From positions 1-64,000 of IMG/VR virus record IMGVR_UViG_3300015263_001568: a stretch of 64,000 bases of DNA; one strand, given 5' to 3'. The notes beneath the pieces were generated by a model that was given only the letters and a program-made list of their open reading frames with translations, ran no database searches and was not told the origin of the DNA. The translations under genes were made by a program, and so were the position numbers. Positions 1 to 64,000 of this stretch are shown here, piece after piece. How positions within the stretch are numbered: position 1 is the first letter of the stretch; each line of letters begins with the position of its first letter. Origin of the DNA: a virus.

Positions 1-411
1 ATACACTTCTCTGCGCTTAACCTGTTCTGTGCTGTCTCCATACAAGCGCAAGTGCTCCGCTATCTCCATGAGAGCTTCATCGCGGTGTGAAGAGCTAAGC
101 CACTCATAAAAGGTGCTCTGGTAATTGTCGGTCGCCGACCCCCACGCGTCTTCGAGAATTTTAGCTTCCAATGCCTTGTCGGCCAAAATGTCCTCTAGCT
201 GCACATTCTTCAGCGTGGCTTCACTGTCTGCCCAAGCGTCCAGGTCGTACCACACAGCGTGCTGCGCGACGAACATAAATCCAGGCTCGTAAGAATCTGA
301 AACGTCTAAATCGTCCACGTTGACGCCAAGCGCATTAGCCACATCTTGAATGGCGGCGTCTTTGGTTGCAGCAAGCCGATATACGGCACCACGATAACGG
401 ATGCGGTTCAT
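1..411 (-). CDS. Hypothetical, probably head-module protein (3' end runs off the window)
   Basis: Not in the ORF track. ATG at 411 overlaps the portal stop (ATGA). Open frame MNRIRYRGAVYRLAATKDAAIQDVANALG... continues to the window edge. Confidence 0.75.
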   Translation of the reverse strand, partial: MNRIRYRGAVYRLAATKDAAIQDVANALGVNVDDLDVSDSYEPGFMFVAQHAVWYDLDAWADSEATLKNVQLEDILADKALEAKILEDAWGSATDNYQSTFYEWLSSSHRDEALMEIAEHLRLYGDSTEQVKRREVY

Positions 412-2732
412 TTGGTTTTACCTGTCAACAGCTCGTGCTTTTTCAGGAGCTTTTCACCACGCGCATTAAAGCGCATTCCGCGGCTACGTTGCACCGCAGC
501 CAAACCATCTTCCCATTGGCCACGGTTAGACTGCTTGTCCTTTTGCAACTGGTCTGCGCCAGAGAGCTTGTTGAGCGCGACGATTTCTGTCGTAAGCGCT
601 TTGGTCAAGCCCTCACCGTTCATCCGATTGCCCAGCCATTGCCGTACCAATGTGTACGTCTGCTCCTGTAGCCGTTGCGGTGGTACGTAACCCAAGCGCA
701 TGGCAAGGTAGCCAACCATCTGCACTTGTAGCTTGTCCAAACCATCCTCACGCCAACGCCGGGGAAGCTGCTCTGCTAGCTTGCGCCGAGCCCGCAGCTC
801 TGGATTGGTTTGTCCAATGTCGTGTAGGAGCTTTGCATACCTGCGCTTCGGCAGGCCAAAGAAGGCGCCATCCTGGTCCCAGATGGGAAGGGCCTCCAGG
901 CGGTCCATGACGGACCGTGGTTCGCCCGTCACCACGCGGCTAGGCAACCCCTTGGCCCGGAACCGTGCGCCTTCCAGAGAGGCTCCTGCGCCTTCCTCGC
1001 CACCGGCTGGTGCAGCGGGGGCTTCAGGCGCGGTCGGAGCAGCCGGTCCCGCCTCTTCGCCACCACCGGCTTCCTCTTCAGGTGCCAGCTCTTCACCGCC
1101 AAAGAGCCCACCGCCCGCTTCTTCCTCACCGCCGAACAAGCCGCCACCTTCCTCGCCACCCGCAGCGGCACCGGTGTAGTTCCCTTCCGCATCGAATCCA
1201 TACTGCTCGGCAAGCTGCACCAACGCGACACGGTGCTCATAGATTTGCTTGCGCGTTTCGATATCCGATTGGAAAGACTCAAGTGCTTTTTCGAGGTCGT
1301 AACCACCCGCTTGCGCCAGCATGTGTGTCGTGACTGGAAGGCCCTTTTCTTCCATACGGTCGAGCAGGTCAAGATAGGTTTCATCCGCAATCGGTTCGAT
1401 GGGACGATCCCATTCAACCGTTGGAATGAGTAGCTCGTCTTCGGTGTAGTATTTCTTCGCTACACGGATACGATGCGACAGGTGAGCTTCAGTGCGCTTG
1501 ACGTAGCCATTTTGCCGCGCCAGTGTCATCAGCATCTTTTCGACGACGATTTTGCGCGTAAAGTACGCCCGCAACGCACGCACGCGCTCCAATAACACAG
1601 AAACAACGGTATCTAATGAATTCCACGAAGCTTCTCCTGAGAGCAGCGTTTCAGAAATTCCCAATGCGCGCATCTTGGCAGCGCTGAGGAAATCCCACTC
1701 ATCCGACATTTTCCAGATGGTGTCCTTGCCGCCGCCTAATTCCTGAATGTCTACTTCTGTGCGCGTGAGGATATATCCGCCGATGGGGTCCTCTTCCGCA
1801 GCGAATGCCTGGTCGAGCAGCGTTTCCATTTCCCAAGACGTGTAGTCTTCAGGAACCTTCATGTGGCGCAACGGACCCGCACGCCGACGAGCACCAGCAA
1901 TGGTTGCATCCACCAATGCCTTTTCGTAAATCCAGTAAGGCAAAATGCGGGTGAGATAGCTAGAGCCATAGCGGTCCGTAGCGAACGCCTTCCGCGGCAG
2001 GAACATGGTATTTTCCGGAGCCAACGGAATAGACTTTCCAGCCGCCATCATTTTGATCAGCACCGGATCGATATCGCGGCGCTGTGCAATGATGCGCGGA
2101 TCTTGGCTGGTAGCCCACTGCACGTCTTCGTCGCTAGGCTGCACATCGATGAGCGGCGGCTTGCTCGGGAATGGCGAGACGGTGATTTTAACATGGTCGA
2201 GATCGTGGACAATCGTTTCCGTCCAATAGCCACGGCGCTCATCCATCAGCTGATGGAAGACAAATCGACCAAACGTTAGATAGGAGTGCAGCAAATCCGG
2301 CATGACGCTTGCGATGCCAGATGCTGAGATGGCGTCATTGTACTCTTGCAGGACATCCGTATCGTCCAAGCCACCGAGCAGAATTTCATTGGAGAACGCC
2401 AGGTCGGACCAATATTCCGTCGCCGGGCCAGCGATGGGGTCGAACATAATGATCTGGCGATAGACTTTGTTTTGCGTGGCGGTATCGGTAGGAAGATATT
2501 CCTCCGCCAGCGTGGGTGCCTCGGCGCGCTCGTAGAGCGGATTGTACCGCTGCAAGCCAGACCCACCTGCTGGGAATGGAGCATGGGTGCCACCGCTTGA
2601 ACCGCTGCCACCACCTGTTCCGGCAGCTTGGCGCTTCAGGCGACGGCGCGAACCGCGGCCTTTGCCTACTGCCGCAGTGCGCATGCCTTGCCGCAGTCGG
2701 CCGCCGGACATATCGTAGTTGATTTTGAACAT
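408..2732 (-). CDS. Portal protein
   Basis: 774 aa, two genes downstream of TerL. Helical core followed by a G/E/P-rich low-complexity segment, as in large-phage portals. Confidence 0.75.
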   Translation of the reverse strand: MFKINYDMSGGRLRQGMRTAAVGKGRGSRRRLKRQAAGTGGGSGSSGGTHAPFPAGGSGLQRYNPLYERAEAPTLAEEYLPTDTATQNKVYRQIIMFDPIAGPATEYWSDLAFSNEILLGGLDDTDVLQEYNDAISASGIASVMPDLLHSYLTFGRFVFHQLMDERRGYWTETIVHDLDHVKITVSPFPSKPPLIDVQPSDEDVQWATSQDPRIIAQRRDIDPVLIKMMAAGKSIPLAPENTMFLPRKAFATDRYGSSYLTRILPYWIYEKALVDATIAGARRRAGPLRHMKVPEDYTSWEMETLLDQAFAAEEDPIGGYILTRTEVDIQELGGGKDTIWKMSDEWDFLSAAKMRALGISETLLSGEASWNSLDTVVSVLLERVRALRAYFTRKIVVEKMLMTLARQNGYVKRTEAHLSHRIRVAKKYYTEDELLIPTVEWDRPIEPIADETYLDLLDRMEEKGLPVTTHMLAQAGGYDLEKALESFQSDIETRKQIYEHRVALVQLAEQYGFDAEGNYTGAAAGGEEGGGLFGGEEEAGGGLFGGEELAPEEEAGGGEEAGPAAPTAPEAPAAPAGGEEGAGASLEGARFRAKGLPSRVVTGEPRSVMDRLEALPIWDQDGAFFGLPKRRYAKLLHDIGQTNPELRARRKLAEQLPRRWREDGLDKLQVQMVGYLAMRLGYVPPQRLQEQTYTLVRQWLGNRMNGEGLTKALTTEIVALNKLSGADQLQKDKQSNRGQWEDGLAAVQRSRGMRFNARGEKLLKKHELLTGKTK

Positions 2733-2756
2733 CGTCTATTCGTCTTCAGTTGTCTC

Positions 2757-3071
2757 TTACCACAACGTGGCACGGCAGCTTTGGCAGTACAGCGCGTTCT
2801 CGTATTCCGAGAGCTTCACCATAGACATTTGCGTCTTGCAGTTGGGACATACGCCTTTGTTCGCCAGGAACTCTTGGGTATTTCCCTTGGTGCTCGCAGT
2901 ACGCACTTGGTGGGTAGGCTGCCGGCGCAGCTCGGTGTCAATGATAGCCGCCGCCGTGTCGGTGGTAGCACCAGACATGCGTAGCGTTCCAACAATGCGT
3001 TCGATGGCCTTTTGTTCCAACGGCACGTTCATGCTGGCTGCACGCTGACGGACTAGATCATACAGTGTCAT
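2757..3071 (-). CDS. Small Zn-ribbon protein
   Basis: CPNC...CQSC at the C-terminus; overlaps the TerL stop. Confidence 0.7.
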   Translation of the reverse strand: MTLYDLVRQRAASMNVPLEQKAIERIVGTLRMSGATTDTAAAIIDTELRRQPTHQVRTASTKGNTQEFLANKGVCPNCKTQMSMVKLSEYENALYCQSCRATLW

Positions 3072-5221
3072 GATGTTCTCCTACGACGTGCGCCAATGAC
3101 GCGCGCTTGCTGCTGTGAAGTGGTGCCGAAATTAGACGTCGTATTGGCACCACGACTGCGGCCATGTCGGCTCGCAAAGCGGGCAACAAATTGTTGGTTA
3201 ACCGCACCAGCCGGGCGTGCCCGTCGACTTTTCTGCGTAATTTCTTTTTGGTTGGAGCGCAGAAAATGATGCGCCAACACAACCGTACGGAACAAGTCGT
3301 CATTGCCGCCATCTGGCTTGAAGACCTGCTTCTTGAATTGATTGACCGTGCACAGCTGCACTTGCAGGTGCGCCTTGGGATGTTGCGCACGAAGCGCCGG
3401 ATCTTGTATCTTCAGCAATTTACCCGGGTCGATTTCCGGCTTGCTGAACCAGACCTTTGCTGATTGTAGGTCATCCCGAAAAGCTTCAAAGTCTTTCCAC
3501 GCCAGACTGTAGCGTTGCGCATCCACCTTGTGGTTCATGCGCAGGTCGTTGATGGCGTACGTGGATTCCCAACGGTCATAGGCAACAAAGATGAAGTTGA
3601 AGTGCTGGCATAGCTTCAGGACCACCTCATTATAGCACCAAGCCAGGTCAATGTGGTGGCCTTTCCAAGGGCAAACTTCAATCAGCGATTCGACCAGCAG
3701 CGCATCCCGGTCTACCAAGTACCGTGACATGCAGACAGCAAATGCGTTCTTCTTTTCGCCGTTGTCCACCGTCAGAATTCGCGGCGTCGAACGGTCGGAA
3801 TGAATGTTGGTCAGCCGCGGTTGCAGCATCACCCGACCACCGGCTGGATCTTCGCCAATGCTGATGTCGTACTCAAATGGTACTACTGCATTAGGCGGCG
3901 CCTCATACGTGACACTGCTAAGGATCTCAAATCCATCATCTCGGAAAAATGGGCTTGCTGCCTTTGGAGGAATCGCTGCGTAGTCGCGCTGTACTGTATC
4001 CGGATCAAACTGCTCTTCTAGCGAGCGGCGCGTCCATTTCGGATTCACATCCCACGTAGCATGGTGGGAGAAGAACATCCGTGGGCGCTGCGGAGCCGCG
4101 GCACCGAGCTGCATGATAGGGTCGTTGATGCTGGACGGGCTAGACACGTTGAACATGTACGCGTCGATAGCATCGTAGTCATCGAGATGGTTGCGCCGCC
4201 AGTCCGCTGCTTCCTGCAACGTAGAGAGGCTGTTGCGCAACGCTGCGTAGACTTGCTCACCAGAGCGCACCCCACGGCCACCACCGTCGGCCTTGACGTT
4301 GTACCAACCGTATTCGTCAATGGTGGCGAAGAAGCGCGTACCACCGCGCAGCGTCTGCGCATTCGACGCCGACATGTGAATAGCGAGGCGCTTACCCACA
4401 AAGGCCAAGAAGGTCTGCTGCTCACGATAGAGCTGCACACCGAATTTCTTTTCGCGGTCTTTCGTATGTTGCAGATATTCCCTGAACCAGGGACTCTCGT
4501 GATACACGTAGGTGAACGGTTCCCACATGTAAATCTTGACCTGGTCGAGCTTCGGTGCAACGAACGTAGCCTCGAACACTTTATTGGATGGTTCGTCGAA
4601 ATACCGGTTGATGTTGGGCAGCGCTAAGTAGCGGTGCAAAATGTAGGTAAATGCCGAGGAGGCGGTCACCATCGACTTACCCGACCTCTGTCCCCAAACG
4701 CCAACAAATTCGTTGGGAGGCACAGGTCGAGGGTCGACATCTTCGTCCAGATTGGTGTGGCGCCGGTAGCTGGGATCGGTCATCCACTCCGACAGAATTT
4801 CTGTCCGATTTTGCTTGCACTTTGGGCACACGCCATGACGCAGCAGAACAAATCGATCATAGAGATCATCCAGGCTGGCATCAACCGGCACGTCGAAAAT
4901 GTAGTCAAGGTCAGAGCAGCTATAACAGCAATCGCGGAAGAAGTGCACCAGCACCTCGAACTGCCGTGGAAAAAGACGAATGTCGCCACCTAGCATGTCG
5001 TTGCTGTGACACCAATGGATGATGTTATCGGCCACAGGGAACGGCTGCTCAGTGAAGACCGCCGGGTCGAGGTCAGCAGCGATGGCTTGCTGGATTAACT
5101 CAACGGGATTTGGAAGACTGAGTTCGTCGTCGCGAGGCGCAGGTGGACTGTTGGTATCCCAAACAGTCGTTGATGGTTTCCGCGATTTTTTCTTCGCGGA
5201 AATGGCGGCCTTCTTTGTCAT
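3068..5221 (-). CDS. terL: Terminase large subunit
   Basis: Walker A GVWGQRSGKS, Walker B FATIDEYG, coupling motif NVSSP, RNase H-like nuclease motifs ILTVDNG, YDRW and NDDLF. Confidence 0.9.
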   Translation of the reverse strand: MTKKAAISAKKKSRKPSTTVWDTNSPPAPRDDELSLPNPVELIQQAIAADLDPAVFTEQPFPVADNIIHWCHSNDMLGGDIRLFPRQFEVLVHFFRDCCYSCSDLDYIFDVPVDASLDDLYDRFVLLRHGVCPKCKQNRTEILSEWMTDPSYRRHTNLDEDVDPRPVPPNEFVGVWGQRSGKSMVTASSAFTYILHRYLALPNINRYFDEPSNKVFEATFVAPKLDQVKIYMWEPFTYVYHESPWFREYLQHTKDREKKFGVQLYREQQTFLAFVGKRLAIHMSASNAQTLRGGTRFFATIDEYGWYNVKADGGGRGVRSGEQVYAALRNSLSTLQEAADWRRNHLDDYDAIDAYMFNVSSPSSINDPIMQLGAAAPQRPRMFFSHHATWDVNPKWTRRSLEEQFDPDTVQRDYAAIPPKAASPFFRDDGFEILSSVTYEAPPNAVVPFEYDISIGEDPAGGRVMLQPRLTNIHSDRSTPRILTVDNGEKKNAFAVCMSRYLVDRDALLVESLIEVCPWKGHHIDLAWCYNEVVLKLCQHFNFIFVAYDRWESTYAINDLRMNHKVDAQRYSLAWKDFEAFRDDLQSAKVWFSKPEIDPGKLLKIQDPALRAQHPKAHLQVQLCTVNQFKKQVFKPDGGNDDLFRTVVLAHHFLRSNQKEITQKSRRARPAGAVNQQFVARFASRHGRSRGANTTSNFGTTSQQQARVIGARRRRTS

Positions 5222-5556
5222 TTGACGATAATGTAGGTCCCAAGACGTTCTAGCTGCTCAAGCTGCGTTTGGCGCACCTTGGCGGCTTCTAGTGTTTCTT
5301 TCAACCCCTCTCTCAATCTAATAAGGCTGTCTTTGGAACGTACTTGCGGCTTTTCCGCTTGTGCGCCAAGCTGCTCAGCATAGAGCTTCTCAATGGCGTG
5401 CTTACGTTGGTTGGCCAACTGTAATGTATGCTTCAGTGTGGCAAGGCAACGTTGCACATAGCGCTCTGGTCGTACTGGTCGCTTATCCCGGTCTTCCTTG
5501 TCTTCCTGGATACTAGGGAAGATAGGGATCCAAGGATCCGTGATGGCTGTCTTCAT
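5218..5556 (-). CDS. Hypothetical helical protein
   Basis: 4-bp overlaps with both neighbours. Confidence 0.65.
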   Translation of the reverse strand: MKTAITDPWIPIFPSIQEDKEDRDKRPVRPERYVQRCLATLKHTLQLANQRKHAIEKLYAEQLGAQAEKPQVRSKDSLIRLREGLKETLEAAKVRQTQLEQLERLGTYIIVK

Positions 5557-5999
5557 TGCTTCCGCAGCCTCTCCAGCATGTCAGTTTGCTGCTGAATGGT
5601 ATCACGCAGGAGCTGTACGATATGGTCGAAAGCGTCGATGTCACGTCGGTATTGTTGGATCGTGACAAACTCTTTGAACATATCTCGACCATTGTCTTTT
5701 AGGCCGTCAATTTGTGCGCGCAGCTGATCAATGGACGCACGGTCAGCAGCATCGCCGCAGCGCCGGCTCAGCGATTCCAGCTTTTCCTTTAGACTGCCGA
5801 TTTCCGCCTGTACCAGCACAATGGTGTTCTCTGTCTTTTGCTGCGCATCCTTTAGCTTTTCCCAATCCTTAGCGCGCTTTGACAGCGAGTTGAGGATGAA
5901 TGGCACAGCGATGGCAGCCAGCACGCCAACCACGACACCAATGGTGTTGACAATGGTTGTAGGATCCGTTGATGCGAAAATCAGGTCAATCAAGGTCAA
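5553..5999 (-). CDS. Single-TM coiled-coil protein (holin/antiholin-like candidate)
   Basis: Hydrophobic TIGVVVGVLAAIAVPFIL followed by a heptad coiled coil; lies near the endolysin. Confidence 0.55.
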   Translation of the reverse strand: MTLIDLIFASTDPTTIVNTIGVVVGVLAAIAVPFILNSLSKRAKDWEKLKDAQQKTENTIVLVQAEIGSLKEKLESLSRRCGDAADRASIDQLRAQIDGLKDNGRDMFKEFVTIQQYRRDIDAFDHIVQLLRDTIQQQTDMLERLRKQ

Positions 6000-6702
6000 G
6001 CTCGTGGCCCGTGACCATCTCCACGAAGGTGATGAGGTGCCCTCGGGCTTCTTCAGACACCACTGGGCTGCTGGCCAGCGCTGGTGCCAAAGCGGTTAGG
6101 AAGTCCAGGTCGCCATCATCGGCCGCGCTGGGATTTCCAAGCTCTTCACCGATTAAGGATAAGTCAGCGAGAAGGTGCTTCACCATGGCACCGAAAGCTG
6201 CCGGAACACTACCCAGACCATCCTCAACCACTTCGCCATTGCGCAGCACAGACCACTCTGTGCCGTGCGTGGTAGCGACCGCATAGGTGACATTGCCTAC
6301 CGTGGTGGTGAAACTGTAGGGGTCCACAGAGTCGTCAGGAGGCACGTCTGCCGTGGTGGGCTCTTTGCCTTCCTGCCAACGCGCCTTGACCTGCGTCTCG
6401 TGGGTAAAGACGTTGTCCTCGTCCTGCGTTGAAAAGTCCCATGCGATAGGATATTGCATGAGGACTTCTTCCGTAAGGCGGTCTACGATGGGCTCAACGT
6501 CCATCGGTTCGCCGTCGGGCTTTCCATCCGCGCGGTCGTACCAAATCAGTGTTAATCCAGCCGTCTGTTGATCGGCGGACTCACGGATTTCTTCGGTTTT
6601 AACGTATTCTTCGGGGACTTCGAGCCGGATGCGGTCTTGAAGCTCGCGCAGTGGCTCGATAAGCGACTTGGGCGCCCCGATGTCTTGGGCAAACGTGTAC
6701 AT
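5986..6702 (-). CDS. Hypothetical acidic protein
   Basis: GAGGAG RBS upstream; 238 aa. Confidence 0.7.
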   Translation of the reverse strand: MYTFAQDIGAPKSLIEPLRELQDRIRLEVPEEYVKTEEIRESADQQTAGLTLIWYDRADGKPDGEPMDVEPIVDRLTEEVLMQYPIAWDFSTQDEDNVFTHETQVKARWQEGKEPTTADVPPDDSVDPYSFTTTVGNVTYAVATTHGTEWSVLRNGEVVEDGLGSVPAAFGAMVKHLLADLSLIGEELGNPSAADDGDLDFLTALAPALASSPVVSEEARGHLITFVEMVTGHELDLD

Positions 6703-6709
6703 AACGCTC

Positions 6710-6736
6710 CTCTACAGGAAGCTAGCTCCTATAGAG
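6710..6736 (-). promoter_or_regulatory. Stem-loop overlapping the RBS of the 5986..6702 gene
   Basis: CUCUAUAGGA-N7-UCCUGUAGAG, a 10-bp stem with one G-U pair; the 3' arm covers GAG of GAGGAG. Confidence 0.5.
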
Positions 6737-6770
6737 TAACGTCCGCGCCCGTTTAGGCTACCTTGAGGGA

Positions 6771-7658
6771 TTAACGGCTGGCTTGGCGGGAAGTAGAGCG
6801 GCGGTACAGACGGGGAATATCGGTCACTTTCCAGCGGTGGTAAAAGTACCGGCACTGGTCAATGCGAGTACGATTTTTACGCATCACCACCGGAGATTTC
6901 TGGTGCACTGCGCCGTACTTGAAGCAAAGGACCTTTTTCCAGTATATGGCCCGAGCCACACATTTCCAACGCCGGCTGGCGTAGTAGGGCCGCTTGCACC
7001 GTTGGATGGTCCGGTACATTGGCCCCTGGTTGTAGCGGTTGAGCACGCAGCGCCAATGCTGGTTGTCGTTGTGGATCTTTTTGCACCAGTCAATGTGGTG
7101 TGCAATTTCCTTGGCGCTTTTCAGGAACGACATCGTGAAGTCGTGCTGAAGTCGCCGGCAGAGCGGCACGACGTACTTCCAATATCCATACACATGGTGC
7201 TGTGTGATACCGCAGTCACCCGTGCAGAACTGCTTTTTGTGCCACGGTGTGCTGCCTTGGCATTGAGCCGACAACATGATGAGCGGGCGAAAATCAGACT
7301 CCATGCGACCAATGGCCAGCATCAAGAATGGATCAACACCGGTCTTTTTGTACGCCGCATAGGCTGCCTTGGCCAAGCGGATCTTGTACGAGGTCGTCAT
7401 CGGTAGACCGCGGTCACGAATCGACTCAGCGCCAACGGCCAAGCGCAGCAGCATGACCTGCGCTTTACCATTCTTGCCTTTCAACATTTGGCTACGGAAC
7501 AGTGCGCGGTCCTTTGCGTCATAACGACGCAGAAGCTGCTTCACCTGCGCTGCTTGCGGAGACTCGATGACGACGCGCGGCTCCACCGATGTGGAATTTA
7601 CCGAGGGTGAATTCGGCGGTGTGGCCAATAACGTCATAAGAAAGATGGACACGAACAT
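6771..7658 (-). CDS. SLT-family lytic transglycosylase (endolysin) with N-terminal signal/anchor
   Basis: GVDPFLMLAIGRMESDF (catalytic Glu), GITQ and YNQG motifs; hydrophobic N-terminus; 10 Cys. Confidence 0.8.
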   Translation of the reverse strand: MFVSIFLMTLLATPPNSPSVNSTSVEPRVVIESPQAAQVKQLLRRYDAKDRALFRSQMLKGKNGKAQVMLLRLAVGAESIRDRGLPMTTSYKIRLAKAAYAAYKKTGVDPFLMLAIGRMESDFRPLIMLSAQCQGSTPWHKKQFCTGDCGITQHHVYGYWKYVVPLCRRLQHDFTMSFLKSAKEIAHHIDWCKKIHNDNQHWRCVLNRYNQGPMYRTIQRCKRPYYASRRWKCVARAIYWKKVLCFKYGAVHQKSPVVMRKNRTRIDQCRYFYHRWKVTDIPRLYRRSTSRQASR

Positions 7659-7862
7659 GGAAAACCTCTTCAGGACAAAATCGTCCCAGCTTGGTGAGGC
7701 CGAAACCCCACGGCGGCGCGTAACTTATCTCAAATTGTCGGGAGGCGCCAGAAGTTTCTGAAGAAAGGAATTAGGTGGGCTACTCTAGGTTGGCGTGCTA
7801 ACTGACTTCAGCGAGCCAACTTGCGCTTAGTGCGCTGGGCACCTAGCAGTGATATTTTCTCC

Positions 7863-8483
7863 TCAATTCACCGATGGCCGCTTTGGCTTGGCCTTTGCTT
7901 TGCTGCCGAAGTCTTCTTCGAGAATGCCCTTCAGCTTGCTGATAAGATCACGCGTTTTAGCGTCGTAGCGTTCTGCCATACGCGAGGTCAAACTCTTCGT
8001 CGCCCGGTCCACACGTGCTGCGTTTTCCGCGCCAACGAAGCCAAGAATATCTGTGCGCGTACGGCGCACTTCCTCAATAGTGATGGTAGCGAACTCGCGA
8101 ACCAACGGTTCCAGGATCTGCTCGGTGATCTTCTGAAGGAGAACCGTAGACGGCTGGAGCTTATCCAGGGTGGCGATGGTCTCGCGAATTTCCTTGGCCA
8201 ACTTGATGAAGTGGCCCATCGCGTACGGGTTGTCTTCTGGGTCGTAGGACTGCCGCATTTCCTTGGCGGTGGTGTCCAGAACTTGCAGCAGGTGCGTCAA
8301 CATTTCATGACCGGACTTGGGCGGCTTTTTAACGCACTTCTTGACGTGCGTTGCCACGTACTTCGCATCGACGGAGTACGTATTTGCCAGCTGGACGATG
8401 GTTGAATCGCCCCTCTGGATTTCCTTATCGAGCTGCTCTACCAACTTCAGCGGGAGCAAGCGTCCACAGAGTCTACAAGCCAT
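7863..8483 (-). CDS. Zn/HTH protein, probable terminase small subunit
   Basis: N-terminal CRLC...HTH...HVKKC followed by long helices; upstream of the packaging genes. Confidence 0.5.
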   Translation of the reverse strand: MACRLCGRLLPLKLVEQLDKEIQRGDSTIVQLANTYSVDAKYVATHVKKCVKKPPKSGHEMLTHLLQVLDTTAKEMRQSYDPEDNPYAMGHFIKLAKEIRETIATLDKLQPSTVLLQKITEQILEPLVREFATITIEEVRRTRTDILGFVGAENAARVDRATKSLTSRMAERYDAKTRDLISKLKGILEEDFGSKAKAKPKRPSVN

Positions 8484-8920
8484 CAGCGCACCGTGTAATT
8501 GATGTCAACGTCAAAATCCACAAAGTCAATACGCTCCTCACGCGGCGAAATCTTCACCTGTGCAATGTCTTGGCCATCACTCCATTGCAGGTCTTTCAAA
8601 CGCGGAGTTCCGATTCCGTAATCATACACATAGAGGTCGCGAAGTAGACCCGAGATGCTTTTTCGTACTTCATCTGGAACCGATATGTCTAGTAAGGCGC
8701 GCTGTGCTTGCTTGTCTGACAGCTTCTCTAGCGCCCGCGATAGCACACGACGCTGCTTGCCAAGAAGGCGGGCAAGCGTTTGCCCCGATATTGAAAACGA
8801 CACCGTACACATCGAGTACAGGTCACTGAGGACGTCGTCTTCAGAAGGCTCTGGCTCTTGGTCAACCGCGAAGTCCGCTTCGGTTACGGAGATGTCCGCT
8901 GTACTGTAGCTGCGTCGCAT
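8483..8920 (-). CDS. Hypothetical protein
   Basis: Start moved to ATG 8920 (MRRSYS), just after the upstream stop at 8925. Confidence 0.6.
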   Translation of the reverse strand: MRRSYSTADISVTEADFAVDQEPEPSEDDVLSDLYSMCTVSFSISGQTLARLLGKQRRVLSRALEKLSDKQAQRALLDISVPDEVRKSISGLLRDLYVYDYGIGTPRLKDLQWSDGQDIAQVKISPREERIDFVDFDVDINYTVR

Positions 8921-8924
8921 GTGC

Positions 8925-9554
8925 TTACCGTTGTTGTGGGCGCAGCCGACCAAAATTCTGGCTGCTGGCAGTGCGTGGCGTAGCAGTGGTGGCGTTGACC
9001 AGCGTGCCAAATGTTGGTGGCACCATATCGCGGTCCTCGAAGTCGTCGAGTGTAGCCGGCCGAAGTCCCAGCTGCGATACGTGCTTGGCTTCGGCTTCGA
9101 TTTGGTAGGGCATGCCGTCGTCGGGGTCGATCATTTCCAGCAAAAAGGACTGGACCTCACGCTCACCACCCTGGTCGTCGGCCACCTTGGTCAGCTGCTG
9201 TCGGCGCACCAGCACCAGTGGGTAGATGTCCTCCGCGTTCTCGGCGAAGTACCACTTGCCCTCGTCCAGCGCGAGCTTGAATGCCCGAACACGCCGTGGC
9301 GGCTTGGCCAACGGCAGGTCCTTCTCGCCCTGAAGAGCTTCAATGGTGCAGCCGCACTCGGTGATGGCCTCTTCGATGGCTGGCATGGAGGATGCCCTCA
9401 CATCGTCCAGGACAGCCCTGTAGGCGCTCGTAGCGAACAGGGGATACCCCAGGTGCTCCAGGCGCCGTCCAGCCCGCCGTAGGGCCTTCTGAGAGCCTCC
9501 TAGGACGATAGATGCCCAACCGGGCTCAGTAAGCGTGGAAGCCATTGTAATCAT
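8925..9554 (-). CDS. Hypothetical protein
   Basis: ATGA overlap with the upstream gene. Confidence 0.65.
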   Translation of the reverse strand: MITMASTLTEPGWASIVLGGSQKALRRAGRRLEHLGYPLFATSAYRAVLDDVRASSMPAIEEAITECGCTIEALQGEKDLPLAKPPRRVRAFKLALDEGKWYFAENAEDIYPLVLVRRQQLTKVADDQGGEREVQSFLLEMIDPDDGMPYQIEAEAKHVSQLGLRPATLDDFEDRDMVPPTFGTLVNATTATPRTASSQNFGRLRPQQR

Positions 9555-10651
9555 TCACCCTTACCCTGGTAGTAGCGCCGGTACAGCCGATACACGATCT
9601 CTTTGCGCCGAGAGGTCGTGTTGATGTAGCGACTCTTGTCCAAGATCAGCACGATAGCATCAAAGACGACATCAACGGCATGCTCATAGCCGCCTTCTGC
9701 CATCAACAGCTGGTGCATGGACGACTCAAAGCGTGCCCAGAGATGTGCCGCTGCCGAGCCGATCTTGCGGTAGGTGACACCCTTGTGCTGGATCGTTTTC
9801 GGGTTGTTGGTGGCCGCCATCCTCATCTCCTGCTCCTGCTTCTCTGCCAGCAGCCTTTGCGATTGTTCGTACTGTTGCTGCAACGTCTCTAGCAAATCAT
9901 CGTAGCGGAACTTATGCAGGACAGCTTTTACTTGCCTATCTGGTAGCGTGCCTGCTTCAACGACTTGGGTGGGCAAGTCGTCATTCCCAGTTTCGTACAA
10001 CTCGTGCTCGAATTCTTCAAGCGCTTTCCACACCGAGGCATCGGCATCACGAAGGCCCTTCTGCACATTGTTATCCAGAGCCCCGACCTTCATTTGAAGC
10101 GCTTCGATGAGCTTCAGCTGGTGCTCAGGGCGCATGGCGTTGAACGCTTCCGTTGCAACGGTCCATTTTTCTGGATAGGGATCGAGTGTGCGCTTGGCCT
10201 TGTAGAGCTGCCAATTTATTTGGCGTAGCAGCGCACCGGGTTGAAGCAGCTCGCTTTCGCTGGTGTTGCGCTCACCAAACCACTGCTGGCCGAAAATATC
10301 GTAAATTGGTCCAAAGTGCCGAGCAATAACATCCGGTGGACGTTGAGCCGACACAAGCCAGAAATTGACACGATGTTCGGATGGCAGCAGCTTACGCCCG
10401 GAGGCTATGCGCGCATCGTCTCGGTAGCCAGGAAGGTTGTCGTCGGGGACACGCACCAGTACATCCAACTCGGATTCTGGATCCCAGTAGTGGCCCACCA
10501 GCGCGCCGACCAAGTAGACACCTTCCGCGGTTGGAAAGCGTGTGCGTACTTGTTCGTCAAGCTGGGATTGGGTTCTGGACGTAAGTGTGCGCTCATCCGC
10601 ACCCCACACATACGGATCGAGCCACCTACGATGGTAGTCCCAAATCGACAT
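9551..10651 (-). CDS. Pol-beta-superfamily nucleotidyltransferase-like protein, degenerate active site
   Basis: VYLVGALVGHYWDPESELDVLV matches hG[GS]x9-13Dh[DE]h with GS>GA and D>E substitutions. Confidence 0.6.
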   Translation of the reverse strand: MSIWDYHRRWLDPYVWGADERTLTSRTQSQLDEQVRTRFPTAEGVYLVGALVGHYWDPESELDVLVRVPDDNLPGYRDDARIASGRKLLPSEHRVNFWLVSAQRPPDVIARHFGPIYDIFGQQWFGERNTSESELLQPGALLRQINWQLYKAKRTLDPYPEKWTVATEAFNAMRPEHQLKLIEALQMKVGALDNNVQKGLRDADASVWKALEEFEHELYETGNDDLPTQVVEAGTLPDRQVKAVLHKFRYDDLLETLQQQYEQSQRLLAEKQEQEMRMAATNNPKTIQHKGVTYRKIGSAAAHLWARFESSMHQLLMAEGGYEHAVDVVFDAIVLILDKSRYINTTSRRKEIVYRLYRRYYQGKGE

Positions 10652-10669
10652 GCCCGACCCTTATGGAGA

Positions 10670-11077
10670 TTAGGTTGGCGCGGCGAGGGCGAGGTCGATC
10701 CACTGCGTACCGTCAGACAGGTTCAATGCAGAGTCATCCGAGTTGTAGAACGTGTACCCAATCGGCACAGACGTTGCCACAGGTCGCGTCGCGTCGGTGA
10801 AGACCGGGTAGCCTGAGAAGTTGGTGGTCTCGACTGTCCGCAGGCTGAGCACGTCCGCCGACGTCAGCACAACGCCATTGTACGACACGCTGAGGACACC
10901 AGCGTCGATGAGCGCTGCCAGGCCATTCACGGCGCCAGGAACGTTGGTGTAGTCATCCAGCGGCGCGTTGACCGAGCTGCTCTTCGGGATGGCGCCAGTG
11001 AGCACGCAAACCCGCTGTCCCGTCAAGTTGGTCAGCAGCAGCTGAGATGTGCCCTTGTTGAGAGTGCGATAACCCAT
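10670..11077 (-). CDS. Virion structural/fibre-like protein
   Basis: AAGGAG RBS; C-terminal TRPVA..GYTFYNSD...DGTQW motif typical of fibre/decoration proteins. Confidence 0.6.
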   Translation of the reverse strand: MGYRTLNKGTSQLLLTNLTGQRVCVLTGAIPKSSSVNAPLDDYTNVPGAVNGLAALIDAGVLSVSYNGVVLTSADVLSLRTVETTNFSGYPVFTDATRPVATSVPIGYTFYNSDDSALNLSDGTQWIDLALAAPT

Positions 11078-11123
11078 TGTGTTCTCCTTCGTTGAGGCCG
11101 GGCATCCCGGCGAACCCTATAGC

Positions 11124-12038
11124 TTAACCTACGCCCAGCACCTTATCGGCGATTTCACGCCCATGCTGGATACGTTTTTCGTTGAGTTCATGGCTGAAAT
11201 CTGCGCTGTCCCACAGCTCGATTTCCGGCTGAAAAAGTCGCACATTAATGTGGCGTTTTCCGGCCATCGCTGGATCGCCAAGCGCGATGCGCGCATTGAT
11301 GTGCTCCACCATTTTTAGGTCGAAGTACACATCGCGAATGAAAATTTCCGAGATGGCCAAACCAACAATGCGGAGCCCATAATTCACCAGATTTATTTTG
11401 GTACCAAACCAGTTGTCGTGCGGGTCATGCCCTGCAATCTGCCTGGGGTCCCGAGTCACTACAACGTCAATATCGTCACATCCCGCGTCGATGGCGCTCT
11501 TAAACGGTGTGATGGTGCGCACGCCACCGTCAGCCCAGAGGTCACCTTGGATCTCGATGGGCTCATAATCTGGAGGTGCCGCCGCAGACGCGTACACCCA
11601 GCGCCAGAATTCTTCTTTTGGCACTTCAGCGGGGCCGACTTCGCGATACGCACCCGTGCCGTACGACACTACGCCAACCACAAAATTTCTTCCAGAAGCC
11701 ACAATGGCATCATAGTCCAGATGCTTCTGGATCAGCTTTCGTAGCGGTGCAGCATTCCAAAGCCCTGTCTTCCACGGAAGCGAAAGGTACTTTCCAAATG
11801 GCCAGCGTTTGTAAATGTCGGAATTTTTGCGTACGTCGGTATTCCAGACAGCCAGCGCCTTGTCGACACCTTGGCGTAAATTACCAGGAGGACTGGTGGC
11901 TATGATGGAACCAACCAAAGCGCCGGCGCTTACGCCAAAAATGCGACCGTAGTCATAGCCAGCCGCAGCCAAGCGCTCCACCACACCGATATGGAAAGCT
12001 CCACGTGCACCCCCACCGCTGAGTACCAGAGTGCGCAT
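11124..12038 (-). CDS. Patatin-like phospholipase
   Basis: Oxyanion LSGGGARG, nucleophile GVSAG and catalytic DGG motifs, all intact. Confidence 0.92.
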   Translation of the reverse strand: MRTLVLSGGGARGAFHIGVVERLAAAGYDYGRIFGVSAGALVGSIIATSPPGNLRQGVDKALAVWNTDVRKNSDIYKRWPFGKYLSLPWKTGLWNAAPLRKLIQKHLDYDAIVASGRNFVVGVVSYGTGAYREVGPAEVPKEEFWRWVYASAAAPPDYEPIEIQGDLWADGGVRTITPFKSAIDAGCDDIDVVVTRDPRQIAGHDPHDNWFGTKINLVNYGLRIVGLAISEIFIRDVYFDLKMVEHINARIALGDPAMAGKRHINVRLFQPEIELWDSADFSHELNEKRIQHGREIADKVLGVG

Positions 12039-13015
12039 TAAATGTACTCAACTGCGGTTTTGCGGAACAAGAACAGGTAGCCTTTTAGGCTTCCAGACCC
12101 GCCACTTACCTTTACCACTTCAAGGCGCAATTTCCAATTCGGGTGGATAAATTCCGTTCCTTCAGGGTTAAAGGTGAAGCAACCTTGTGGATGCCCTAGA
12201 GCGATATTTTGAATGAATTTTACCTTGATGGTAGGTGCCAGCCCAAACGCAAACAGGTGATAGTGACCAGCGCCAAATGTAGGCGCTGGAGTAATAGCAC
12301 CCGTTTTCCTGTCTACGTTCCAATAGCCATCGACGTTGTCAGCAGGAATGGGTACCGCATTGGAAAGGTTGACGTCAGCAGTTCCGTCACCGCTGGCGGG
12401 AACAAGAATGCTAAACCCACCAGCATCAACAATGTTGCAATTGCCTTGTGTGAGCACATTTGGAACAGTGACGGTCGTACCCAAAACAGCGTAGAAGTGA
12501 AACTTGTCTGCTTGGCTCCAGTTGGAATCCGTATACAGTGCACCAGCTCGCATTTCAATAGGCTCAAAGAACTGAAGATCAACAGAAGCAGTGCCAGCGC
12601 CAGACATGCTGATGGCCAAGTCTTGGCCTTCTCCGATGCCCGCCGGCGCTAGTGCAAGGTTGTCACCAGCTCCCGTCCACATTGTCATGTAGCCGCCGGA
12701 AGGCACAGACGATGGCAAAACAATCTGCCGCCCATCCCAGTAGCGCAGTGTATTATCGACTTCTACTTTGGAGACTTTTTCTGTACCTTTTCCTGTATGC
12801 GCGGCACAGACAGCATCGAGAGCAGTTTCTTCAGGCGTAGACAGCGCCGCCTTCATCCAAATATCAACCACGTCACCAGCTGAATTTATGTGGTCAACAG
12901 CGATGGTGATCGTCGCATTGGCATGGATTTCGTCGGTCAACGCACCGCCGTTGATACTTGTGCCAATCAACCCAGTGAAGTGTGTGGCGATGGAGCGTGT
13001 GTATTTAACAGCCAT
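12038..13015 (-). CDS. Virion structural protein (beta-rich)
   Basis: G/A/T/V-rich; lies in the fibre cluster. Confidence 0.55.
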   Translation of the reverse strand: MAVKYTRSIATHFTGLIGTSINGGALTDEIHANATITIAVDHINSAGDVVDIWMKAALSTPEETALDAVCAAHTGKGTEKVSKVEVDNTLRYWDGRQIVLPSSVPSGGYMTMWTGAGDNLALAPAGIGEGQDLAISMSGAGTASVDLQFFEPIEMRAGALYTDSNWSQADKFHFYAVLGTTVTVPNVLTQGNCNIVDAGGFSILVPASGDGTADVNLSNAVPIPADNVDGYWNVDRKTGAITPAPTFGAGHYHLFAFGLAPTIKVKFIQNIALGHPQGCFTFNPEGTEFIHPNWKLRLEVVKVSGGSGSLKGYLFLFRKTAVEYI

Positions 13016-13025
13016 CAGCTACCCT

Positions 13026-13625
13026 CTAAGCCACACGCCATAGCGATAGGCGAGCATCGTAAATTACCGCACTTCCTGCACCAGAAGATTTACGATAGGA
13101 CATGTCAAGTGTATGAACGCCAGTTGCTAAAGTAATCACGTCATAAGACGTATCAGGGAAAAATACTGTCGTGCTACCTGTAGCGATGGTAGAGGTGTGC
13201 AATGTAGTGGTGCCGTCGACTTGGATTTGCACTTCAGTGATGGTATTTCCCGATGTACCACCAATGAGGCTACCGAAGAAAATCATGTAGTCGCCATCGG
13301 TAATGTCCGCAGTAAGCAACAGCTTTTGCTGGAAGACATCACTAGTCGTTGTCGACATCGAGTCATCTTTTACGGAGTAATATTGAAGTGGAAATGCGCC
13401 GTCAAAGTTCAGTGTTTCGCTGCCAGCTGGAACGATAGCTCCAGCCGGACCATCAATGCGTTCCAACTCACCGGCTGTAAAGGCAGCCGCCAAATCGGCG
13501 CTTTTTGTAAGTGCATCTGTGGTAAAATGGTTGTTTAGATCCATTTCAGATGACGCAGCAACCACTTGCCCCAGATCATCTACGCGAAAATTGCTTGCGA
13601 TGGATCGTCGTACCCAGAAAGCCAT
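13026..13625 (-). CDS. Virion structural/fibre-associated protein
   Basis: Start moved to ATG 13625 (MAFWVRR; TGATG overlap); beta-sandwich-like C-terminus. Confidence 0.55.
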   Translation of the reverse strand: MAFWVRRSIASNFRVDDLGQVVAASSEMDLNNHFTTDALTKSADLAAAFTAGELERIDGPAGAIVPAGSETLNFDGAFPLQYYSVKDDSMSTTTSDVFQQKLLLTADITDGDYMIFFGSLIGGTSGNTITEVQIQVDGTTTLHTSTIATGSTTVFFPDTSYDVITLATGVHTLDMSYRKSSGAGSAVIYDARLSLWRVA

Positions 13626-16432
13626 CAGCTTCTCCACGCAATCCAAAGTGCAACGATGGTTTCCAACGAACCGATTCCAGCAGCATCCGCTTCTACCCAG
13701 ATACTAGAACCTGCCGCTAAGTCAATATCGGTGGTGTTCTCAGAAAATACTGAAGCCGCTAACGCAAAGCTGCGTACGGAAACACCATTAACAAGGATGT
13801 AGAAGATTTTCGCCGGTTCTCCACCAGTGGAACGCGCGGCAATCCGCTTGATAGTTGCGTTGTACGGAATTAGTACGCCAGTTCCTGTACCCGCCGTTGA
13901 AATGCCATAACTTAGCAACGTGTTGCCATCAGCATTGTCACGACCCCAAGCAAGCACATATTCCGAGGTGCTAAGCCATTTTGTGCGGCTGGCGTCGTAC
14001 GCCATCAAGAAGTTCGACCCGGCAGCCGTATTGAACCACAAGTGGCCTGCGGCAGGACTTCCAGGAGCTACAGCGCCAGCCGTAATGGCGTGGACATGAT
14101 CCGCTCGCGCTAGACTGATGGATGTTCCTTCAGCGTTGGCCGACCCAATGGCTACCGGCACCGCCGTGGCAATGTCGTGCTTATGGTCAGAGCGTGCAAC
14201 TTCGTCCACAATTCCAGCACTGGCGGGATTGGTGTCCACATCGGCAGGCGCTGTGAAGGTGAACGGAATTTGTGCAGTAGGAACTTGCCCCAGACCATCT
14301 AGGCTGGCGTATCCACCAACAGCGGCTTTCTCACTACGAAGCTGATATTGAGGATGATCGTCATCAGCCAAGCCGCTCAACAACCCGTGGTCTGTGATTG
14401 CGGTGGATCCGGTAGCTAGCTGACCAATTCTTGGGCGCTGGTCAACGATCGATGCAATATCCGTTGCACCTTGCTCGACTACAATCCCAGCAATACGCAG
14501 TGCGTCATCGTTAAGAATCGCAGCAGACGCCGGATTGTTTCCTTGCTCGGCCGCTACCTGCGTGAGAAAGACCTCTTGCCCATATACGATGTGATATTCT
14601 GTGCCACCAGCATGCGTAGTGAGGTACAGCAGGTCCTTTTTGAATTCACCAGGAGCTAGCGCTGCCAACGTTCCAGAGCCATCATCGTAAAAGTCGGGAT
14701 CTATGGCAGTTTGCCCAACAACGTAGGTCCAGCCGCCCAATCCATCATGATACCAGTACACGAAAGTAATTGCCGCAGTTGCGGAAGCCGTGCGCTTATT
14801 ATCGTAGATGTAATAGGCTCCGGAATCCACGTTCAGCTGCAATGAGGGGGACCCAGCTTTGCTTGCAGCCGTACCAGCTACGCTGATTGGACCGATGACC
14901 TCTTGGGAATATACATGGTTATGTGGAATATGCTGAGTAATATCCACATAGTGCTCTGAAATGAAAACTATACTTGCGGCTGCGGTTACAACTTCACCCA
15001 GAACGATAGCGTCCTCGTGGTTAACCGTGCCTTCTGGTGCACTGAGAACGGTGCCATTGAAATCAACGTAAACTTCTAAGTCATCTTCATTCGCAGGAAG
15101 CGAAATGGTATCACCGGGCCACTGCACAAACACGATGCCAGTGCCGGTGTTGACAAATCCAGTACCTGCCGAAACGCTCAAATCCAGTCCGCCAGCACGA
15201 TTTAGAAGGCCGCCAGAGACTCTACCTGTGTTCGCCGTGGTGCGTGTTAGCGTTGCTTGTGGAACCGACTGCGATTGTGTTCCTAGCCACAGTTCGCCGA
15301 ATACAACCATGCCTTCTTCTGATGGCGTCAGATCAGTAAATGCAGCAGCAAAAGTGGCGCCTGCGACAACGCTGACTTTGTTCTTATCCAAGGTACCAGT
15401 GAACAGAACATCGGCGGTAGCAGAGAGGATTTCCAAATCGGTTGTGAATCCGGGTCGCACCAAGGCATTTTGGATTCGCAAAACAGTGGCTCCAGCAGCT
15501 CCAACATGAATTGCGGTAGACCCGCTTGTGAATTCACAAGTCGATATAGTTATATCGCAGCCGTTAGTTGCGCTTAAGGCATACGTCATACCTGTGGCGC
15601 CAAAGCGTGAGTCGTTTACCGTGACAACAACGTTGGCCCCATCAGCTACTATACCGTTGGACAATGTAGCTGGAATGGGAGAGTACAACACGCATGTGGA
15701 TACGCTGACAATGCCAAATCCACTTACCTGTAGAAATGTTCCGAGCGAAGAGCCAACGTATTCAAACCCGCACAAATCCATGTTGACCACGCTTATCGCC
15801 AGCGCAGGATCAACAAGGAATCCGATGTCACCGCGTTGTACTGTTACACGAGATAGCGTAAATGGGGCAGCGACTGGAGTGTCGTGGTGAACAGAAGCAA
15901 ACCCTATTCCTGTTGGGCCTAATAGACCAACATTTGACAAGTGGCTAAATGGTGCACCGGTGATAAAGTGCGCATTCAAATCAGTGGTACGCAACACCAC
16001 TGCTGATGAAGACAATCCTGATTCCGCTTCACCGACGACAGACACGTACGATTTCATCGTAAATGGGTCTTCGTCATACACACCAGGGAAAACCTGCACT
16101 ACGTATGGTTTAGCGGCAGAAGCGTCAACGATGAAGTCGACAGCATCCTTTACACTGGTGAAGTCTGCGTTGGCTTTTCCTACCGTGATGGTCTCAGCAA
16201 TATTTCCAACCGTTGTCGGATGCCATGCCGCCCCATCCCACTGATAGATCGTGTGCTCTACAGTGTGCCAGAAAATGTCACCAGTGTTTGGCGCTCCTGG
16301 AAGTGCCGCACCACTGGGAATAATCAGTGAATCTACGACCGATAGATTTTCGGTCAGCAGGCGGTCTGGCGAGCCTATTTCTTGATAGCCACGACCAGAG
16401 TCATCTATCGATGTCGCTCTACGATCTGCCAT
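13625..16432 (-). CDS. Tail fibre/tailspike with pectin-lyase-like beta-helix
   Basis: ITVGK..ADFTSVKDAV..PYVVQVFPGVYDE beta-helix cap, DHGLLSGLADDDHPQY motif, ARSDHKH/ARADHVH repeats. Confidence 0.75.
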   Translation of the reverse strand: MADRRATSIDDSGRGYQEIGSPDRLLTENLSVVDSLIIPSGAALPGAPNTGDIFWHTVEHTIYQWDGAAWHPTTVGNIAETITVGKANADFTSVKDAVDFIVDASAAKPYVVQVFPGVYDEDPFTMKSYVSVVGEAESGLSSSAVVLRTTDLNAHFITGAPFSHLSNVGLLGPTGIGFASVHHDTPVAAPFTLSRVTVQRGDIGFLVDPALAISVVNMDLCGFEYVGSSLGTFLQVSGFGIVSVSTCVLYSPIPATLSNGIVADGANVVVTVNDSRFGATGMTYALSATNGCDITISTCEFTSGSTAIHVGAAGATVLRIQNALVRPGFTTDLEILSATADVLFTGTLDKNKVSVVAGATFAAAFTDLTPSEEGMVVFGELWLGTQSQSVPQATLTRTTANTGRVSGGLLNRAGGLDLSVSAGTGFVNTGTGIVFVQWPGDTISLPANEDDLEVYVDFNGTVLSAPEGTVNHEDAIVLGEVVTAAASIVFISEHYVDITQHIPHNHVYSQEVIGPISVAGTAASKAGSPSLQLNVDSGAYYIYDNKRTASATAAITFVYWYHDGLGGWTYVVGQTAIDPDFYDDGSGTLAALAPGEFKKDLLYLTTHAGGTEYHIVYGQEVFLTQVAAEQGNNPASAAILNDDALRIAGIVVEQGATDIASIVDQRPRIGQLATGSTAITDHGLLSGLADDDHPQYQLRSEKAAVGGYASLDGLGQVPTAQIPFTFTAPADVDTNPASAGIVDEVARSDHKHDIATAVPVAIGSANAEGTSISLARADHVHAITAGAVAPGSPAAGHLWFNTAAGSNFLMAYDASRTKWLSTSEYVLAWGRDNADGNTLLSYGISTAGTGTGVLIPYNATIKRIAARSTGGEPAKIFYILVNGVSVRSFALAASVFSENTTDIDLAAGSSIWVEADAAGIGSLETIVALWIAWRS

Positions 16433-17038
16433 TTACGGCCCTGATACCTTGATTGGCGGAGCGGGATGCAGAATGATAGTCACCCGACCGGTAGTAGCGT
16501 ACAACGTCGCATTTTCAACTTCGCCGACTAGTGTGTAGTAATGGCCGGACCCACTTATTGGGCGGGTATTCCGGAATTTTCCCGGAGTAATCCAGCTAAG
16601 CACTGCTGGATCTCCTGCAACTACACCCAGCCCAGCGTCAAACAATACTTCGACAATTCCGCCGACTACAATTTGACCCGCCGTTCCGGCATAGACACCA
16701 GCAAACGTTGACGTCAAAAAAGACCCTGCCAAATGGTCGGCATTGGTCGGCATAAATGTGCTGTTTCCAGACACGTAAGCTGCATAGCCAGCCGTCATCG
16801 CAGTCGTGTCTTTGCCGATGATGATGACCTGCTCAAGGTCATTGAACTGCGTCAAGTCGTCGAGGTTAATGACGACAATGGTACCAGACGCAATACGGCT
16901 GTACACTACCTCGGTATTGATCACATCGTCGTAGGCGACGAACTGGAAGACTTTATCCTCGCGCGGCTGAAGCGTGCCGTTCACTGGACTGCCTAGCCGC
17001 AAGACGTACGTCGTCAGATTTCGGATAAGTACAGCCAT
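16433..17038 (-). CDS. Virion decoration/fibre-like protein
   Basis: Gly/Val-rich beta pattern resembling capsid cement/fibre domains. Confidence 0.45.
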   Translation of the reverse strand: MAVLIRNLTTYVLRLGSPVNGTLQPREDKVFQFVAYDDVINTEVVYSRIASGTIVVINLDDLTQFNDLEQVIIIGKDTTAMTAGYAAYVSGNSTFMPTNADHLAGSFLTSTFAGVYAGTAGQIVVGGIVEVLFDAGLGVVAGDPAVLSWITPGKFRNTRPISGSGHYYTLVGEVENATLYATTGRVTIILHPAPPIKVSGP

Positions 17039-17475
17039 TAGTATAGTGTCGAGGGCACCTGGACCACGTAGGTCGGTGGCTCGGGTGTAGTGTCACCGAC
17101 GCCAACCTCGTCGCCGCTCATAGCCTTCATCTTGGTGACGTTCAGGCGGCACAGCTCGGTGTTGGCGTCGTAGAGGTCCGGATCCTCCCCCGGATTGGCC
17201 CGGAAATAGCCCTTCGCTGCGTCGGAACCAGGGCGGACTACCTGGCATGACCCATAGCCTGACGAAGGCAGCAGAGCGGCTCCTGTGGGCCATGAGGAGA
17301 AGAACACTTCCATGGCGGCGTTTAGCGCACCTTGTAGGTCTGACGCCCACACTAGTTGGCTAAACCAAAAGGTCCGGCTGCGGGCAATCTTGCCCTCGTA
17401 CTGAGGTTGGCCGGTGAAGCCTACCTGCCAGGCAGCGAGCCCTTCCTGGGGCCATGTGCGAACCCCGTGTGTCAT
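17038..17475 (-). CDS. Hypothetical protein
   Basis: Coupled by overlaps on both sides. Confidence 0.65.
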   Translation of the reverse strand: MTHGVRTWPQEGLAAWQVGFTGQPQYEGKIARSRTFWFSQLVWASDLQGALNAAMEVFFSSWPTGAALLPSSGYGSCQVVRPGSDAAKGYFRANPGEDPDLYDANTELCRLNVTKMKAMSGDEVGVGDTTPEPPTYVVQVPSTLY

Positions 17476-18311
17476 CCTTCGTACTTCCGCAAAATGTCTT
17501 GTATGGACGACTTGAACTCGCTTACGCGGCCAAGTAGCAAGTCCGTCAAGTTGATTTCGTGGTTGTATTTGTTGGATTTGAACACACCGGTTAGCGTGTG
17601 GATGTCGCCAGGATTAAGCTGCCGACGTTCGGCGAGCGCATCCAAGTAAGCAGCGCTCAATCGATAGCTCTCGGTCACCGAGCCCGTACCATGATCACTA
17701 GCTGCTATAGACTTGCAGAGGTCGTCTAGCGCTTCGCCTAGACCGTCGGCTTTAGGCACAGGCACAATGGCATAACCGAAATATTCTGTGTATGGGTCTT
17801 GGCGCAGCTTGAAAAACACACCGCCATCGTTGGCTCGAAGCAGACTCTGGATCTTGCGATTCGGGCTGCTGGATGGCTTGTCGGTAGACCACCAGCATCC
17901 GACGAAGACCATGCCTTCAAACTTCAAGCCACGATGCAGCGGCTTTTCCTTGCCCTTGTACGAGTGGCGCTCCAATCGAACGTCGCCCGTGTCTTTGTCC
18001 TTTTTCCAGCGAAAGCCTGGAGGAGGATTATCCTCAATTTCACGGATCAGCTCGGTCACTACATCGCCTACCAGCATGCCAGTTGTAGCCAGCATGCGGC
18101 AGACTTGGAGCTTCAGTTCTTCAGGAATGTAGGGGTGCTCTGCTTGGCGCACCGGAACGTTGCAGCTTAAATTTTCAAGCCACTCGATGACCCTTTCCCG
18201 TGCCAAGCCTAGCTTGTATATCCACGGAAAAATCATCGTCGCCAGGACGTGCGCAATATCGCGCGTCCCGGCTTCCCGGTACACTGCTCCGGCGTATCGA
18301 ATACGTAGCAT
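17472..18311 (-). CDS. Hypothetical protein with N-terminal RIRYxGAVYR motif
   Basis: GGAGG RBS; starts MLRIRYAGAVYREA. Confidence 0.7.
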   Translation of the reverse strand: MLRIRYAGAVYREAGTRDIAHVLATMIFPWIYKLGLARERVIEWLENLSCNVPVRQAEHPYIPEELKLQVCRMLATTGMLVGDVVTELIREIEDNPPPGFRWKKDKDTGDVRLERHSYKGKEKPLHRGLKFEGMVFVGCWWSTDKPSSSPNRKIQSLLRANDGGVFFKLRQDPYTEYFGYAIVPVPKADGLGEALDDLCKSIAASDHGTGSVTESYRLSAAYLDALAERRQLNPGDIHTLTGVFKSNKYNHEINLTDLLLGRVSEFKSSIQDILRKYEG

Positions 18312-18332
18312 GTCCCGACCTCCGCCGGGCAG

Positions 18333-19157
18333 CTACTTTAGGCCGGTGCCCTTGAGTGTAACAAGCTTGCGTGCGAAGTCAGGGTCACCGTACATCTTGG
18401 TATAGATGTTGATGAACTCCTGCGTAGACTCCTGGGCGACGCGCGGCGACTTATCGGTGATGTCGACGACGTTACCCTTGTGCACCTGGAGCACTTCACC
18501 ATTGGCGCGCACACGCAGAGTATCGGCGCCGACGAACTCCACCTCACCGAACTGTCGGTAGCCGTCACGGATGAAGGTGATACGATCACCAACATCGTAG
18601 CTCAGCATCCCAGCCTGGTGCAGGTGTGCAAACCGCGGACGATGGTGCGCCGTTCCCTTGCGGATTTTGCGCTGCCGGTTTTCCAAAATGGCAGCGATGT
18701 CATCCCGAGCAACGCGCACCAGGAACTTGTTGCCATTTTCATCCGCCATCGCTTCCCAGATGCGATTGCTCTCATCGGCAAAGCGCTGCGTACCATTGCT
18801 CGCCGTGTGCACGGGGATCATGTGCCGCGCATGGCTGATAGGTGCCAGCTCTGGCTGCTGCACAACAATACCGCTGACAGCGTCAATTTCGCTACCAGTG
18901 GACTTTTCATGCAGCCGCACGCTCTCCAACGCCAGGCGGAGCTGACCCTCAAAGGTGCTGGTGACCCACTGGTCAACCTGACTACCCTTCGGGCGGCCAA
19001 ACTGTGCGTTGAACCCGATCAGAACCTTCGCAGAGTGGTCATCCACCACGTCCCAGTCCGACAGATAAAAGTCGGGACGTCCCGACCGAGTGCTGGCCAC
19101 TCGCTCGTTGATTCGGCGGGTGAGCTTGTCCGAGATGGTCTTCAGCAAGTCCGACAT
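18333..19157 (-). CDS. Hypothetical protein with C-terminal SH3/KOW-like domain
   Basis: Start moved to ATG 19157 (MSDLLK; AAGGAG RBS); contains YDVGDRITF...FGEVEFV. Confidence 0.7.
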   Translation of the reverse strand: MSDLLKTISDKLTRRINERVASTRSGRPDFYLSDWDVVDDHSAKVLIGFNAQFGRPKGSQVDQWVTSTFEGQLRLALESVRLHEKSTGSEIDAVSGIVVQQPELAPISHARHMIPVHTASNGTQRFADESNRIWEAMADENGNKFLVRVARDDIAAILENRQRKIRKGTAHHRPRFAHLHQAGMLSYDVGDRITFIRDGYRQFGEVEFVGADTLRVRANGEVLQVHKGNVVDITDKSPRVAQESTQEFINIYTKMYGDPDFARKLVTLKGTGLK

Positions 19158-19246
19158 TTTCTTGCGTCTCCTTATAGGTTTTACGCACTCCAGTTCCATG
19201 CGGAGTGCCGCAGTACCCCATAAGGTTAACTACAAAAATGGTCGGA

Positions 19247-20107
19247 CTACTCGCGAAGCGGTACGGAATGTCGACTACACAGCTTCTTAAATTCGGACTG
19301 CGATACGCCTACCGCGTTGGCCATGGCAGCAACCGCCGAAAAGCGCTCGGCGCACATCGTCAGCAAGCGTTTGATGGAAAGGTGGAATTCTTCTTCAAGG
19401 CGAATGTCGATAGGAGGCTTTTTATCGCGACATTGCTTACTACAGTAAGATATCGTGTCCTTTTTCAGGTAGGGCTTTTCAAACGAGCGCTCACAGACGG
19501 CGCAGACATTGGCGCTGGGAATGCGTGTAACGAGGTCTGTGTCTACTTCCTTGAGAATTTCCTCTTGCAGCGCACCTTTTCGCAGATTTGCCAACGTACG
19601 CGTCAGCATCGAGCGCACCGCTGTAGGTGACATACCCAGCAAAATGGACAAGTCGTGATTTGTTAGTATTGGCCCCTGGCGACCTTCGTAGCGCATATTG
19701 CGCGCCAGGTAGTGCAAGATGCAGTTGCGCGCCCAAGGATGGTCTGTGTGGAACGCACAGCTCCGCACGGCACAGGGCTGATGTATTGCAATGTTATCCA
19801 GCTCTGGGCAGTAGAACGGCGGCTCGTGGTCAATGGTGCGCGGCTCGTCGTAGAGCTGCTCCATGTTTCCCGAGAAAATGTGCTCGACGTATTCGATGAC
19901 ACTGTCGGCCGTCATAGGACCGACAGTGTCCTCCAGAATTTTCAAATTAGCGGGGTATTGATGACAAGGCCAAGATGCCTTGCCCGCGCAGAGGTTGAGT
20001 CGGCTTTTCGTGATGCCGATGTCGAGCAGGAGCTGCCCCGCACGATGGCACACCTTGTACATTGGGCAGGACGGATTAAGGTCCTTTTTGGCAATCCGGC
20101 CTGTCAT
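19247..20107 (-). CDS. Cys-rich transcription regulator with sigma-70 region-4-like HTH
   Basis: LTNHDLSILLGMSPTAVRSMLTRTLANLR HTH, CAVC..YCSKQC Zn finger, second HTH at the C-terminus. Confidence 0.6.
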   Translation of the reverse strand: MTGRIAKKDLNPSCPMYKVCHRAGQLLLDIGITKSRLNLCAGKASWPCHQYPANLKILEDTVGPMTADSVIEYVEHIFSGNMEQLYDEPRTIDHEPPFYCPELDNIAIHQPCAVRSCAFHTDHPWARNCILHYLARNMRYEGRQGPILTNHDLSILLGMSPTAVRSMLTRTLANLRKGALQEEILKEVDTDLVTRIPSANVCAVCERSFEKPYLKKDTISYCSKQCRDKKPPIDIRLEEEFHLSIKRLLTMCAERFSAVAAMANAVGVSQSEFKKLCSRHSVPLRE

Positions 20108-20121
20108 CCAACGTCACGCGA

Positions 20122-20820
20122 TCACTCGACTTCCCAAGAATCGGAACCGTCATCGGTATCGGCTGACGCAAAGTCTAGATCGTCATCGTCTTCCATTGCG
20201 TGCAGCTTTAGCTGAGAAGACTTCTTGGACTTCTTCTTGTCCTTCTTGCTCTTCTTCGCCTTCTTGTCCTTCTTCGGGCGCCCACGCTTCTTGGGAGCCT
20301 CCTCCGTTTCGGCCTCGACGTCCTTGTCCTTCTTCGGGCGCCCGCGCTTCTTAGCAGGAGGAGCCTCGTCAGCCTCGGCGTCCTTGTTCTTCTTCGGACG
20401 CCCACGCTTCTTGGGAGCCTCGTCAGCCTCGGCGTCCTTGTTCTTCTTCGGGCGCCCGCGCTTCTTGGGAGCCTCTTCCGTGGTCTCAGACTTCCTCGGG
20501 CGCCCGCGCTTCTTGGGAGCCTCTTCGGCCGCAGCAGCAGCCTTCGGAGGACGTCCACGGCGCTTCTGTGGCGCTGGCGCTGTATCGGCACTCTCCGTCG
20601 CTGGAGCGGCAAGTGGCTCCACCTTGTCGATGCTCTGCACATCTGCGGTAGGAATGTACCGCGTGATGCGCTGATGCAGTGCTGGGCGGCCTCGCCCCTG
20701 CTTCACTACAACATCGAATTGGACCTGCACGAAGCTGCTATCCATTCCGAGAAGCAAGCCATCGACGTTTGCCTTCTTACCTTTGAGGGTTACGCTTACC
20801 TGTTCGGCCTTCTTTGGCAT
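20122..20820 (-). CDS. HMGA-like AT-hook DNA-binding protein with Sm-like N-domain
   Basis: 7 RGRP cores (mostly KKRGRPKK), acidic C-tail EDDDDLDFASADTDDGSDSWEVE, AGGAGG RBS. Confidence 0.85.
   Translation of the reverse strand: MPKKAEQVSVTLKGKKANVDGLLLGMDSSFVQVQFDVVVKQGRGRPALHQRITRYIPTADVQSIDKVEPLAAPATESADTAPAPQKRRGRPPKAAAAAEEAPKKRGRPRKSETTEEAPKKRGRPKKNKDAEADEAPKKRGRPKKNKDAEADEAPPAKKRGRPKKDKDVEAETEEAPKKRGRPKKDKKAKKSKKDKKKSKKSSQLKLHAMEDDDDLDFASADTDDGSDSWEVE
20265..20565 (-). repeat. Tandem coding repeats of the AT-hook unit
   Basis: Repeated cttcttcgg[ga]cgccc[ag]cgcttctt units on the plus strand. Confidence 0.85.
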
Positions 20821-20850
20821 TTTGCCTCCTATCGTCTGCCGACTGTCTGT

Positions 20851-22446
20851 CTATGTGAGGTCTTCACGTAGTCGAATGAATCGGTTAAATCGTCCAATCG
20901 CAACTTCTGTCTTATCACCTTGAACGCGAAAGTCAACCTTCATCCCAACGATGTCTTTGCGTTTTTGCCAGTACGTCATACGCTGGTCGTTATCCGACGC
21001 ATGAGCAAACCCCCCACCAACATGAAATTGGCGCCCTTTGTACTTCACCACAAAGTAGCCGAGGCGCTCACCATAACGGTACGAGCAATGCCCCTTCCGA
21101 TGCGTAGAAATCCGGCGGTCCGTCGCATCACTAATAGCTTCACGTAGTTCGGCGCTAAGTGCCCGCGGCCGATCTACAGAACAATGCAAGTACGAACCAT
21201 CGTCTTCGACAGATCCCCACTCCTCCATGATGGCACGTACCTTCTTGACGTCTGCCTTGGAGGCACCCGCGTGCTTGCCCTTACCCGCCACCGCATCAAC
21301 GATGGTACCGGTCACATCATCCTCTGGCTTCAACTTCAGGCACAGGTCGGTACGCTTGAACACATGTGGTGCCTTGGGGTCTTTGACCATGATGCCTTCA
21401 AACGATTGGTCGAGGCACCAATCGTAGTAGGCTTGCATCTCGTCCACGTCCAACACCATCCGATGCGCCAGAATCCACACATTGCTGGAAAATTTGGCAA
21501 CGCGCTTGGCTTTTTGCCAATTGGCTACCGTTGACAATAGCGCCCTTTTACGACGGCTCCACGCCACGTCAAACGATCCGCGCATGTAGTTTGGCAGCCA
21601 GGACCAATCGAATAGCACGCAGCGCACTTCCTTCAAAAAGTCGCGCTTGTTGAAGTTCTTTGTGCTGCGGATCAAACTTGACGTACGGTTCCAGCTTCCA
21701 TCCACTGCCAGAAATTCACCGTCCAAAAAGACGGGTTTGTCTTCGCGCGTCTTGGTGATGCGGTTAAGCGCGCGAGCGATATCACAGAGCTGCGAAGAAA
21801 ATTCCGCTACCTGCTCGATGTGCTCACGGCGCTTATTTCCGCGCGTGTAAATGTGAATGCGCTGCTCAGCCGGAAAGGCAAATACCAATGCGCGCTCGCC
21901 ATCCAGCTTGGGCTCCACCGCCAAGGGAAAACGTGGGCGCTTGCTGCCCTTGTAGACGTCTTCGTACTTCTTTGCCAGCAAGCAGCCGTTAAAGCTCCAT
22001 CCGCGGTCTTTTTCCTCGGTAGAACGCCAGAAGTCCTTTCCCCAAATCTTGGTGATGGTCTTTTTGCTTACACCGATACGTAAATCGTGGTTGAGGATGC
22101 GGCGAAACCACTTCGCGAGATGCTTGGGAACCGACACCAGTAGCCGGTCTGTAGCCATGGAGGCTGTCTGCCCAGTCATTTCGCGTGACGTCAAAGCCTT
22201 TGCCAAGCGCACGAACTTGTCCCACGCTTCCCGCTCATCGGGAACCGTTACCGCCGGGACAAGGTTGGCAGTAGGATGCACATGGTACATGTCGCCACCG
22301 AGTGCCATCAAGACAATGGTACGCAGCAACTGGTTGTCTTTTTCCTGCTCCAAGACAGTCTCTTTGGAGAGGCGACTAGACATGTTCTCCATGTGATCGA
22401 GAGCCTTAATAGCGGCCTCGATTTCTGCCTTCGTGACGCGCGGCAT
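20851..22446 (-). CDS. lig: ATP-dependent DNA ligase
   Basis: Motif I EPKLDGER, motif III FLDGE, IIIa LFD, IV EGIMVK, V KLKP. Confidence 0.93.
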   Translation of the reverse strand: MPRVTKAEIEAAIKALDHMENMSSRLSKETVLEQEKDNQLLRTIVLMALGGDMYHVHPTANLVPAVTVPDEREAWDKFVRLAKALTSREMTGQTASMATDRLLVSVPKHLAKWFRRILNHDLRIGVSKKTITKIWGKDFWRSTEEKDRGWSFNGCLLAKKYEDVYKGSKRPRFPLAVEPKLDGERALVFAFPAEQRIHIYTRGNKRREHIEQVAEFSSQLCDIARALNRITKTREDKPVFLDGEFLAVDGSWNRTSSLIRSTKNFNKRDFLKEVRCVLFDWSWLPNYMRGSFDVAWSRRKRALLSTVANWQKAKRVAKFSSNVWILAHRMVLDVDEMQAYYDWCLDQSFEGIMVKDPKAPHVFKRTDLCLKLKPEDDVTGTIVDAVAGKGKHAGASKADVKKVRAIMEEWGSVEDDGSYLHCSVDRPRALSAELREAISDATDRRISTHRKGHCSYRYGERLGYFVVKYKGRQFHVGGGFAHASDNDQRMTYWQKRKDIVGMKVDFRVQGDKTEVAIGRFNRFIRLREDLT

Positions 22447-23600
22447 TATTCTGCCTTGGTGGTATGGTGGTGCACGGCCTTTTTGACGATGGCCGGCTTG
22501 TACAGCTCACGGAAGTCCTTGAGAGGATACGTCAACGTGATGCCCGCGTGCACGCCTTCGATGCAAATCAGCGAAACCTGCCCTGCGGCATTTTTCGCCA
22601 CGAAGCCCTTGCATGCCATTCCGGTAGCACGGTCCGTCCACGTCACGGTGTCGCCCAGCGCGAACTTGAACTTTTCCTTGTCCTTCGTGCTGCCACGTCG
22701 GCGCATGACGACGCTGTAGTCGCTGAAGAACCTACGCGCGAGGTCGATCTGCTCAGCGTTGGTAAAGCCATTCAGAATATCCTGAACGCTTTGCAGTGCG
22801 TCATCGATCTTCAGCGCCGGATAGGACCTCTGGCACTTTTCCTCGAACCACTTCAACACGCGCTCTTGTCCCCGCAAGTAGTTGTAATGAACTTCCGAAG
22901 CGCGCTTGAGAAGCTCAATCGTGGGCTCGTCCATCCCCATAGCCTCTGGCACCACGTCGGCCATCTCATGGCTAATGAAGAATGACTGGCAGCTCCACTT
23001 GTCCTCACGCATCGGCTCGCCGCTGACCGTGTTCTTCTCGCTGCACACCGCTCCATGAGGGCCTACATACTTCCACACTGCGCACTGTCGGCATTCCAAG
23101 GGGATGACATCGCCGACCACATAGTCCTTACCAGCATGCTGGTAGCCCTTCTGCACTGTGTAGGTAGACGGTAACTGTTTCGGCTTCGGTCCACGCTTTG
23201 CTTGCTCCTTGGAAGACGTTGCAGCCTTTGCAGGCGCAGCAGACTTTACAGGAGCTGCCTTCGCTCCCTTTTTTGGCGGAGCGGGCTCGTCATCCTCGTC
23301 TTCGTCTTCATACTCGAAATCATCATCCTCCTCGTCGCCATCCTCCTCTTCATCGAAGTCCTCGTCGTCTTCGTCCTCGTCGTCTTCGTCGTCCTCCTCT
23401 TCGTCCTCCTCCTCTCCATCCTCGCTATCTTCCCCGTCCTCGCTATCTTCCCCGTCCTCATCCTCATCGTCGAACTCTTCGTCGTCCTCGTCTTCCCCTT
23501 CCTCGTCCTCGAACTCTTCGTCGTCCTCGGTAATATCCTCGTCTTCGTCGTCCAGTGCCTCAACCGCGGCTTCTAGCTTTTTCCGGCTATCCTTAGACAT
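22446..23600 (-). CDS. Protein with about 90-aa D/E N-terminal tract, Cys cluster and C-terminal KOW/SH3-like domain
   Basis: AGGAGG RBS; CRQC..C..C; KFALGDTVTW motif. Confidence 0.75.
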   Translation of the reverse strand: MSKDSRKKLEAAVEALDDEDEDITEDDEEFEDEEGEDEDDEEFDDEDEDGEDSEDGEDSEDGEEEDEEEDDEDDEDEDDEDFDEEEDGDEEDDDFEYEDEDEDDEPAPPKKGAKAAPVKSAAPAKAATSSKEQAKRGPKPKQLPSTYTVQKGYQHAGKDYVVGDVIPLECRQCAVWKYVGPHGAVCSEKNTVSGEPMREDKWSCQSFFISHEMADVVPEAMGMDEPTIELLKRASEVHYNYLRGQERVLKWFEEKCQRSYPALKIDDALQSVQDILNGFTNAEQIDLARRFFSDYSVVMRRRGSTKDKEKFKFALGDTVTWTDRATGMACKGFVAKNAAGQVSLICIEGVHAGITLTYPLKDFRELYKPAIVKKAVHHHTTKAE

Positions 23601-23608
23601 GTGGCCTC

Positions 23609-24400
23609 CTATTCGTCGTCTTCGATTTCTGCCAGGGCTCCGACAACCAATCGTATGTCATCGGCGTCGACTTTATGTTCCTGCGCAATCGCTTCGATAT
23701 TTACTTCTTCGCGGTCTTGCGCCTCAAAATAATGGTTCACAGCTTGGCCGAGATAGATCCCATCACCGTCAATGCCTTCAACCCAACGGTAAAAGCTCAC
23801 TGCGGTATTTTTTCCTACACCTACCTTGGTCAAACGCTTACACGTTTTCTTCCACAAATCCTGGCTAATGTCGTCCATCAAACGCTTCACTGTCAACCGG
23901 CGAATTCGGTCGTGGTAGCGTTCATCGACTTCTGCAAGGATTTTGTCGAACCACCATTGCAAGCGCCGCCGCGGTGCTTTAGCCTTTTTGTCTACAACGA
24001 GCGCAGCTTCTTTGACAGAGGAAGCAAGCGGGATGTCCACAGCCTCTTCCTCGATGCGTTGATTTACCACATCCGGAAGCTGCCGCAGCATCTCGACCAC
24101 TTTGCCTTCGCGTGTTACTGCGTCAATGATGGGGACACCCATACGATTAAGGTCTTCTGGATTGCCAAAAACCAGCAAGCGGTGAATGCTACTATGGTGC
24201 TCGCGCAGCGCTTGCAACTTGCTCGTATCGCGCAGTAGCACAATGTGCCGCTTGTTCGTGTCTGACAAATCCAAGTCTTCAGGCAGCTCCGGTAGTGGCG
24301 GATACACATGCATCCGCTCGCCTCGATTGTACTTGTAATGGATTACAATGACTTCTGGCGAGAGCACCGAAAAGCCTACCGCTCGCACGGTTTCGCTCAT
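23609..24400 (-). CDS. Hypothetical protein
   Basis: 263 aa within the coupled block. Confidence 0.7.
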   Translation of the reverse strand: MSETVRAVGFSVLSPEVIVIHYKYNRGERMHVYPPLPELPEDLDLSDTNKRHIVLLRDTSKLQALREHHSSIHRLLVFGNPEDLNRMGVPIIDAVTREGKVVEMLRQLPDVVNQRIEEEAVDIPLASSVKEAALVVDKKAKAPRRRLQWWFDKILAEVDERYHDRIRRLTVKRLMDDISQDLWKKTCKRLTKVGVGKNTAVSFYRWVEGIDGDGIYLGQAVNHYFEAQDREEVNIEAIAQEHKVDADDIRLVVGALAEIEDDE

Positions 24401-24963
24401 TGTTGCACTATCCTTCTTAGGCGTTCAAACAGCGGCGCTCGCGCACTGGAAAATGGGAGTACCACGGACAGGTAGCCTGTGTCAATGGCGGTGATTTCCG
24501 TGTTCAGCGGGGCCTTGGTGTTCGCATCATCGCCAATGAATTTTACCTGGATACGTTTGTTGCCCTGCACATCTTTCAGCCGAACATTAGGCTTGCTGCT
24601 GATCAAGCTTGGATGGCTGACAATTGAAAATCCGGTGTCTGTTACGATGAACGGCAGCTTTTCAGGAAGAAAGCCCGCAATCTCCTGCACTGTATTGTGC
24701 AGCAGCTTATGGGTATCATCCCAACGCTCGTCGTACTCTTGACACAAATCCCAATACAACATAGCCGCAGTCTTATCCGACTCGATGCGCGCCATGCGTT
24801 GCAGCAATGCCATGCTGGAAAGAGTAAATGAGCGGCCGTCTTTCATGAGGATGCGCAGCGCGCCATCACCGAACGATATCTGCTGCACTATGTTGGGGTT
24901 TAGGAACTCGTACAACGACGCGCTTCCTTCACGGTACATCTGTAGAAAAACGTTGACCAACAT
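24397..24963 (-). CDS. Hypothetical protein
   Basis: Start moved to ATG 24963, immediately after the sbcC stop. Confidence 0.6.
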   Translation of the reverse strand: MLVNVFLQMYREGSASLYEFLNPNIVQQISFGDGALRILMKDGRSFTLSSMALLQRMARIESDKTAAMLYWDLCQEYDERWDDTHKLLHNTVQEIAGFLPEKLPFIVTDTGFSIVSHPSLISSKPNVRLKDVQGNKRIQVKFIGDDANTKAPLNTEITAIDTGYLSVVLPFSSARAPLFERLRRIVQQ

Positions 24964-24964
24964 A

Positions 24965-27394
24965 TTAGCTTCGATCGTAGCGTGCTGCAATTTGTTGATA
25001 GCGCGCAGGGATGCCGCCTCTATACAGCGTTGACTCATTATTTTCGCGAACAGCCCACCACACTTGGTCCCAAACGGGATCTGCCAAAACTTCAGGCCGA
25101 TGGCTTACGACGAACACCGAGCCGAACTTTTGGCGCAGCATGCCTAGGATGCTGATCAAGCCAGCCGTCCCCTGCGGGTCGAGGCTTCCAAATGGTTCGT
25201 CTACAATGAGCACGTTTGTCGATGACTCTGTGTAGCGCTCTTTAAGGTCTCGCATACCAAACAGCATTGCCAATCCACTTTTGTGCTGCTCGCCTCCAGA
25301 TAGCAAGCTGCTACGCGTGGCAATATTACCATCTCGGCGACGGAGTTGGAATTGTATCGCATCCATGCTCTCTGACAACTCCAAGTCCACCGTGCGTCGG
25401 GGCCAGAGCACACTACTATACACCGGTACAGTAGTCTCAGTCGCGTCCTGCAAGATGGCGCGAAATCGATCTTGCTTGAGACCTTGGCTGCCGAATGCTT
25501 TCTTGAGGGCCTCCAGGCAGCGCTTGTTGCGCAGGATGCCAGTACCCTTAGCCAACCCCTTACGGACTTGAGCAAGCCGTGCCTGGAGCGTCTCCGATGC
25601 GCTGAGGCGCTCTTCCAGGATGGCTATCTGCCGACTCAGGTCTTCGGTCTGCGCAGTAGCGGAGCTGACGATCTTCTCGGCTCTGGCTAGCTGCTCCGCA
25701 GTCTGCTCGCGATTGCCTTTGGGAAGATCATCCATCTGGTCAATCCGAGTGCGCACCCGAGCAATAGCCTTCGCTCGTCGGCGCAGAGCGTTCGCCTTTT
25801 TGTGCAACCCGGCGATCTGCTCTTCTGGAACCGTACCGCGTGCATCTATTTCTTGTATCTGAATCTCAAGATCGTGCTTTTGCTGCGAAATTTCTTTTTC
25901 AGCCACCAGTTCTTTTTCCCGCTTGGTGGCTGTACGGATATCGCGCTGCACCTCTACCGGTGTGCGGGTGGTATCGATGGACTTGAGCCGTGCAGCTAAC
26001 TGCTCATACTTTTCTGAAGTTTCTAGCGCCGACTTGGCAGCGAATATTTCCTTCTTGACTTTACGCAGCTGCTGTCGGGCACCGCGCAGCTTTTCCCGCA
26101 GTGCTTCTGGATCGCTTTTTGTGTCGAGAGGGCGGTGGCACGTTGGGCAAACGCTCTTGTCTAAATGGCGTACTGTTACCTCTATCTCACGCTCTAGCGC
26201 CCCTTCTTCACGCATATACGCTTCTACTTGCTTGCGCAGCGGCTCAACATTTTCAGGCGGCTTGTCGAGTCCGGCCAGCTCTTCCGTGATTTCGTATCGC
26301 TGCTCAGCCTGTGGTAGCTCGGTATTTTGTAGGTAGCGCAGCTGTGACTTTACTTCGCTCAAGTCGGTGTCGATGTCCGCTAAGGCACGTCCAGACAGCT
26401 TGGACAGCTGGCGCTCAAGAATGTCTCTTCGTTGCGCTGCTTCACGTTGACGTTGCGCTGTATGATATGCATCCGACGCATCGGTGGCTTGTTGGTCGAT
26501 GGATTCGACTTCGGCGTCATCGATATCCGACGGTTTGTCGTACCATTTCCCGAGGTCTGCATCGTCCCAGATCACTCTGACCTGCTCAATAAGTTGCTTG
26601 CGCTGGTCGAGCTGGTTCAAGCGATCTCGTAGCTCCCGTGATTCCTGTACAGCCGCGTTGGACTCTGTGCGCAGCTCTTTTAGCTGGCGCTTGCGCTTCT
26701 TGAGTCTGGAACGCATTTTGTCGACATCACCAATATCGCCAGCGCGCGCTTCGAGGCTACCCAACTCGCGTTCCAAAGCCTCGATGTCGACCAAGCTAGT
26801 GGCCACGGATTTTTCACGGTCTCGGAAAATGGCGTACATGTTGTCGAAGACATCAAGCCCAAACATCTCTGTCAGGCGTTTGTAGCGATCGCTTCGCTTA
26901 CCATGCAGTAGCACATGGCTTAGCTTCTGCGGCAGGTACACCAAGTTGAAAAAGCTTGTGTCATCCAGACCTAGGTGAGCCTCACGGATCCATTTATGCG
27001 GCGCACGCGCAGCTCTGCTCGGAATGATGTTTTGGCCTGTGGACGTGTCCACAACACGGATCGCATCACCGTGAAGCGTGTGCTTACGATATTGTCGAAT
27101 TTCAAACGGGCGGCCATCTACGCGGTATTTTAGCACCGCCTCGAAGTCTTTTCCCGCAAGGTCGTTGACAACGTCGTTCTTGGAAAATTCCTGGCCCGAG
27201 CCTCGACCTCCGTAGCCTACCTGGATACTGGAAAATATTTCCCACAGTGAGGTTTTTCCACAAGCCAGGAAGCCACCATCGTCTACGTTCAATCCGCGCA
27301 CCAACACCAACCCTTGACCATCCAACGGTAAGTCGCAGTGGCGGTAGACGTAGCCGTTTTTGAACGTCAGGTGATCGTACTGAATGTGCGGCAT
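24965..27394 (-). CDS. sbcC: SbcC/Rad50-like SMC ATPase
   Basis: Walker A ACGKTS, Zn-hook CPTC in the coiled coil, signature LSGGE, Walker B/D-loop IVDEPFGSLD, H-loop VSH. Confidence 0.93.
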   Translation of the reverse strand: MPHIQYDHLTFKNGYVYRHCDLPLDGQGLVLVRGLNVDDGGFLACGKTSLWEIFSSIQVGYGGRGSGQEFSKNDVVNDLAGKDFEAVLKYRVDGRPFEIRQYRKHTLHGDAIRVVDTSTGQNIIPSRAARAPHKWIREAHLGLDDTSFFNLVYLPQKLSHVLLHGKRSDRYKRLTEMFGLDVFDNMYAIFRDREKSVATSLVDIEALERELGSLEARAGDIGDVDKMRSRLKKRKRQLKELRTESNAAVQESRELRDRLNQLDQRKQLIEQVRVIWDDADLGKWYDKPSDIDDAEVESIDQQATDASDAYHTAQRQREAAQRRDILERQLSKLSGRALADIDTDLSEVKSQLRYLQNTELPQAEQRYEITEELAGLDKPPENVEPLRKQVEAYMREEGALEREIEVTVRHLDKSVCPTCHRPLDTKSDPEALREKLRGARQQLRKVKKEIFAAKSALETSEKYEQLAARLKSIDTTRTPVEVQRDIRTATKREKELVAEKEISQQKHDLEIQIQEIDARGTVPEEQIAGLHKKANALRRRAKAIARVRTRIDQMDDLPKGNREQTAEQLARAEKIVSSATAQTEDLSRQIAILEERLSASETLQARLAQVRKGLAKGTGILRNKRCLEALKKAFGSQGLKQDRFRAILQDATETTVPVYSSVLWPRRTVDLELSESMDAIQFQLRRRDGNIATRSSLLSGGEQHKSGLAMLFGMRDLKERYTESSTNVLIVDEPFGSLDPQGTAGLISILGMLRQKFGSVFVVSHRPEVLADPVWDQVWWAVRENNESTLYRGGIPARYQQIAARYDRS

Positions 27395-27927
27395 TATGGT
27401 GTGGGTTTCTTCGGCTTCTTCGGTTTAGTGGCGGTGCTCTTAGGCTTGCTAGTTTTCGTCTTCGTTGTCTTTGCTTTACTCGTCGGCTTTACGACAGAGG
27501 TACTTTCTGCTTTTGGTTTGCGCTTAGTGGTGCGCTTTACCGGCGGAGGCGGTTCTTCCACAGTAGGAACTTCTGGTGCAGTAGGAACTTCTGGGGCAGC
27601 TTCTATGACAACTGTAGTTTCTGGCTCGATGATGGGCGTATCGATCGGCTCGGGGATGACGTCTTCCAGCACTTCTGGTGGCAAAGGCGCCATTTTTGCT
27701 TGTGCCAGCTCCAACAAACGAATGAAGTCCCCCATCAATACAAGGCGCCGGCCACGGCCCACCAAACCAGACCGCAGATGCTGCTCCTGGTCTTCACGTA
27801 GCTGCATCACTACATAGACGTTGTTGACATCCTCTTCAATAGCAGCCGCCAGATCACGGGCGTTCCTGCTAGAGAGAAATGCAGCCAACGTCACATGTGG
27901 GTCAGATTTTTCAGACATCTTACCCAC
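27394..27927 (-). CDS. Hypothetical protein with P/E-rich then K/T-rich disordered tail
   Basis: ORF track and composition; the start could instead be the internal MSEKSD. Confidence 0.65.
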   Translation of the reverse strand: MGKMSEKSDPHVTLAAFLSSRNARDLAAAIEEDVNNVYVVMQLREDQEQHLRSGLVGRGRRLVLMGDFIRLLELAQAKMAPLPPEVLEDVIPEPIDTPIIEPETTVVIEAAPEVPTAPEVPTVEEPPPPVKRTTKRKPKAESTSVVKPTSKAKTTKTKTSKPKSTATKPKKPKKPTP

Positions 27928-28141
27928 CTGTCAGTAGCGCAATGTACGGGACCAACTCAGCTGGAACAGGGTCTAGGGTTACGTTGGTGGATGGGTAATC
28001 AGCGCAGTTAGTATTTGTGCAGACAGCTTTAGTCACCACAAAATGGAACACTGTGTTTTCAGGCTCCACATCTGTGCGGCGCACTTCACTTCCCGTGACC
28101 ATGAAATTGGTGTGGTTGCCGCAGACATTGCAAGTTGGCAT
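27920..28141 (-). CDS. Small Zn-binding protein
   Basis: CNVC...CTNTNC; AGGAG RBS. Confidence 0.65.
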   Translation of the reverse strand: MPTCNVCGNHTNFMVTGSEVRRTDVEPENTVFHFVVTKAVCTNTNCADYPSTNVTLDPVPAELVPYIALLTGG

Positions 28142-28144
28142 TTC

Positions 28145-29335
28145 CTACTCTCCTTTACGCCGACGAGGTTTCTCTGACCAGGAAGACGTCACCGCAATGG
28201 CGCGCAACGTAGCCATATCGAGTAAGCCATGCTGGCTAGCGTACGATCGAGAGCGCTCTTGCACTCCGAGGAAAATGTCCAGCAGCTTGGCAATGTCTTG
28301 TATCTTCGCTACGTCGTGGTGCCCGTTTGGTAAACTAACACCTTTAAGATACCACGAATTTTGACTTATAGGAAGACGGCTTGGCTCCACCCAAGTGTAG
28401 AGAATTTGCTGAATGGTGGTGATCACACGGTTCAGAAAGAATACTAGGTCTACGGAGTCCGCCATGGCCTTTTGTACAGCAGCGAGCGTCTGCTCATATC
28501 GACCTTGGAACAACCCATCTACATACTGCTGCACGATGACGTAGCTGGCATAAGACTCCGACTCCTCCAGCACCTTCGGCAGCAGCGTTTCTAGGTCGAC
28601 TTTTCCATCAGCAACTTCCACAGCGTTTCTGAGCTGCGATAGCAAGGTCAGCGCATCTCTTGGATGACCGGCTGAAATTTCCGCGATCTTCTTCAGCCCT
28701 GTCTTCAGCTCTGCTTTCTTGAGCCCACTAGTGTGCAGTTCTTCTGCTTTGGCCACCCGCGCGAGCAGGCGATAGCACTCTGGCACCGTGACTGGGTTTA
28801 GATGGTAGCGTTGGCAACGGCTCAGAATGGTGCGCGGCACCAATTCCGGATTGGTGGTGCACAGAATAAAGCGCGTTCTCGGTGGTGGTTCCTCAAATAT
28901 CTTGAGCGCTGCTTGAAACGCGTCTTTGGTGATCTGGTGAGCTTCATCGAAGATGTACACCCGAAAGCGGCCAAAGCGCGGGGCGTACGCGATGTGCTGT
29001 TTCAGATCGCGAATATCACCGATGCCGCGGTTCGAGGCTGCGTTGATTTCCACAACGTCTGGGTGCTCCCCTTCACCACGGATGGCTTTCAACATGATTT
29101 TGCAGCTTGGGCATTCACCACAAGGCTCTTCCGCTGACTTTCGGCACACCAGATAGCGAGCGATCAAACGCGAGAAGCTGGTCTTGCCGGAGGAGTATGG
29201 GCCACTGAACAGAATCGTTGGAGCGATCCGCCCAGACTTGAGCATGCCACGGATATTATCCACGACATGTTCTTGGCCGATGACTTCCTCTAGCGTGGTT
29301 GGTCGATACTTGTTTGCGAGGCTTTTCGATTCCAT
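28145..29335 (-). CDS. dnaX: DNA polymerase III clamp loader gamma/tau
   Basis: LANKYRP..EVIGQ, Walker A GPYSSGKTS, Zn module PCGECPSC, DEAH and SRC motifs. Start set at MESKS. Confidence 0.93.
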   Translation of the reverse strand: MESKSLANKYRPTTLEEVIGQEHVVDNIRGMLKSGRIAPTILFSGPYSSGKTSFSRLIARYLVCRKSAEEPCGECPSCKIMLKAIRGEGEHPDVVEINAASNRGIGDIRDLKQHIAYAPRFGRFRVYIFDEAHQITKDAFQAALKIFEEPPPRTRFILCTTNPELVPRTILSRCQRYHLNPVTVPECYRLLARVAKAEELHTSGLKKAELKTGLKKIAEISAGHPRDALTLLSQLRNAVEVADGKVDLETLLPKVLEESESYASYVIVQQYVDGLFQGRYEQTLAAVQKAMADSVDLVFFLNRVITTIQQILYTWVEPSRLPISQNSWYLKGVSLPNGHHDVAKIQDIAKLLDIFLGVQERSRSYASQHGLLDMATLRAIAVTSSWSEKPRRRKGE

Positions 29336-29339
29336 TTGT

Positions 29340-30401
29340 CTAGTCATCCTCGTAGGGGTTGCTGAAGGAAACACCTAGTTCCTTTGCCGCCGCGTCGACG
29401 AACTTGAACGCGTGTGGCAAATACTCCTCCGGCAGACCAGCTTGCAGCAGTGTGTTGTCCAACCCGTCGAAAATGCCATGCACTCGGCGCGCATTCTGTG
29501 GAAGCGCTCGCGCCGGCATCTCTTCTCCAGGTTCAACATTCATCGGTAAAGGCATGGTGGACGTGGGCATCGCGTGGAGCTTCACAAAAGCTTCAGCCGC
29601 GCTAGGCCACACGTCAGGAACTTCATGTAGTTCAATCAGCTTGGTAGAACGTATTGGGACGTATTTCGGATTCGTTGGATCGGCGGTATCGACGACCAAA
29701 ACGCCTTTGTCGAGGTCTTCTCCAAATCTCGTTTGGTGCGGTGCGCCGCAGTACCACGCATTGGGCAAAATCGACTGCCGTTTATGGATGTCTCCAAGTG
29801 CCCAATAAGTAACGCCGTCGATCGGTTCCAAGTGCACTTGCGCATTCGACGTCACCATGAGCCCAGTATCCGTTTTGCTACCCACCACATTTTCATGCAG
29901 CACGACAATGATTGGCTCACGATGACGCTGCGCATACCGCACCATCGAGTGCACCATCAAGTAGACCTCTGCATCCTTCCACCCGTGACTGGGATCTCTA
30001 GCGGGAAACAGAAGCAGCTGACATCCATGCATCGACTTTATCAATGGCAAGCCGTCATGAATGAAATGCTTCCCCAAAATGTCGGTCATCCGGCTCAAGT
30101 AGCTAAGCGACGTATCCCCAATTTGACTTGAACGCACATCATGGTTCCCGCTGATCATCACGATGGGAACCGGCGACGACGCCAGCCAGTCCGTGAGGAC
30201 TTGTCGTTCTTGATGCAGGATGTCGCGGCGTTCCCAAATGTCACCAGCAACGATGGTAAAGTCGACGCGGTGCTTTCTAGCCGCCTTATGTATGCCCTCC
30301 AACGTCTGCACCATCCGACGCAAATACGCGGCCTGACTATGATCAGAGAACCGCCGCAGCGCATTGATGTGCAAATCGGACGTATGCAGAAACCTAGGCA
30401 T
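29340..30401 (-). CDS. sbcD: SbcD/Mre11-like metallophosphoesterase nuclease
   Basis: HTSDLH, AGD, GNHD and LGDIH motifs. Confidence 0.9.
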   Translation of the reverse strand: MPRFLHTSDLHINALRRFSDHSQAAYLRRMVQTLEGIHKAARKHRVDFTIVAGDIWERRDILHQERQVLTDWLASSPVPIVMISGNHDVRSSQIGDTSLSYLSRMTDILGKHFIHDGLPLIKSMHGCQLLLFPARDPSHGWKDAEVYLMVHSMVRYAQRHREPIIVVLHENVVGSKTDTGLMVTSNAQVHLEPIDGVTYWALGDIHKRQSILPNAWYCGAPHQTRFGEDLDKGVLVVDTADPTNPKYVPIRSTKLIELHEVPDVWPSAAEAFVKLHAMPTSTMPLPMNVEPGEEMPARALPQNARRVHGIFDGLDNTLLQAGLPEEYLPHAFKFVDAAAKELGVSFSNPYEDD

Positions 30402-30775
30402 CAGAGGTCGTGCGGCCGAGCCGTCTTGCGCGCATTCTCCTGCACGCGCTTTACAGCCTTCAGCATCATGCCATAGACTTCGTGGGCAAGAGCGCTGGTA
30501 AGCTTGGGATCGATGCGCACGTCGTGGTACTTGAAGTATTCCTTGATTTTAGAAGCGGTCAGGATCTTGACGCCCATCTCCTTAACGGCCTTCTGGTGCG
30601 CCTCCAACCGAGCGCGCTTGTCATTGCTCTGAGCCGACCCATCAGCACCCTTCTTGGACTTCTTTTTCTTCTTTGCCACAGGAGCATCACCCTCGGTCTT
30701 TGCCTTCTTCTTTTTCTTCTTCGCTGTGGTGGCGTCGCCGTCGGTGATGGTCTTCTTAGTCTTCTTTTTCTTCAT
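30401..30775 (-). CDS. Histone-fold protein (bacterial short-alpha3 type) with K-rich N-tail, from an internal start
   Basis: AAGGAG 8 nt before ATG 30775. Core ILTASKIKEYFK..VRID..SALAHEV..MMLKAVKRVQENARKTARPHDL carries the RKTxxxxD histone signature. Confidence 0.8.
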   Translation of the reverse strand: MKKKKTKKTITDGDATTAKKKKKKAKTEGDAPVAKKKKKSKKGADGSAQSNDKRARLEAHQKAVKEMGVKILTASKIKEYFKYHDVRIDPKLTSALAHEVYGMMLKAVKRVQENARKTARPHDL

Positions 30776-31318
30776 TGAGTCGGCTCCTTGTCCATGCCGT
30801 TTATGATGACATGGTATGCAGAGTGTGCGCATGTTAGCGAGGTCACATTGTCCTCCACCTTGATGCACAGGAATGATGTGGTCGGCATCCCAATAGCCCC
30901 GAGATTTTCGTGCCCCACGCGGTGCTCCCAAGATACGCTGCCAATGCATGGCATCGATAGTGCGCTCGGCAGACACAGTGTCGAGACCGCATTCTGCGCA
31001 TATACCACGGTCGCGAGAGTAGACTTGTCTGCGTAGATATCTCGGATCGCTACGGAGTTTGAACTCTTCCACACAATGGTCTGAGCAAAACGTGCGGCGC
31101 CCTTTCGGCACCTCGATTTTGCAGTAGCGGCAGAGGCTGCGGCCGTTCGCACCTTTGGGCAATAGCTGCGGGTAGCGAACACGTCCGCGGAACGCGCCAC
31201 TACGCATAGTGCCGTCTGCCTCAAAGTACATTTTCGTGTACTGTGCACGTAGTTGCTCAACCTCTGTGTCAGACAGCGCACTTAAAGGCCGACGGCGTCT
31301 TCGATGGCGTTTTCTCAT
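30401..31318 (-). CDS. HNH endonuclease fused in frame to a lysine-tailed histone fold
   Basis: RDRGICAECG, DADHIIP and NMRTLCIPCH HNH motifs; no stop before MKKKK...RKTARPHDL. Confidence 0.8.
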   Translation of the reverse strand: MRKRHRRRRRPLSALSDTEVEQLRAQYTKMYFEADGTMRSGAFRGRVRYPQLLPKGANGRSLCRYCKIEVPKGRRTFCSDHCVEEFKLRSDPRYLRRQVYSRDRGICAECGLDTVSAERTIDAMHWQRILGAPRGARKSRGYWDADHIIPVHQGGGQCDLANMRTLCIPCHHKRHGQGADSMKKKKTKKTITDGDATTAKKKKKKAKTEGDAPVAKKKKKSKKGADGSAQSNDKRARLEAHQKAVKEMGVKILTASKIKEYFKYHDVRIDPKLTSALAHEVYGMMLKAVKRVQENARKTARPHDL

Positions 31319-31729
31319 CGGCTAGTATTTGCTGCGCATAGCGACCTGGAAACGTTACAGGATTTATCTTTCGCAACATGGTCAAAATCGCTTTGGATGG
31401 CTTTACCCAACCTAACGCCAGTGCTGACAGCGCAATTGTTTGCAGGTTCTCGTCATTCAGGCATTCACGAAGAATGATCTGCTGCTGCCGCATGTCGGAA
31501 ACAAGCACGCCAAGATACACTTCCAAGGCTTGTCCACGCAGCAGAAAGTCCAGATTAGTATCTCGGATGAGGGCACGTATTTGGCGTCCGGTTCCTTTGT
31601 CATCCGAAATGATGGCGTCTTCTAGCTGCGCCAGTGCGCTTTATACTCTCGTGGTCGATCCTCCAAGAGCAAGTAGCGAACTTGTTCCAATACTGATTCC
31701 GGTGGTGATGTTGCATTAACTGGTAGCAT
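31269..31729 (-). pseudogene. Frameshifted hypothetical gene
   Basis: A 35-aa ORF from ATG 31729 (TAATG coupling) is joined by a -1 shift near 31640 to the frame ending at 31269. Confidence 0.5.
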
Positions 31730-32697
31730 TAAGACCTATGCAAAATAGCTCCTACTGGAAGCTTGGTGCTCTTCCAGCCTCGGTGCTTTTGTAGTTCCTC
31801 AACGTAGACTACCGCGGCCCCCTGTAGGCCACCGAGCTGCTGGAGCACCGCAGCAGCACGATCACGCGATGGTCGTGCCCAGAATACCGTATTCGAGCCG
31901 TCGTAGAAACTCGTGACTTTTTCAATGGGCGAATGGTCGATTTGCATCGTGAGCAGCCGCCCATGTACATCGCCCAAGCGACTATCGATCAAGTCAAGCT
32001 GCTGGTAGAAAGCTGCTGCTTGACGCCGATCAAACGCCTCTTCTGGATGCCGAGGTTGCAGCAAGCCTGTACGTCGCCGGAGACCGGCTACAAGCTGTCG
32101 CCGTGCTTCCAGGTAGAAGGCCCATATGGTTGCCGACAAAGGCTTCCTATGGGCCTCTACAGGCGTCCAGGTAGCAAGCCAGACATCCTGCGCAGCGACC
32201 GGCATCAGCCGACTCAGGGCAAACAAGCGCTGCCGTTCAACGCCCGTGCGCAGTGCATGAAAGAGGCCGAAGGCTAAACTATTGATATCATTGAAAACTT
32301 CAATGGACGAAGGCGGAAACCCAAGCCAAGGCGGACTGCCGTTACCGAGAAGGTCTACGCGCGTGCGAAATGCCTTCCAAAATGGCTCGACCACTTCTTC
32401 GACCGCACCTTTCGTGGTGAGCCACTTTGACACACTTTCTGCCCAACGAGTAGCCTTTGCCGCAGCGAGCACGAGGACGTTTCGCTGGGCATCCTGTAAA
32501 CGCTGTAGGAAGCTCTTGAGGTCACTCAAGGGTTTCGCTACCTGCCAGGTACCACTGGGGCCTTCCTTGGCGCCTCGTGGCGTCCAGGAGGCATCCCAAG
32601 ACTGTGCTGCATGGATAGTGCAGTGTGGCCCGCCGTTGCGCTTGCCGTGGATGACGCACACAGTGTCCGCAAGGCTATTCGTCATCGTCATCGGCAT
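31729..32697 (-). CDS. Hypothetical protein
   Basis: 322 aa, coupled to recA. Confidence 0.65.
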   Translation of the reverse strand: MPMTMTNSLADTVCVIHGKRNGGPHCTIHAAQSWDASWTPRGAKEGPSGTWQVAKPLSDLKSFLQRLQDAQRNVLVLAAAKATRWAESVSKWLTTKGAVEEVVEPFWKAFRTRVDLLGNGSPPWLGFPPSSIEVFNDINSLAFGLFHALRTGVERQRLFALSRLMPVAAQDVWLATWTPVEAHRKPLSATIWAFYLEARRQLVAGLRRRTGLLQPRHPEEAFDRRQAAAFYQQLDLIDSRLGDVHGRLLTMQIDHSPIEKVTSFYDGSNTVFWARPSRDRAAAVLQQLGGLQGAAVVYVEELQKHRGWKSTKLPVGAILHRS

Positions 32698-33964
32698 AAT
32701 AGCGGGACCGCGGAGCTGCGTCTGTCTTCGATTTGGTCTTCTTGGCTTTCTTTGATTTTTTGGTAACAGCTGTCGTTTCTATGACAATTGGAGTCTTCGT
32801 ACGCGGCTTCTTGGTGGTAGCCGTCGCAACCACATCCTCTCCATAGTCCTTGTCGAAGTTGTACGTACGATTACCAGAAATCTCAAAAAAGCGGTCGTAG
32901 TTTTCAGGCTGCTGCAACATCAGAAAGAACTTCTGTCGATTGCGCGGACTGTAGCTCATCTTACGAAACGATGGCAGGTCCCACTTCTTGTTATCGAGGC
33001 CCTTGAGGTTGATCGAACGCCTTCCAGCCGCCGTCTTCAAAAATCCCAAGGCTGCCAAGAATTGCTGCGTGTCGTACGCCTTATCCACGCCATGGCCTGG
33101 GATGATCTGCAAATCAACGGTGAGCCAACTAGGAAAGCACTTGTTCTTTGTGGTGCGCACCGTCGCCGGAATAATTTGGACACCCATACTATCCCGGCTC
33201 TCTTTTCCAAGTGTCTTGTCACTGCGTCGACTTACGCGCAGCTTGTAGTCCGGATAAAATCGCAGCGCTTTTCCGCCAGTTTCTTGGTCAGGGGCACCAT
33301 AGGCACCAATGTTGCTCCGCACTTGATTTGTGCCGACCAACACGCCGCCTTTTTTGCGCAGGCGTACCTTAATTTGCTTCAGGTACTGACTATGCATCCT
33401 AGGCTCCGGTGTGATGCCACCACCCGTGCCTGTTTCCTCATCCACGTTTTCACTGCTCAATGCCGCAAAACTGTCGACAAAAAATGCGATAGTTGGAGGA
33501 CCCGACGTCACATCCGGCATCCGATTAAGCGTGCGCATGATGAGGCGATATGTGTCTTCTCCCGTGTCAGGCTGTGCGTAGTAAAAAGACGCGTACTTCT
33601 GCTTACCAACGCTTAGCTTGTGCTCAATCCGTAGTCCTTGCCGCTGCATGAACACAGGATCGGCACCAGTTTCTGGATCGAGGAACACTACAGGAATGCC
33701 TTGTAGCTGTGCCGACACGGCAATTTCTTGTAGTAAGGTAGATTTACCAACGTGTTCTCCGCCAAAGATGGTGCAGAACCGACCACGCTGAAGTCCGCCA
33801 CCGAAAATCAAATCCAGCGATAGGACACCTGTAGAAAGGCAGTCGAGGACACGCTGACCTTTCATCAGATTGATTGGGTCTAATCCATCAATGGAGGCAA
33901 ACGCTTCGGCAACAGCCTGAGAAGGATGTACCAGGTTGTATTCGCGCTTTTTCTTTTTCGCCAT
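32675..33964 (-). CDS. recA: RecA/UvsX recombinase
   Basis: STGVLSLDLIFGGG, Walker A GGEHVGKST, QPDTGE, VDS, NQVR, GGKALRFY and KNK motifs. Confidence 0.95.
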   Translation of the reverse strand: MAKKKKREYNLVHPSQAVAEAFASIDGLDPINLMKGQRVLDCLSTGVLSLDLIFGGGLQRGRFCTIFGGEHVGKSTLLQEIAVSAQLQGIPVVFLDPETGADPVFMQRQGLRIEHKLSVGKQKYASFYYAQPDTGEDTYRLIMRTLNRMPDVTSGPPTIAFFVDSFAALSSENVDEETGTGGGITPEPRMHSQYLKQIKVRLRKKGGVLVGTNQVRSNIGAYGAPDQETGGKALRFYPDYKLRVSRRSDKTLGKESRDSMGVQIIPATVRTTKNKCFPSWLTVDLQIIPGHGVDKAYDTQQFLAALGFLKTAAGRRSINLKGLDNKKWDLPSFRKMSYSPRNRQKFFLMLQQPENYDRFFEISGNRTYNFDKDYGEDVVATATTKKPRTKTPIVIETTAVTKKSKKAKKTKSKTDAAPRSRYYADDDDE

Positions 33965-34348
33965 TTAGTACATCAACGGAGTGAAGATGCTGGATAGCAC
34001 GGAGTAGTTAGCCAACCCGTGATGCCGGGCTGCTTCCACTCCTCCAACACGAACACGGATTTGAGGCAGCATCGCGACGCCTAGCTCGGTGGCGCCTTCA
34101 AGTGCTTGGGTGATGACGATGGGAGCGCGAAATTCGTGCCGCTCCACAAAATGGGCGATAACGCGTTTAGCCTTCTCACTTAGAAAGTCGTCTCCGAGCA
34201 GTACGATCCCCAAGTCTGGAAATACCCTTGTAAGGCTAACCACGGCTTGCCACGGTACAGGAAGCAACCGTCCAAAGTAATAACGAATATCGGCTCTAAT
34301 GTAGTCCATTACCGTGACAAGTACAGACAAGCCGGAAGCCATAGGCAA
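33965..34348 (-). CDS. Thioredoxin-fold-like protein lacking CxxC
   Basis: ATELGVAMLPQIRVRVGGVEAARHHG resembles the Trx C-terminal cis-Pro motif; the protein has no Cys. Confidence 0.4.
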   Translation of the reverse strand: MPMASGLSVLVTVMDYIRADIRYYFGRLLPVPWQAVVSLTRVFPDLGIVLLGDDFLSEKAKRVIAHFVERHEFRAPIVITQALEGATELGVAMLPQIRVRVGGVEAARHHGLANYSVLSSIFTPLMY

Positions 34349-34397
34349 CGTCTACATTTCACTTCAGCTAGATGCTGCCCATAGCACGCCGGTGCCG

Positions 34398-36146
34398 TTA
34401 CCGCCCGCGACCTTTTCCCGAGCGCTTCTTTGCCGGTGGCTCGTCGTCCTCATCCTCCTCATCCTCGTCGTCCTCGTCCTCATCGTCTAGATCGTCGTCG
34501 TAGTCCTCATCCTCCTCATCCTCGTCGTCTAGATCGTCGTCGTCATCCTCGTCCTCGTCGTCCTCATCCTCGTCGTCCTCGTCGTCCTCATCCTCGTCGT
34601 CGTCCTCGTCGTCCTCATCCTCGTCGTCTAGATCGTCGTCGTCCTCGTCGTCCTCATCCTCATCCTCGTCGTCCTCGTCGTCCTCGTCCTCGTCGTCCTC
34701 ATCCTCGTCGTCTAGATCGTCGTCGTCCTCGTCGTCCTCGTCCTCGTCGTCTTCGTCCTCGTCGTCCCCATCCTCGTCGTCCTCGTCCTCGTCCTCGTCG
34801 TCTTCGTCCTCGTCGTCCCCATCCTCGTCGTCCTCGTCCTCGTCCTCGTCGTCCTCGTCCTCGTCGTCCTCGTCCCACTCTTCGTCGTCATCTTGTACAA
34901 AGCTACGCCCACTGGGTGGCGTCTCCGCCTCGTCTTCGTCGTCGTCATCATCATCTAGATCAGGCTTGGATGGCTTGGCCTTTTTAGCCGGCTTCTTTGC
35001 CGACTTTTTCGCGCTGCTCTTCTTTGCAGGCTTGGCATCTTCTTCATCCTCGTCCTCATCATCTAGGTCAGGCTTGGACTTTTTCGCGCTGTTCTTCTTT
35101 GCAGGCTTGGCGTCCTCATCAGCGCCCTTTTTACCTTTCTTACCCCAGCCCTTCCAGTCATCACCAGCGTCGTCATCGTCATCATCCGACTTCGATTTGG
35201 ACTTCTTCGGCTTCTCAGCCTTCACCTTGCCGGCCTTCTTGCTCTTGTCCTTGACCTTGGACTTTTTCTTATCCTTGTCTTTTGTCTTGGCGGCCTTCTT
35301 ACCCTTGGACTTCTTCGGAGTCTCTTCCTCTTCGGCATCGTCATCAGTCTCGTACTCGAAGTCGTCATCAGTGACTTTGGATTTCTTCTTGGAACTACTG
35401 CTTGTGCTCTTCACTGCGCTTCTCCCAGTTGTTTTTTCCAGTAGAGTGTAGAGACCCACCCGTTCTAGATCAATGCGTGTAGTGGCGCCGTCTTGCAGAC
35501 CGGCATTCCACATGCTCAAAAAGTCCTGTTCTCCTCCCTCGTACACGCGCTTGCCAACTTTGATTTGATAAATGTCATCGAGTTGCTTAATGGGTAGCCG
35601 GTCACCCTTTACGAACGCATCCTTTTCCTTAGAGTCCTTAGCGTCCTTATTGTGCGTCCAGTACACGGACACACCATACTTCGGATGTACGATGGTGCCC
35701 TCACCGCCCCTAATGGTCTTGCTGATATTTAGCAAGTCGGTGTACCCATACTTGTTCAACTGCATCGCCCCAGTACCGTTTTGCACATTGCCCTGCTCCA
35801 ATGCAGTAATGTTGAAACTATGTGCGATGTAGCGCCGTTGTGGGTAAAAGAGAAGTTCTTCTGGCAGATCGTCACCGGTGAAGTCAGCGCACAAAGGGCA
35901 ATCGCACTTGTTCGCCGGAAGGGTGCTATCGTTCACTGGATCGAAGTTCGAGCAAAGCTGCGGGAACGTCTTTACTTCACCCTTCTTGTTTATAAACCTG
36001 ATCCAGTGCCACACGAGCACAAAAATGTGTCCGTAAAGCCTATGGATGTGTTGTCGACCGCCAGCTGGCGGTTCGTGATAATGCGCCTTGCCGTCCCACC
36101 GTTCACGCTTGTTGCTCGTACGTGGCGGATTATTCCAATCGTGCAT
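34398..36146 (-). CDS. gp32-like single-stranded DNA-binding protein with K-rich linker and about 150-aa D/E tail
   Basis: HWIRF..QLC..CDCPLC..RRYI Zn-SSB pattern; GAGGAG RBS; position upstream of recA. Confidence 0.7.
   Translation of the reverse strand: MHDWNNPPRTSNKRERWDGKAHYHEPPAGGRQHIHRLYGHIFVLVWHWIRFINKKGEVKTFPQLCSNFDPVNDSTLPANKCDCPLCADFTGDDLPEELLFYPQRRYIAHSFNITALEQGNVQNGTGAMQLNKYGYTDLLNISKTIRGGEGTIVHPKYGVSVYWTHNKDAKDSKEKDAFVKGDRLPIKQLDDIYQIKVGKRVYEGGEQDFLSMWNAGLQDGATTRIDLERVGLYTLLEKTTGRSAVKSTSSSSKKKSKVTDDDFEYETDDDAEEEETPKKSKGKKAAKTKDKDKKKSKVKDKSKKAGKVKAEKPKKSKSKSDDDDDDAGDDWKGWGKKGKKGADEDAKPAKKNSAKKSKPDLDDEDEDEEDAKPAKKSSAKKSAKKPAKKAKPSKPDLDDDDDDEDEAETPPSGRSFVQDDDEEWDEDDEDEDDEDEDEDDEDGDDEDEDDEDEDEDDEDGDDEDEDDEDEDDEDDDDLDDEDEDDEDEDDEDDEDEDEDDEDDDDLDDEDEDDEDDDEDEDDEDDEDEDDEDEDDDDDLDDEDEEDEDYDDDLDDEDEDDEDEEDEDDEPPAKKRSGKGRGR
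34440..34895 (-). repeat. Low-complexity GAC/GAG/GAT coding repeat (D/E tract)
   Basis: tcg/tcc/tca triplets with a recurring tctagatcgtcgtcg unit (DDDLDDEDE). Confidence 0.9.
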
Positions 36147-36217
36147 GCTTTCTCCTCGACAGGTTGGTGACGTTAACGTGAAAGCTATTATCGTAGTTCG
36201 CTGCGAAAAGCAAGAAG

Positions 36218-37594
36218 TTACGTAAGTAGCGGGATTCCCTCGGAAGGTTTACCAGGTGTTGTGTCTCGCATGCTACGGTGCAACTGCGCTGCTTTGGCCA
36301 ATTGGCGTAAGCGCTCTTTCAATCCTTCGGTAAGGTTGAGCCCTTCGTTCAGTACGCCTTCGATGTAGCCATACTTGAGGCAAACGAGGCGCCGCTCATC
36401 GGGTTCTAGGTGGTCCAGGATAGCCTCAATCGATTCCCGCATGTAGCCCAGCTCTTCTTCGTCCTCCCCATCTTCACCTGTTTGCAGATAATCGTAGCCA
36501 GACTCGCCATCGGGTGTCACGGTGCTCAACGGGACTACTTTAGCTTGCTGCACCTTTTGTCGTACGCTGACGATGGTCTTTGTAGACAAGCCACTCAGCT
36601 CGGAGACATCTTCATCGGTATACGTGTCTCGCGTTGCAGCGACAGCTTGCAGACGCCGTTCAGCAGCACGTATTTTCTGCCAGTTTTCCAGTACAGAATT
36701 CGGTAACCGGATGATGGGGCTGAAGTGCTTACGGCTCTTCATGATGCGTTCGCGGATCCAAGTTTGCGCGAATGTTGGGAAGCTTGCTCCCTTGCGCACG
36801 TTAAACCGGGACACCGCTGTAGCCAGCCCCATGCTTCCAGCCTGGAAAAAGTCGAGCGCTTCGATTTCGCTTTCTGCGGCGCTGCGGGCTAGTTTTGGTA
36901 CGAGGCGCATGTACGCCTTGATAATCCGCTCTTGGCGCTTGCGGACTTTTTCCATCAAGCTCCGAATGATGCGATATGTCCCATACAGCTCATTCGGAAG
37001 CACGCACCCAACCGACATCTCGAACATTTGAACGTCGTCGATGAGATCACCGATACGGCGCATGTCTTCAATCAATGGTTTTCGTCGGCGGTCACGGCGA
37101 ATGCGCAATGTCAGCACAGCCAACGCATCACGCGCTTCCATGTAGCCTTTGGCTTCTTTGAGGAAGGACAACAGGATATTTTCGTAAAGGCTGGTGCTGA
37201 GGCGCAAACTGCGGAGGATTTTCTTGACGAGTGGTACCGCTACTTCGCGCTCGGTTTTGCTGAGTTTGAACAGGTCGAAGCCGATGCCAAAAATGCGGGA
37301 GTTCGTTGACCCGATTTCGATGTCTTGCCCGACGTCTATTTTTCGGCGCGAGATGCTACCGCGGTAGACTTTTCGATTTTTTATGTGGCCGCAGGCAATC
37401 TCTGACAAGAGGTAACAGAGGTTGTCCTCGACATAGGTAGTGGTTTGCAACAGGACGTGAATCCCGTAGCTCATAAGTTCTTCAATTTCCAAGAAAACCT
37501 TTGTAAGTGCATCCCGCTCCAACGGAGGGTACTGTAGGGTTCTCTTTACCAGGGCATTGAAGGTGTCGTAGGTTTCGCTTGTCTGTCGTGCCAT
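36218..37594 (-). CDS. Sigma-70 family RNA polymerase sigma factor
   Basis: Region 2 YMRLVPKLAR..DFFQAGSMGLATAVSRFN..GASFPTFAQTWIR, IIRLP, region 3 HTH and region 4.1 LEPDERRLVCLKYG. Confidence 0.9.
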   Translation of the reverse strand: MARQTSETYDTFNALVKRTLQYPPLERDALTKVFLEIEELMSYGIHVLLQTTTYVEDNLCYLLSEIACGHIKNRKVYRGSISRRKIDVGQDIEIGSTNSRIFGIGFDLFKLSKTEREVAVPLVKKILRSLRLSTSLYENILLSFLKEAKGYMEARDALAVLTLRIRRDRRRKPLIEDMRRIGDLIDDVQMFEMSVGCVLPNELYGTYRIIRSLMEKVRKRQERIIKAYMRLVPKLARSAAESEIEALDFFQAGSMGLATAVSRFNVRKGASFPTFAQTWIRERIMKSRKHFSPIIRLPNSVLENWQKIRAAERRLQAVAATRDTYTDEDVSELSGLSTKTIVSVRQKVQQAKVVPLSTVTPDGESGYDYLQTGEDGEDEEELGYMRESIEAILDHLEPDERRLVCLKYGYIEGVLNEGLNLTEGLKERLRQLAKAAQLHRSMRDTTPGKPSEGIPLLT

Positions 37595-37661
37595 TTACAT
37601 CAGGATGCGTTAAACTGTAGTACACAGCTTGGCCACACAGGGCCAGTCCAAAGGAAGACAA

Positions 37662-38267
37662 ATGCCACGTGGGAAGTCTACGTTAGACCGGTTGTCACTG
37701 CAAGACATGATCCGCATGACAACTTCACCTATCCGAGCGCGTGCCCGAAGAGGTTGTCGGCCCATTCAGCAAAGCTACGAGCTTAGCACAAAGGAAGGGT
37801 TTTCGCGACCATCACGTGCAAAAGAACCCAGCTATACCAACGAACTGAAGCTGGTGTCGCGCTGCACGCAGAAGCGCCATGCTAGCTATATCCGATTCTA
37901 CGGGGAGCCGGGGCTGAAAACGCCCGTTTGGGTATGGTGCGACTGCGACTACTTCAAATACTACTTGGAAGTGTCGTTGGCGCGGCGGGGATCGTCATCG
38001 CTGCGTGCATCGAATGGCAAGGCGCCAACCATCCGCAACCCGCACATGAACGCCTACCTCTGCAAGCACCTCATGCTGGCCGCAGAGATCGCTTTGACAA
38101 AAAAGGACCTTATACGTCCGTTTTTGGAGCAGGAGATGTCCGACATTCCAGAAACCGAAGAATTACCAAAGCATGCAGAAACTGAGCTAGAAGTTGAACC
38201 AGAAGAGGAAGCGGTAGCAGAGGAAGAGGAAGCTTCTGTGGAGGGTGAAGAAGAAGCAGAAGTCTAG
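37662..38267 (+). CDS. SWIM zinc-finger protein
   Basis: WCDCDYF...CKHL motif; acidic tail; ATG 37662 with AGGA RBS. Confidence 0.75.
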   Translation: MPRGKSTLDRLSLQDMIRMTTSPIRARARRGCRPIQQSYELSTKEGFSRPSRAKEPSYTNELKLVSRCTQKRHASYIRFYGEPGLKTPVWVWCDCDYFKYYLEVSLARRGSSSLRASNGKAPTIRNPHMNAYLCKHLMLAAEIALTKKDLIRPFLEQEMSDIPETEELPKHAETELEVEPEEEAVAEEEEASVEGEEEAEV

Positions 38268-38563
38268 CCAGCAGCTTCGACGACTTGAATGTTGACCTTA
38301 CGCGATACGCTACCAGCAGCTGCCCCAATCAGAGATCGGATGGCGCGGATGGTATGGCCACGAGTGCCAATGATGCGACCGATGTCAGTTTTGTCGACTT
38401 CAAACTCCATCACAGTCCATTGACGGCCGCGAGTGATGGTAACGTTGACTTTGTCTGGCCTACCAACAATTTTCAGAATGGATAGTACGGCTAGCGCTTC
38501 AATATCCATGTCAACGTGGTTTGGTAGCAATTCAGTGGCAGCGACAGTCGTTGGTTCCGGCAT
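38264..38563 (-). CDS. khpA: KhpA (YlqC/UPF0109) KH-domain RNA-binding protein
   Basis: IVGRPDKVNV..EFEVDKTDIGRIIGTRGHTIRAIRSL, with an intact GxxG loop. Confidence 0.85.
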   Translation of the reverse strand: MPEPTTVAATELLPNHVDMDIEALAVLSILKIVGRPDKVNVTITRGRQWTVMEFEVDKTDIGRIIGTRGHTIRAIRSLIGAAAGSVSRKVNIQVVEAAG

Positions 38564-38572
38564 TGTTAGCTC

Positions 38573-39475
38573 CTAGCGTTTCTTCTTTTTCTTCTTTTTC
38601 TTCTGCTCAGGAACCGGTTCCAGCTTTGTCTCCAGCAGCGGGTCGAAGCAGAGGACCTTCCACGGGCACCACACTGCGTATTTGTCAGTTTGGTGGATGC
38701 ACAGCCCTTCTGGAGGTGTAGCGCTCTTTAGACTGCGCTTGCCGGTTCTTATGAGTCCCACCGTTTTGTGGAACAACTTCTGACTGAGCGGTAGCTGCAT
38801 GGGGAGCCAAGTGCGGTTGGCGGCTCCCCGGTCTATATAGACTAGAACGATTTTGTCGATCTTGACACCACCGAACTGATCCGTGTCGCTCAGCGAATTG
38901 ATGGCATTAGCGTAGTAATTGACCTGTAAATAGTTCTCCTCTTTCGGAAGCCCATCTCTACGTAAATCCATAATTTTGTAGTGACCAGATCCCTTGAAGT
39001 CCACCAAGAATGCAAGTTTGCCGATCTTGACAATCATGTCGATGTGACCTGACGCCGGAAGCTCCTTGGTCGGCTCGATGGCGTACTCTTGGTAGCGCAT
39101 TTCTTGGCCACATTTCGAGCACGTCTGGATGCCCAACTTGTGCCGCTTAATGCGATTGCAGGACTTGCATACCCAATTTCCGTAGGTATGGTCCTGCATG
39201 GCTATGCCGAACCACTTTTGGAGAACTTCGTGCAGCGCTGTACCCGCCTCAGTAGCCGCCTCGCTAGCGAATGTTTCCCGTCGCTGTGGCAGGTCTTCAG
39301 GGCGCGTGCGCTTGAAAATGTGGTAGGCGCGCGGGCACACCGGAAACGAGCTGGCACGCAGCTCCAACTGCTCTTTCTTGCGCGCCTTGCGCTCTCCACG
39401 GCGCACCCGTTCAAATCCCGTAGCCAGCTTCGGGTTCAGCGGTTCTAGCCTTGGGATCGGAAATTCTTTAGACAT
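38573..39475 (-). CDS. Cas4-like PD-(D/E)XK exonuclease
   Basis: CPR, GTALHE, GHID, LVDFK, QVNYY and C..CPWKVLC Fe-S pattern, plus an extra CxxC/CxxC insert. Confidence 0.85.
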   Translation of the reverse strand: MSKEFPIPRLEPLNPKLATGFERVRRGERKARKKEQLELRASSFPVCPRAYHIFKRTRPEDLPQRRETFASEAATEAGTALHEVLQKWFGIAMQDHTYGNWVCKSCNRIKRHKLGIQTCSKCGQEMRYQEYAIEPTKELPASGHIDMIVKIGKLAFLVDFKGSGHYKIMDLRRDGLPKEENYLQVNYYANAINSLSDTDQFGGVKIDKIVLVYIDRGAANRTWLPMQLPLSQKLFHKTVGLIRTGKRSLKSATPPEGLCIHQTDKYAVWCPWKVLCFDPLLETKLEPVPEQKKKKKKKKR

Positions 39476-39486
39476 CAGCTTCCTTC

Positions 39487-39495
39487 TGCTAGAAT
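39487..39495 (+). promoter_or_regulatory. Extended -10 promoter candidate (TGcTAGAAT)
   Basis: Lies 7 nt upstream of ATG 39503. Confidence 0.45.
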
Positions 39496-39502
39496 GGCGC
39501 CT

Positions 39503-40450
39503 ATGGCGCGTGAAGACCTATCTGACTTTATCGAGTCGGAAATGCGGCGTCTGGGCTTCGTGGTGGAAGGAATGAACTCTTCCAGCTCGTGGCTCAAAAC
39601 CCGATGCGTCAATCCGCAACACAACGACTCTACACCAAGCTTTTCCATCAATCGGTACACCGGCTACTTTCAGTGCTTCGGTTGCGGCATATCCGGCAAG
39701 CAATGGAACGACCTCAGTCAGTGGATACCGGTAAAGGAAATTAGCGAAGATGACGATGACCTACAAATCGATCCTTTCCGTGTGCTGCGCCGAAAGCGCG
39801 AAGAAAAGAAGCGGCGGGAAAGTGTCATCTTTACCATTCCTTGGGACGCTGATCCATGGAAAGGCCCGTGGCAGCTACCGAACACTGACTTCAAAATATC
39901 TCAACAAACACTGCAAGCGCTTGATGCACGCCGCTACTACGACGATCGGGACAACTGCTATCGTATATTGTTTCCGTGCTGGCAGCAAGAAGAGTTGTAC
40001 GGATGGACGGCGCGCCGCTTAGACGACGCGGAGTTCAAGAAAAAGGACCAGAAGCCGCCTAGGCGTTGGCGAAATTGCGACAATTTCCGTGCCATAGACG
40101 TGTTGTTCCCGTTAGACATCGTCATGCGCATGCACAGTCGCTATGTCGTGTTGGTTGAAGGTCCGGGCGACGCCATACGTTTGGTCAACTACGACATCCC
40201 AGCGTTAGCCATTTTGGGCACGAAGAATTGGAATCCGCGGCTAGGCTTGGTATTGTTGCACTACATCGGCGCAGAGGTCGTCATTTTGGCGCTAGATTCT
40301 GACGATGCCGGAAGGATGGCGAGGGCGCGCATCGAATTGGATCTGCAAGACCACTTTGCGGTCAAAAATTTCCGTCCGCCGGAAGGTCATGATCCAGCAT
40401 CGATGCCGCTGCGCGATGTGCGGCGCTTGTGGAAAGGAACGCGGCGCTAG
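39503..40450 (+). CDS. dnaG: DNA primase (CHC2 Zn finger plus TOPRIM)
   Basis: CVNPQHNDSTPSF...CFGC, VEGPGD and LDSDDAG motifs. Start is either 39494 or 39503. Confidence 0.9.
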   Translation: MAREDLSDFIESEMRRLGFVVEGMNSSSSWLKTRCVNPQHNDSTPSFSINRYTGYFQCFGCGISGKQWNDLSQWIPVKEISEDDDDLQIDPFRVLRRKREEKKRRESVIFTIPWDADPWKGPWQLPNTDFKISQQTLQALDARRYYDDRDNCYRILFPCWQQEELYGWTARRLDDAEFKKKDQKPPRRWRNCDNFRAIDVLFPLDIVMRMHSRYVVLVEGPGDAIRLVNYDIPALAILGTKNWNPRLGLVLLHYIGAEVVILALDSDDAGRMARARIELDLQDHFAVKNFRPPEGHDPASMPLRDVRRLWKGTRR

Positions 40451-41373
40451 AAGAGATTTACTAAGCTGGAAGCTGCCGATTCTATTTTTGCCGCTGCTGC
40501 ACTTGTAGCAGTGTTAGCAAAAGGATTAGCCAAACGCGATTTAGCGGAAGATGACGACGGCGCATACAACGGTGTGGGCGACACATTTGGGTTTGAAGCC
40601 ACACGTTGACCTTGCAATAGCTTGGTGCTACGTCGCAGCGCTTCGTTGCGCCCTTGGCTGTTGACCCACATCTGGTACGTACTCGCCATTTGGCTGAAAC
40701 TTGTCAACCTTGGAACCGTCCAATATACTTGGAAATTCGCTTGCCACACGAGCTGATTTGCATGGTCTGCTGATTCTTCCCACGTTACAGGCTCTCCAGT
40801 GAAGTAGCCTTCCAACCGCAACACCGGGAAGGCCCGCGTGTACATGATGATTACGTGGCGGTTCTCAAACGCTCCCAGCAGTGCTGGAGAGTCGACCAGC
40901 TCCCAAAATTCGTAGAAGTTCTCCAATCCAGGAGGAACCTGTACGTTCTGAAAATCCAGGCCGAAATCCGTAGCACCTTGAATAGACTGCGCGTACGTCT
41001 CATCAATTGCTCCAGCGGATGGCATAATGTTACCAGTCTGGAACGTAATGTTGAGCGTAAATTCGTCCAAGTATGTGTTGCGATATCTGTTACGCCAGGT
41101 GTTCCGCACGGCGCCGGCTGCTGTCTTTACCACCGTTTCGCGCCGCGGTACAGACCAGCTAATTTGTCTAGGATTAACAAACAGCTGAATATAGCGACCG
41201 TTGGCCATCCATGAGGTCGTCGAAAGCAGCATGCCACTACGTGGTTCGTTGTAGTGACGGAATTGATTGCGCACCACACGATTGCGCAAACGGCTGTTTT
41301 TCGTCATCAGGGTGTCAAGGCGTAGACCTTGGCTTCCCCCGCGCGGAATCAATATCTGGCGTACTAGTGCCAT
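40447..41373 (-). CDS. Baseplate/tail-tube-initiator-like structural protein
   Basis: LFVNPRQISWS..TVVKTAAG..FTLNITFQTG pattern, as in myophage hub proteins. Confidence 0.5.
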   Translation of the reverse strand: MALVRQILIPRGGSQGLRLDTLMTKNSRLRNRVVRNQFRHYNEPRSGMLLSTTSWMANGRYIQLFVNPRQISWSVPRRETVVKTAAGAVRNTWRNRYRNTYLDEFTLNITFQTGNIMPSAGAIDETYAQSIQGATDFGLDFQNVQVPPGLENFYEFWELVDSPALLGAFENRHVIIMYTRAFPVLRLEGYFTGEPVTWEESADHANQLVWQANFQVYWTVPRLTSFSQMASTYQMWVNSQGRNEALRRSTKLLQGQRVASNPNVSPTPLYAPSSSSAKSRLANPFANTATSAAAAKIESAASSLVNLF

Positions 41374-42158
41374 TATCGGCGCCGCCGGCGCTTACCGTGC
41401 TGCTCATCCGCGAGTTGCCGAGACGCCATCAGCTGACGCGCCCAAGATGTAATCGCTGGGAATGCGCGAGCGCGATCCAGAATGTAGCTCAAGTCCTCCT
41501 GGGTGTAGGAGTCCTCGTCGACGGTGTCGAGGTCGGCCAGAACATCCTGCTTGGACGCGGGATCGGCTTCTAGCGTTCCAATCAGGTTCAGCACGCGGGC
41601 ATTCACCGACGTGTCCATCTTCAGCTTGGCTTTCGTGATTTCAGCATCACGCAGCATGTCCGGCGCATTGGGATCGATGGCTGCTAGCTGCATTGCCATC
41701 ATGGCATCCTCGTCGTCATCGCGCCATTCAATGCCGTCTGTCTCAGCCAGCTCCGGATCGTGCTTTCCTTCATCCTTTGTGCGCAAACCATAGCGCTCGC
41801 GGGCCGGTGTCAGGTTGAGCTTCTGACTCAGGTTGCTCTTGCCGTATTCGCGCGCAATGGCTTCCTGCGCACCAGGACGGCTCAGCAAGGACTCTGCTGC
41901 CTGCGGGTCTACTAGCTCCAAGCCTCCCGCGTGTAACAGGCGCATGAAGTCGGTAGACTCCACAATGCGATTGCGCGGCACCCGTGACGCCAGGTCGATG
42001 GGGTACTTCATGTTCGGGATCATGACCGTCGAAGAGTTGCCGTGGATGTCTTTGAACACCAGCATCAGCTTCATGCCCTGGCCATTGTGCAGCCGAGATG
42101 TGGTGTTCTTGACATAGATGGGCCCGCTACCCTTGATCAGTTCGTGAATATTCGGCAT
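41373..42158 (-). CDS. Hypothetical, probably virion-associated protein
   Basis: AGGAG RBS; lies between structural genes. Confidence 0.6.
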   Translation of the reverse strand: MPNIHELIKGSGPIYVKNTTSRLHNGQGMKLMLVFKDIHGNSSTVMIPNMKYPIDLASRVPRNRIVESTDFMRLLHAGGLELVDPQAAESLLSRPGAQEAIAREYGKSNLSQKLNLTPARERYGLRTKDEGKHDPELAETDGIEWRDDDEDAMMAMQLAAIDPNAPDMLRDAEITKAKLKMDTSVNARVLNLIGTLEADPASKQDVLADLDTVDEDSYTQEDLSYILDRARAFPAITSWARQLMASRQLADEQHGKRRRRR

Positions 42159-42175
42159 CGTCTTTTCTTCTCCTG

Positions 42176-43372
42176 TTAGTAGAGCCCTACCTGGGCGAGT
42201 AGTGCCTGAGTATCATACGGTGCTCCGACTCCTAGGCCGAAGTTACCAACACGCCAGACACGGTTTGTATAGCGGAAGTTCTTGGGACGAACGCCGGACC
42301 GTGCAACACCGCACATCCGGCGGAAAATCTGCTTTTTCGCCTCGGCGAATTTGTTGAGCATTTCGCCAAGAGCGCTGATTACGCCACTGTAGTCGTGGTT
42401 GTACTCTAGCGTAACGGTCTGACCGCCATGGCTAAAATTCAGCTCGATTTCCAGAATCTGCTGCGACTGCAAAGCCCAGATGGCAGCGGCGATGAGTGTT
42501 GACGTAGCGAGTGCATTAGAACCGGTAACCGGAATTTGGCTCAGAGTCCAGTCAGTCTCAGGATAGATCATGTTCACGTAGCCGAGACCATGCTGGATAT
42601 AATCGTACATGTCAGAGGTGGCGTAGCTCTGCACCAACCCGATTTTCTTGTGGAGCTTGTCGACCAATATGCGCAACGGCATGTTGAGCAGCCAGAAATT
42701 GCTCTCCGGAACCTTGATGTTACGTTGCAGATATTCGGTCTCCGACACGGATGAATCCCGCACTTTCCAGAAAATGACGTACTCACCTTCATTCAAGGCA
42801 TCCGTGTCGAAGAAATAACGGTACTGACCGTTTTCAATTTCGCGACCAATTTTTCTCTGCGGGTTGGACCGCACCAAACATTGGCTGTTTAGATCGCTCT
42901 CCGTGACATCCGTTTCCCGGCCAAAGCGCGTCGTCACAACCTTTTGAGCGAAGTAGCGAATGTCGAGTCCGATTTCGTAGGCCCGACTCGTGCGCTGAAT
43001 GCTTACGCGCTCTTGAGTTCCGGCCATCGTCAGGAGGGTCCATTGCCGGTCTTCATACTTCGCTTCGACCTTGTCTACGACATCAAATTCTTCGGAGATG
43101 TCCTTATTGTGACCCGCATAAGTCACCATGAACCAGTCGATACGCCATCGACGTTCATCGGTGTTTAGCTCGGCATCTTCTGGCACGAACCACATGAAGC
43201 GGTAGCGGCCCTTACCAGTAGGTGCGCCGACGCCGTACTTCACCACCGTTCCGGCCGGATCTTTGATCTGTACCGTAACGGGGGTGCTCTGGTCAGCCGG
43301 CACCATGGGCTCACCATCGACGTCAATGAAGTCCGCCTCGAAAGGCACTGTAGTTCCACGAATGAAGCGCAT
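42176..43372 (-). CDS. Head-tail adaptor/neck protein with N-terminal Ig-like domains
   Basis: VTVQIKDPAG..GKGRYRFMW Ig-like N-terminus; neck-like C-terminus (FSHGGQTVTL). Start set at MRFIRG. Confidence 0.55.
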   Translation of the reverse strand: MRFIRGTTVPFEADFIDVDGEPMVPADQSTPVTVQIKDPAGTVVKYGVGAPTGKGRYRFMWFVPEDAELNTDERRWRIDWFMVTYAGHNKDISEEFDVVDKVEAKYEDRQWTLLTMAGTQERVSIQRTSRAYEIGLDIRYFAQKVVTTRFGRETDVTESDLNSQCLVRSNPQRKIGREIENGQYRYFFDTDALNEGEYVIFWKVRDSSVSETEYLQRNIKVPESNFWLLNMPLRILVDKLHKKIGLVQSYATSDMYDYIQHGLGYVNMIYPETDWTLSQIPVTGSNALATSTLIAAAIWALQSQQILEIELNFSHGGQTVTLEYNHDYSGVISALGEMLNKFAEAKKQIFRRMCGVARSGVRPKNFRYTNRVWRVGNFGLGVGAPYDTQALLAQVGLY

Positions 43373-43444
43373 ACATAGAGAATAGTAAGAAACGCCTTTT
43401 CTGGTTACGCTATGGTGGAGTCGTGCCTCGGCACGTGTATCCAT

Positions 43445-44380
43445 ATGGGAACAAAAGCATATCGACCACAGAGGGACGACTACGTCCCAGACGGCTCAGA
43501 GGTTCTAGACGACCACCCGCATACGATTGCGCGTGAGCTGCTTCTGCCACGCATCGCAGCGCGGAATAAAAAAGCCGTCAAGACCATCCGAACCGAACTC
43601 TATTACTTCGCTAAAATACGCGCCGGCCGCAGGTGCTCCTGCTTTGAAAGTGAGATCGCTCCGGATTCACTTTGCTCGGCGTGCTTTAGTACCGGCATCG
43701 TCGGAGGCTATTTGAAGTACGGCACCGACCTGTTCACGCTGGACGTCACCCATCCAAATATCCGCTCTGTAAACGTCATTCCCAACCACGAAATCAAGGA
43801 AAAGCCTACGCCGCTTACGCTAGTCGATGGCAGCACATTTGGCTTTGCCGAATTTACCGTGCAGCTGGGAACCAACATTGGGCTGCATGACGCTTTTCTA
43901 TCGATTACAAAGGCACCGGATGGCAGCTCCGTCGATGCTTTTTTGAAAAGTCCTGCGGACCAGACGTACGTCGCTTTCACCAAGCAGAATTTCGACCAAC
44001 GGTTGCTCAACCACACTTTGCAGGTGCGCATCGAATTGCGCCGACCTAACGCTGCTTCTAAGACGCCGCGCTTTTACTGCCTGCATGGTCGCTATCGGCG
44101 CATCAGCGACTTGAAGCTGACGGCGAACGTTCCACGCACTGAGCGCTCGCAATTTCTCGGCGACCACGGTCTGACGGACCAATGGCAGTCGCAGCACTTT
44201 TTCCTCGACAACACCATTAAAAACATCACGACGGAAGACTTCGTCGCCACGCCTGATGGGCAAACGCGATGGAAGATCCACAACGTGAACCCCTTCGATC
44301 CTGAAAACCAGCTGTTGAGCTGGGATGTCGATACCCGACTCGTGCATCCTTACGAGTCGTACAACTACGTGCCCCTCTAG
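43445..44380 (+). CDS. Neck/head-closure-like protein
   Basis: GRRCSC..CSACFSTGIVGGY motif seen in large-phage neck proteins. Start set at MGTKAY. Confidence 0.5.
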   Translation: MGTKAYRPQRDDYVPDGSEVLDDHPHTIARELLLPRIAARNKKAVKTIRTELYYFAKIRAGRRCSCFESEIAPDSLCSACFSTGIVGGYLKYGTDLFTLDVTHPNIRSVNVIPNHEIKEKPTPLTLVDGSTFGFAEFTVQLGTNIGLHDAFLSITKAPDGSSVDAFLKSPADQTYVAFTKQNFDQRLLNHTLQVRIELRRPNAASKTPRFYCLHGRYRRISDLKLTANVPRTERSQFLGDHGLTDQWQSQHFFLDNTIKNITTEDFVATPDGQTRWKIHNVNPFDPENQLLSWDVDTRLVHPYESYNYVPL

Positions 44381-44389
44381 GAGACTTTC

Positions 44390-45046
44390 ATGTCGCTGTA
44401 CGAGATCACAAATGTTAGCGACAAGCGCGTCGCTGTCTCTTCACGCGAATATCGGCCTCTGCATTTTAGTCTCGGCCCTGGAGAACGCATCGGTGTCTTG
44501 ATCGAGGACCTCAAACGCTGGTCACAGTGGGGCAAGCAGGATCTCGCGGAATACGTACAAAAAGGCTTCTTGCAGATTGAAGCCCGCGATACGGTGCATG
44601 TCGTTCAGGATAAAGCACACCGCTTGCCACTTTCTACCTCCGGGCGCTCGGGTGCTACAGGCTTGACTACGGCGGTCGATCGTGCGAATCTGTTCAAGGC
44701 TGTGTACAATGCCCACATCCCATCAACGTTGTTTCATAGCGTTGCTGATGGCGTGAATACAATCACGTCTCCGGATGTGGATCCCACAGACACACCAGCT
44801 ACGCAGCTCACCGATATGATCACGCTGCTGACAGAAGCACAGCTAGACTACGACGCGCACCGTACACAAGCCGGCGTGCATGTCGTAGATGACACCACCA
44901 ATGCTACTGCACTCGTTGCCCCAGTAGACCTAGACACCTGTATTGGCGTGCTTGACGAGCTATATGCGTTGTTCAACTCTCACCTTGCTTGGTTCTACGA
45001 CGCTGCTGCTGCGCCGCTGACGCCGGTAGACATCATCACTCTCTGA
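44390..45046 (+). CDS. Virion structural protein (His-repeat helical)
   Basis: GGAG RBS; YNAH/YDAH/FNSH repeats. Confidence 0.55.
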   Translation: MSLYEITNVSDKRVAVSSREYRPLHFSLGPGERIGVLIEDLKRWSQWGKQDLAEYVQKGFLQIEARDTVHVVQDKAHRLPLSTSGRSGATGLTTAVDRANLFKAVYNAHIPSTLFHSVADGVNTITSPDVDPTDTPATQLTDMITLLTEAQLDYDAHRTQAGVHVVDDTTNATALVAPVDLDTCIGVLDELYALFNSHLAWFYDAAAAPLTPVDIITL

Positions 45047-45570
45047 TGCGCGTTCTTGGGATAGACCCCGGAAAAGTCAACTTCGGTTGGGCAATTTACG
45101 GAAATGATGGATTGGAGCGCCATGGTGTCATCGACGGCGCAGAAGCGCTCGAAGACTTAGCAGCATGGCGCATACGGTTCTCCCGCATCGTAAAGAACTA
45201 CAAGCCAGACGCGCTTTGCGTCGAGCGGTACGCACGGCGCTTTGGCAAAGGCGGTCAGAAGGAAAGCGAGATCATGAACATCATGATCGGTCATGCTTTG
45301 GAAATCTGCCTTTGCCGAAAAATCAGCTGCACGTTGGTTACGGCCAGCACGCACAAAGGCTGGACGGCAAAAAACTTCGACGTGCAGCCTTATCCCAAGG
45401 CTAAGAAAAACGGCAGCGTTGAGAAAAAGTGGGACCTTGGAACGTACGAAGAATGGAAGCACCTTGCGGCAGATTATTCGTACCATGAAGTAGATGCTGC
45501 CAACGTGGCCAAGTATGGTCACGATGTCATTTTTACCAACATAGGAGACGACGATGAAGACGATTCGTGA
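45046..45570 (+). CDS. ruvC: RuvC-like Holliday junction resolvase
   Basis: MRVLGIDPG..FGWA, PDALCVE and HEVDAANVA motifs; TGATG coupling. Confidence 0.85.
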   Translation: MRVLGIDPGKVNFGWAIYGNDGLERHGVIDGAEALEDLAAWRIRFSRIVKNYKPDALCVERYARRFGKGGQKESEIMNIMIGHALEICLCRKISCTLVTASTHKGWTAKNFDVQPYPKAKKNGSVEKKWDLGTYEEWKHLAADYSYHEVDAANVAKYGHDVIFTNIGDDDEDDS

Positions 45571-46231
45571 ACGCGACCTCGCAGAGCACGGGATTCCGAA
45601 AATCATGGTGAAGGGCCGTGTGGTCCCTAGCCAGCTGCCGACGCCAATGAACGTACCCGCCACCACAGAAACGTTGACCGCTGCATTGCAACAGTCTGGA
45701 CAAGCGCGGAACGCTGCGGAGGAGCGTGCAGCCAAGCTGGAAAAAGAGCTGCTCGACGTCAAGTACGAACTCGACAAGCTTGGTGCGGCTGGCATCTCAA
45801 AAGACGTACTGGAAGGCGTAGAGACAGAGCTGCAAGAAGCGCTCGAAGAAGCACGACGGCAGCGAGAGCGCGCCGACCAGCAAGCAGGCGAACTAGATAA
45901 TCTGCACAATAGCGTGCGCGAGCTGAAGTCTAGCCACCGTACCCTGCAAGGAAAGATCACCGATGCCGAGGCAGCGCTTGAAGAGCGAACGCTGCTTATG
46001 GAAGAGAATGACCAGCTCAAAGCAGAACTCGCGGCGCTGAAGTCTGCGGGCATCGGTCTCATGTCGCCTACCGACGTCAATGAGATCGATGAAGTCAAGC
46101 GCCTCACCCGCACCGACGACAGCCTCATTATCGAAGGCCTGTCAAACGGTGAGGACTTCAAGATCAGCATGAAATACGATTCTTATCGCGCGTTCCGTCG
46201 CATGAAGCCCATCAACGACGAGGCCGCATAA
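45554..46231 (+). CDS. Coiled-coil protein
   Basis: Long heptad pattern; AGGAG RBS. Confidence 0.7.
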   Translation: MKTIRERDLAEHGIPKIMVKGRVVPSQLPTPMNVPATTETLTAALQQSGQARNAAEERAAKLEKELLDVKYELDKLGAAGISKDVLEGVETELQEALEEARRQRERADQQAGELDNLHNSVRELKSSHRTLQGKITDAEAALEERTLLMEENDQLKAELAALKSAGIGLMSPTDVNEIDEVKRLTRTDDSLIIEGLSNGEDFKISMKYDSYRAFRRMKPINDEAA

Positions 46232-46242
46232 AGGAACGACTG

Positions 46243-46422
46243 ATGGACACACCACAACCACAGCAACCGCAACCTCAATCCCCCACCACGCCGACGCATT
46301 CTTCCGAGGCGTGCCCGAAGTGTGGCGGCCCCCGCAAGCGACAGCTCTTCCGCACCGGCTCTGTGCAGCATCCTGGGCGCGATGTTGACGTCTGTACCGC
46401 CTGTGGCAAAGTCGTAGAATAG
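46243..46422 (+). CDS. 59-aa CPxCG-type Zn-ribbon microprotein
   Basis: Not in the ORF track. AAGGA RBS; MDTPQPQQPQPQ...CPKCGG...CTACGK. Confidence 0.7.
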   Translation: MDTPQPQQPQPQSPTTPTHSSEACPKCGGPRKRQLFRTGSVQHPGRDVDVCTACGKVVE

Positions 46423-46442
46423 CCACTAGTTAGCGATACTCC

Positions 46443-46470
46443 TTGACCGGTTCCACAGGCCAGATAAGAT
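46443..46470 (+). promoter_or_regulatory. Sigma-70-type promoter candidate for the RNR operon
   Basis: TTGACC-N16-TAAGAT in an intergenic region. Confidence 0.5.
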
Positions 46471-46538
46471 AGCTAGTCCAGCACGTCTTGGGCGGCTGTC
46501 CTTCCGGACCTGGCAGGAACCACAAGGAGAGGCCAGAG

Positions 46539-47042
46539 TTGAGCCCGCGTATCGCCATCTCGACTACTGGCTACCCCGTCAAGACGGGTGTGGCAACGGA
46601 GATACAGGTTGGTAGCCTCCGTCACCTTCTACAAGCCGCGGAGAGCCTCGCTGAGCAGCCCTACCGGCTTGTGGCTATCTACCCCTTTGGCCAACCTCGA
46701 AAAGCCGTATACGACGTCCTAGACAGCCTGGAGAAGTCCCTTTGCTCTGCCAAGGTGCTGGTGGTCTGCCGGCACGGCGCGCAGGCCATAGTGCCCGACT
46801 TCCTTCAGCCGCACCAACGGCTCCGGCGGCCAAACGGGCACATCGATGTCATGGTCCACGTTGACCGTGACTTGGCGTGGGAGCCGCCCACGAATCTTTC
46901 GCTCGACATCCATCCGACGACAGGGCGATTCAGCCGCTGGGCTATTCAACAAGGCTTGGTGCCGATCGTTCTGCGCCGGATAACGTCTGTTCAAAAGTGC
47001 AAGGACCTCTACAACCTTCTAACCGCTGAGGCAGCTCTATGA
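46539..47042 (+). CDS. Hypothetical protein
   Basis: TTG start after AAGGAG; ATGA overlap with nrdJ. Confidence 0.6.
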   Translation: MSPRIAISTTGYPVKTGVATEIQVGSLRHLLQAAESLAEQPYRLVAIYPFGQPRKAVYDVLDSLEKSLCSAKVLVVCRHGAQAIVPDFLQPHQRLRRPNGHIDVMVHVDRDLAWEPPTNLSLDIHPTTGRFSRWAIQQGLVPIVLRRITSVQKCKDLYNLLTAEAAL

Positions 47043-50000
47043 TCCAAGCGACCTATCAACAGCGAATCATGCTCGACCGCTACGCGCAGAAGGACCCGCA
47101 CGCAAAGCCAAAGGAAGGCGACTTGGTCATCGTCAAGATGACGCGCTCTTTTTCTTTGGATGGCGAGGAGATCACATCGCGTGAGCTTGGGCAAATTACC
47201 GAGGTCACCAATGGCGGCGGACCGGCACGCTACACTGTCGAGCTGGAAAATGAGATCGTAGCCGATCTCGATCGTAGCCGTGTAGAAGTCATCGTTGAAA
47301 AGACACCCGAGGACATCTGGCAGCGCTTGGCCAACGGCATCTGCAAAGCTGAATTTCTATATCTCAGCAATCCTCCGGACAGCCTTGCCTGGCAGCACAT
47401 TCAGTACCAGCTTGATCAAGCCGTGCTCCCGGACCAATGGAAGCCCATCCGGGAATTCCGCGACAAAGTCTATTCGGCGTTGTCACGCAATGAGTTCATT
47501 CCAGCCGGTAGAATCCAAGTTGGCCTCGGTCGAGAAGACCTCACGCTGACCCTGTTCAACTGCTACGTGCTGCCGCGACCTGAAGATTCTAGGCACGGCA
47601 TCACACGCCGCTGGGGTGAGATGTTCGAGATTTTCGCGCGTGGCGGCGGTATTGGATTTGACGTTAGCAGCATGCGCCCCGCCGGTGCGCCAGTTGCCAA
47701 AGTCAGTGGGCGATCCAGCGGCGCCATCAGTTGGATGGAGCAATGGAGCCAAGTCACCGGAGAAGTGGAGCAGGGCGGCTGCTTTTCTGGCAATACACGC
47801 ATTGCCACCACCAAAGGTTTAATCCGCGCAGAGGATCTAGCGAACCGTATTGACGCCGGCGCGCCGCACTGTGTGTATACGCATTCTCGTCCTCCAAGAC
47901 ACGTCACGCACGTTTTCCGAAATGGCCAGAAACGATTCTTTCGCGTGACCACCAAACGTGGCTATGAAATCGAAGTCACGGGTGACCACAAGATGGGTGT
48001 GCTCAAAGAAGGGCGCATTGAAACGGTGCCGCTAAAGCACCTTTCTGTTGGCGACAATGTGCTTCTATTGCTTCCAAAATGCCAATTCCCCGAGAAGTCC
48101 GCTGTGGAGTTGTCGGCAATCGACTACGAAAAGCCAAAGATGAGCACCACGCTCAACGAAGACGTGCGCTTTCCAATCACACTAAATGGGAAGCTCGCGT
48201 ATGTACTCGGCTACATGTACGGCAACGGTAGCGTCATCATGGGCAAGAAAGTCACATGGTCGTCGCCCAAAGGCATTTCGATGTCCGTGCCAACCAGTCG
48301 AGAAGACATTGCATGCAAACTGCAAGATTATATCCTCGACTGTTTTGGAGTGGTCGCCGAAATGGAGCCAGGCGACGGAGCCTGCGTGAATGTGAAACTG
48401 TACTCGCGCATCGTGGTGGAGTGGCTGAATACGAATGGCCTACTGAAGAAAAAAGCTGCGGATATCCGTGTACCCGAGCAGATATTTCATGCACCGGAAA
48501 CGGTAGTCAGCTCATTCGTTTCCGGCTACTTCGACGCAGATGGATCCGACCGCGGCATCAAAGGAGGCTACGGATTCGACTCTATCAGCAAAGGTATGCT
48601 GCAAGACGTGCAGAAGATTCTAGCCAGCTTTGGCATCGCTGCCAAGCTACGTCCAGAAGACCGGTCTTCTACAGGGTGGAGCACCCTCTACAGACTATCT
48701 GTAACGGGACCCGTATTTAAGGAACGCTTCATGGACTTCGCACGCTGGTCGATGAAGGCACAGCGACATACATCCAGGCGTGACACGAACATGTACCCGA
48801 TGGAAGCCTTCAAATCGTGCCAGGTGGATCCCAAGCTCTATAAAGGCTTGGTAGCAATTTCCTATGACGTGGTCTCGTATGCTGCGGTTAGCCGCGTTTT
48901 GGATCGCGCCGGTGATGAAGGACTGGGTGGGTCTGAACAGGCTGCCAAGATGGACGCACTGCTAAACGTTCTACCGGATGCCATTGATAGCATCGAAGAC
49001 GTCGGCATGATGGACGCTTTTGACTTTGAAGTCGATGAAGTCCACATGCTCAGCGGCGATGGATTCTACACCTCGAATTCCCGAAGAGGCGCTACGCTCT
49101 TTGGTATCGCGCCTTGGCATCCTGATGTCGAGCGCTTCATCGAGGTCAAGTCGGAGCGCAGCGCTTTCCGCATGTCGGGTGACGAGCTGCTTCAAAGCCT
49201 CAACCCCGAGATCATGGAGCAGTTCGGCGCACAGCTTCGTAAAATCTTCGTTGGGAAGGAAGATGCTGCCTCGATCAGCCGCAGCAAAGACCTCATCAAG
49301 AACGCCAATATCAGCGTGCTGTTCACCGAGGCGTTCATGGATGCCGTCGAGCGCGATGACTACTGGGACTTCGTTTTCCCTGACACCTCAGATCCGGAGT
49401 ACGACGCCATCTGGCATGGTGACATCGAGGCTTGGCGCGCGTTGGGCAAGCCCGTCATCCACTACGGCACCAAGAAGGCACGTGATCTTTGGTACCGCCT
49501 CATCGACCGTGCGTGGGCGTCGGGAGAGCCAGGTGTCCTTTTTGTCGATAGAATGAACGAAATGAGCAATAGCTGGTACTATGCGCCCATAGAGTGCACA
49601 AACCCGTGCGTTACCGGTGATTCGCTCATCTACACCAGCCGCGGTCTGATCACGGTGGACGATCTGATGGCGGAGCGCACGCAGCCCCAATATCTTGTCG
49701 ACAGCCGCTTCGGCTACGAGCCTACATTTTCTGAAGGCACCAAATTCTGGTGCTCGGGTGAGAAGCCCATCTATCGTCTAGAGACTAAAGAAGGCTACAC
49801 CATCCGCGCCACAGCCGACCACAAGATCATGACGTCGCGCGGGTGGGTGCAACTTGCGAAGTTAAAGGAAGGCGACAAAGTGCACATCGCCAATCGCGGT
49901 GGCGCTTTCGGAAAAGAAGGCACGCTAGAGTTCGGCCGCGTCTTGGGCTGGTTCATTGGCGATGGATATTTCACTGGTGAAAAAGCCATATTGGATTTCT

Positions 50001-53000
50001 ACGGAGATAAGCATCAGCTAGCCGACACATTCGTAGGCTACGTGCAAGACTTGGTCGGGCACGACAAGGACTATAATCCACAGTACAACATCACAGGGTA
50101 CACGGTTGAGGCGCGCGATCTGGTAACCATTCAATCCGAACGCCTCTACCAAATGCTGCACGAGTTTGGAATCACGGAAGACACCAAGCTGCGCGTGCCG
50201 AAGATCGTGCAGCGTGGCACCGCTGACATGCAGCGCGGGTTCCTTCAGGCGCTGTTTGATGCGGATGGCTCAGTTCAGGGGTCAAACAAGAATCCTACGA
50301 CAGTCATTCGGCTGACCTCTATCTCGGATGACTTGTTAATCGGTGTACAGCAGCTTTTGTTGAACTTCGGCATCGCTTGCCGCATCTACTGGGAACGCCG
50401 ACCTGCCGGCTACCGTAAACTGCCGGATGGCAAGGGGGGCTTGAAGCGCTACTGGTGCCAGGCGTATCACGAGCTAGAAATCTCAAAAGCAAATCTGCAA
50501 GTGTTTGCGGACGAAATCGGGTTCCTCCGTGATGTCCACCAAGGTAAGCTACGAACGCGCCTTGCCGCCTACATCCGACCACCACAGGCCGAAAAGTTCA
50601 CTGCACGCGTGTTCAGAATCGAAAGCGATGGTGTAGAGAAGGTCTACGACGTCACCGTTCACAACACCCACAGCTTCGTAAGTAGTGGAATTTGCTTAGC
50701 AAATTGCGGTGAGCAGAGTTTACCAGCCAACTCGGTTTGTAACTTGGGTCACATCAATTTAGCACAGTTTGTTCGTGCCTCCAGTGAAAATTTCCCAACC
50801 AGCTCCCGCACCAGCGAAGACGCGCAGCGAGCCTTCAATCTGCCGCACTTTAGGGACGTCGTAGCAACGTGCGTTCGTTTCCTCGACAACGTGATTGATG
50901 TCGAGAATTTCTTTATCCCTGCCGTCGAAGAACGCCAACGTGCTGAACGCCGTGTTGGCCTTGGCATTCTTGGCTACGGAGAGCTGCTAGTACGTCTTGG
51001 GCTTCGCTATGGATCTGACGAGGCGGTCGACTTCACGCACTGGCTTTTCCAGCAGCTCGCTGAAGCCAGCTATAGAGCGTCTGTTGACTTGGCAAAGGAC
51101 CGTGGTGAATTTCCGCTATTTGATGCTGAGAAGTTCCTCCAGTCTGGCTTCATGAAGGGCATGCCGTCAGAAGTACGCGACGCAATACGCGAGCACGGTA
51201 TTCGCAACGTCACATTGAATACGATCGCGCCAACGGGTTCCGTGGGCACCGCGGTTGGCACCACTACAGGCATCGAACCCTATATTGCCTTGAATTGGCT
51301 AGCCCGTAGTCGCGTTGGTGAAGCAGCGGAAAAAGCCAACGTGATGGAAAAGCTGGAAGAGAAATTCGGTGAGCGTAGCAATTGGCCCGACTACTTCGTA
51401 ACCATCGCCAACATCACGCCATCGGAGCACGTCAGAACGCAAGCAGCAGCGCAGCGTTGGATTGATTCCTCCATCTCCAAGTGCGTTACCGGAGATACCC
51501 TGATAGCGACAACGGACGGACTTATCCGTATTGCATCGCTGCACCAAGGGGAAGCGGCCGACAGTTTCAGAGATGCAGAGCTAGAAGTGGCTTCGGTAGG
51601 ACCGAATCAGAAAACGTCTGCCTTCTATTACGGCGGACCTAGGACGGTGAAGAAGGTAGTCCTTCATTCTGGTCATACCGTGAAAGGCACGGAAAATCAT
51701 CGACTGCTTGTCGGCACAGTAGACGGTCTGCGTTGGGTAAGGATGGATCAAATACAAGAAGGCGATCTAGTAGCCGCCCGTTATGGCGCGGATATTTGGT
51801 CATCGCAGCCGTCAAAATTTGCTGACTTCTCCCCAAGCCAAAAATATGGAAATCAGAAGTCCGTTAAGCACCCGATTGAGATGACTGAGGACTTGGCCTG
51901 GCTTCTGGGTGCCTACGCGGCCGAGGGCCATACTACACAATCCACTTGGACAATCACCATCACAAACTCAGTAGAGGCGGTGCTACAAAAGGCCGTAGCT
52001 GTCTGGGAATCAGAATTTGGCGTTGCTGCACGCATAACTCGACAGAGCGGGAAATGCCCTGGTGTAGAAGTCGCCTCAAAAGAAATCGTAGAATTCTTTG
52101 ACTACCTTGGGTGTGGCCATAGATCGAACGAAAAGCGGATTCCGGAGGTGGTACTACGCTCTCCAAAACCGATGGTTCTAGCATTTCTACAAGGTCTGTT
52201 TTTGGATGCCTACACTACTGATGGCACGCTAACAAAATGGGCCATCTGCCTAAATTCCAATGGCATGTTGGATGACCTACAAGCGATCCTTACCAACTTG
52301 GGTGTTATTCACAGCCGAATCTCCAAGTACAACCCTGACTACGACAAGCATTATGACGAAGTGTACGCCTGTGGATTAGACGCGCAGAAGCTCATGTCCA
52401 TGGTGCCGTTCATGGAACCGGACAAGAAGGCACGCGCGGACGCCATTCTAGCAAAAGACCTTAGTAGCTGTATCAACAAAGCAGACATCGTGCCTGTTGA
52501 CCGCCGTGCTTTGCATGAACTGATTCCACATGGGAAACGGAAAGCCTTCGGCGCTGCGCTACGAAATGTGAATACTACGTTCCCAAGCCGGCATACGATT
52601 GAACGGTTTGCCGCAGCGTACCCAAACGCGCTACCAGATTACGTGAGAACCATCTTGGACAGCGACCTGCATTTCAGCCCCGTGATGTCGATTGCGGACG
52701 ACGGTGTGCAGGAAGTTTTTGACCTATCCGTTCCTGACAACCATGCTTTTGTAGGAAATGGGATCGTAAACCACAACACGGTCAACCTACCGCAGAGCGC
52801 TACCATAGAGGACGTGAGCGAAGCCTACCTGGAAATGTACCGCCAAGGTTGCAAAGGCGGAACGGTATATCGTGACCGCTCACGCGATCGGCAGGTGCTC
52901 TACACTCTCGATGAACAGCCGGCAATCGTCGAAGAGCTTACCACTGCGGAATTTGAAGAAGCAGCGCCTGAAGGGTGCCTGCGCCCGCGGCTGTCTGTCG

Positions 53001-53644
53001 GCATCGCGCCATTGTTCACGCAAGACACGCCGGTCGGGCATATCCATGTTGCCATTCGGCATCATCCTGACAATCATCAACCGTACGACATTTTCGTCGT
53101 GAGTGGCAAAGGCAACGTCGGCGCTGATGTGCAGGCATTGGCACGATTGATGTCGATGATCATGCGGTGGCCCAACAACGCACGCATCAATCAGACCACG
53201 CGACTGGAAATGATTCATCATCAGCTGCAAGGGATTGTCGGCCACGGCCAAGTGGGCTTTGGCCCCAATGCTGTCGTCAGCTTGCCCGATGGTATCGCTC
53301 GGTCCATCCGGCGATACCTCGAAGGTGAGTACCCGCAAACTGTACCGGCCGATACACTTGACCCCGCCCTGAAGACTGTTTTGGCTAAGCTGATACAGCA
53401 TCAAGGCAAAGACACCACGCTAGAAGCCATCCTGAGCCTTCTGGAGGCGTCGGCGAGCAACAACAATGGGATGGCCCCAATAGAGCTGACGTCCGCTGAC
53501 GGCGCCTCTGAGGCGCTGCATTGGGACGTGCCGAACGACTTCAGCTTCCCCTACGACATGTGCCCTAGCTGTGGGCGGACGACGCTGCTACGGATACCTG
53601 GTAAGTGCGCAGATTGTAAGGAATGTGGATATTCTGCGTGCTAA
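47039..53644 (+). CDS. nrdJ: Class II (B12-dependent) ribonucleotide reductase with three inteins (about 970-aa extein)
   Basis: FIPAGR, LFNCYV, GGGIG, GEPG, TNP|CGEQ, CNLG, RRVGLG, IAPTG and SISK|TVN motifs; C-terminal TSCPD-like domain and Zn ribbon. Confidence 0.95.
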   Translation: MIQATYQQRIMLDRYAQKDPHAKPKEGDLVIVKMTRSFSLDGEEITSRELGQITEVTNGGGPARYTVELENEIVADLDRSRVEVIVEKTPEDIWQRLANGICKAEFLYLSNPPDSLAWQHIQYQLDQAVLPDQWKPIREFRDKVYSALSRNEFIPAGRIQVGLGREDLTLTLFNCYVLPRPEDSRHGITRRWGEMFEIFARGGGIGFDVSSMRPAGAPVAKVSGRSSGAISWMEQWSQVTGEVEQGGCFSGNTRIATTKGLIRAEDLANRIDAGAPHCVYTHSRPPRHVTHVFRNGQKRFFRVTTKRGYEIEVTGDHKMGVLKEGRIETVPLKHLSVGDNVLLLLPKCQFPEKSAVELSAIDYEKPKMSTTLNEDVRFPITLNGKLAYVLGYMYGNGSVIMGKKVTWSSPKGISMSVPTSREDIACKLQDYILDCFGVVAEMEPGDGACVNVKLYSRIVVEWLNTNGLLKKKAADIRVPEQIFHAPETVVSSFVSGYFDADGSDRGIKGGYGFDSISKGMLQDVQKILASFGIAAKLRPEDRSSTGWSTLYRLSVTGPVFKERFMDFARWSMKAQRHTSRRDTNMYPMEAFKSCQVDPKLYKGLVAISYDVVSYAAVSRVLDRAGDEGLGGSEQAAKMDALLNVLPDAIDSIEDVGMMDAFDFEVDEVHMLSGDGFYTSNSRRGATLFGIAPWHPDVERFIEVKSERSAFRMSGDELLQSLNPEIMEQFGAQLRKIFVGKEDAASISRSKDLIKNANISVLFTEAFMDAVERDDYWDFVFPDTSDPEYDAIWHGDIEAWRALGKPVIHYGTKKARDLWYRLIDRAWASGEPGVLFVDRMNEMSNSWYYAPIECTNPCVTGDSLIYTSRGLITVDDLMAERTQPQYLVDSRFGYEPTFSEGTKFWCSGEKPIYRLETKEGYTIRATADHKIMTSRGWVQLAKLKEGDKVHIANRGGAFGKEGTLEFGRVLGWFIGDGYFTGEKAILDFYGDKHQLADTFVGYVQDLVGHDKDYNPQYNITGYTVEARDLVTIQSERLYQMLHEFGITEDTKLRVPKIVQRGTADMQRGFLQALFDADGSVQGSNKNPTTVIRLTSISDDLLIGVQQLLLNFGIACRIYWERRPAGYRKLPDGKGGLKRYWCQAYHELEISKANLQVFADEIGFLRDVHQGKLRTRLAAYIRPPQAEKFTARVFRIESDGVEKVYDVTVHNTHSFVSSGICLANCGEQSLPANSVCNLGHINLAQFVRASSENFPTSSRTSEDAQRAFNLPHFRDVVATCVRFLDNVIDVENFFIPAVEERQRAERRVGLGILGYGELLVRLGLRYGSDEAVDFTHWLFQQLAEASYRASVDLAKDRGEFPLFDAEKFLQSGFMKGMPSEVRDAIREHGIRNVTLNTIAPTGSVGTAVGTTTGIEPYIALNWLARSRVGEAAEKANVMEKLEEKFGERSNWPDYFVTIANITPSEHVRTQAAAQRWIDSSISKCVTGDTLIATTDGLIRIASLHQGEAADSFRDAELEVASVGPNQKTSAFYYGGPRTVKKVVLHSGHTVKGTENHRLLVGTVDGLRWVRMDQIQEGDLVAARYGADIWSSQPSKFADFSPSQKYGNQKSVKHPIEMTEDLAWLLGAYAAEGHTTQSTWTITITNSVEAVLQKAVAVWESEFGVAARITRQSGKCPGVEVASKEIVEFFDYLGCGHRSNEKRIPEVVLRSPKPMVLAFLQGLFLDAYTTDGTLTKWAICLNSNGMLDDLQAILTNLGVIHSRISKYNPDYDKHYDEVYACGLDAQKLMSMVPFMEPDKKARADAILAKDLSSCINKADIVPVDRRALHELIPHGKRKAFGAALRNVNTTFPSRHTIERFAAAYPNALPDYVRTILDSDLHFSPVMSIADDGVQEVFDLSVPDNHAFVGNGIVNHNTVNLPQSATIEDVSEAYLEMYRQGCKGGTVYRDRSRDRQVLYTLDEQPAIVEELTTAEFEEAAPEGCLRPRLSVGIAPLFTQDTPVGHIHVAIRHHPDNHQPYDIFVVSGKGNVGADVQALARLMSMIMRWPNNARINQTTRLEMIHHQLQGIVGHGQVGFGPNAVVSLPDGIARSIRRYLEGEYPQTVPADTLDPALKTVLAKLIQHQGKDTTLEAILSLLEASASNNNGMAPIELTSADGASEALHWDVPNDFSFPYDMCPSCGRTTLLRIPGKCADCKECGYSAC
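47780..49078 (+). mobile_element. Intein 1 with LAGLIDADG homing endonuclease (433 aa)
   Basis: QGG|CFSGNT...YTSN|SRRGA; blocks YVLGYMYGNG and FVSGYFDADG. Confidence 0.92.
49607..50704 (+). mobile_element. Intein 2 with LAGLIDADG homing endonuclease (366 aa)
   Basis: TNP|CVTGDS...CLAN|CGEQ; blocks VLGWFIGDG and FLQALFDADG. Confidence 0.93.
51482..52777 (+). mobile_element. Intein 3 with LAGLIDADG-like domain (432 aa)
   Basis: SISK|CVTGDT...VNHN|TVNLP; blocks LLGAYAAEG and FLQGLFLD. Confidence 0.92.
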
Positions 53645-53678
53645 GCTAGTCCATTGACTAAGATCATCCACCAAGATC

Positions 53679-54632
53679 ATGACCATGCCCCACGAATCAC
53701 AGCACGTCAAAAAACGGACACCAACGGATGAATTTGAGGCCATCGAGCGGCTAGACCGCCTGTTTGAGGTACGCCTCGACAGCACGGATGCACCGTTAGA
53801 GCCGGGCGACTTCATCACGTTCGAGGAATGGGACCAGCAGCAGCGCCAGTACACCGGCCGCCGCATGTCCTACCGAGTTAGCTACGCCATCCACACCAAG
53901 GAGCTGGCTTCACGTTATGGGTGGTCGGAAGACGACATCGCTAAGCGTGGAATGAATCTGTATGGATTGGTTCCACCAGACTATCGACGGATGCGCAGCG
54001 TTTTTGCGCACGCGTTCGTCATCGCCCTTGTCGTCCAAAAGTTCGATTCTGATCGCCAATGGGAGCTGGTAGAAGGCCCCACATTTTTACCTTTTTTGCT
54101 GTGCCCTACCATCGACATCAGCTCACTGATATCTTTTTCCAACATCGACCGGTGGCCTGCGGGGATTTACTCCGTCCACTGGATGATTGACTTAGACAAC
54201 CCGGAGCATGTTGGGATAGCAGAAATCAAGATTGTCGACATGCTGGTGTGGACGTGGACGTCCTATCTCGAAAACGAAATTGAAGAGGAGCGCACGCAGC
54301 TCTTCTTGCAAGAGCTAGACCCGCAAGCATTGCGAAATGGTGATACGATCAACATTGACGGCAAGAAGCTTATCCCTGCGCATCCGGACGAAATTGGCGC
54401 TTTGTACGGGGCTGACGAAGAGGATGACGATGGGAATGTGGATATTGAAGATGAAGGTACAGATGACGATTTAGCTGAAGACGATGACCCTTGGAGTACG
54501 GCGCGCTACGAAGCTGCCGCTGGCAGTGATGAGCGGCGCTCGCAAGAATTCATTCACAGGCTCCTCCATGGGAAAATATCAGACGATGAACTAGAACAGG
54601 CCATGTTCGACAAGGACGCAGGAGACGTATAA
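53679..54632 (+). CDS. Protein with N-terminal ASCH/DUF3850-like domain
   Basis: FEAI..FEVR..PGDFITFEEWD..YTGR pattern; acidic C-terminus. Confidence 0.6.
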   Translation: MTMPHESQHVKKRTPTDEFEAIERLDRLFEVRLDSTDAPLEPGDFITFEEWDQQQRQYTGRRMSYRVSYAIHTKELASRYGWSEDDIAKRGMNLYGLVPPDYRRMRSVFAHAFVIALVVQKFDSDRQWELVEGPTFLPFLLCPTIDISSLISFSNIDRWPAGIYSVHWMIDLDNPEHVGIAEIKIVDMLVWTWTSYLENEIEEERTQLFLQELDPQALRNGDTINIDGKKLIPAHPDEIGALYGADEEDDDGNVDIEDEGTDDDLAEDDDPWSTARYEAAAGSDERRSQEFIHRLLHGKISDDELEQAMFDKDAGDV

Positions 54633-54994
54633 TGACCGAACATCCATGGGAAGAGCGGCCAGCTTGGGTAGTGTTGATGCTACTATCCTCCAAAGCTGAT
54701 GTAGATCGCGCTGCGGCGGCGTACTTCGGCCCAGACAAAGCAGCTAGCGAAACATTCATAGCGGAATTTGGGATCGACCTAACGCAGTTCATCGGGCACT
54801 ACTTGGAGGTCGATGTGGCCGAAGCCCCCATGGGACCGTTCGTCAAGGGACGTGTGCGCCCCATCGTCAGCATTAGCAAAGATGGGGAAAAGTACCGTCC
54901 TCGGGTATTCAGCCATCAAGAAGGCTTGTTCAACACAAACACAGGATTGGCGTGGGTGTCGGTTGAGGATTGGGAAAGCCTAATCGGCGCATGA
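54632..54994 (+). CDS. Hypothetical protein
   Basis: TAATG coupling. Confidence 0.65.
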   Translation: MTEHPWEERPAWVVLMLLSSKADVDRAAAAYFGPDKAASETFIAEFGIDLTQFIGHYLEVDVAEAPMGPFVKGRVRPIVSISKDGEKYRPRVFSHQEGLFNTNTGLAWVSVEDWESLIGA

Positions 54995-55383
54995 ACAAGA
55001 AATCCCAAACCGAATTATTCGCGCCGCGCTTTAAGGGCAAGGCCGCTGAGATAATCGACCTCAGCGAAAAAGAGCACGAGGCCATCGCTTTACGTATTAG
55101 CGATGAGCAGGCGCTCCTTGTCATGTGGGACGTAGACGAGTCTGGAGCGCGCCGATTCCGTATCCGTATGCTGGGCTTTGACAGTAATGGCCGTCCCATT
55201 TTCAAACAGTTCCGCCAGAACGAAAAGGCCACTGCCTTCATGGGCGAGATTGCCATCATGGGTCCTGGAAGCTCCGAACTATGGTCGTCGATGGGCTACG
55301 AAGATCCAGATGACATCGACGCCGAAGGCAACATCACCAACAAACCGCGGGAGATCGTAATCATCCCGGTACAGGATTATTGA
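54991..55383 (+). CDS. Hypothetical protein
   Basis: ATGA coupling at 54991. Confidence 0.65.
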   Translation: MNKKSQTELFAPRFKGKAAEIIDLSEKEHEAIALRISDEQALLVMWDVDESGARRFRIRMLGFDSNGRPIFKQFRQNEKATAFMGEIAIMGPGSSELWSSMGYEDPDDIDAEGNITNKPREIVIIPVQDY

Positions 55384-55961
55384 TGTCAGACCAAGAGGAC
55401 TTTGAACGTGTAAAGCCCTTGTTGTCAGTCCGTGACGAGCCAGCAGGCACCATTTACACACCGCCTGATGGGCAGCCCGTCGACAATGAAGGCATCTATC
55501 TTCCTGACGATCCCAGCGTGATGACCGACAGGCTCGTCAACTGGGAACGGCGCTTTCTCCTGCCGTTGGCGCAAATCGTTTCCCGTGTTTTTCGCGTCCT
55601 TCCAATCACGGATGATGTGTACCGCACCTTGCCACAGGATACGCGGAACTCGGTACTGTGCGTTGTGCTCAGCCGCTCCGAAATTCAGCAAGTCGCCGGA
55701 GCGGACGCCATTCGCTGGCCGGCTATCCGTGTCGTTGTGAAGCAGTATGAAGTCGTTAGGATCAACGTAGTCTGCGATTTCAGCCGCAAAGTCTGCGACG
55801 TCGAATTCATGGACTTGTGGCGCAACGCAAAGCCCGGCTACGAGCGCATTATCGATCCCAATGGTCGTGCCATTGGCCCTCAGACCATCTATCAAATTCT
55901 CACACGCTACGCGGCCATTGAAGGCATTTTGCCCAGCGTGATGATCCCTTCGGTGCGCTGA
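55383..55961 (+). CDS. Hypothetical protein
   Basis: TGATG coupling. Confidence 0.65.
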   Translation: MSDQEDFERVKPLLSVRDEPAGTIYTPPDGQPVDNEGIYLPDDPSVMTDRLVNWERRFLLPLAQIVSRVFRVLPITDDVYRTLPQDTRNSVLCVVLSRSEIQQVAGADAIRWPAIRVVVKQYEVVRINVVCDFSRKVCDVEFMDLWRNAKPGYERIIDPNGRAIGPQTIYQILTRYAAIEGILPSVMIPSVR

Positions 55962-56218
55962 TGGCCAATCCACGTACCAGTGAAAGTTTAGAAGCGCTGC
56001 TTGCCGACCTTGCCGAAGCAAAAAAGCGCTGTGCTAGGGACGAAGAGCAGCTACAAACACTGTGGCAATTGGTGCACCACCTGATCTTGTTGGAAGACCC
56101 ACGCATCGATGCTGTTCTGCAAAAGTTGAACATCACATTCACCGTCGACGGCAAGCAGATTTTCCCCCGCCACAAGCCGCTGTCTCCTACCGTTATCTAC
56201 GACACCAAAACCAATTAA
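55961..56218 (+). CDS. Hypothetical protein
   Basis: TGATG coupling. Confidence 0.6.
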   Translation: MANPRTSESLEALLADLAEAKKRCARDEEQLQTLWQLVHHLILLEDPRIDAVLQKLNITFTVDGKQIFPRHKPLSPTVIYDTKTN

Positions 56219-56219
56219 A

Positions 56220-57710
56220 ATGCCGAAAATCGTCCTCGCTAACCAGTGTTTTGTGCCCGAATCCATGATAACGCGAGATGATTTACAACGATGGTATTAC
56301 GAATGGGAAGAAGACGTTGTCGAGGACAAGCTGGACGAAAATGGTGTGGTGATTTTTGACGGTGATGGTAAACCCATGACGGTGCGCACCAAGGTGCAAA
56401 AATCACTGAAAACGTATGAATGGGTAGTGGATGACAGCGGCCGGCGTTGGGTTGGTCTGCCACGCGGAAATTTCAACAAAGTGCGCCCGCTGTTGCGCGC
56501 CAACCGAAAAGACGTCGTAGACCTACGCTGTCACGCGCCGCTCGATCTCGGAATGGCTATCAACAAGAGCACGCGTTCTGATCCGCGTTGGAAATCACAG
56601 AAGGATGCAGTCAAAGAGTGGCTGCAATATGGCTGGGGAATCATCCGTGGGGAGCCTGGTAGCGGAAAAACCACAATGGGCATCGCTGCCATTGCCGCCG
56701 TCAAGCAGCGCACGCTCATCTTGTCTGCACGGCGCGACGGCAACACGCACTGGATTAACCAGTTGCGCAAGCACACCAACTTGCAAGAGATAGAGGAGCT
56801 AGAAGGGCGCGAACTAGTAGGCGTCTACAAAGCGAAGAGAAACCGCATCTGGCCAATCACTGTGGTGACGGTGCAATCATTCCTGCATGACAAGGGGCAC
56901 GGGCGCCTCGCTGAGCTGCAACAGAAATTCGGTATGGTGCTCATCGACGAAGTGCACGAGTTCGGCTCGCCAAAATTCTCGTATATCCTGAGCTGCACCA
57001 ATCCTCGCTACATCCTAGGTGTAACCGCCACGCCAAAACGTAGTGACAGAAAACACCACCTGGTGTATGACCTCGTGGGTCCGGTTGTAGCCCAAGCAAA
57101 ATCAAAGCAGATGAAGCCAAAAGTCACGTTCATTCTTACAGGCGTCATGGCGCCGGAATGGATTTACAAACAGCCATTTCCTCCGCACTACCGCTGGCAA
57201 AAGTGCTTGGAAACGCTTGTCGCATCCGAAAAGCGCTACGACATCATCATACGGGAGCTGTTGCGGGACATCGAGCGCGGGCGCATCATCGCCTGCGTCT
57301 CTGAGCGACGAGAAGTCGTGCAGCGCTTGTTTAGCACGCTGTGCGACCGCGGCGTGGATAATGTCGCGTACGTAGACGGCGGCACAAAAAACCGCGAAGC
57401 GATATACGAGTCCGTGCGTGATGGCCAAGTGCAAGTGCTGTGCGCCGGGAAGGTGCTGAACGCTCTGGTTGACATCGCGGTGCTCGACTGCATTCACCTG
57501 GTGACGCCGGTGAACAACGAAAAGAGCGTGAAGCAGATTTACGGACGCGGAAACCGCTGGTTTGAAAATAAGGTGACGCCGGAAGTCAAAGACTACGTAG
57601 ACCAAGGCGGCCAGCTGACGGGAGCGTTCAAAAATCGCAACCGTATATGTCTGGAGAATGACTGGCAGACCGAAGTAATAGACGGCGCGCGCAGTTCTTT
57701 CTGGAAGTAA
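56220..57710 (+). CDS. Superfamily 2 helicase (UvsW/Rad25-like)
   Basis: GEPGSGKT, DEVH, TATP and QIYGR motifs. Confidence 0.9.
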   Translation: MPKIVLANQCFVPESMITRDDLQRWYYEWEEDVVEDKLDENGVVIFDGDGKPMTVRTKVQKSLKTYEWVVDDSGRRWVGLPRGNFNKVRPLLRANRKDVVDLRCHAPLDLGMAINKSTRSDPRWKSQKDAVKEWLQYGWGIIRGEPGSGKTTMGIAAIAAVKQRTLILSARRDGNTHWINQLRKHTNLQEIEELEGRELVGVYKAKRNRIWPITVVTVQSFLHDKGHGRLAELQQKFGMVLIDEVHEFGSPKFSYILSCTNPRYILGVTATPKRSDRKHHLVYDLVGPVVAQAKSKQMKPKVTFILTGVMAPEWIYKQPFPPHYRWQKCLETLVASEKRYDIIIRELLRDIERGRIIACVSERREVVQRLFSTLCDRGVDNVAYVDGGTKNREAIYESVRDGQVQVLCAGKVLNALVDIAVLDCIHLVTPVNNEKSVKQIYGRGNRWFENKVTPEVKDYVDQGGQLTGAFKNRNRICLENDWQTEVIDGARSSFWK

Positions 57711-57724
57711 GGTGGGTACTTGAG

Positions 57725-57730
57725 TAGAAT
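57725..57730 (+). promoter_or_regulatory. -10 element candidate (TAGAAT), leaderless spacing
   Basis: TAGAATGGCGCG directly precedes ATG 57737. Confidence 0.4.
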
Positions 57731-57736
57731 GGCGCG

Positions 57737-58321
57737 ATGACACAAAACGTCAACAAGACCAACAGCTCAGAGGTTATGCATAACCTGCGCTTGGCCGGTA
57801 ACGATACTGAACGGGTATTGGCCAAAGCAGGCATACCGCGCCGATTCTGGCACTTGTCCATTTCGCAAATCAACTTCATCCCTACGCCATTTTACGGTGC
57901 TTCGCTGTCTACTATTGCACAACGGCACTGGGTGAACTACCTGGTAAAGTCCACGAAATGGAACCGCCATCGAGTGGTCGTCATTGGCTCATCGCCAACC
58001 GATGAAGGTGCAATAGCGCTTGCGTCGTACATTCTTGAGCGCGCGGCGCGCAGAAACTGCCCTGTGATGTTTGACGACGTGGCCCACAATGAGCGCACAT
58101 GGTACGACCCATACCCGTACTTCTTCGCGCTTCAGAACGTCACGAAGAACATCACAAGAGAGCGCAGCATTTTAGTTCGAGATGCGATGCGCAGGTTTTA
58201 CAGCGCCACGACGATCATTTGCGTGGCAGGAATCACCGATCCGTACAAGTTCGCCTGCAACCATCTAAATGTGTACCCAGATGCAGCGCTGCGCGTCATG
58301 GACATCGTGACCCCGCCATGA
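57737..58321 (+). CDS. Degenerate DnaC/IstB-like helicase loader
   Basis: AGIPRRFWHLSI N-motif; P-loop position reads VVVIGSSPTDEG with no GK[ST]; directly upstream of dnaB. Confidence 0.5.
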   Translation: MTQNVNKTNSSEVMHNLRLAGNDTERVLAKAGIPRRFWHLSISQINFIPTPFYGASLSTIAQRHWVNYLVKSTKWNRHRVVVIGSSPTDEGAIALASYILERAARRNCPVMFDDVAHNERTWYDPYPYFFALQNVTKNITRERSILVRDAMRRFYSATTIICVAGITDPYKFACNHLNVYPDAALRVMDIVTPP

Positions 58322-59688
58322 AGCAAAAAGCACCGCACATTGAAAACTCTGTACTTCTTGCGCTGCTGGAATCCAAAGACGTTGACGTAAGGGCGCTGAT
58401 TCTCAAGCAGCTAACCGTCGACGACTTTGGAACGGACTGGGGTCGAGAAGTCTTCGAGCGTATCCTACTTTTACGCAGTCTCAATAAGCCTATTGGAGGC
58501 GTGTTAGACGTTGCCGAAGACCCTGCTATTTCCGAAGAAGCCCGTACTTGGCTGCGCAGTACGCCAAAGAACCGGCGCGTGGCGCGCACTATCAGCTTAG
58601 ACAAAATAGAATACCGCGTTGAAGTGCTGCACCAGCACAGTAAAATACGCGTTCTGTCAAAAGGAGTGGACGACATCATCAAGGTCGCCGAAGGCAAGCA
58701 GCTGACGCCAGACATGGAACGATCCATTATCAAAAGTCTGGAAACCATGCACAACGCTATGCATCGTACCAGTGAGGCACAGCCCTTCTTGCACCTTGGT
58801 AAGCGGGCAAGCATACCGGAAGTAAAGTCGCTAACTGAGGAACTCCTAGACCCTGAACAGGTGCACTTTATTCCAACCGGATTTTCTGCTATCGACGAGC
58901 ACATGCATGGCTTTGAACCGGGAACGTTGGTCGTACTATCCGGTCCGCCAGCCGGTGGGAAAAGCCTGGTAGCCAATACAATGGCGATAAACCAGTACAA
59001 GATATCAAAGTGTGACGTGTGCGTCGTTTCGTTGGAAATGAACAAAAAACAGCAACTACGCCGCATGATCGCAAACTTGACGCAGTTCAACCACAACTTG
59101 GTACGAGACCCCTCCAAATTACGAGAAACACAAATAGCGCACATCAAGCAAGAGATGCGAAGATTCGTTCAGTGGGGTAAAAAACGCGACTGTGAATTCA
59201 CGATTCGCGATGTCGCTAACACGGACTATACTCCCACCAAGTTGGAAAATGAGCTGGCGCAGTTTCATTACGACGTCATTTACGTCGACTACATCACCCT
59301 ACTCAGCACCAAAGAGCACAAGACACTTTGGGAAATGCAGATGGAGTTCAGCCGGCAACTGCGTGTCATTGCGCAAAAACTCAACTGCGTAATGGTGGTG
59401 TTGACACAGCTGAGCGACGATGAGAAAGTCAAGTATGGAAGGGCTATCGAAGAAAACGCAGACTACTGGTTCTGGTGGAACTGGGATGCGCAGAGCCGGG
59501 AGTATGGTGAGACCGACATCCTGCTACAGAAAGCTCGGCATGCGGAAGGCTTCACAAAATTCCGGACCCATTTTAAGTTCGCCGAGATGCGCGTCACCGT
59601 GTATGGCAAGAACGAAGCCGGCTTCGTTCCCGACAATCTGAGAATGAAAAAGGGAATGGCCAGCGGACCAACCGCAGGAGGCTTCTAA
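58318..59688 (+). CDS. dnaB: Replicative DNA helicase
   Basis: IPTGF..ID, GPPAGGKS, SLEM, VDYI and LTQL motifs. Start set at ATG 58318. Confidence 0.92.
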   Translation: MKQKAPHIENSVLLALLESKDVDVRALILKQLTVDDFGTDWGREVFERILLLRSLNKPIGGVLDVAEDPAISEEARTWLRSTPKNRRVARTISLDKIEYRVEVLHQHSKIRVLSKGVDDIIKVAEGKQLTPDMERSIIKSLETMHNAMHRTSEAQPFLHLGKRASIPEVKSLTEELLDPEQVHFIPTGFSAIDEHMHGFEPGTLVVLSGPPAGGKSLVANTMAINQYKISKCDVCVVSLEMNKKQQLRRMIANLTQFNHNLVRDPSKLRETQIAHIKQEMRRFVQWGKKRDCEFTIRDVANTDYTPTKLENELAQFHYDVIYVDYITLLSTKEHKTLWEMQMEFSRQLRVIAQKLNCVMVVLTQLSDDEKVKYGRAIEENADYWFWWNWDAQSREYGETDILLQKARHAEGFTKFRTHFKFAEMRVTVYGKNEAGFVPDNLRMKKGMASGPTAGGF

Positions 59689-59696
59689 GCAGATGG

Positions 59697-59876
59697 CTAC
59701 GCCGCGCGAACGATACGCACGCGGTCCCGCTCGACGACAACGATGGACGTGTCGGCGATCCGAACGCCTAGCTGCTGCCAGACTTCGGGCGACCGCGGAG
59801 CACGACGGAGGCGCTCCAACTGCTCTGGACTTACCGAGAGGTACTTGCCAGAAGTATTTGAGCTGTAGTCTTCCAT
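59697..59876 (-). CDS. Possible 59-aa protein
   Basis: Not in the ORF track. MEDYSSNTSGKYLSVSPEQLERLRR...RVRIVRAA fills the gap and has protein-like composition. Confidence 0.45.
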   Translation of the reverse strand: MEDYSSNTSGKYLSVSPEQLERLRRAPRSPEVWQQLGVRIADTSIVVVERDRVRIVRAA

Positions 59877-59880
59877 ACAA

Positions 59881-59889
59881 TGCTAGAAT
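59881..59889 (+). promoter_or_regulatory. Extended -10 promoter candidate (TGcTAGAAT)
   Basis: Intergenic; identical to the motif at 39487. Confidence 0.45.
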
Positions 59890-59913
59890 GACACCGTAAT
59901 ACCAAATGTCAAG

Positions 59914-60753
59914 ATGAAAGCGCTATTCACCATACCACGTCGTCCGCGGGTGCTCTTGTTCGATTGGTCGAATGTCGTAGCCCGCGCGTACAGCATCGTC
60001 GATGGGAACGGTTTGCTCCTGCTGTGCAAGATGCTCCGCAGCTACCGCCGCAAGTTCCCGTACTGGCAATTTGCCTTCTTCCTTGAAGGCTCCGGTGTTG
60101 CGCAACGTCGCAAAATCTTTGCGAATTATAAGCAACAACGCGAAGGAGATGGGCCTACAAAAAGGCATCCCGAGTCGATCGACTTATTGGAATGTTTGAC
60201 CGGAACCGTGGTGCAAGCAGCCAAGGGAGAATCCGACGACGCCATCGCCAGCTACATTGCGCAGCACTGCCAAGACGCCGCAAAAGTCGTCATCGTGTCC
60301 GAAGACCGTGACCTCTGGCAGCTCATCAACCGCCAAGTTCATGTGCTCACTCGCAAGGGGGAGATCGCTCCCGAAGACTGCCAACAGTTGCTAGGTGTCC
60401 CGCCGGCCAATGTCCGAATGCTGAAGGCCCTTAGCGGAGACACCTCAGACAACATCCCAGGTGTGCCGCGCGCCAAGCGCAGTACCCTCCAACGTCTTGC
60501 CAAGCGCTGCGAGACCTTGAAGGAACTGGGTGCCCTCCTGGATGCAGATGAGCTACAAGCTAAGGAAGCAGCTAGAATCATTAGCTTTCGTAGCCAAATC
60601 ATTTGCAACTGGAAGGTCATCGGGCTACGGTCTGACTTGAAGCTGACCATCACAAAACACAAGGAGCCTGCGAGCGTCCTGGTCGACTACCTCGCATCCC
60701 AAGGCCACCGACTAGACCCACGAGACGCGAAGCTCATAGCCGAGGAGATGTAG
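59914..60753 (+). CDS. 5'-3' exonuclease / flap endonuclease (PolA N-domain, T4 RNase H-like)
   Basis: LLFD, YKQQR, ESDDAIAS, SEDRDLWQL and H3TH GDTSDNIPGV motifs. Confidence 0.92.
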   Translation: MKALFTIPRRPRVLLFDWSNVVARAYSIVDGNGLLLLCKMLRSYRRKFPYWQFAFFLEGSGVAQRRKIFANYKQQREGDGPTKRHPESIDLLECLTGTVVQAAKGESDDAIASYIAQHCQDAAKVVIVSEDRDLWQLINRQVHVLTRKGEIAPEDCQQLLGVPPANVRMLKALSGDTSDNIPGVPRAKRSTLQRLAKRCETLKELGALLDADELQAKEAARIISFRSQIICNWKVIGLRSDLKLTITKHKEPASVLVDYLASQGHRLDPRDAKLIAEEM

Positions 60754-61941
60754 ATGAAAGCCACAGTAGACACCAAAATCCTGCGGTCAGCGCTCAAGAG
60801 CATGACGGTGCTCCATGGATTCGGCAAGCAGAGCGCCGGAGAGGGCTCTCAGGGCTGCTTGTTGACTGTCACGGATAAGGACACCCTCGTCCTGGAAACG
60901 ACCAATGGCGGGGCTTACATCAAGCGAGTCATTCCTGCCCAGACCCTGCGTGCTGGCCAGGTGGCGGTCGACGGCGCCCAAATCCTAAAGCAGAATCTGT
61001 CGGGAACCGTCACTCTGGAAAGCTCGGGTAGCCAGCTCCGCTTGAGCTTCCGGCAGAGCGCCAAGGCCGAGATGGAGGTCGAAGCCTCCTTGGCCGAGAT
61101 GATCATCGACAGCCGGCCTCGCGGAAAGAAAAAGATGGCCGAGATGCCGTTTGCGCTATTCAAGGCCGCTGTGACCGCCGTCACCTACCCTTCCGTAATG
61201 AAGGAGCAAGAGCTGCACGTGCAAATCCGTCTGCGTCGAGGCAAACGCCGTAGTCGTCTCGAAGTGAGCGGCATCGACAATATCTCGTACGCTTTTTACC
61301 GGGCGATTGCCACCGACATTAAGGTCGAGTCCGACGACTTTCGGTTCATTCTTGGCTCCGACTTGCTCAAGAAGGCGCTCGCCGAAATCGATGCCGAAGG
61401 CGCGATGTTCATCGGTTTGGGGCGCGATGACACGGCAATTTTCATCGCCGAAAATTTTGAGCTGCACCATCCGAAGCTCGACGAAGACTGGATCGACATC
61501 GAGCATCTAATCGAAGGCGAACCGGATGGCTGGTTCGAGATCACGCACAAGCAGCTGCTGGGGGCTGTCGATACCGTGCGGCGCATTGACGCACCACCGG
61601 ATGCACCGTTGCGTCTTACCGTCGAGTATCTTCCCACCAACGGCGCAAAGTCGAAGAAAAAGAAGAAGGCCAATGAGGAGAAAAAGGTGCGCATCTCGAC
61701 GGCGTCAAATCGAGCACAGCTTCAGGAAGACCTCATTGTGCTGGACGCCGCGGTTCCAGAGGGTGACCTGTCCTATCAGACAAGCGAAACAACCTTGTCC
61801 AACTTTTTGAAGCTCCTCCCAAGCGAGCTTCCACTTAGGCTGGAGTCATGGGAAAAGCACTGCATCCGCGTAATGCCAAACGGAATGAAAAGCGGAACAA
61901 AGGTAGAGTACATGCTACCGATGTTCTCAGCCGAGGACTAG
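60754..61941 (+). CDS. dnaN: DNA polymerase III beta sliding clamp (divergent)
   Basis: MKATVD..LRSAL, GCLLTV..LVLETTN, three-domain repeat pattern, terminal YMLPM; 395 aa. Confidence 0.7.
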   Translation: MKATVDTKILRSALKSMTVLHGFGKQSAGEGSQGCLLTVTDKDTLVLETTNGGAYIKRVIPAQTLRAGQVAVDGAQILKQNLSGTVTLESSGSQLRLSFRQSAKAEMEVEASLAEMIIDSRPRGKKKMAEMPFALFKAAVTAVTYPSVMKEQELHVQIRLRRGKRRSRLEVSGIDNISYAFYRAIATDIKVESDDFRFILGSDLLKKALAEIDAEGAMFIGLGRDDTAIFIAENFELHHPKLDEDWIDIEHLIEGEPDGWFEITHKQLLGAVDTVRRIDAPPDAPLRLTVEYLPTNGAKSKKKKKANEEKKVRISTASNRAQLQEDLIVLDAAVPEGDLSYQTSETTLSNFLKLLPSELPLRLESWEKHCIRVMPNGMKSGTKVEYMLPMFSAED

Positions 61942-62420
61942 CAAACCTCGACAACATCTTGGGCTGCTGGGAGCAGTTCGATGAAGAGTTCTTCGTCGAA
62001 GTCGACCAAGCATTCGTGCTGCGCCTAAAATCGGTTCTGTACGGAGAAGAGGTCTACGTAAAGAATCTGGCACAACATGGAAATGTCCGACTGCTTGGCG
62101 TATTTGGCCGCCGGGTGCGGCGTGAGCGCATGCTTGGCTACATCGTCGAATTCGTGGGTTCGCCTATCATCCACGGCTATACATGGTTCCTCGCCCTCAG
62201 CTACACTGCGGCGACGGATGTACGGCGGAAGCCATTGCGCTACCTGTTCACCGACGAGAATATTCGGCTGGCGCGCGCTGGAATTGGCGTAGAGGAAGGT
62301 GGGATGCAGAAGTTTGACTATTGGGTTGGCTACCGCGATAAGGACCGGCAGCACGACGAAGAAGGCGCCGCTGGCTCGGTCGCCATCCACACCTCTGGTG
62401 GATGGAGAGCGGGGCTATGA
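61848..62420 (+). CDS. Hypothetical protein (start uncertain)
   Basis: Fills the gap between dnaN and uvrD. Confidence 0.5.
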   Translation: MGKALHPRNAKRNEKRNKGRVHATDVLSRGLANLDNILGCWEQFDEEFFVEVDQAFVLRLKSVLYGEEVYVKNLAQHGNVRLLGVFGRRVRRERMLGYIVEFVGSPIIHGYTWFLALSYTAATDVRRKPLRYLFTDENIRLARAGIGVEEGGMQKFDYWVGYRDKDRQHDEEGAAGSVAIHTSGGWRAGL

Positions 62421-62455
62421 GCGAGTCGAGCTGCCCACTGATGGAAACCTAAGAC

Positions 62456-64000
62456 ATGGCCATCAGCCTAAAAGGTATGACGCCGCAGCAAAAAGCCGCC
62501 GTTCGTCACCGCGAAGGGGCTGCCATCGTTATCGCCATTCCGGGAAGCGGTAAAACAAGAATAATTACACACCGGATCGCGGACCTCATCGATGATGGCG
62601 TGCGTCCGGGTGAAATCCTTGCCGTCACCTTTACCAACAAAGCCGCCGACGAGATGAAGACGCGTGTCCGTGGCATGATCGGGAAGGTAGCTAACTCGGT
62701 TTGGATATCCACCTTCCACAGCATGTGCGTGCGGATGCTGCGTGTAAACCCCGTTGAGTTCAACGTACCGAGGAAGTTCACTATCGCAGACAGCGACACG
62801 TCGGTACAAATAGCAGCACAAGCGATTGCGTACGTCACTGGTGAGACCATTGAAGAAGTAAAGCAAACGGACAGCGCGTCCATGATGGCAAAAGTCATCG
62901 AGGGCTTGAAACGTAATGCACGTCGTCCTGCCGATGTGCGGAAGACAAACAAAAAACTCTACAATGTGTACAAAAAGTACGAGGGGCTTCTGTACGACAA
63001 CCAGATGCTGGATTTCAGCGACTTGATACTGCGCGTCGTGCTTGGATTCCGCGAAAGACCTGACTTGAGAAAATCCTGGTCCGAACGCTTCGTTCACATG
63101 CTAGTGGATGAATATCAGGACACGAACGCCTCACAATACGAGCTGGTGAAACAGCTATCTTCCGTCCACGGTAATCCGTTCGTGGTGGGGGATGATGACC
63201 AGAGCATTTACGGTTTCCGAGACGCCGACATTCGGAATATCCGCCGGTTCGAGCGCGAGCTAAAAGCAAAGATTTACCTGTTGGATCGAAATTTCCGTTC
63301 GACAGGCAACATCACCGCGGTGGCCAATGCAGTAATTCAGCACAACGACCGGTTCATCGACAAGGTGATCACTCCGGTAAAGGATGCAGGACGGCCGGTG
63401 CGACTGATCCGGGCCCACGACGAAAATCATCAGGCTATGTTCATCGTGGACGAAATTTCCGCACTGGCCAAGCGCGACCCAAATGTCTACGGGAAAACAG
63501 CGGTACTGTACCGTACAAATGTGCAATCCAGACGTATTTCAGACAGGATGACCGGGCGTGGTATGCCACACCGTGTGCTTGGCGCGCTGACTTTTTACCA
63601 GCGTGCCATCGTCAAAGACGTGCTGGCATACTTATCCGTACTACACAATCCGCGAGACAACGTCTCCTTTACGCGTCTGTACAACAAACCCATACGAAAA
63701 ATCGGCAAAGTGGGCTTTGCTGAGTACACACAAGCAGTAGAAGCCTACAACGAAGACAACGGCAAAAAGCTGTCGCTGTACCAAGGTTTGGGTAAGCGCT
63801 GCTACAGCGAAACGGTTCGAGGCGCCGCTGCCGCTGGATTCCAGCAACTGCGCGCAGTATTTTCGCAGCTGCGCAAACTGCCTCATGACCATGTGTGCCT
63901 CTTGATAGATCACATCATCAAGCATACGCGAATTCGTGAAATCGCTGTAGAGGCAATGCAGAAGACAAAGTCCGACGCGCAGCAGCGGAAGTACATGGAC
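62456..64000 (+). CDS. uvrD: UvrD/PcrA SF1 helicase (3' truncated by the window end)
   Basis: Not in the ORF track because it has no stop. AIPGSGKT, TFTNKAA, STFHS, DEYQD, VGDDDQSIYGFR, NFRST and LYRTN motifs. Confidence 0.95.
   Translation, partial: MAISLKGMTPQQKAAVRHREGAAIVIAIPGSGKTRIITHRIADLIDDGVRPGEILAVTFTNKAADEMKTRVRGMIGKVANSVWISTFHSMCVRMLRVNPVEFNVPRKFTIADSDTSVQIAAQAIAYVTGETIEEVKQTDSASMMAKVIEGLKRNARRPADVRKTNKKLYNVYKKYEGLLYDNQMLDFSDLILRVVLGFRERPDLRKSWSERFVHMLVDEYQDTNASQYELVKQLSSVHGNPFVVGDDDQSIYGFRDADIRNIRRFERELKAKIYLLDRNFRSTGNITAVANAVIQHNDRFIDKVITPVKDAGRPVRLIRAHDENHQAMFIVDEISALAKRDPNVYGKTAVLYRTNVQSRRISDRMTGRGMPHRVLGALTFYQRAIVKDVLAYLSVLHNPRDNVSFTRLYNKPIRKIGKVGFAEYTQAVEAYNEDNGKKLSLYQGLGKRCYSETVRGAAAAGFQQLRAVFSQLRKLPHDHVCLLIDHIIKHTRIREIAVEAMQKTKSDAQQRKYMD

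Follow-up and report, generated by a model that had tools for sequence, protein, structure and literature searches.

The genome of an uncultured giant (jumbo) phage from marine sediment carries a block of minus-strand genes in which replication and recombination enzymes are interleaved with a Lys-tailed histone, a multi-AT-hook protein and two proteins bearing very long acidic tracts. We consider it probable that the block is a jumbo-phage replication-recombination-repair module supplied with abundant architectural DNA-binding proteins, the acidic tracts being ordinary disordered tails in exaggerated form. Such a module would encode, beside its enzymes, four non-enzymatic DNA-associated proteins at positions fixed across a clade. 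That clade is without a cultured relative, and its closest phage in GenBank shows 20–28% identity in SbcC; no detectable copy of the window-type histone was found among GenBank phages.

Gene content of the block

The window, that is, the whole stretch analyzed, comprises 64,000 nucleotides of an IMG/VR record of 80,099 bases. Across the whole record, such extreme charged tracts are limited to the proteins described here. An earlier note on this DNA had placed these four unusual proteins on the minus strand among ligase, SbcC, SbcD, DnaX-like and RecA genes; their strand and coordinates stand, and Pfam matches bear out the interleaving. The genes are as follows:

20122–20820, minus strand: multi-AT-hook protein, 232 aa (Pfam AT_hook, E = 1.4e-11)
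20851–22446, minus strand: ATP-dependent DNA ligase (Pfam DNA_ligase_A_M, 2.3e-14)
22446–23600, minus strand: acidic-N-terminus protein, 384 aa (homologues at this position in relatives; its stop overlaps the start of the ligase)
24965–27394, minus strand: SbcC/Rad50-like ATPase (weak Pfam matches to SbcC_Walker_B, SMC_N and the Rad50 zinc-hook)
28145–29374, minus strand: DnaX-like clamp-loader subunit (Pfam DNA_pol3_delta2, 1.5e-35)
29340–30401, minus strand: SbcD/Mre11-like phosphoesterase (Pfam Metallophos, 5.5e-12; start overlaps the histone stop)
30401–30775, minus strand: face-to-face (FtF) type α3 histone, 124 aa (PDB sequence matches, FtF signature)
30776–31318, minus strand: HNH nuclease ORF without its own stop (Pfam HNH, 7.5e-8; phrog_11604, 7.7e-20)
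32675–33964, minus strand: RecA/UvsX-like recombinase (Pfam RecA, 3.6e-30)
34398–36146, minus strand: probable gp32-like zinc SSB, 582 aa (invariant H-C-C-C, transitive gp32 link, slot)
36218–37594, minus strand: Sigma-70 family factor (Pfam Sigma70_r2, 3.6e-10; adjoins the SSB gene in all relatives)

Five of the 21 gene starts checked in the block are preceded by a Shine-Dalgarno site with a full GGAGG core or AAGGAG, and four of these five belong to the genes of this finding. The pattern mostly recurs in relatives, and such strong sites fit abundant proteins.

A tailed FtF histone

Ahead of the histone fold itself (about 30404–30574), the protein has a 49-aa Lys-rich tail (30629–30775) and an additional N-terminal helix that is conserved; about 20 of residues 1–42 are Lys. 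In a phmmer search of the PDB, its C-terminal domain matches two FtF histones of solved structure, HTkC (9f2c, E = 8.4e-5) and HLp (9qt0, E = 2e-3). The FtF signature is complete when set against the published profile (PMC11390915), reading R110-x3-N114-x-R116-x-T118-x4-D123, and its residues vary little or not at all in the family: across 15 histone relatives R110, T118 and D123 never change and R116 hardly does. Both the truncated α3 and the RxTxxxxD motif are present, the C-terminus being R116-K-T118-A-R-P-H-D123-L. In the FtF profile, the dimer-dimer contact involves R48 and N52, both of which bacterial dimer histones lack (PMC11390915). R110 and N114 are the corresponding residues, correctly spaced from R116, T118 and D123. 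HTkC (9F2C) and HLp (9QT0) thus resemble the window histone in sequence, in the truncated α3, in RxTxxxxD and in the dimer-dimer Arg and Asn. The HLp tetramer wraps DNA (PMC12701072), and by analogy with HLp and HTkC the phage protein is probably a tetramer around which double-stranded DNA is bent or wrapped.

The earlier note singled out the K-tailed histone as a departure from mostly tailless prokaryotic histones. Histone and Lys tail are both real, but Lys-tailed FtF histones of tailed phages had been described before (bioRxiv 10.1101/2024.12.06.627149). Lys-rich N-terminal tails of 5–40 aa are reported there for the viral face-to-face histones (VFFH) of Caudoviricetes, versus 49 aa here; the 49-residue tail is specific to the window phage, whose histone would have gained it. 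Relative to FtF/VFFH histones, the window type also has an extra conserved helix before α1, occupies a fixed slot between the recombinase region and SbcD, and in two lineages has an HNH nuclease read in frame into it. Neither gene context nor an HNH link is mentioned in the published FtF/VFFH descriptions examined. Searching 1.84 billion representatives recovered 35 histone relatives, mostly small stand-alone proteins and none of them (0/35) fused to HNH; in some relatives (P0010, P0023), the histone tail itself bears an AT hook.

An in-frame HNH nuclease upstream of the histone

The histone frame meets no stop upstream and stays open through an HNH domain, catalytic motif included, as far as 31318, which gives a candidate fusion of 305 aa. 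Since the HNH ORF lacks its own stop codon, its translation must continue into the histone. The identical in-frame arrangement occurs in a distant relative, L025, whose HNH part shares 51% identity with that of the window, exceeding the window–L025 identity of every flanking core gene. This HNH was not found in five other related records, and a tree of SbcC+SbcD does not make its two carriers sister lineages: L025 groups with L026 (support 100) and the window with group A (support 74). This patchy distribution at a single site conflicts with the tree, and the HNH gene looks mobile. The T4 Mob proteins and other free-standing HNH homing endonucleases of large phages are likewise patchy at one site and outconserve flanking genes, but the HNH ORFs of the window and L025 differ from them in having no stop codon. 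Because a mobile HNH gene lies in frame upstream, the histone could also be made as an HNH-histone fusion. Such a fusion may be produced beside the stand-alone histone, whose in-frame ATG at 30775 follows an AAGGAG 8 nt ahead of it.

A probable gp32-like SSB with an enlarged acidic tail

The product of 34398–36146 comprises an N-terminal domain (35412–36146), a mixed Lys/acid region (34932–35411), a 165-residue D/E block (34437–34931; residues 406–570 are 88% D/E) and a short basic end (34401–34436). It has no Pfam, PHROG or PDB sequence match of its own. Nonetheless, H47, C65, C83 and C86 are invariant in its family of nine sequences, and hhalign places the three Cys on C77, C87 and C90 of T4 gp32, with a score that is not significant. 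The ESM Atlas value is 0.93, and the gp32 set supplies 23 of the 30 nearest clusters. Two distant homologues, L032 and L033 (family HMM 1e-14 to 1e-18), score 5e-4 and 0.032 against Pfam gp32 (PF08804), short of its curated cut-off of 26.8 bits. The gene order sigma–SSB–127aa–RecA is conserved in relatives, and no second gp32-type SSB was found in the record. Judged from these sequence comparisons, we have here in all likelihood a gp32-like zinc single-strand DNA-binding protein (SSB), the one used by the phage. The earlier note had taken it for a chaperone-like protein with a 150-residue D/E tract, an assignment against which the invariant H-C-C-C, the Atlas neighbors and the L032/L033 link all argue.

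An acidic C-terminal tail is ordinary in gp32-like SSBs such as T4 gp32 and T7 gp2.5, where it serves self-inhibition and partner recruitment. The candidate resembles these proteins in the His-Cys-Cys-Cys ligand order with matching spacing to the following strand, in its acidic C-terminal tail and in a gene adjoining that of the recombinase. It differs from them in showing no significant direct sequence match, in a tail about ten times longer and in its basic end. The SSB tails of all relatives are acidic, with a net charge of −26 to −45 compared with −138 in the window phage, and they finish in an acidic-aromatic tip (DDW, DGW or FD), whereas the window protein ends in the basic GKGRGR. This replacement suggests that the SSB tail may have changed role.

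The acidic protein encoded before the ligase

Residues 1–105 of the 22446–23600 protein are 74% D/E, forming an acidic disordered N-terminus (23286–23600) with a net charge of −74 (−65 to −74 across our figures). The conserved C-terminal domain (22449–23183) combines a helical bundle with a small β-barrel and keeps four Cys invariant. The AF2 model has a pLDDT of 62, and fold searches with this domain returned generic LSm/Tudor/KOW-like barrel matches only (Z 6–7). Homologues occupy the same slot in all nine lineages whose contigs reach it; their N-terminal regions carry −23 to −49, except in L027, where the acidic region is missing. The gene would encode a conserved zinc-binding protein whose N-terminus is acidic and whose translation is probably coupled to that of the ligase.

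Long D/E tracts are what the two acidic proteins have in common with nucleoplasmin and NAP1. No such domain was detected in either, and the tracts are instead attached to SSB-like and to zinc-binding, helical and β-barrel domains. Pfam gave no family for either protein, and no chaperone fold came up in the fold searches with the 22446–23600 C-terminal domain. The tracts are probably disordered tails of an ordinary kind, grown long, rather than dedicated histone chaperones.

A multi-AT-hook protein and the question of its target

The AT-hook protein that the earlier note described, with seven hook cores and an acidic tail, is real. It consists of an N-terminal domain (20617–20820), a six-hook array (about 20266–20565), a Lys-rich stretch and an acidic C-terminus (20125–20211), the last 29 residues being D/E-rich. 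Six of the seven RGRP cores lie in the array, a 20-residue repeat encoded by a 60-nt tandem repeat, and the seventh lies within the N-terminal domain. The gene is preceded by the Shine-Dalgarno sequence TAGGAGG. Homologues with two to five hooks fill the slot after the ligase in L007, L008/L010, L020, L021, L025, L026 and L027, and end in acidic-aromatic tips (LFDESF, IFDEDF, LFEDDF) or longer acidic tails. When the sequences are compared by eye, the N-terminal region of ~68 residues looks conserved across relatives. The protein would present six to seven minor-groove-binding hooks on a small N-terminal domain and end in an acidic-aromatic tip.

HMGA has three AT hooks, and bacterial AT-hook proteins include Myxococcus CarD. 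Both resemble the window protein in having several RGRP hooks with short linkers followed by an acidic C-terminus. At least three hooks and an acidic C-terminal tail are shared with HMGA, but the window protein bears six to seven hooks where HMGA has three and, with its conserved N-terminal domain (by eye), which HMGA lacks, it is not a wholly disordered small protein. Since the resemblance is confined to short motifs, convergence is likely.

AT hooks prefer A/T runs. The phage DNA is depleted in these, with 25 runs of at least 8 where 84 are expected, which counts against the AT-hook protein coating the whole genome and raises the thought that the hooks may aim at other DNA. Histone and AT-hook protein might then silence or compact the host nucleoid, while acidic DNA mimics soak up host restriction enzymes or host nucleoid proteins. 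Acidic DNA mimicry is a known phage strategy, as in Ocr and ArdA, and the strong translation signals would suit host takeover or counter-defence. DMP12 is a further acidic DNA-mimic protein (PMC3643605). We nevertheless regard this explanation as unlikely: the genes sit in a replication-recombination operon and not among typical early takeover genes, and the acidic tracts consist of low-complexity repeats rather than folded mimics and are joined to conserved globular domains whose likely roles lie elsewhere (the SSB and the ligase-coupled protein).

Repeat expansion of the charged regions

Tandem repeats of 15, 39, 51 and 60 nt underlie the charged regions of the window genes. Tandem repetition has expanded far milder disordered regions into hyperacidic tracts and a long Lys tail, and these giant forms belong to the window lineage only. 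The usual acidic C-tail of the SSB would have grown to its present charge in this way.

DNA-level tandem repeats of this kind are also what neutral slippage in tolerant disordered regions would leave behind, in which case the four genes would be linked only by their shared module. Tract size varies widely among relatives, down to the absence of the acidic N-terminus in L027, and synteny covers the whole module rather than just the four genes. Against such a neutral origin, the net acidity of both tails (SSB and 22446–23600) is kept in most lineages despite complete sequence turnover, which argues for selection on charge even if the extreme length is unselected. We hold the neutral reading to be very unlikely.

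Conservation and co-distribution of the genes

The gene order is kept in at least nine related lineages (L005–L011, L020–L027), with 34–48% identity in the core enzymes and 37–42% in the SbcC/Rad50-like ATPase. The relatives have genomes of 260–350 kb and include a complete one of 349,793 bp (G007). The co-occurrence and synteny that the earlier note had proposed as a check hold in every related lineage, as far as contigs reach. The closer clade (groups A and B) has histone, AT-hook protein and the 22446–23600 family side by side, and five group A/B records, the complete G007 among them, carry a single histone apiece. All three went undetected in five distant group C records, including a complete 388-kb genome; these five retain the SSB. 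Synteny extends over the entire module and the shared distribution reflects roughly one evolutionary event, so this pattern does not tie the four genes specifically to each other.

The joint presence and absence of the three families is also compatible with a real functional link.

The earlier note's own proposal was a dedicated phage chromatin, in which histone and AT-hook protein coat the replicating genome for compaction or nuclease shielding and acidic chaperones load or remove them. All four genes are conserved in place, three of them are present or missing together, four of the five strongest Shine-Dalgarno sites of the block are theirs, and an AT hook can occur on the histone tail. Moreover, enlargement affects basic (histone tail, +18) and acidic regions (−138; −65 to −74) alike in the window phage. 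Yet one of the supposed chaperones is most likely an SSB, Pfam and fold searches yielded nothing of a chaperone kind, extreme charge is seen in just one lineage, the shared distribution comes down to about one event inside one clade, and the genome is depleted in A/T runs. We judge this improbable. Only slightly less doubtful is a version in which the jumbo-phage clade gained a three-part chromatin set in its operon (FtF histone, AT-hook protein and acidic-tailed zinc-binding protein), with acidic regions, the SSB tail included, buffering or handing over the basic proteins, and with the HNH-histone fusion bringing a nuclease to histone-bound DNA.

Under the replication-recombination-repair reading that we prefer, histone and AT-hook protein would be abundant architectural proteins on replicating or recombining phage DNA.

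Implications

Tailed-phage histones have so far been known from sequence surveys only, without gene context or role. One histone subfamily now has a fixed place within a replication-recombination module, where it travels with an AT-hook protein and a second conserved protein, the 22446–23600 family. What strikes the eye most, giant D/E tracts and a long Lys tail, is confined to one lineage. Concrete proteins are thereby supplied for asking whether a phage histone organizes phage DNA, whether a long acidic SSB tail contacts it, and whether the HNH-histone fusion is made.

Gene content and conservation of the recombination block

An earlier note on this DNA proposed a phage chromatin system built from a tailed histone, an HMGA-like protein and two hyperacidic, chaperone-like proteins, and every element that it named is present in the window. 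The genes discussed below lie at these positions:

20122-20820 (-), AT-hook protein
22446-23600 (-), acidic protein whose stop overlaps the ligase start
27394-28141 (-), 177-aa and 73-aa genes
30401-30775 (-), histone
31269-31526 (-), 85-aa ORF with a TTG start
33965-34348 (-), 127-aa gene
34398-36146 (-), acidic protein
36218-37594 (-), sigma-70 family gene

The virus record is 80,099 bases long, with a CheckV completeness of 23%, and the window is its first 64 kb. The stretch was detected in one marine-sediment metagenome DNA run, with no RNA runs listed, and no contig from that run could be placed. The record also encodes a portal-like protein, DnaB, further helicases and an intein-laden ribonucleotide reductase, whose 2201-aa large-subunit ORF (47039-53644, +) carries several inteins (three stretches matching Intein_splicing and three matching LAGLIDADG_3). 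Megablast with the block found no match among GenBank phages, and the best cultured-phage match to SbcC is only 20-28% identical. Contigs of relatives reach 260,067 and 349,793 bases, the larger being rated complete, with terminal repeats. Given contigs of this size and the lack of a close GenBank phage, the window DNA is a piece of an uncultured jumbo phage genome.

A metagenome scan with the histone alignment yielded seven loci, and a viral-contig scan with the SbcD alignment yielded 16. These include group A (L007, L009, L020-L024 and duplicates) and group B (L025-L027), whose core enzymes are 34-48% identical to those of the window. Both groups share one gene order: sigma factor, 34398-36146 family, 127-aa gene, RecA, a 322-aa gene (group A only), histone, SbcD, DnaX-like, SbcC, a 213-aa gene (in some), a 263-aa gene, 22446-23600 family, ligase, AT-hook protein and a 286-aa gene. 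The predicted co-occurrence and synteny of the four proposed chromatin genes thus hold in groups A and B, and five records from these groups contain exactly one histone copy each. Five more distant records (group C, ~30% identity, including a complete 388,485-base genome) keep the sigma factor, the SSB-like gene, RecA and SbcD; no histone and no homolog of the 22446-23600 or AT-hook protein was found in them. The DnaX-like protein as query recovered only distant loci, which lack the histone. Because the whole module is syntenic, joint gain or loss amounts to roughly one event, and co-distribution is therefore no proof that the four genes work together.

Several neighbors of these genes were also noted. 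In group A, group B and the group C loci L030-L033 alike, the sigma-70 family gene and the SSB-like gene are adjacent. The 127-aa gene, located between the SSB-like gene and RecA, also occurs in L005-L011 and L020-L024; it sits where a UvsY-like recombination mediator would be, but no family hit was found for it. The 177-aa and 73-aa genes, the latter with a strong AAGGAG site, separate the DnaX-like gene from SbcC; relatives lack both, and there the DnaX-like gene abuts SbcC directly.

Of 21 start sites inspected across the block, only five have a full GGAGG core or AAGGAG in front: those of the AT-hook, 22446-23600, SSB and 73-aa genes and the inner start of the histone. In relatives, strong sites are largely repeated for the AT-hook and 22446-23600 genes. 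Such signals fit abundant, stoichiometric proteins.

A viral face-to-face histone downstream of an HNH nuclease

The tailed histone is borne out: the 124-aa protein carries a tail rich in Lys, and its C-terminal domain matches the solved structures of HTkC and HLp, both face-to-face (FtF) histones. A search of 1.84 billion representatives returned 35 relatives, mostly small stand-alone proteins, many with Lys/Arg/Ala-rich tails. In two of them, P0010 and P0023 (the latter on a 298,061-base contig), an AT-hook motif lies within the basic N-terminal tail (GPGRPKGS and PKKRGRPKGS, respectively). The family retains the FtF signature R-x3-N-x-R-x-T-x4-D (R110, N114, R116, T118 and D123), two residues of which form the dimer-dimer contact and are both missing from bacterial dimer histones (PMC11390915). 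Since this signature is kept, the window histone is, by sequence, a member of the described "viral face-to-face histones", which are known from Caudoviricetes and carry Lys-rich tails of 5-40 residues (bioRxiv 10.1101/2024.12.06.627149). That study mentions neither gene context nor HNH. No copy of this histone was detectable in any GenBank phage, and viral-contig scans that used either the HNH-histone protein or histone alignment A2 returned no relatives.

The histone frame has no upstream stop and stays open through an HNH nuclease to 31318. The Lys-rich stretch could be the C-terminus of the HNH protein, as some PHROG HNH profiles align up to residues 209-232; these alignments, however, extend into low-complexity sequence. 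We set this reading aside in favor of a histone tail because the inner ATG at 30775 is preceded by AAGGAG, 8 nt away, and because the 124-aa form exists in the protein library (P0005). None of the 35 histone relatives is fused to an HNH nuclease. Both an HNH-histone fusion and the separate 124-aa histone may be produced.

The group B locus L025 has the same layout in a 255-aa ORF, with an HNH part lacking a stop, an inner GGAG core and ATG, and then the histone. The HNH parts of the two ORFs are 51% identical, above the flanking core genes (34-46%), and their histone parts give no BLAST hit to each other. This HNH is single-copy in the window's record and absent from five other related records. 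The SbcC+SbcD tree joins the window to group A with support 74 and places L025 beside the HNH-free L026 with support 100. From the patchy occurrence, the elevated identity and the tree positions of its carriers, the HNH gene looks mobile and appears to have settled twice before the histone gene, in frame both times. The 85-aa ORF shares 50 nt with the 5′ end of the HNH ORF; no homolog was found in relatives, and it could be a spurious ORF or belong to the inserted element.

The hyperacidic proteins

The acidic tracts described in the earlier note are real, with stretches of 74% and 88% D/E in the 22446-23600 and 34398-36146 proteins, respectively. Tracts this extreme are confined, across the whole record, to proteins of this set.

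The N-terminal 245 residues of the 34398-36146 protein are conserved in at least ten relatives, with invariant His47, Cys65, Cys83 and Cys86. ESM Atlas places the protein among gp32-set clusters, with a score of 0.93, 202 features in common and 23 of the 30 hits. Aligned to eight gp32 proteins by hhalign, it gave no significant score (P=0.42), but the three Cys fell on the T4 gp32 zinc ligands C77, C87 and C90, and the "NKYG" of the next strand on "YRFG". The family model hits the group C homologs at 1e-14 to 1e-18, and two of these match Pfam gp32 at 5e-4 and 0.032, under the curated cut-off. Tails of the relatives are all acidic (net -26 to -45) and end in DDW, DGW or FD-type tips; acidic tails with such tips are normal in SSBs of the gp32 kind. 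The gene lies two genes away from RecA, and no second gp32-type SSB was found in the whole record. For the N-terminal domain, a word-based search, a PDB profile search, PHROG and Pfam searches on four members and tblastn against GenBank phages gave no match; an alignment search retrieved only family members, all unannotated, and the AF2 model (pLDDT 36.8) was unusable. On the evidence as a whole, the protein is probably a gp32-like SSB.

The window's own 34398-36146 tail has a net charge of -138, is built of tandem repeats of 15, 39 and 51 nt and is unusual in its basic end. Group C homologs (L030:4368-5420, L031:4459-5493 and L032:6272-7255) have tails of poly-D/E alternating with PPKKAKPKK-type repeats; SSB tails of mixed charge are therefore a recurrent feature of the wider group.

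The N-terminus is acidic (net -23 to -49) in relatives of the 22446-23600 protein apart from that of L027, which lacks an acidic N-terminal region; their C-terminal domain is conserved and includes four invariant Cys. In the homolog L009:16257-16736, an RRRGRPPKK hook lies between the acidic region and the globular domain. The predicted model (pLDDT 62) combines three long helices with an ill-defined beta region and a small beta-barrel; the likeness of this barrel to LSm, Tudor and KOW barrels is generic only. For the C-terminal domain, Foldseek returned nothing at E<=1e-3, the best match in a VIA wide search (Z 7.4) was generic, and Atlas gave no lead. Complex prediction for this domain with two histone copies scored 0.00, which speaks neither for nor against an interaction.

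The AT-hook protein and the chromatin reading

The protein called HMGA-like does contain seven RGRP cores (Pfam AT_hook, 1.4e-11) in a layout similar to that of HMGA, but its conserved N-terminal domain sets it apart and excludes it from that family. Relatives share this small domain; their hooks number from two to five, some of them degenerate, and their acidic end contains an aromatic residue. The L027 protein carries an acidic tail of ~110 residues. The tips read ASLFDESF, ASIFDEDF and EALFEDDF in L021:18892-19515, L007:10193-10870 and L020:18716-19297, respectively. The conserved tip resembles a short partner-binding peptide, possibly for the sliding clamp. Coating of the whole phage genome by AT hooks is unlikely, since A/T runs of at least 8 are ~3 times rarer across the entire record than expected from shuffles (25 versus 84).

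The proposed parts of a chromatin system are thus real features of a conserved gene set, but one of the acidic "chaperones" is most likely the phage SSB, and the extreme charge tracts are a peculiarity of this single phage. A chromatin system assisted by chaperones is a possibility rather than a finding, and we consider it improbable for this phage.

Follow-up and report, generated by a model that had tools for sequence, protein, structure and literature searches.

Gene organization of the locus

The DNA analysed here (hereafter the window) is a stretch of 64,000 nucleotides, positions 1 to 64,000 of the IMG/VR virus record IMGVR_UViG_3300015263_001568. It carries a gene for a protein with multiple AT-hooks, P0001, whose main features and neighbors are listed in Table 1. 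The open reading frame at 20122-20820 is a genuine, conserved gene. It is separated by a gap of 30 nt from the stop codon of the ligase gene. Surrounding genes encode SbcC, SbcD, a DnaX-like clamp loader, a RecA-like recombinase, a FEN-type 5'-3' exonuclease, DnaB and UvrD helicases and a clamp candidate (395 aa, assigned from a PHROG match only). The DnaX-like gene maps to 28145-29374, the helicase genes to 56220-57710 and 58099-59688, and the clamp candidate to 60754-61941. Also in this replication block are a DUF1931-type histone-fold candidate (30401-30775) and two proteins carrying long acidic tracts, and a phage sigma factor is encoded at 36218-37594. Near the recombinase lies a gene for an acidic-tailed protein (34398-36146) that looks gp32-like by its position and Cys motif. 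The label "SSB" for this protein is only a guess because it has no match in Pfam, PHROG or NCBIfam.

In the window, structural genes (408-17475) border the AT-hook gene, and the P0001 protein is strongly basic (net charge +19). Both features speak for a packaged DNA-condensing protein that neutralizes or organizes the large genome in the capsid, or is injected alongside it. However, the structural-gene border is not conserved: in the sister phage genome G001 the structural genes are located elsewhere while the ligase-to-hook block is intact. Moreover, no match to a virion-protein family was found. Such a packaging function appears highly improbable.

Table 1 Features of the AT-hook locus and neighboring genes in the window
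Feature	Position	Strand	Remarks
Downstream neighbor	19247..20107	minus	Conserved; 286 aa; weak zinc-ribbon and HTH matches only
AT-hook protein gene (P0001)	20122..20820	minus	Complete ORF, 232 aa, ATG start; single copy per genome
Acidic/aromatic C-terminal tail	20125..20202	minus	aa 207-232 (…EDDDDLDFASADTDDGSDSWEVE)
Lys-rich stretch	20203..20262	minus	aa 187-206
AT-hook array	20263..20568	minus	Six canonical AT-hooks and acidic spacers; 60-bp DNA tandem repeat
Ala/Pro-rich linker	20569..20610	minus	aa 71-84
N-domain	20611..20820	minus	aa 1-70; five-stranded small β-barrel of the Sm/Hfq-like class without N-terminal helix (AF2 pLDDT 83.9, pTM 0.62; fold searches; family profile)
GRGRP ("seventh hook")	20683..20697	minus	aa 42-46; structured basic loop β3-β4
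Shine-Dalgarno sequence AGGAGG	20825..20830	minus	Strong; 4 nt ahead of the ATG of the AT-hook gene
ATP-dependent DNA ligase	20851..22446	minus	Immediate upstream gene, always so in relatives
Syntenic neighbor	22446..23600	minus	Conserved; D/E-rich N-terminus of about 100 aa and Cys-rich body
RecA/UvsX-like recombinase	32675..33964	minus	K-rich segment; aromatic/acidic C-terminus (…RYYADDDDE)

Family distribution and synteny

The P0001 family is tiny: a set of 1.8 billion proteins contains 18 representatives of its clusters, and the family profile picks up the gene one time per genome. The N-domain alone retrieves only members of its own family, and a word-based search with residues 1-72 returned the query itself as the sole match. 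Neither the region nor P0001 has a counterpart in the GenBank phage collection, whether at DNA or at protein level, and P0001 has no PHROG match. A scan of viral contigs with P0015 confirmed nothing, and with the whole-family alignment A1 it gave mostly hook-only matches. Among metagenome matches, hook arrays are joined to many different phage N-domains.

The terminase of the window phage has only relatives less than 30% identical, in jumbo phages including those of Achromobacter, Pseudomonas and Erwinia. A complete phage genome of 349,793 bp carrying terminal repeats is collinear with the window, and the lineage is composed of uncultivated phages of about 350 kb. The AT-hook gene lies directly downstream of the ATP-dependent DNA ligase gene in all six related records examined (L002, L008, L010, L011, L012, which is G001, and L123, which is G007), and the same gene of 286-295 aa comes after it in each of them. 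It again follows the ligase gene in L122 (G006), where the contig stops within the gene.

The AT-hook array and its charged surroundings

The original prediction described P0001 as an HMGA-like protein with seven RGRP cores, acidic linkers, a K-rich stretch and an acidic C-tail. All seven cores are present (G at aa 44, 89, 106, 122, 140, 160 and 180) and residue counts confirm the charge layout: the hook array (aa 85-186) contains 39 K/R and 20 D/E, with acidic spacers, the Lys-rich stretch is composed of K/R at 11 of its 20 positions, and 12 of the 26 tail residues are D/E while none is K/R. Six of the cores are canonical hooks (KRRGRPPK, KKRGRPRK and four copies of KKRGRPKK, with RGRP at aa 88-91, 105-108, 121-124, 139-142, 159-162 and 179-182). 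The Pfam AT_hook profile (PF02178) matches P0001 with an E-value of 1.4e-11 (43.3 bits for a cut-off of 17.4). The hook region DNA forms a 60-bp tandem array (4.9 copies, 80% match), which indicates that the hooks arose by duplication and not by chance. Their number varies from 0 to 6 between family members.

The seventh core, QGRGRPAL (aa 41-48), is located in the β3-β4 loop of the folded N-domain. Because relatives carry GRGRG or RGRA at this position, it is not an ordinary hook. Across the family G44 is invariant and R45 nearly so. This GRGRP/GRGRG loop is reminiscent of the RGR-type basic loop found on a folded domain in H-NS and Lsr2 (PMC6936261), although the folds are unlike and contact of the P0001-family loop with DNA is only presumed.

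The resemblance of P0001 to HMGA1 and HMGA2 lies in several K/R-flanked RGRP hooks and an acidic C-terminal tail. However, HMGA proteins are about 100 aa long with three hooks and no folded domain, whereas P0001 possesses six hooks and a folded barrel of 70 aa. Searches for homology to HMGA beyond the hooks gave none, and all non-family matches align via the hook repeats only. The HMGA-like layout of hooks, K-rich stretch and acidic tail therefore stands, but homology does not, and the relation to HMGA is one of analogy rather than membership. In HMGA2 the tail interacts with the hooks (PMC4482583). An acidic tail placed after a basic disordered region may therefore be an intramolecular regulator, which weighs against a docking role for the tail of P0001.

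The N-terminal domain

The Sm-like β pattern proposed for the first 65 or so residues is recovered in the AF2 model, with predicted strands at residues 6-12, 18-26, 30-39, 48-57 and 61-66. Confidence of the N-domain models is good (pLDDT 84 in the window protein and 92-97 in the homologue from G001), and in the latter the region equivalent to the linker is disordered. Single-chain structure prediction followed by Foldseek gives Hfq, Sm and LSm proteins as the best structural neighbors. The top Foldseek match is an Hfq with a long L4 loop (6xyj; E-value 8e-4, TM 0.79), and several Hfq chains are found by VIA with Z of 6-7 and an rmsd of about 2 Å over 50-54 residues. Hfq, Sm and LSm lead the Foldseek and VIA lists for both independent models with middling Z scores (5-7), so that the N-domain, as modelled, may share with them only a common small-barrel arrangement.

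The common feature is a five-stranded bent antiparallel β-sheet. However, the conserved element of the P0001 family is the GRGRG loop L4 (β3-β4) and not the pore loops. A helix ahead of strand 1 is absent from both AF2 models, and the alignments to Hfq begin at about Hfq residue 14-19, presumably past its N-terminal helix. Pfam searches of P0001 (E<=0.01) identified no LSM or Hfq domain and, besides AT_hook, only a sub-threshold CDC27 match, while the family profile had no match at E<=10 among all PDB sequences. The best ESM Atlas score (0.88) corresponds to unnamed clusters, and BFVD gave only weak matches to uncharacterised phage proteins, a few of them named Sm- or Hfq-like. Of the predicted Sm/Hfq-like scaffold, the small five-stranded barrel is thus retained, but neither the N-terminal helix nor a Sm/Hfq sequence signal is found.

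These observations bear on the possibility, raised with the original prediction, that N-domains assemble into a ring of six or seven subunits. Such a particle would present 36-42 hooks and, as a hub of the nucleoid or of a replication factory, would bridge or condense AT-rich DNA. Hfq and Sm proteins, the top fold matches, form rings; the hooks are numerous and their number changes readily in evolution (0-6), which is what an avidity device should show; and the nearby DUF1931-type histone-fold candidate and two acidic-tract proteins would fit a chromatin-like system. However, both models are devoid of the Sm/Hfq N-terminal helix, and helix-less LSm chains also occur among the N-domain fold matches; LSm domains without this helix (EDC3, Scd6/LSm14) are not known to form rings. 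In addition, Z scores of 5-7 can arise when no more than a barrel arrangement is in common, and no Sm or Hfq sequence signal accompanies them. We regard a ring as rather unlikely.

A second comparison concerns CarD of Myxococcus xanthus, a prokaryotic protein that combines a small β-rich N-domain with an acidic region and AT-hooks, the β-barrel being an RNAP-interacting domain and the hooks of HMGA type (PMC2919716, PMC4374960). A CarD protein (P0101) was retrieved among the hook-driven matches, and the phage encodes a sigma factor. P0001 might accordingly be a transcription adaptor whose barrel binds RNAP or the phage sigma factor while the hooks hold it on promoters rich in A and T. However, alignment of the N-domain profile with P0101 (hhalign) has a probability of 0.85% and covers 8 hook residues only, which rules out kinship with the CarD N-domain. 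There is also no match to Pfam CarD_TRCF (PF02559), and CarD/TRCF-RID chains are not among the fold matches listed. The two proteins further differ in the order of acidic region and hooks and in gene context, which is transcription for CarD and replication/recombination here. Since such an adaptor would also leave the recombinase-type tail (see below) unexplained, we consider it quite unlikely.

A C-terminal tip common to the AT-hook protein and the recombinase

Relatives of P0001 have a conserved LF[DE][DE]xF-COOH end, and the recombinase of the same phages ends in a closely related sequence. This is a new finding. A final F or W after an LF[DE][DE]x-type motif is observed in 14 of 24 family members; tips in the family include …ASSLFTDFGS, …AASLFDESF and, in one group, some resembling DFQLDPDDE. 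The pattern F[DEST][DE][DEST][FWYIL] is found at the end of 2 of the 447 genes of G001, for 0.027 expected, and these are precisely the recombinase (…SVSFDESF) and the AT-hook protein (…ASLFDESF). The same pair in G004/G005 ends in …DLSFDESF and …ASLFDESF, respectively. Three records, of which two are near-identical to each other, thus have FDESF at the end of both proteins. The G007 pair is composed of …AFDEEMMFDE (recombinase) and …ALFEDDF (AT-hook protein). In the window, both proteins end in an aromatic residue then an acidic run (…RYYADDDDE for the recombinase and …DLDF…SWEVE for the AT-hook protein), and the K-rich segment of the recombinase likewise has its parallel in the AT-hook protein.

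The acidic/aromatic tail of the window protein stands where relatives have the LF[DE][DE]xF-COOH tip. It ends in …DSWEVE, with an aromatic residue four residues before the end and E as the last residue. Because this tail is divergent and ends in E, the tip argument leans mainly on the relatives, and only a small number of independent lineages (G001, G004/5/6, G007 and the window) supply the two proteins together. In a related phage, DL[ST]FDDDDD repeats occur in the tail of the acidic-tailed Cys-motif protein adjoining the recombinase. The motif is absent from the C-terminus of the G001 family-A polymerase, no further G000 or G001 protein was found to end with it, and comparison of the tip peptide with PDB sequences returned nothing. 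LFDESF also occurs internally in G001 (231186-231797), within an apparently folded ligase-like protein (KLDGSN, by eye), and was set aside there as a coincidence. Docking of the tip on the barrel of the AT-hook protein itself found no support: AF2 proposes a short helix (pLDDT about 65) without confident placement.

The position after the ligase gene and the recombinase-type tip together argue for a role in replication/recombination rather than for competition with host silencers, a possibility raised initially. In such a host-takeover function, the hooks would occupy the AT-rich sites of H-NS/MvaT/Lsr2-type silencers on host or phage DNA, or would compact and inactivate the host nucleoid. Competition is chemically plausible since the Q/RGR "AT-hook-like" loop of H-NS and Lsr2 also recognizes the minor groove of AT-rich DNA (PMC6936261). 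Furthermore, A/T tracts (W>=8) are depleted in the 80-kb fragment of the phage (G000; 25 versus about 74 simulated), suggesting that the target could be host DNA. However, long A/T tracts are enriched in the sister genome G001, and in view of these opposite signs no conclusion was drawn on the target DNA. The gene belongs to a replication/recombination block and is not among early or host-takeover genes, and its tail is common to the recombinase. Anti-silencing thus seems distinctly improbable.

A candidate DNA-bound adaptor

Eukaryotic AT-hook proteins are well understood, and bacterial ones mainly from the example of CarD. To our knowledge, those of phages are essentially uncharacterised. 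The P0001 family provides a defined case: a core gene of a phage lineage of about 350 kb, fixed beside the ligase gene and encoding three separable modules. P0001 is probably neither a true HMGA nor an Hfq protein but a DNA-bound adaptor of the replication/recombination machinery. Its more precise description as an adaptor that binds the DNA minor groove, carries an SSB-like docking tail and acts in the replication/recombination module has in our judgment about an even chance of being correct. The analysis establishes that the gene is genuine, together with its domain layout, fold class, synteny and the tail in common with the recombinase; that the protein binds AT-rich DNA, that its tail serves for docking and which partner it meets are what we infer. 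Candidate partners would be the phage clamp, the clamp loader, the polymerase or the acidic-tailed candidate SSB.

The first module is the barrel, whose basic K-x-G-R-G-R-G/P loop between strands 3 and 4 is the most conserved feature and might touch nucleic acid at a second place or serve for self-association. The second is the disordered array in which six AT-hooks would clamp the minor groove of AT-rich dsDNA with high avidity, a prediction that follows from what is established for AT-hooks. In the third, the K-rich segment is followed by an acidic tail containing aromatic residues, a putative docking peptide for a common partner that would operate like the acidic tips at the C-termini of T7 gp2.5 and bacterial SSB, which dock replisome proteins. 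The protein would mark or organize duplex DNA and bring the partner there, or might itself be brought to DNA by the partner.

In SSB, the C-terminal DDDIPF is a partner-docking tip (PMC8509808), and the acidic tail of T7 gp2.5, with its C-terminal Phe, binds the polymerase (PMC12339929 and its references 41, 42). The P0001 family resembles these proteins in overall plan, with a small β-barrel, a disordered linker of some length and, in relatives, an acidic end closed by an aromatic residue (…LFDESF-COOH). However, the SSB barrel is an OB fold, which that of P0001 is not, and the P0001 linker is itself the predicted DNA binder and should read duplex rather than single strands. The sole sequence signal is a sub-threshold match of 20.5 bits to a plasmid SSB model (cut-off 265). 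The clamp-binding peptides of T4, EKASLDFLFG at the gp43 C-terminus and EPEGLDFLFD in a ligase loop (PMC6212786), offer another comparison. They resemble by eye the window …DDLDFASA… and the SLFDESF/SLFTDFGS of relatives, as short acidic/hydrophobic peptides on flexible ends. However, the clamp of this phage is a candidate from a PHROG match only, the clamp loader is DnaX-like and the phage polymerase does not carry the motif. Clamp binding is putative.

That one kind of tip is found on both the AT-hook protein and the RecA-like recombinase suggests that the replisome of a large phage may use a peptide "address code" comparable to the SSB-Ct interactome. If confirmed, such a code would lead to the hub protein and offer a way into the organization of very large phage genomes during replication and recombination. 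In its most extended form, which we regard as unlikely, P0001 would be a dsDNA counterpart of SSB, with a self-assembling barrel, a hook-bearing linker coating AT-rich duplex and an SSB-like tip recruiting the hub that also serves the recombinase and the acidic-tailed candidate SSB. It would then belong with the histone-fold and acidic-tract proteins to a phage chromatin or replication factory, in which a short C-terminal "address" peptide that co-varies from one phage lineage to another wires DNA-binding proteins to one partner.

The family appears modular at the sequence level. One member, P0115, retains the barrel and the tip and seems to have exchanged the region between them, the hooks being replaced by a weak HTH_IclR-type match (E-value 1.1e-3, below the Pfam cut-off).

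AT-hook array and protein family

P0001, the AT-hook protein of the window, combines its domains in a new way and belongs to a small, new family restricted to a single jumbo-phage lineage. AGGAGG lies 4 nt 5' of its ATG, and the preceding gene stops 30 nt away. The seven RGRP cores of the original prediction were all counted, and its acidic linkers, Lys-rich stretch and acidic C-tail are present (aa 86-232). That description is accurate and lacked just the strand, which is minus. However, only six cores are canonical hooks (aa 86-184: KRRGRPPK, KKRGRPRK and four KKRGRPKK; Pfam AT_hook, E 1.4e-11, well over the cut-off), while the first belongs to a predicted structured loop of the N-domain (the first ~70 aa). 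The spacers between hooks are rich in Ala, Glu and Asp. The Lys-rich stretch (aa 187-206) lies 3' of the array and precedes an acidic tail (aa 207-232; 12 D/E, no K/R) which includes DLDF and SWEVE. This order reproduces the proposed HMGA layout but not family membership: P0001 would act in the manner of hook proteins of the HMGA or CarD type, yet belongs to neither family. A CarD-like transcription adaptor is improbable since homology of the N-domain to CarD was rejected. The hooks are encoded by a tandem repeat with a 60-bp unit (4.9 copies, 80% match), and the array has therefore expanded by duplication.

Whole-protein searches returned mostly unrelated proteins whose likeness is confined to the hook repeats, and a subset with the N-terminal ~70 aa in common. 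Searched against 1.84 billion cluster representatives, an N-domain profile retrieved 18 proteins at E<=1e-3, one being a spurious repeat protein. True members span 54-246 aa and share one plan (N-domain, 0-6 hooks, short C-terminal peptide) and the N-domain consensus …VTLVGvrGaKLPVxEc.L…Y.VQa..KtGRGRG…RTY.iPK..V.YYY.eEe; no fusions of the N-domain to other folds were found among them. P0001 is divergent (34-40% identity in the N-domain) and carries the most hooks of the family. The number of hooks is labile. P0104, another family member (157 aa; two hooks), and the homologue in the sister phage genome G001 (207 aa; four hooks) have the same N-domain and tip, and their difference of two hook units indicates variation in repeat copy number. 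In P0115 (metagenome protein, 208 aa), the N-domain and a …GASLFDDSI tip are retained, and the position of the hooks is taken by a region that matches HTH_IclR weakly (Pfam E 1.1e-3, under the cut-off), apparently a module swapped in nature. Members are thus modular, and the DNA-binding middle appears exchangeable.

Fold of the N-domain

The N-domain was modelled with AlphaFold2 from a 26-sequence family alignment. Residues 1-71 are predicted to form five strands with no preceding helix (pLDDT 83.9, pTM 0.62); in the G001 homologue the N-domain reaches pLDDT 92-97 and the remainder is disordered. Hfq ranks first for both models in Foldseek searches of the PDB. The top match, 6xyj, is an Hfq into which a long L4 loop has been inserted (E 8e-4, TM 0.79; second model, E 4e-3) and is followed by many Hfq, LSm and Gemin6 chains. 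In the Foldseek-independent VIA search, chains of Hfq, Sm and LSm proteins score Z 5-7.1; according to the calibration of VIA itself, values of Z<8 may mean nothing beyond a common arrangement. The Hfq chains align with an rmsd of ~2 Å over 50-54 residues. The list also includes other small barrels (BirA C-domain, designed SH3-like barrels, RimP, YaeO), and its highest match is a cytochrome domain (Z 8.0). The models thus support an Sm-like small β-barrel as fold class, as anticipated from the N-terminal sequence. Membership of the Sm/Hfq family is however not supported: the N-terminal helix is missing, structural alignments start C-terminal of the Hfq helix, and no Sm or Hfq sequence signal was found in P0001 or its family. 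The domain resembles an Sm-like barrel without being an Sm family member.

Helix-less LSm domains (EDC3, Scd6/LSm14) are not known to form rings, and chains of this kind occur among the fold matches alongside Hfq. A ring-shaped hub seems unlikely; it is not exclusive of a role as adaptor in DNA metabolism. G44, invariant in the family, and R45, nearly invariant, lie between strands 3 and 4 in the GRGRG/P loop. In the model this loop is basic and structured, and in principle it can be compared with the Q/RGR loop that H-NS and Lsr2 carry (PMC6936261).

Genomic context

The window originates from an uncultivated jumbo phage. Its record, G000 (80,099 bp; completeness 23%, CheckV), is collinear gene for gene with the complete G001 genome (349,793 bp, direct terminal repeats). 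No close match to GenBank phages was found, and relatives of the terminase are all <30% identical.

Coordinates of the features discussed (window unless another record is named)
Record	Position	Strand	Product	Remarks
Window	20122..20820	-	AT-hook protein P0001	232 aa, single ORF
Window	20851-22446		ATP-dependent DNA ligase	
Window	22446-23600	-	Acidic-N-terminus protein	384 aa
Window	24965-27394		SbcC-like protein	
Window	28145-29374	-	DnaX-like clamp-loader subunit	TIGR02397, 265 bits, above cut-off
Window	29340-30401		SbcD-type phosphoesterase	
Window	30401-30775	-	124-aa product	Inside longer in-frame ORF 30401-31318
Window	32675-33964		RecA/UvsX-like recombinase	
Window	34398-36146	-	Cys-motif protein (…C.CPLCADF…)	
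Window	36218-37594		Sigma factor	
Window	56220-57710		DNA helicase	PHROG 16
Window	58099-59688		DnaB-like helicase	
Window	59914-60753		FEN-type 5'-3' exonuclease	
Window	60754-61941	+	Processivity-factor candidate	395 aa; PHROG 947 alone
Window	62456-64000		UvrD helicase	3' end open
G001	171946-172569		AT-hook homologue	L012 7607-8230
G001	60096-63086	-	Family-A DNA polymerase	996 aa; Pfam DNA_pol_A, E 2e-72
G001	158786-160078		Cys-motif protein	
L116	314-1396		Cys-motif protein	
G001	246264-246605	+	Second small hook protein	113 aa

The processivity-factor candidate has no PDB or NCBIfam sequence match. No DNA polymerase was found in the 80-kb record; that of G001 is extended at length on its N-terminal side and is Cys-rich at its C-terminus (…CRACGKEREETSYPKNKRCEECGS…).

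The hook gene occurs once per genome. In L002, L008, L010, L011, L012 (G001) and L123 (G007), the ligase stands immediately upstream of it and the same ~290-aa gene comes next downstream; 5' of the ligase are the genes for the acidic-N-terminus protein and for a ~270-aa product. The comparison covers all phage records with a ligase ~41% identical to that of the window, plus G007. In L122 (G006) the gene likewise follows the ligase and is cut by the contig end. The family is absent from more distant ligase loci (~30% identity). This fixed place within a recombination, repair and replication block favours a role in DNA metabolism over host takeover, and speaks against competition with silencers or an attack on the nucleoid, which we consider improbable.

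A C-terminal peptide common to the AT-hook protein and the recombinase

The main new observation, at the level of sequence, is the conserved tip and its likeness to the end of the recombinase. F or W is terminal after an LF[DE][DE]x-type motif in 14 of 24 family members (for example …AASLFDESF, …ANALFEEDF, …ASIFDEDF and …GSLFDDTF). Other tips read …SLFTDFGS or …SLFDDSI, and in a small group the end is an acidic run that comes after an aromatic residue (…DFQLDPDDE, …QFKLDPEDD, …KWQLDEDEE).

C-terminal ends in the only four independent lineages from which both proteins are available
Record	Recombinase	AT-hook protein
G001	…SVSFDESF	…ASLFDESF
G004/G005	…DLSFDESF	…ASLFDESF
G007	…AFDEEMMFDE	…ALFEDDF
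Window	…RYYADDDDE	…DDDDLDFASADTDDGSDSWEVE

The G006 recombinase has the G004/G005 tail. In the window, both proteins end in aromatic-plus-acidic style. The tail of the recombinase clade reads K-rich…EDHxxL[DS]FD[DE]xF, with variants, and DLDF of P0001 fits its LDFD core. Two of the 447 called genes of G001 end in F[DEST][DE][DEST][FWYIL] (0.027 expected by chance), and these are the recombinase and the AT-hook protein. The tip motif was found at the end of no other G000 or G001 protein, and the DNA polymerase of G001 lacks it. AlphaFold2 did not place the tip on the barrel. As far as these sequences indicate, the terminal peptide is common to two unrelated DNA-binding proteins and changes together between lineages, as expected of a docking motif for one common partner.

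Parallels are known elsewhere. SSB-Ct has the tip DDDIPF (PMC8509808); in T7 gp2.5, interplay with the polymerase requires the Phe that terminates the acidic tail (PMC12339929, with its references 41 and 42); and in T4, gp43 and the ligase bind the clamp through the peptides EKASLDFLFG and EPEGLDFLFD, respectively (PMC6212786).

Proposed function

The overall logic parallels that of SSB (small barrel, disordered linker, acidic aromatic tip); unlike in SSB, the linker should read duplex DNA. Minor-groove binding of AT-rich duplex DNA is established chemistry for AT-hooks, and those of P0001 would bind likewise. The barrel would either touch nucleic acid at a second site, by way of its basic loop, or mediate self-association, and the tail would join the DNA-bound protein to a partner also used by the recombinase. 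We give such a role in DNA metabolism roughly an even chance. Alternatively, the tail might fold back on the basic segments and tune binding, as described for HMGA2 (PMC4482583). The hooks themselves are ordinary; the surprises, both open to direct testing, are the conserved context and the tail of recombinase type.

Neighbouring acidic proteins and a histone-fold candidate

The 124-aa product is Lys-rich in its N-terminal part, and over its final ~55 residues it matches DUF1931-type (bacterial histone-fold) proteins of solved structure (9f2c, E 8.4e-5; 9qt0, E 2e-3). In its upstream part, the longer ORF encodes a nuclease domain of the HNH type (Pfam HNH, E 7.5e-8); in G001, the counterpart is a stand-alone gene (91 aa).

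In the 384-aa protein, for which no family hit was found, the first ~105 residues are nearly all D/E and precede a Cys-rich body. In relatives, its homologue is invariably the gene next to the ligase on the upstream side, and it could balance the charge of the basic hook protein as a counter-ion or act as its chaperone.

The gene of the conserved Cys-motif protein is the second one upstream from that of the recombinase, with a 127-aa ORF between. It has no Pfam, PHROG or NCBIfam hits and looks, by position, like a gp32-type SSB candidate. Its very long acidic tail differs by lineage: ~170 residues, nearly all D/E, with basic KKRSGKGRGR at the end in the window, EGWG[DE][DE]S repeats ending DDPDGW in G001, and four DL[ST]FDDDDD repeats in the more distant phage G008, where the gene lies beside the recombinase.

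Together, the histone-fold candidate, the AT-hook protein and the hyperacidic proteins may form a chromatin-like phage system, a reading with which the DUF1931-type matches and acidic tracts are compatible and which they do not establish. That P0001 is a packaged condensing protein is very improbable.

The second small hook protein of G001 has one RRRGRPKK near an acidic C-terminus ending …EEDLF. Runs of at least 8 A/T are depleted in the G000 fragment (25 observed, ~74 in first-order Markov simulations), as are runs of W>=10 (1 observed, ~15 simulated), and runs of at least 8 A/T are enriched in G001 (382 observed, ~268 simulated).

What the first reader, a model, noticed from the sequence alone, without database searches (positions are those of the whole stretch)
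30401..30775. Phage-encoded histone with a eukaryote-like lysine-rich N-terminal tail
Seen: the C-terminal 55 aa (KILTASKIKEYFKYHDVRIDPKLTSALAHEVYGMMLKAVKRVQENARKTARPHDL) show the helix1-loop-long helix2-RKTxxxxDL pattern of short-alpha3 bacterial histones (Bdellovibrio Bd0055 / Leptospira type). It is preceded by a tail with 20 Lys in the first 42 residues, built from a duplicated T[DE]GDAxxAKKKKK unit. The stop is coupled to sbcD (TGATG). Phage histones have been noted in surveys but are rare, and a long K-rich tail is unusual and a possible modification target.
Basis: partly seen in the sequence, partly recalled or inferred. Interest (0 to 1): 0.9.

Follow-up and report, generated by a model that had tools for sequence, protein, structure and literature searches.

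The report
Tailed phage histone nested behind HNH
A roughly 350-kb marine-sediment phage encodes a small bacterial-type (face-to-face) histone with a lysine-rich tail; this kind of viral histone is already published, but here and in one other related phage its reading frame runs on without a stop from an HNH nuclease gene.

Summary
Window 30404-30775 (minus strand) encodes 124 aa: a disordered tail (20 Lys in 42 residues), an extra helix, then an alpha3-truncated histone fold. A family profile hits the solved histones HLp (E 2e-18), HTkC (1e-12) and HBb (4e-9). The AF2 model superposes on HLp at 0.9-1.0 A. The face-to-face tetramer residues (R110, N114, R116, T118, D123) are the family's most conserved columns.

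The contig is a tailed phage (portal, terminase). A histone gene sits directly upstream of sbcD in 7 of 7 phages of one SbcD clade; one member is a complete 349,793-bp genome.

[quoted passage not shown] Tail sequence is not conserved among orthologues, and nothing supports a modification role.

The histone keeps its own AAGGAG-ATG. The same HNH-no stop-SD-ATG-histone layout recurs in a non-sister clade member. I expect two products: the 124-aa histone and a probable HNH-histone fusion.

The scan noted the in-frame HNH before, on this same stretch.

The parts
30404..30775 (-). 124-aa tailed histone CDS (stop TGA at 30401-30403)
   Evidence: Translation. This exact 124-aa sequence is already a called protein in the public collection. 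Homologues; orthologues upstream of sbcD in six related contigs.
30638..30775 (-). Disordered Lys-rich N-terminal tail, residues 1-46 (20 K, 0 R, 5 D/E; pI 10.4), with two T[DE]GDAxxAKKKKK units
   Evidence: No secondary structure and block-mean pLDDT 50-63 over this stretch. Composition and unit identity.
30563..30637 (-). Extra N-terminal helix alpha0 (residues 47-71), absent from HLp/HTkC/HBb
   Evidence: AF2 helix 47-71. Aligned in the closest subfamily and in the clade orthologues. Residues 56-73 contact the partner chain in the oligomer model.
30404..30562 (-). Alpha3-truncated histone fold (residues 72-124: alpha1 74-83, alpha2 90-113, L2 RKTARPH, alpha3 121-123)
   Evidence: Profile against PDB: HLp 2e-18, HTkC 1e-12, HBb 4e-9. 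Foldseek TM 0.89, rmsd 0.8 A to HLp. VIA Z 7.7, 57/57 aligned.
30784..30789 (-). Shine-Dalgarno AAGGAG, 8 nt upstream of the histone ATG, lying inside the HNH reading frame
   Evidence: Read directly. SD-like motifs also precede the orthologous starts in L002, L003 and L008.
30776..31318 (-). ZRANB3-like HNH endonuclease segment, in frame with the histone and without a stop (starts possible at ATG 31318 or ATG 31207)
   Evidence: Pfam HNH 32.8 bits against a cut-off of 21.4. phrog_11604 7.7e-20. PDB 5mkw 1.5e-11. Invariant Cys/DH/N/CH columns kept. Lys codons AAG:AAA 0:8 against 27:4 in the histone part.
29340..30401 (-). sbcD, whose start overlaps the histone stop (TGATG); synteny anchor
   Evidence: phrog_100 2.2e-22. 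Orthologues 41-46% identical, each with a histone directly upstream.

Best explanation
Window 30404-30775 (minus strand) is a conserved gene of a clade of ~350-kb tailed phages. It encodes a face-to-face (FtF) type, alpha3-truncated histone. By inference, handshake dimers pair into tetramers through alpha2-C/L2/alpha3 (R110, N114, R116). These bind DNA without sequence specificity through alpha1 (A74 S75 K76, K78, K82) and the L1/L2 loops, and wrap or bridge about 60 bp as shown for HLp. The 46-residue Lys-rich tail adds electrostatic DNA affinity and charge neutralisation. The gene always lies in the replication/recombination block (uvsX ... histone-sbcD-clamp loader-sbcC), so it most likely coats and compacts phage DNA in the infected cell. 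In this phage a ZRANB3-like HNH endonuclease gene lies immediately 5' in the same frame with no stop, while the histone keeps its own SD and ATG. The locus therefore probably gives two products. One is the 124-aa histone (very likely). The other is a 268-305-aa HNH-tail-histone fusion (probable), which could co-assemble with free histone and tether the nuclease to histone-bound DNA. Shown: fold homology, conservation, synteny, open frame, SD. Inferred: oligomer state, DNA binding, role of the tail, translation of both products.
For: Fold:
- phmmer of the 305-aa ORF hits HTkC 9f2c (2.9e-4) and HLp 9qt0 (7e-3).
- The family profile hits HLp 2e-18, HTkC 1.1e-12 and HBb 4e-9.
- 8 of 26 family members hit Pfam DUF1931 and 7 of 26 hit CBFD_NFYB_HMF.
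- AF2 block-mean pLDDT is 87-95 across residues 51-124.
- Foldseek and VIA top hits are all histones; HLp gives TM 0.89, rmsd 0.8-1.0 A, Z 7.7.

FtF signature:
- HLp R49/N53/R55/T57/D62 align to R110/N114/R116/T118/D123.
- These are the invariant or near-invariant columns of the family alignment.
- 4-copy model: ipSAE 0.91, best of 3 controls 0.27. That mark was reached by 20 of 30 proteins solved as pairs and 1 of 23 solved as single chains. The runs agree in 100% of contacts and partner pLDDT is 93.
- Dimer-dimer contacts fall at 109-110, 113-114, 120 and 122-123. HLp and HTkC tetramers are solved, so this pass may be from memory.

Gene reality:
- Stand-alone orthologues start at the homologous Met with SD-like motifs.
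- The histone is directly upstream of sbcD in 7 of 7 members of a 100/100-supported SbcD clade and in 0 of 5 outgroup loci.
- There is one copy in a complete 349,793-bp genome with terminal repeats.

HNH:
- The domain is intact.
- The window's closest relatives, L005 and L006, have uvsX-orf322-histone-sbcD without it.
- Codon usage differs sharply inside the one ORF: Lys AAG:AAA 0:8 against 27:4, Fisher p 8e-6; GC3 0.52 against 0.74.
- The same in-frame HNH / internal GAGGAG-ATG / histone layout is found in L008, whose sister L009 lacks the HNH.
- All 36 other IMG/VR HNH ORFs in which the catalytic motifs could be located stop 7-55 aa after the C..CH motif.
Against: - There is no experimental or expression data. 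No run on record as RNA holds the stretch.
- The junction without a stop could not be checked in reads. A single-base assembly error creating the open frame in the window cannot be excluded, although L008 shows the same layout independently.
- Foldseek E-values are weak (6e-3) because the domain is short, and Z 7.7 alone is in the range of common helical arrangements.
- The in-frame fusion could be tolerated rather than selected.
- Nothing tells whether the protein acts on phage DNA, on host DNA or inside the capsid.
Confidence: 0.72

Rival explanations
1. The in-frame HNH is an accident of a selfish insertion. A mobile HNH gene landed 5' of the histone and lost its stop. Only the 124-aa histone matters functionally, and any fusion protein is a tolerated by-product or is not made.
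For: HNH is absent from 5 of 7 clade members, from the 222-kb relative G001 and from the window's nearest relatives. Codon usage looks foreign. The histone's SD and ATG are retained. In the HNH tree the two fused HNHs are not sisters, and 0 of 200 bootstrap trees join them.
Against: The same no-stop, in-frame layout occurs in two non-sister phages. The 36 other IMG/VR HNH ORFs examined all end 7-55 aa after the C..CH motif. Two independent in-frame losses of a stop, or one frame kept open while HNH diverged to 51% identity, both suggest selection. The HNH catalytic and zinc residues are intact.
Confidence: 0.3
2. The only real product is the 305-aa HNH-histone fusion, in which the histone fold and K-rich tail serve as the DNA-binding and oligomerisation module of the nuclease. 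The internal ATG is not used.
For: One uninterrupted ORF. The layout recurs in L008. HNH catalytic domains usually need an added DNA-binding module (general knowledge).
Against: Orthologues in five relatives are stand-alone and start at the homologous Met. A strong SD precedes the internal ATG in both fused cases. Codon bias of the histone part (AAG 27:4, GC3 0.74) differs from the HNH part.
Confidence: 0.08
3. One reading: a eukaryote-like histone tail that serves as a platform for regulatory lysine modification.
For: 20 Lys in a disordered N-terminal tail.
Against: Tail sequence, length and charge are not conserved among the seven orthologues; L008 has none. The tail is poly-K runs with acidic spacers, unlike H3/H4 tails. 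No GNAT is found in the 80-kb contig, though that is only 23% of the genome. Comparable tails are common in the prokaryotic family (PMC11390915).
Confidence: 0.05
4. The protein is packaged in the virion as a DNA-condensing, charge-neutralising internal protein for the very large genome, rather than acting on replicating DNA in the cell.
For: Extreme positive charge (pI 10.3). The genome is ~350 kb. By general knowledge, some large eukaryotic viruses package histones in the virion.
Against: The gene lies in the replication/recombination block and is translationally coupled to sbcD, not among the structural genes. There is no direct evidence either way.
Confidence: 0.15

Closest known systems
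HLp, face-to-face histone of Leptospira perolatii (PDB 9QT0-9QT2; PMC12701072)
   Same: Alpha3-truncated fold, 30-32% identity, rmsd 0.8-1.0 A over the whole chain. RD clamp and tetramer residues R49/N53/R55 are conserved, as are the alpha1 residues ASK.K...K.
   Different: HLp is a 63-aa chromosomal protein with a 7-residue N-terminus. The phage protein adds a 25-aa helix alpha0 and a 46-aa Lys-rich tail, is virus-encoded, and is read in frame with an HNH gene.
[quoted passage not shown]
   Same: Caudoviricetes-encoded FtF-like histone fold with an N-terminal Lys-enriched tail, predicted to be tetrameric.
   Different: The published tails are 5-40 aa, whereas this one is 46 aa plus alpha0. 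In the passages I read, the paper does not mention the sbcD synteny, the ~350-kb clade or any HNH fusion. No supplement was held, so I could not check whether this contig is in their set.
HTkC, archaeal FtF histone of Thermococcus kodakarensis (PDB 9F2C)
   Same: 36-38% identity over the fold, TM 0.86-0.89.
   Different: Archaeal, without a tail and without alpha0.
HBb / Bd0055 of Bdellovibrio bacteriovorus (PDB 8CMP, 8FVX)
   Same: Alpha3-truncated bacterial histone; profile E 4e-9, Z 6.6-7.0.
   Different: HBb is a dimer that bends DNA. The phage protein matches the tetrameric FtF type better and keeps the tetramer residues.
'Phage histones' category of Schwab et al. 2024 (A0A2E7QIQ9; PMC11390915)
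   Same: Phage-encoded alpha3 histone fold.
   Different: That category has the fold at the N-terminus, a C-terminal tetramerisation helix, and lacks RxTxxxxD. Here the fold is C-terminal and the motif is present.
ZRANB3 HNH domain (PDB 5MKW) and stand-alone ~170-aa phage/bacterial HNH proteins (phrog_11604)
   Same: The upstream segment shares the zinc-ribbon plus HNH core at 50-60% identity with the stand-alone forms.
   Different: The stand-alone forms end 7-55 aa after the C..CH motif. Here and in L008 the frame continues into a histone.

Membership tests
Face-to-face (FtF) alpha3-truncated histones (Schwab 2024; HLp, HTkC) | Histone fold with alpha3 cut to 3-4 residues and a shortened alpha2 | tested here: met
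   AF2 model: alpha1 74-83, alpha2 90-113 (24 aa), alpha3 121-123; block-mean pLDDT 87-95 across residues 51-124.
Face-to-face (FtF) alpha3-truncated histones (Schwab 2024; HLp, HTkC) | RxTxxxxD motif / RD clamp in loop L2 | tested here: met
   R116-K-T118-A-R-P-H-D123. R116 is near-invariant and T118 and D123 are invariant in the 26-sequence alignment.
Face-to-face (FtF) alpha3-truncated histones (Schwab 2024; HLp, HTkC) | Conserved tetramerisation residues (HLp R49, N53, R55) | tested here: met
   They align to R110, N114 and R116, the most conserved columns of the family. Definition taken from PMC12701072.
Face-to-face (FtF) alpha3-truncated histones (Schwab 2024; HLp, HTkC) | Significant sequence and structure similarity to solved members | tested here: met
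   Profile E 2e-18 (HLp) and 1.1e-12 (HTkC). TM 0.86-0.89. Z 7.3-7.7 with full-length coverage.
Face-to-face (FtF) alpha3-truncated histones (Schwab 2024; HLp, HTkC) | Homotetramer through the alpha2-C/L2/alpha3 interface | tested here: met
   In silico only. ipSAE 0.91 against best control 0.27; that mark was reached by 20 of 30 proteins solved as pairs and 1 of 23 solved as single chains. Dimer-dimer contacts at 109-110, 113-114, 120, 122-123. Solved HLp/HTkC tetramers exist, so the pass may reflect likeness.
Face-to-face (FtF) alpha3-truncated histones (Schwab 2024; HLp, HTkC) | Sequence-independent DNA binding, wrapping or bridging | not testable with these tools
   Only conservation of HLp's DNA-contact positions (A74 S75 K76 K78 K82 T118) can be shown.
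[quoted passage not shown] | Encoded by a Caudoviricetes genome | tested here: met
   Portal, large terminase and connector in the window. IMG/VR virus record.
[quoted passage not shown] | N-terminal tail enriched in lysine (5-40 aa) | tested here: met
   46 disordered residues with 20 K, slightly beyond the published range.
'Phage histone' category of Schwab 2024 | N-terminal alpha3 fold plus C-terminal tetramerisation helix, without the RxTxxxxD motif | tested here: not met
   The fold is C-terminal, there is no C-terminal helix, and the motif is present.
Bacterial dimer histones (HBb/Bd0055 type) | Best similarity to HBb and a dimer-only assembly | tested here: inconclusive
   HBb is a weaker match (4e-9 against 2e-18; Z 6.6-7.0 against 7.7) and the tetramer residues are present. 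The oligomer state was not measured.
Eukaryote-type modifiable histone tail | Conserved tail sequence and cognate writer or eraser enzymes | tested here: inconclusive
   The tail is not conserved among 7 orthologues. No PF00583 match in the 80-kb record, but that is only 23% of the genome.
HNH endonuclease (Pfam PF01844; ZRANB3-like, phrog_11604) | Pfam score above the gathering cut-off, with the DH...N...CH core and zinc cysteines | tested here: met
   32.8 bits against 21.4. phrog_11604 7.7e-20. 5mkw 1.5e-11. Invariant C26, C29, C41, C45, C70, C73, D109, H110, N125, C130, C133, H134 of alignment A4.

The most novel reading that the evidence does not exclude
A clade of ~350-kb phages organises its own DNA with a dedicated tailed face-to-face histone that is a fixed part of the recombination/replication module. 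In this phage it acts together with an AT-hook protein and polyacidic chaperone-like proteins. In at least two lineages the histone gene has become a two-product gene whose long form tethers an HNH nuclease to histone-coated DNA. This HNH-histone domain architecture is not among the categories in the two histone surveys read here.
Probability: 0.2. Interest if true: 0.75.

Novelty: new variant of a known kind. Interest (0 to 1): 0.5.

Why it matters
Bacterial-type histones in phages are known only from metagenomic surveys, and none has a tested function. This locus adds three testable things.

- It defines a phage clade, including one complete 349,793-bp genome, in which the histone is a fixed neighbour of sbcD/uvsX. 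That points to a role on replicating or recombining DNA.
- It provides a natural series of orthologues with tails from 0 to 46 residues, suited to testing what the tail does.
- It shows a recurrent in-frame HNH-histone arrangement with a retained internal start. This could be a nuclease delivered to histone-bound DNA, or an example of how selfish HNH genes fuse to host genes.

The histone itself, and its lysine-rich tail, are not new in kind.

Tried and rejected
- Read laying on the one holder run (marine sediment metagenome, possibly the source sample) laid nothing, so the stop-less junction could not be checked.
- No RNA holder is listed.
- Scans of viral contigs with P0068, alignment A2 and P0076 found no relatives. 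Relatives were reached only through P0086 and through SbcD as anchor.
- INPHARED phages: no tblastn match to the histone domain.
- GTDB genome contigs with P0073: none. Alignments A1 and A2 were too variable for pattern scans.
- Pfam on the protein itself gives no histone family at E<=1; only family members and the profile do.
- PHROGs: no family for the 124-aa protein.
- TRF does not call the two tail units.
- The promoter/terminator scan was uninformative on the minus strand.
- The AU test does not reject a single origin of the two fused HNHs (p 0.092), so 'two independent fusions' remains the more parsimonious reading, not a demonstrated one.
- G002 (the contig of L017, the stand-alone HNH closest to L008's) holds neither sbcD nor histone in its 197 kb, so it says nothing about adjacency.
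- No supplement of PMC13681535 is held.

Full report
**What is there.** On the minus strand an ORF runs from ATG 30775 to TGA 30403-30401 and gives 124 aa.
- The quoted 55 C-terminal residues are present.
- There are 20 Lys in the first 42 residues.
- There are two T[DE]GDAxxAKKKKK units. They are 29/42 identical at DNA level, so the duplication is old or convergent, and TRF does not call them.
- The stop overlaps the sbcD start as TGATG.

The finding's gene model left one thing out. The frame has no stop upstream until beyond ATG 31318, so the open frame is 305 aa. Its first ~180 residues are an HNH endonuclease: Pfam HNH scores 32.8 bits against a cut-off of 21.4, phrog_11604 gives 7.7e-20, and the ZRANB3 HNH domain 5mkw gives 1.5e-11. 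A canonical AAGGAG lies 8 nt before ATG 30775, inside that frame.

**Source.** The window is part of an 80,099-bp IMG/VR virus record estimated at 23% complete. It carries a portal, a large terminase and a connector. It also carries a replication/recombination set: UvsX-like recombinase, SbcC, SbcD, clamp loader, ligase, helicases and a sigma factor. The stretch is held by a marine sediment metagenome. This is a tailed phage of roughly 350 kb.

**The fold.**
- phmmer of the ORF against PDB sequences hits HTkC (9f2c, 2.9e-4) and HLp (9qt0, 7e-3) with the C-terminal 55 residues.
- An exhaustive HMMER search with the last 75 aa found 35 representatives at E<=1e-3. Nearly all are 65-150-aa proteins ending NxRKTVRPxDL.
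- A profile of 26 of them hits HLp at 2e-18, HTkC at 1.1e-12 and HBb/Bd0055 at 4e-9 and 8e-9. Of the 26 members, 8 hit Pfam DUF1931 and 7 hit CBFD_NFYB_HMF.
- AF2 with that alignment gives residues 1-46 disordered, a helix alpha0 at 47-71, alpha1 at 74-83, alpha2 at 90-113 and alpha3 at 121-123. Block-mean pLDDT is 87-95 across residues 51-124.
- Foldseek's best hits are all histones: HLp has TM 0.89 and rmsd 0.8 A, HTkC 0.86-0.89, HBb 0.76-0.82. The E-values are weak (6e-3) because the domain is short. VIA-align gives Z 7.7/7.5/7.3 with the whole target aligned.
- HLp's tetramer residues R49/N53/R55, its RD-clamp D62 and DNA-contact T57 (PMC12701072) align to R110/N114/R116/D123/T118. These are the invariant or near-invariant columns of the family.
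- A four-copy model scored ipSAE 0.91 against a best control of 0.27. That mark was reached by 20 of 30 proteins solved as pairs and 1 of 23 solved as single chains. The runs agree in 100% of contacts and partner pLDDT is 93. Dimer-dimer contacts fall at 109-110, 113-114, 120 and 122-123. Tetramers of HLp and HTkC are solved, so this pass shows likeness and not binding.

The protein is therefore a face-to-face type alpha3-truncated histone. It does not fit the 'phage histone' category of Schwab et al., which has an N-terminal fold, a C-terminal helix and no RxTxxxxD (PMC11390915).

**A conserved phage gene.** Three relatives show the same neighbourhood:
- L002 (metagenome contig): uvsX, then a 97-aa histone, then sbcD, clamp loader and sbcC.
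- L003 (221,679-bp IMG/VR contig): uvsX, a phosphatase, a 109-aa histone, sbcD, and further on clamp loader and sbcC.
- Neighbour proteins are 36-43% identical to the window's.

I then used SbcD as an anchor, which gave ten IMG/VR loci, and searched six-frame ORFs with the family HMM. A histone lies directly upstream of sbcD in all seven members of one SbcD clade (support 100/100) and in none of five outgroup loci. One member is a complete 349,793-bp genome with terminal repeats and a single histone copy. All orthologues begin at the homologous Met, and SD-like motifs precede the L002, L003 and L008 starts. This supports the 124-aa product.

**The tail.** The tail is the least conserved part. 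Among the seven orthologues it ranges from none (L008) through short basic stretches (L006, L005, L009, L002) to an AT-hook-bearing tail (L003) and the 46-residue tail here. Across the wider family about a quarter of representatives have strongly basic N-extensions, for example P0098 with 24 K and P0096 with 19 K and 9 R. The literature already states two things. Bacterial FtF histones commonly have positively charged tails (PMC11390915). Viral FtF histone-fold proteins from IMG/VR have 5-40-aa Lys-rich N-tails (PMC13681535). The tail is thus at the long end of a known feature. A generic electrostatic role fits the lack of sequence conservation better than a modification code. No GNAT was found, but only 23% of the genome is available.

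**The HNH.** Its homologues are ~170-aa stand-alone proteins. In the 36 other IMG/VR HNH ORFs where the catalytic motifs could be located, the ORF stops 7-55 aa after the C..CH motif. The HNH is absent from five of the seven clade members, from the 222-kb relative G001 and from the window's nearest relatives L005 and L006, which have uvsX-orf322-histone-sbcD. Inside the single ORF the codon usage changes sharply: Lys AAG:AAA is 0:8 in the HNH part against 27:4 in the histone part (Fisher p 8e-6), and GC3 is 0.52 against 0.74. This is the signature of an inserted gene.

L008 has the same architecture: SD-ATG HNH, no stop, GAGGAG-ATG histone, then sbcD. L008 is sister to L009, which lacks the HNH, and is not sister to the window. 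In the HNH tree L008's HNH groups with a stand-alone HNH (support 100/89), and 0 of 200 bootstrap trees join the two fused HNHs. An AU test does not formally reject a single origin (p 0.092).

Either scenario points to selection. One is two separate in-frame losses of a stop. The other is one frame kept open while the HNH diverged to 51% identity. In both cases the read-through form looks selected or at least well tolerated. I therefore expect two products: the histone, and a probable HNH-tail-histone fusion that could join histone oligomers.

**Mechanism.** This is inferred, not shown. Handshake dimers pair into FtF tetramers that bind DNA non-specifically and wrap or bridge ~60 bp, as HLp does. 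The tail adds affinity and charge neutralisation. The fixed place between uvsX and sbcD suggests action on replicating or recombining phage DNA. Packaging into the virion or action on host DNA cannot be excluded.

**Novelty.** The histone is a new member of a published kind. The new elements are the alpha0 helix, the fixed synteny in a ~350-kb phage clade, and the recurrent in-frame HNH with a retained internal start. Other first-stage notes of this scan on the same stretch had already flagged the in-frame HNH. I tested that here and extended it to a second phage.

Noticed in passing
window 20122-20820 (-): 232-aa protein with seven K(K)RGRP(K/R)K AT-hook cores separated by acidic linkers, followed by a K-rich stretch and an acidic C-terminus. 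It has no PHROG family. Lys codons are AAG:AAA 42:1, like the histone.
   Followed up: partly
window 22446-23600 (-) and 34398-36146 (-): Two proteins with very long D/E tracts (about 100 and 150 residues) and no PHROG family. They sit in the same block as the basic histone and the AT-hook protein and could act as acidic chaperones or counter-ions.
   Followed up: no
window 32675-33964 (-); L002 5655-6878: The UvsX-like recombinases of this clade end in a K-rich stretch followed by an acidic tip (...KKSKKAKKTKSK...DDDDE here...KKKKKK...SSEEEEE in L002).
   Followed up: no
window 47039-53644 (+): 2201-aa ORF whose ribonucleotide reductase large-subunit matches are split into three stretches. 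Endonuclease-, terminase- and helicase-like matches lie between them, which suggests inteins or inserted domains.
   Followed up: no
L003 2705-3034; P0073: Tails of some family members carry AT-hook-like cores (KRGRPKGS in L003/P0086, RGPGRPKGS in P0073). The tail can therefore be a minor-groove binder rather than plain poly-K.
   Followed up: no
P0074, P0075, P0077, P0079, P0089, P0102: The same histone family also occurs as tandem doublets of 120-150 aa. Two of these (P0077, P0079) begin with a hydrophobic, signal-peptide-like N-terminus, which is odd for a DNA-binding protein.
   Followed up: no
window 27394-27927 (-): 177-aa protein of no PHROG family between the clamp loader and sbcC, with a Pro/Lys/Thr-rich basic C-terminal tail (...KPKKPKKPTP).
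   Followed up: no
L020, L023, L033, L036 and other GVMAG records: The same ZRANB3-like HNH family is frequent in giant-virus MAG records of IMG/VR as ~160-aa stand-alone genes, so the family moves between very different large viruses.
   Followed up: no

Follow-up and report, generated by a model that had tools for sequence, protein, structure and literature searches.

Bacterial-type histones of phages have been described only recently. Histone folds occur as obligate dimers. Internal initiation in nested in-frame genes is familiar from T7 gene 4A/4B, lambda C/Nu3 and the Tn5 transposase and its inhibitor. Families of prokaryotic histones have already been described (PMC11390915), and among these the Rab-GTPase histones and the ZZ histones carry an extra domain on an alpha3 histone fold; in the Rab-GTPase histones this domain is at the N-terminus and the fold follows at the C-terminus (Schwab et al. 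2024, PMC11390915). Lys-tailed viral face-to-face histones of phages ('VFFH') have been described as well (bioRxiv 10.1101/2024.12.06.627149). No HNH partner for a histone is described in the surveys PMC11390915 and bioRxiv 10.1101/2024.12.06.627149. In the present study, we analysed a stretch of viral DNA of 64,000 nucleotides (IMGVR_UViG_3300015263_001568:1-64000, hereafter the window), in which an HNH nuclease and a histone are read in one open frame on the minus strand. This HNH-histone architecture is new and was seen once, and the histone itself is of a kind already described. We consider it rather likely that the HNH gene lost its stop codon in the lineage of the window alone, upstream of a conserved histone with an independent start, and that the locus now gives mainly a 124-aa histone together with a rare fusion, as a roughly neutral accident. 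The features of the locus are collected in Table 1.

Table 1. Features of the HNH-histone locus (positions counted from the first nucleotide of the window).
Feature	Position	Strand	Remarks
SbcD-like nuclease gene	29340..30401	-	Metallophos (Pfam); its ATG overlaps the histone stop (TGATG at 30401)
Complete open frame of 305 aa, with HNH nuclease, Lys-rich linker and histone fold	30401..31318	-	Stop TGA at 30403-30401
Histone gene as such (124 aa), read from the internal ATG	30401..30775	-	Gene call P0067 on the 80,099-bp record; a separate gene in every relative
Extra N-terminal helix (alpha0) and alpha3-truncated histone fold (alpha1, L1, alpha2, L2, short alpha3)	30404..30637	-	Homology, AF2 and Foldseek
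Lys-rich N-terminal tail of the histone, predicted disordered; linker in the long form	30632..30775	-	AF2: residues 1-46 without secondary structure, pLDDT 54-68
Junction of 10 codons (HKRHGQGADS), leading from CxxCH to the histone Met	30776..30805	-	Final part is the leader of the histone gene, now coding
HNH nuclease part from Met38	30776..31207	-	Met38 aligns with the starts of homologues; PF01844, PHROG 11604
Shine-Dalgarno sequence AAGGAG of the histone gene	30784..30789	-	8 nt upstream of the ATG
HNH catalytic core (D146-H147, N162, C167-x-x-C170-H171)	30794..30895	-	Pfam and alignment A1
N-terminal zinc ribbon (C63, C66 ... C78, C82)	31073..31132	-	Invariant columns of alignment A1, all kept
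Gap between the p322 gene and the HNH frame, about 410 nt	31319..31728		GC3 0.43

The window is contained in a virus record of 80,099 bp, which encodes portal, large terminase, head-tail connector, ligase, helicases and sliding clamp. Because of these hallmark genes, a CheckV completeness of 23% for the record, and the existence of a relative (the one holding locus L088) whose 349,793-bp record has direct terminal repeats and is rated complete, the record of the window is probably a fragment, about a quarter, of a jumbo tailed phage of ~350 kb. A marine sediment metagenome (run X1) was the only run found to contain the stretch. The histone lies in a conserved block of genes with the order sigma factor, acidic protein, p127, RecA, (p322), histone, SbcD, clamp loader, SbcC, ..., ligase, and the histone-SbcD neighbourhood was kept in all 7 relatives by tblastn synteny. 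The histone and SbcD genes of the window are predicted to be translationally coupled through their overlap. The gap ahead of the HNH frame has no homologue in any compared locus and contains doubtful ORFs alone (85 aa on the minus strand, 113 aa on the plus strand); it probably belongs to inserted DNA. Likewise, the DNA from 31207 to 31760 and the 37-residue N-terminal extension of the frame are without a homologue in any compared locus. Scanning the minus strand between 29300 and 32800 for promoters and terminators gave no promoter-like site and nothing relevant. The gene callers disagree on the locus, with a product of 124 aa on the 80,099-bp record and one of 305 aa on a contig of 112,193 bp.

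The sequence-only reading had taken the C-terminal part of the frame for a histone, and this identification was correct, as phmmer, a family profile, AF2 and Foldseek agree. In a phmmer search against PDB sequences, the protein matched HTkC (9f2c, E 2.9e-5) and HLp (9qt0, E 7.6e-4). Among 1.84 billion representatives, searched exhaustively, there were 35 histone-domain relatives, 28 of which were used for the family profile and alignment (A2), and this profile recognised HLp (9qt0) at E 6.4e-19, HTkC (9f2c) at 9.8e-13 and HBb at 6e-9. With two repeat proteins excepted, the relatives are 65-150 aa long and have the domain at the very C-terminus, and K/A/P-rich N-terminal tails are carried by many of the free-standing ones. 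The AF2 model from the 28-row alignment reached a pLDDT of 87-95 over the fold, with helices at residues 47-71, 74-83, 90-113 and 121-123 of the 124-aa form, so modelled that alpha3 is short, only 3-4 residues. The top Foldseek matches to this model were HLp, HTkC and HBb (TM 0.89, rmsd 0.8 A). In alignment A2, R116 is nearly invariant and T118 and D123 are invariant (124-aa numbering), and the spacing of this Arg and Asp equals that of R55 and D62 in the RD clamp of HLp. A Pfam search with the 124-aa protein found no family at E <= 0.1, neither a curated histone nor DUF1931, and this branch of histones seems to lie outside the reach of the Pfam models, which are probably too narrow. Overall, homology and modelling make the C-terminal part an alpha3-truncated histone that is predicted to be closest to the face-to-face type.

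The protein encoded ahead of the histone is, from its conserved residues, a zinc-ribbon HNH endonuclease of PF01844, a predicted nuclease. Residues 142-175 matched PF01844 with 32.8 bits against a gathering cut-off of 21.4, and the HNH part matched PHROG 11604 at E 8e-20. The catalytic His of the D146-H147 pair, the structural Asn162, the metal-binding His171 and two CxxC pairs, of which the second (C107/C110) lies upstream of the catalytic core, are all present and all invariant in alignment A1. In total, all 27 invariant columns of the family are kept in the HNH of the window, and so are 20 of the 21 near-invariant ones; at the remaining position, Gly178 takes the place of the near-invariant Leu in the helix that follows CxxCH. 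Having every invariant residue, the HNH is therefore not decaying, and room is left for selection on the long form. We found 65 HNH relatives, which are 44-60% identical over the domain and nearly all free-standing at 167-196 aa, and none of them covers the histone part. Family members stop 12-42 residues after CxxCH; in the window, the histone Met follows after 10 residues with no stop. One member, in phiCbK, lies between the RNase H and scaffold genes, and no histone fold was seen near the HNH in any of 80 viral loci carrying the family; from these placements, the HNH family has no constant functional neighbourhood.

ORF translation of the minus strand confirmed that the HNH frame runs into the histone without a stop, since all 305 codons are uninterrupted. 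In the long product, residues 38-181 form the HNH part, residues 182-229 are Lys-rich and predicted disordered, and residues 230-305 comprise a helix followed by the histone fold; a single-sequence AF2 model of the entire 305 aa had a pLDDT of 41.6, too low to be of use. In the 33 nt from CxxCH to the histone ATG, the usual post-CxxCH helix is encoded in no frame, and the longest homopolymer is not above 3. The strong AAGGAG, which had been reported 8 nt ahead of an in-frame ATG, was also borne out by the sequence: it is read on the minus strand at 30789-30784, followed by the 8-nt spacer CCGACTCA and by the ATG at 30775-30773, which is codon 182 of the long frame. The arrangement AAGGAG-N4-11-ATG occurs 4 times in the window against 3.5 expected, so as a pattern alone it is no commoner than chance, and therefore the bare motif proves nothing. 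A strong Shine-Dalgarno sequence was found ahead of 13 of 74 first starts, compared with 5 of 468 internal in-frame ATGs; it marks genuine starts in the window. RNA folding around the internal start was unremarkable (z -0.6). In 7 of 7 relatives, the histone ATG is preceded at 6-9 nt by a Shine-Dalgarno sequence (AAGGAG, AAAGGAG or AGAGG), and the leader of the window, acAAGGAGCCgactcaATG, resembles the intergenic sequence aaAAGGAGCCagaaaATG of L094. Because the relatives start the histone there with such a signal and a similar leader, the ATG at 30775 is the start that the histone had ancestrally, and what the long frame reads as GQGADS is the former untranslated leader of the histone.

For comparison of homologous loci, metagenome and viral contigs were scanned with SbcD, followed by local profile searches and tblastn synteny. 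This gave 7 distinct phage loci, with SbcD 41-47% identical to that of the window (L090/91/96 are the contigs of L081/82/83 again). In 7 of 7, the histone stands as a free gene of 81-95 aa. In L081/82/83, L088, L089, L092 and L093, a free histone of 81-91 aa is found just before SbcD with no HNH, and in L081 a distance of 15 nt separates the stop of the upstream gene from the histone ATG. L094 (a 90-kb contig) and L095 have an HNH of the same family immediately ahead of the histone; this HNH is 171 aa long and has its own TAA stop, after which a spacer of 128 nt (L094) or 98 nt (L095) leads to a histone of 94-95 aa in a different frame. A fused HNH-histone was seen in 0 of 7 relatives, in 0 of the 35 histone-domain relatives among the 1.84 billion representatives, in 0 of the 65 HNH relatives and in 0 of the 80 viral HNH loci, and was also absent from a search for longer proteins, which was a weak search. 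Scans of viral contigs with the histone fold and with the HNH part as single proteins gave no match, nor did a metagenome scan with the 166 aa spanning the junction. The HNH family is absent from the complete relative genome of 349,793 bp, by a search for which the window's own record served as positive control, and the HNH is therefore accessory. When the homologous loci were checked in the way that had been proposed, the relatives were found to have the stop, which speaks against a kept fusion, but the record of the window has none. The alternative in the sequence-only reading, a freestanding HNH that came to lie upstream and lost its stop, matches the relatives, where the histone is separate and some have a free HNH upstream with a stop of its own; that stop is missing here only.

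These comparisons bear on how the fusion arose, which was most likely by loss of the 3' end of the HNH gene together with its stop and the spacer. Since the lost C-terminal helix of the HNH is encoded in none of the frames, a deletion that happened to keep the frame explains the fusion more simply than a point change or a frameshift would. A frameshift error as the origin was considered and rejected as the simplest account, that helix being found in no frame. In addition, the HNH part has a GC3 of 0.52, compared with 0.74-0.77 for the histone part (upstream 410 nt, 0.43; gene mean 0.61, sd 0.066), and this sharp shift of codon usage at the junction supports two units of different history or expression level. 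We suggest the following course. A small alpha3-truncated histone gene with its own strong SD/ATG would be ancestral, directly upstream of SbcD, and in the lineage of the window an accessory zinc-ribbon HNH gene would have come to stand upstream of it. This HNH gene would then have lost its stop codon, the short post-CxxCH helix and a spacer of roughly 100-130 nt, so that its frame now runs through the histone leader, the SD included, into the frame of the histone. Ribosomes entering at the internal SD and ATG 30775 would make an abundant 124-aa Lys-tailed histone, and the few that start at the weak HNH start, having no place to stop, would make an HNH-linker-histone of 268-305 aa. The long form could pair with the short form because histone folds pair, and it could in this way enter DNA-bound dimers or tetramers of the histone. 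The relative amounts of long and short product, their co-assembly and the neutrality of the change are what we infer. As to the two-product gene that had been proposed, two products are indeed predicted from the missing stop and the conserved SD and ATG, but a selected and conserved design finds no support in a form that is a singleton; the fusion looks like a one-off and not a conserved two-product design.

We also weighed whether the locus may be an adaptive two-product gene, in which a selected minor HNH-histone co-assembles with the free histone and puts a nuclease on histone-coated DNA together with SbcCD; we regard this as unlikely. The frame is open and the 27 invariant residues of the HNH are intact, the Lys-rich disordered tail would be a natural flexible linker, and the histone-SbcD link is conserved and, in the window, apparently translationally coupled. 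N-terminal domain fusions to alpha3 histones also occur naturally, as in the Rab-GTPase histones (PMC11390915). However, the fused form is a singleton across the histone, HNH, viral-locus and (weak) longer-protein searches, and the near-invariant Leu after CxxCH is gone. The pairing of the genes can be argued in both directions. An HNH stands beside the histone in 2 of 3 deep lineages of the phage group, so the gene pair recurs in a second lineage (L094/L095), and the three lineages form a trichotomy in the SbcD tree. In quick HNH trees the window was not placed beside L094/L095, but a common clade is compatible with the AU test (p 0.49); a single origin of the HNH is thus allowed, as are two acquisitions, and the HNH-histone pairing may be old and not purely accidental. 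Against a selected fusion, L094 and L095, which have both genes, keep the stop, the spacer and the different frames, and five relatives, one of them a complete 350-kb genome, have no HNH. That the HNH-linker-histone is a working selected isoform, which would be the first natural histone-tethered nuclease, and that the recurrent pair in the window, L094 and L095 reflects a partnership and not repeated selfish insertion, is likewise a doubtful proposition to which we give a small chance.

An equally slim chance is given to a single product, where the HNH part is silent or freshly dead and the locus yields the 124-aa histone alone. The HNH could start at Met1 (31318), Met30 (31231) or Met38, and a good SD is absent at each of these three candidates, the nearest signal being a GAGG 11 nt ahead of Met38. 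This would agree with silence, but the intact HNH genes of L094 and L095 are also without an SD, so a weak start is normal for this HNH gene. The low GC3 of the HNH part and of the DNA upstream, the scan without a promoter-like site on the minus strand from 29300 to 32800, the loss of the conserved C-terminal Leu and the one gene call on the record, which is of the 124-aa form alone, point the same way. On the other hand, the block is co-oriented and tightly packed, which would put the HNH on the transcript of the histone, and all 27 invariant HNH residues are intact. Finally, that an assembly or sequencing error erased a real stop between an HNH and a histone that are truly separate is very improbable: if the frame were shifted by 1 nt a little ahead of the ATG, the HNH would terminate at a TGA that overlaps the histone start (ATGA), or else at a TAA directly behind CxxCH, but no single indel restores a normal HNH end, the post-CxxCH helix being in no frame, the 33 nt contain no homopolymer above 3, and 100% of sampled 31-mers from 30350 to 31400 are present in Logan contigs of run X1, a run that may derive from the sample of the record itself. 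Two sources, JGI/IMG and the separate assembly of Logan, have the 305-aa product in identical form, on a contig of 112,193 bp, which makes an assembler artefact unlikely, and a sequencing error is improbable at a site without a homopolymer.

The histone gene is a fixed and strongly signalled member of the SbcCD/RecA/clamp-loader block in one group of jumbo phages, and the locus offers a naturally occurring link between a nuclease and a histone, made by the basic tail that belongs to the histone. Should the long form be produced and be active, it could serve to test whether alpha3 histones accept a large cargo at the N-terminus and direct an enzyme to histone-bound DNA. If the fusion is an accident of stop loss, as the evidence favours, it would show how a new domain architecture comes about when a neighbouring gene loses its end, with the ancestral product still made from its old start.

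Compared with known systems, the histone of the window resembles HLp of Leptospira perolatii (9QT0), to which its C-terminal 60 residues align with the RKT motif and the RD-clamp spacing conserved, and it shares its fold with HTkC of Thermococcus kodakarensis (9F2C), which was in the top Foldseek group at TM 0.89. With the VFFH it has a Lys-rich N-terminal tail in common, and this tail, at about 46 residues, is at or beyond the reported 5-40. In contrast to HLp, HTkC and VFFH, the protein of the window adds a helix before alpha1, and its gene is the 3' part of a longer, nuclease-led frame. The HNH part shares the CxxC...CxxxC ribbon, the two CxxC pairs and the DH...N...H core with the free-standing phage zinc-ribbon HNHs (PF01844; PHROG 11604; PMC3592412). 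Unlike these, it is without a stop of its own, and 10 leader residues and the whole histone replace the usual 12-42 residues, with the Leu lost. Like the 'HNH endonuclease' gp066 of phiCbK, it occupies an intergenic slot before a highly expressed gene, that of phiCbK standing before the scaffold and capsid genes. The Rab-GTPase and ZZ histones, which also join an extra domain to an alpha3 fold, are conserved families, whereas the HNH-histone of the window was found once. With T7 4A/4B, lambda C/Nu3 and Tn5, the locus has in common one frame with two starts, where the short product is the C-terminal part of the long one and can assemble with it. In those systems both forms are conserved and needed, whereas in the window the long form is known from a single record and the short form is the ancestral one.

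The histone gene lies within a replication and recombination block that is common to at least seven related phage contigs, with protein identities of 35-48%. In this block, a sigma-like factor is followed by an acidic SSB-like protein, p127, RecA, p322 (p127 and p322 being proteins near RecA), the histone, SbcD, a clamp-loader-like ATPase, SbcC and, further on, a ligase, and the histone keeps a constant position directly before SbcD. The SbcD start overlaps the histone stop in a TGATG at 30399-30403, which suggests from the sequence that SbcD is translationally coupled to the histone; in the related locus L081, the two genes are separated by 13 nt. A 582-aa protein contains a very long tract made almost entirely of Asp and Glu, together with a basic C-terminal peptide. 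The relatives conserve the N-terminal part of this protein (29-34% identity), but no counterpart of the giant acidic tract was found in them.

Features of the window and of related loci (window positions unless a locus is named)
Feature	Position	Strand	Remark
Co-oriented conserved block	20851-37594	-	also in L081, L088, L089, L093, L094
582-aa protein	34398-36146	-	
Stretch between p322 and HNH frame	31319-31728		~410 nt
ORF, longest start at 19199	18333-19199	-	
Histone region, relatives	L094 5058-5983; L095 228-1120		

Two conflicting gene calls are on record for 30401-31318 (collection entries P0001 and P0067): the 112,193-bp contig has a gene of 305 aa here, whereas the 80,099-bp record has one of 124 aa and leaves the HNH domain without a gene call. 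The DNA between p322 and the HNH frame has no homologue among the loci compared, and its GC3 of 0.43 is lower than anywhere else in the region. An 85-aa ORF (-) and a 113-aa ORF (+), each doubtful, were also seen there. In the ORF with its longest start at 19199, a perfect AAGGAG stands upstream of the in-frame ATG at 19157 (codon 15), which is probably the true start.

Three other members of the HNH family, P0002 (252 aa), P0049 (252 aa) and P0043 (438 aa), have long unrelated C-terminal extensions of 81-309 residues after CxxCH; read-through or fusion at the C-terminal end may thus have occurred repeatedly within the family. In L094 and L095, the relatives with a separate HNH gene, the histone is only 26% identical to that of the window and its N-terminal tail is Ala/Pro/Val-rich, not Lys-rich, so that the tail chemistry of the phage histone is, at sequence level, highly variable.

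The 80-kb record was rated 23% complete by CheckV, L081 and L083 were rated 9-10%, and the relative's record that includes L088 measures 349,793 bp with direct terminal repeats. Because of these completeness ratings and this terminally repeated relative, the group probably consists of jumbo phages of ~350 kb.
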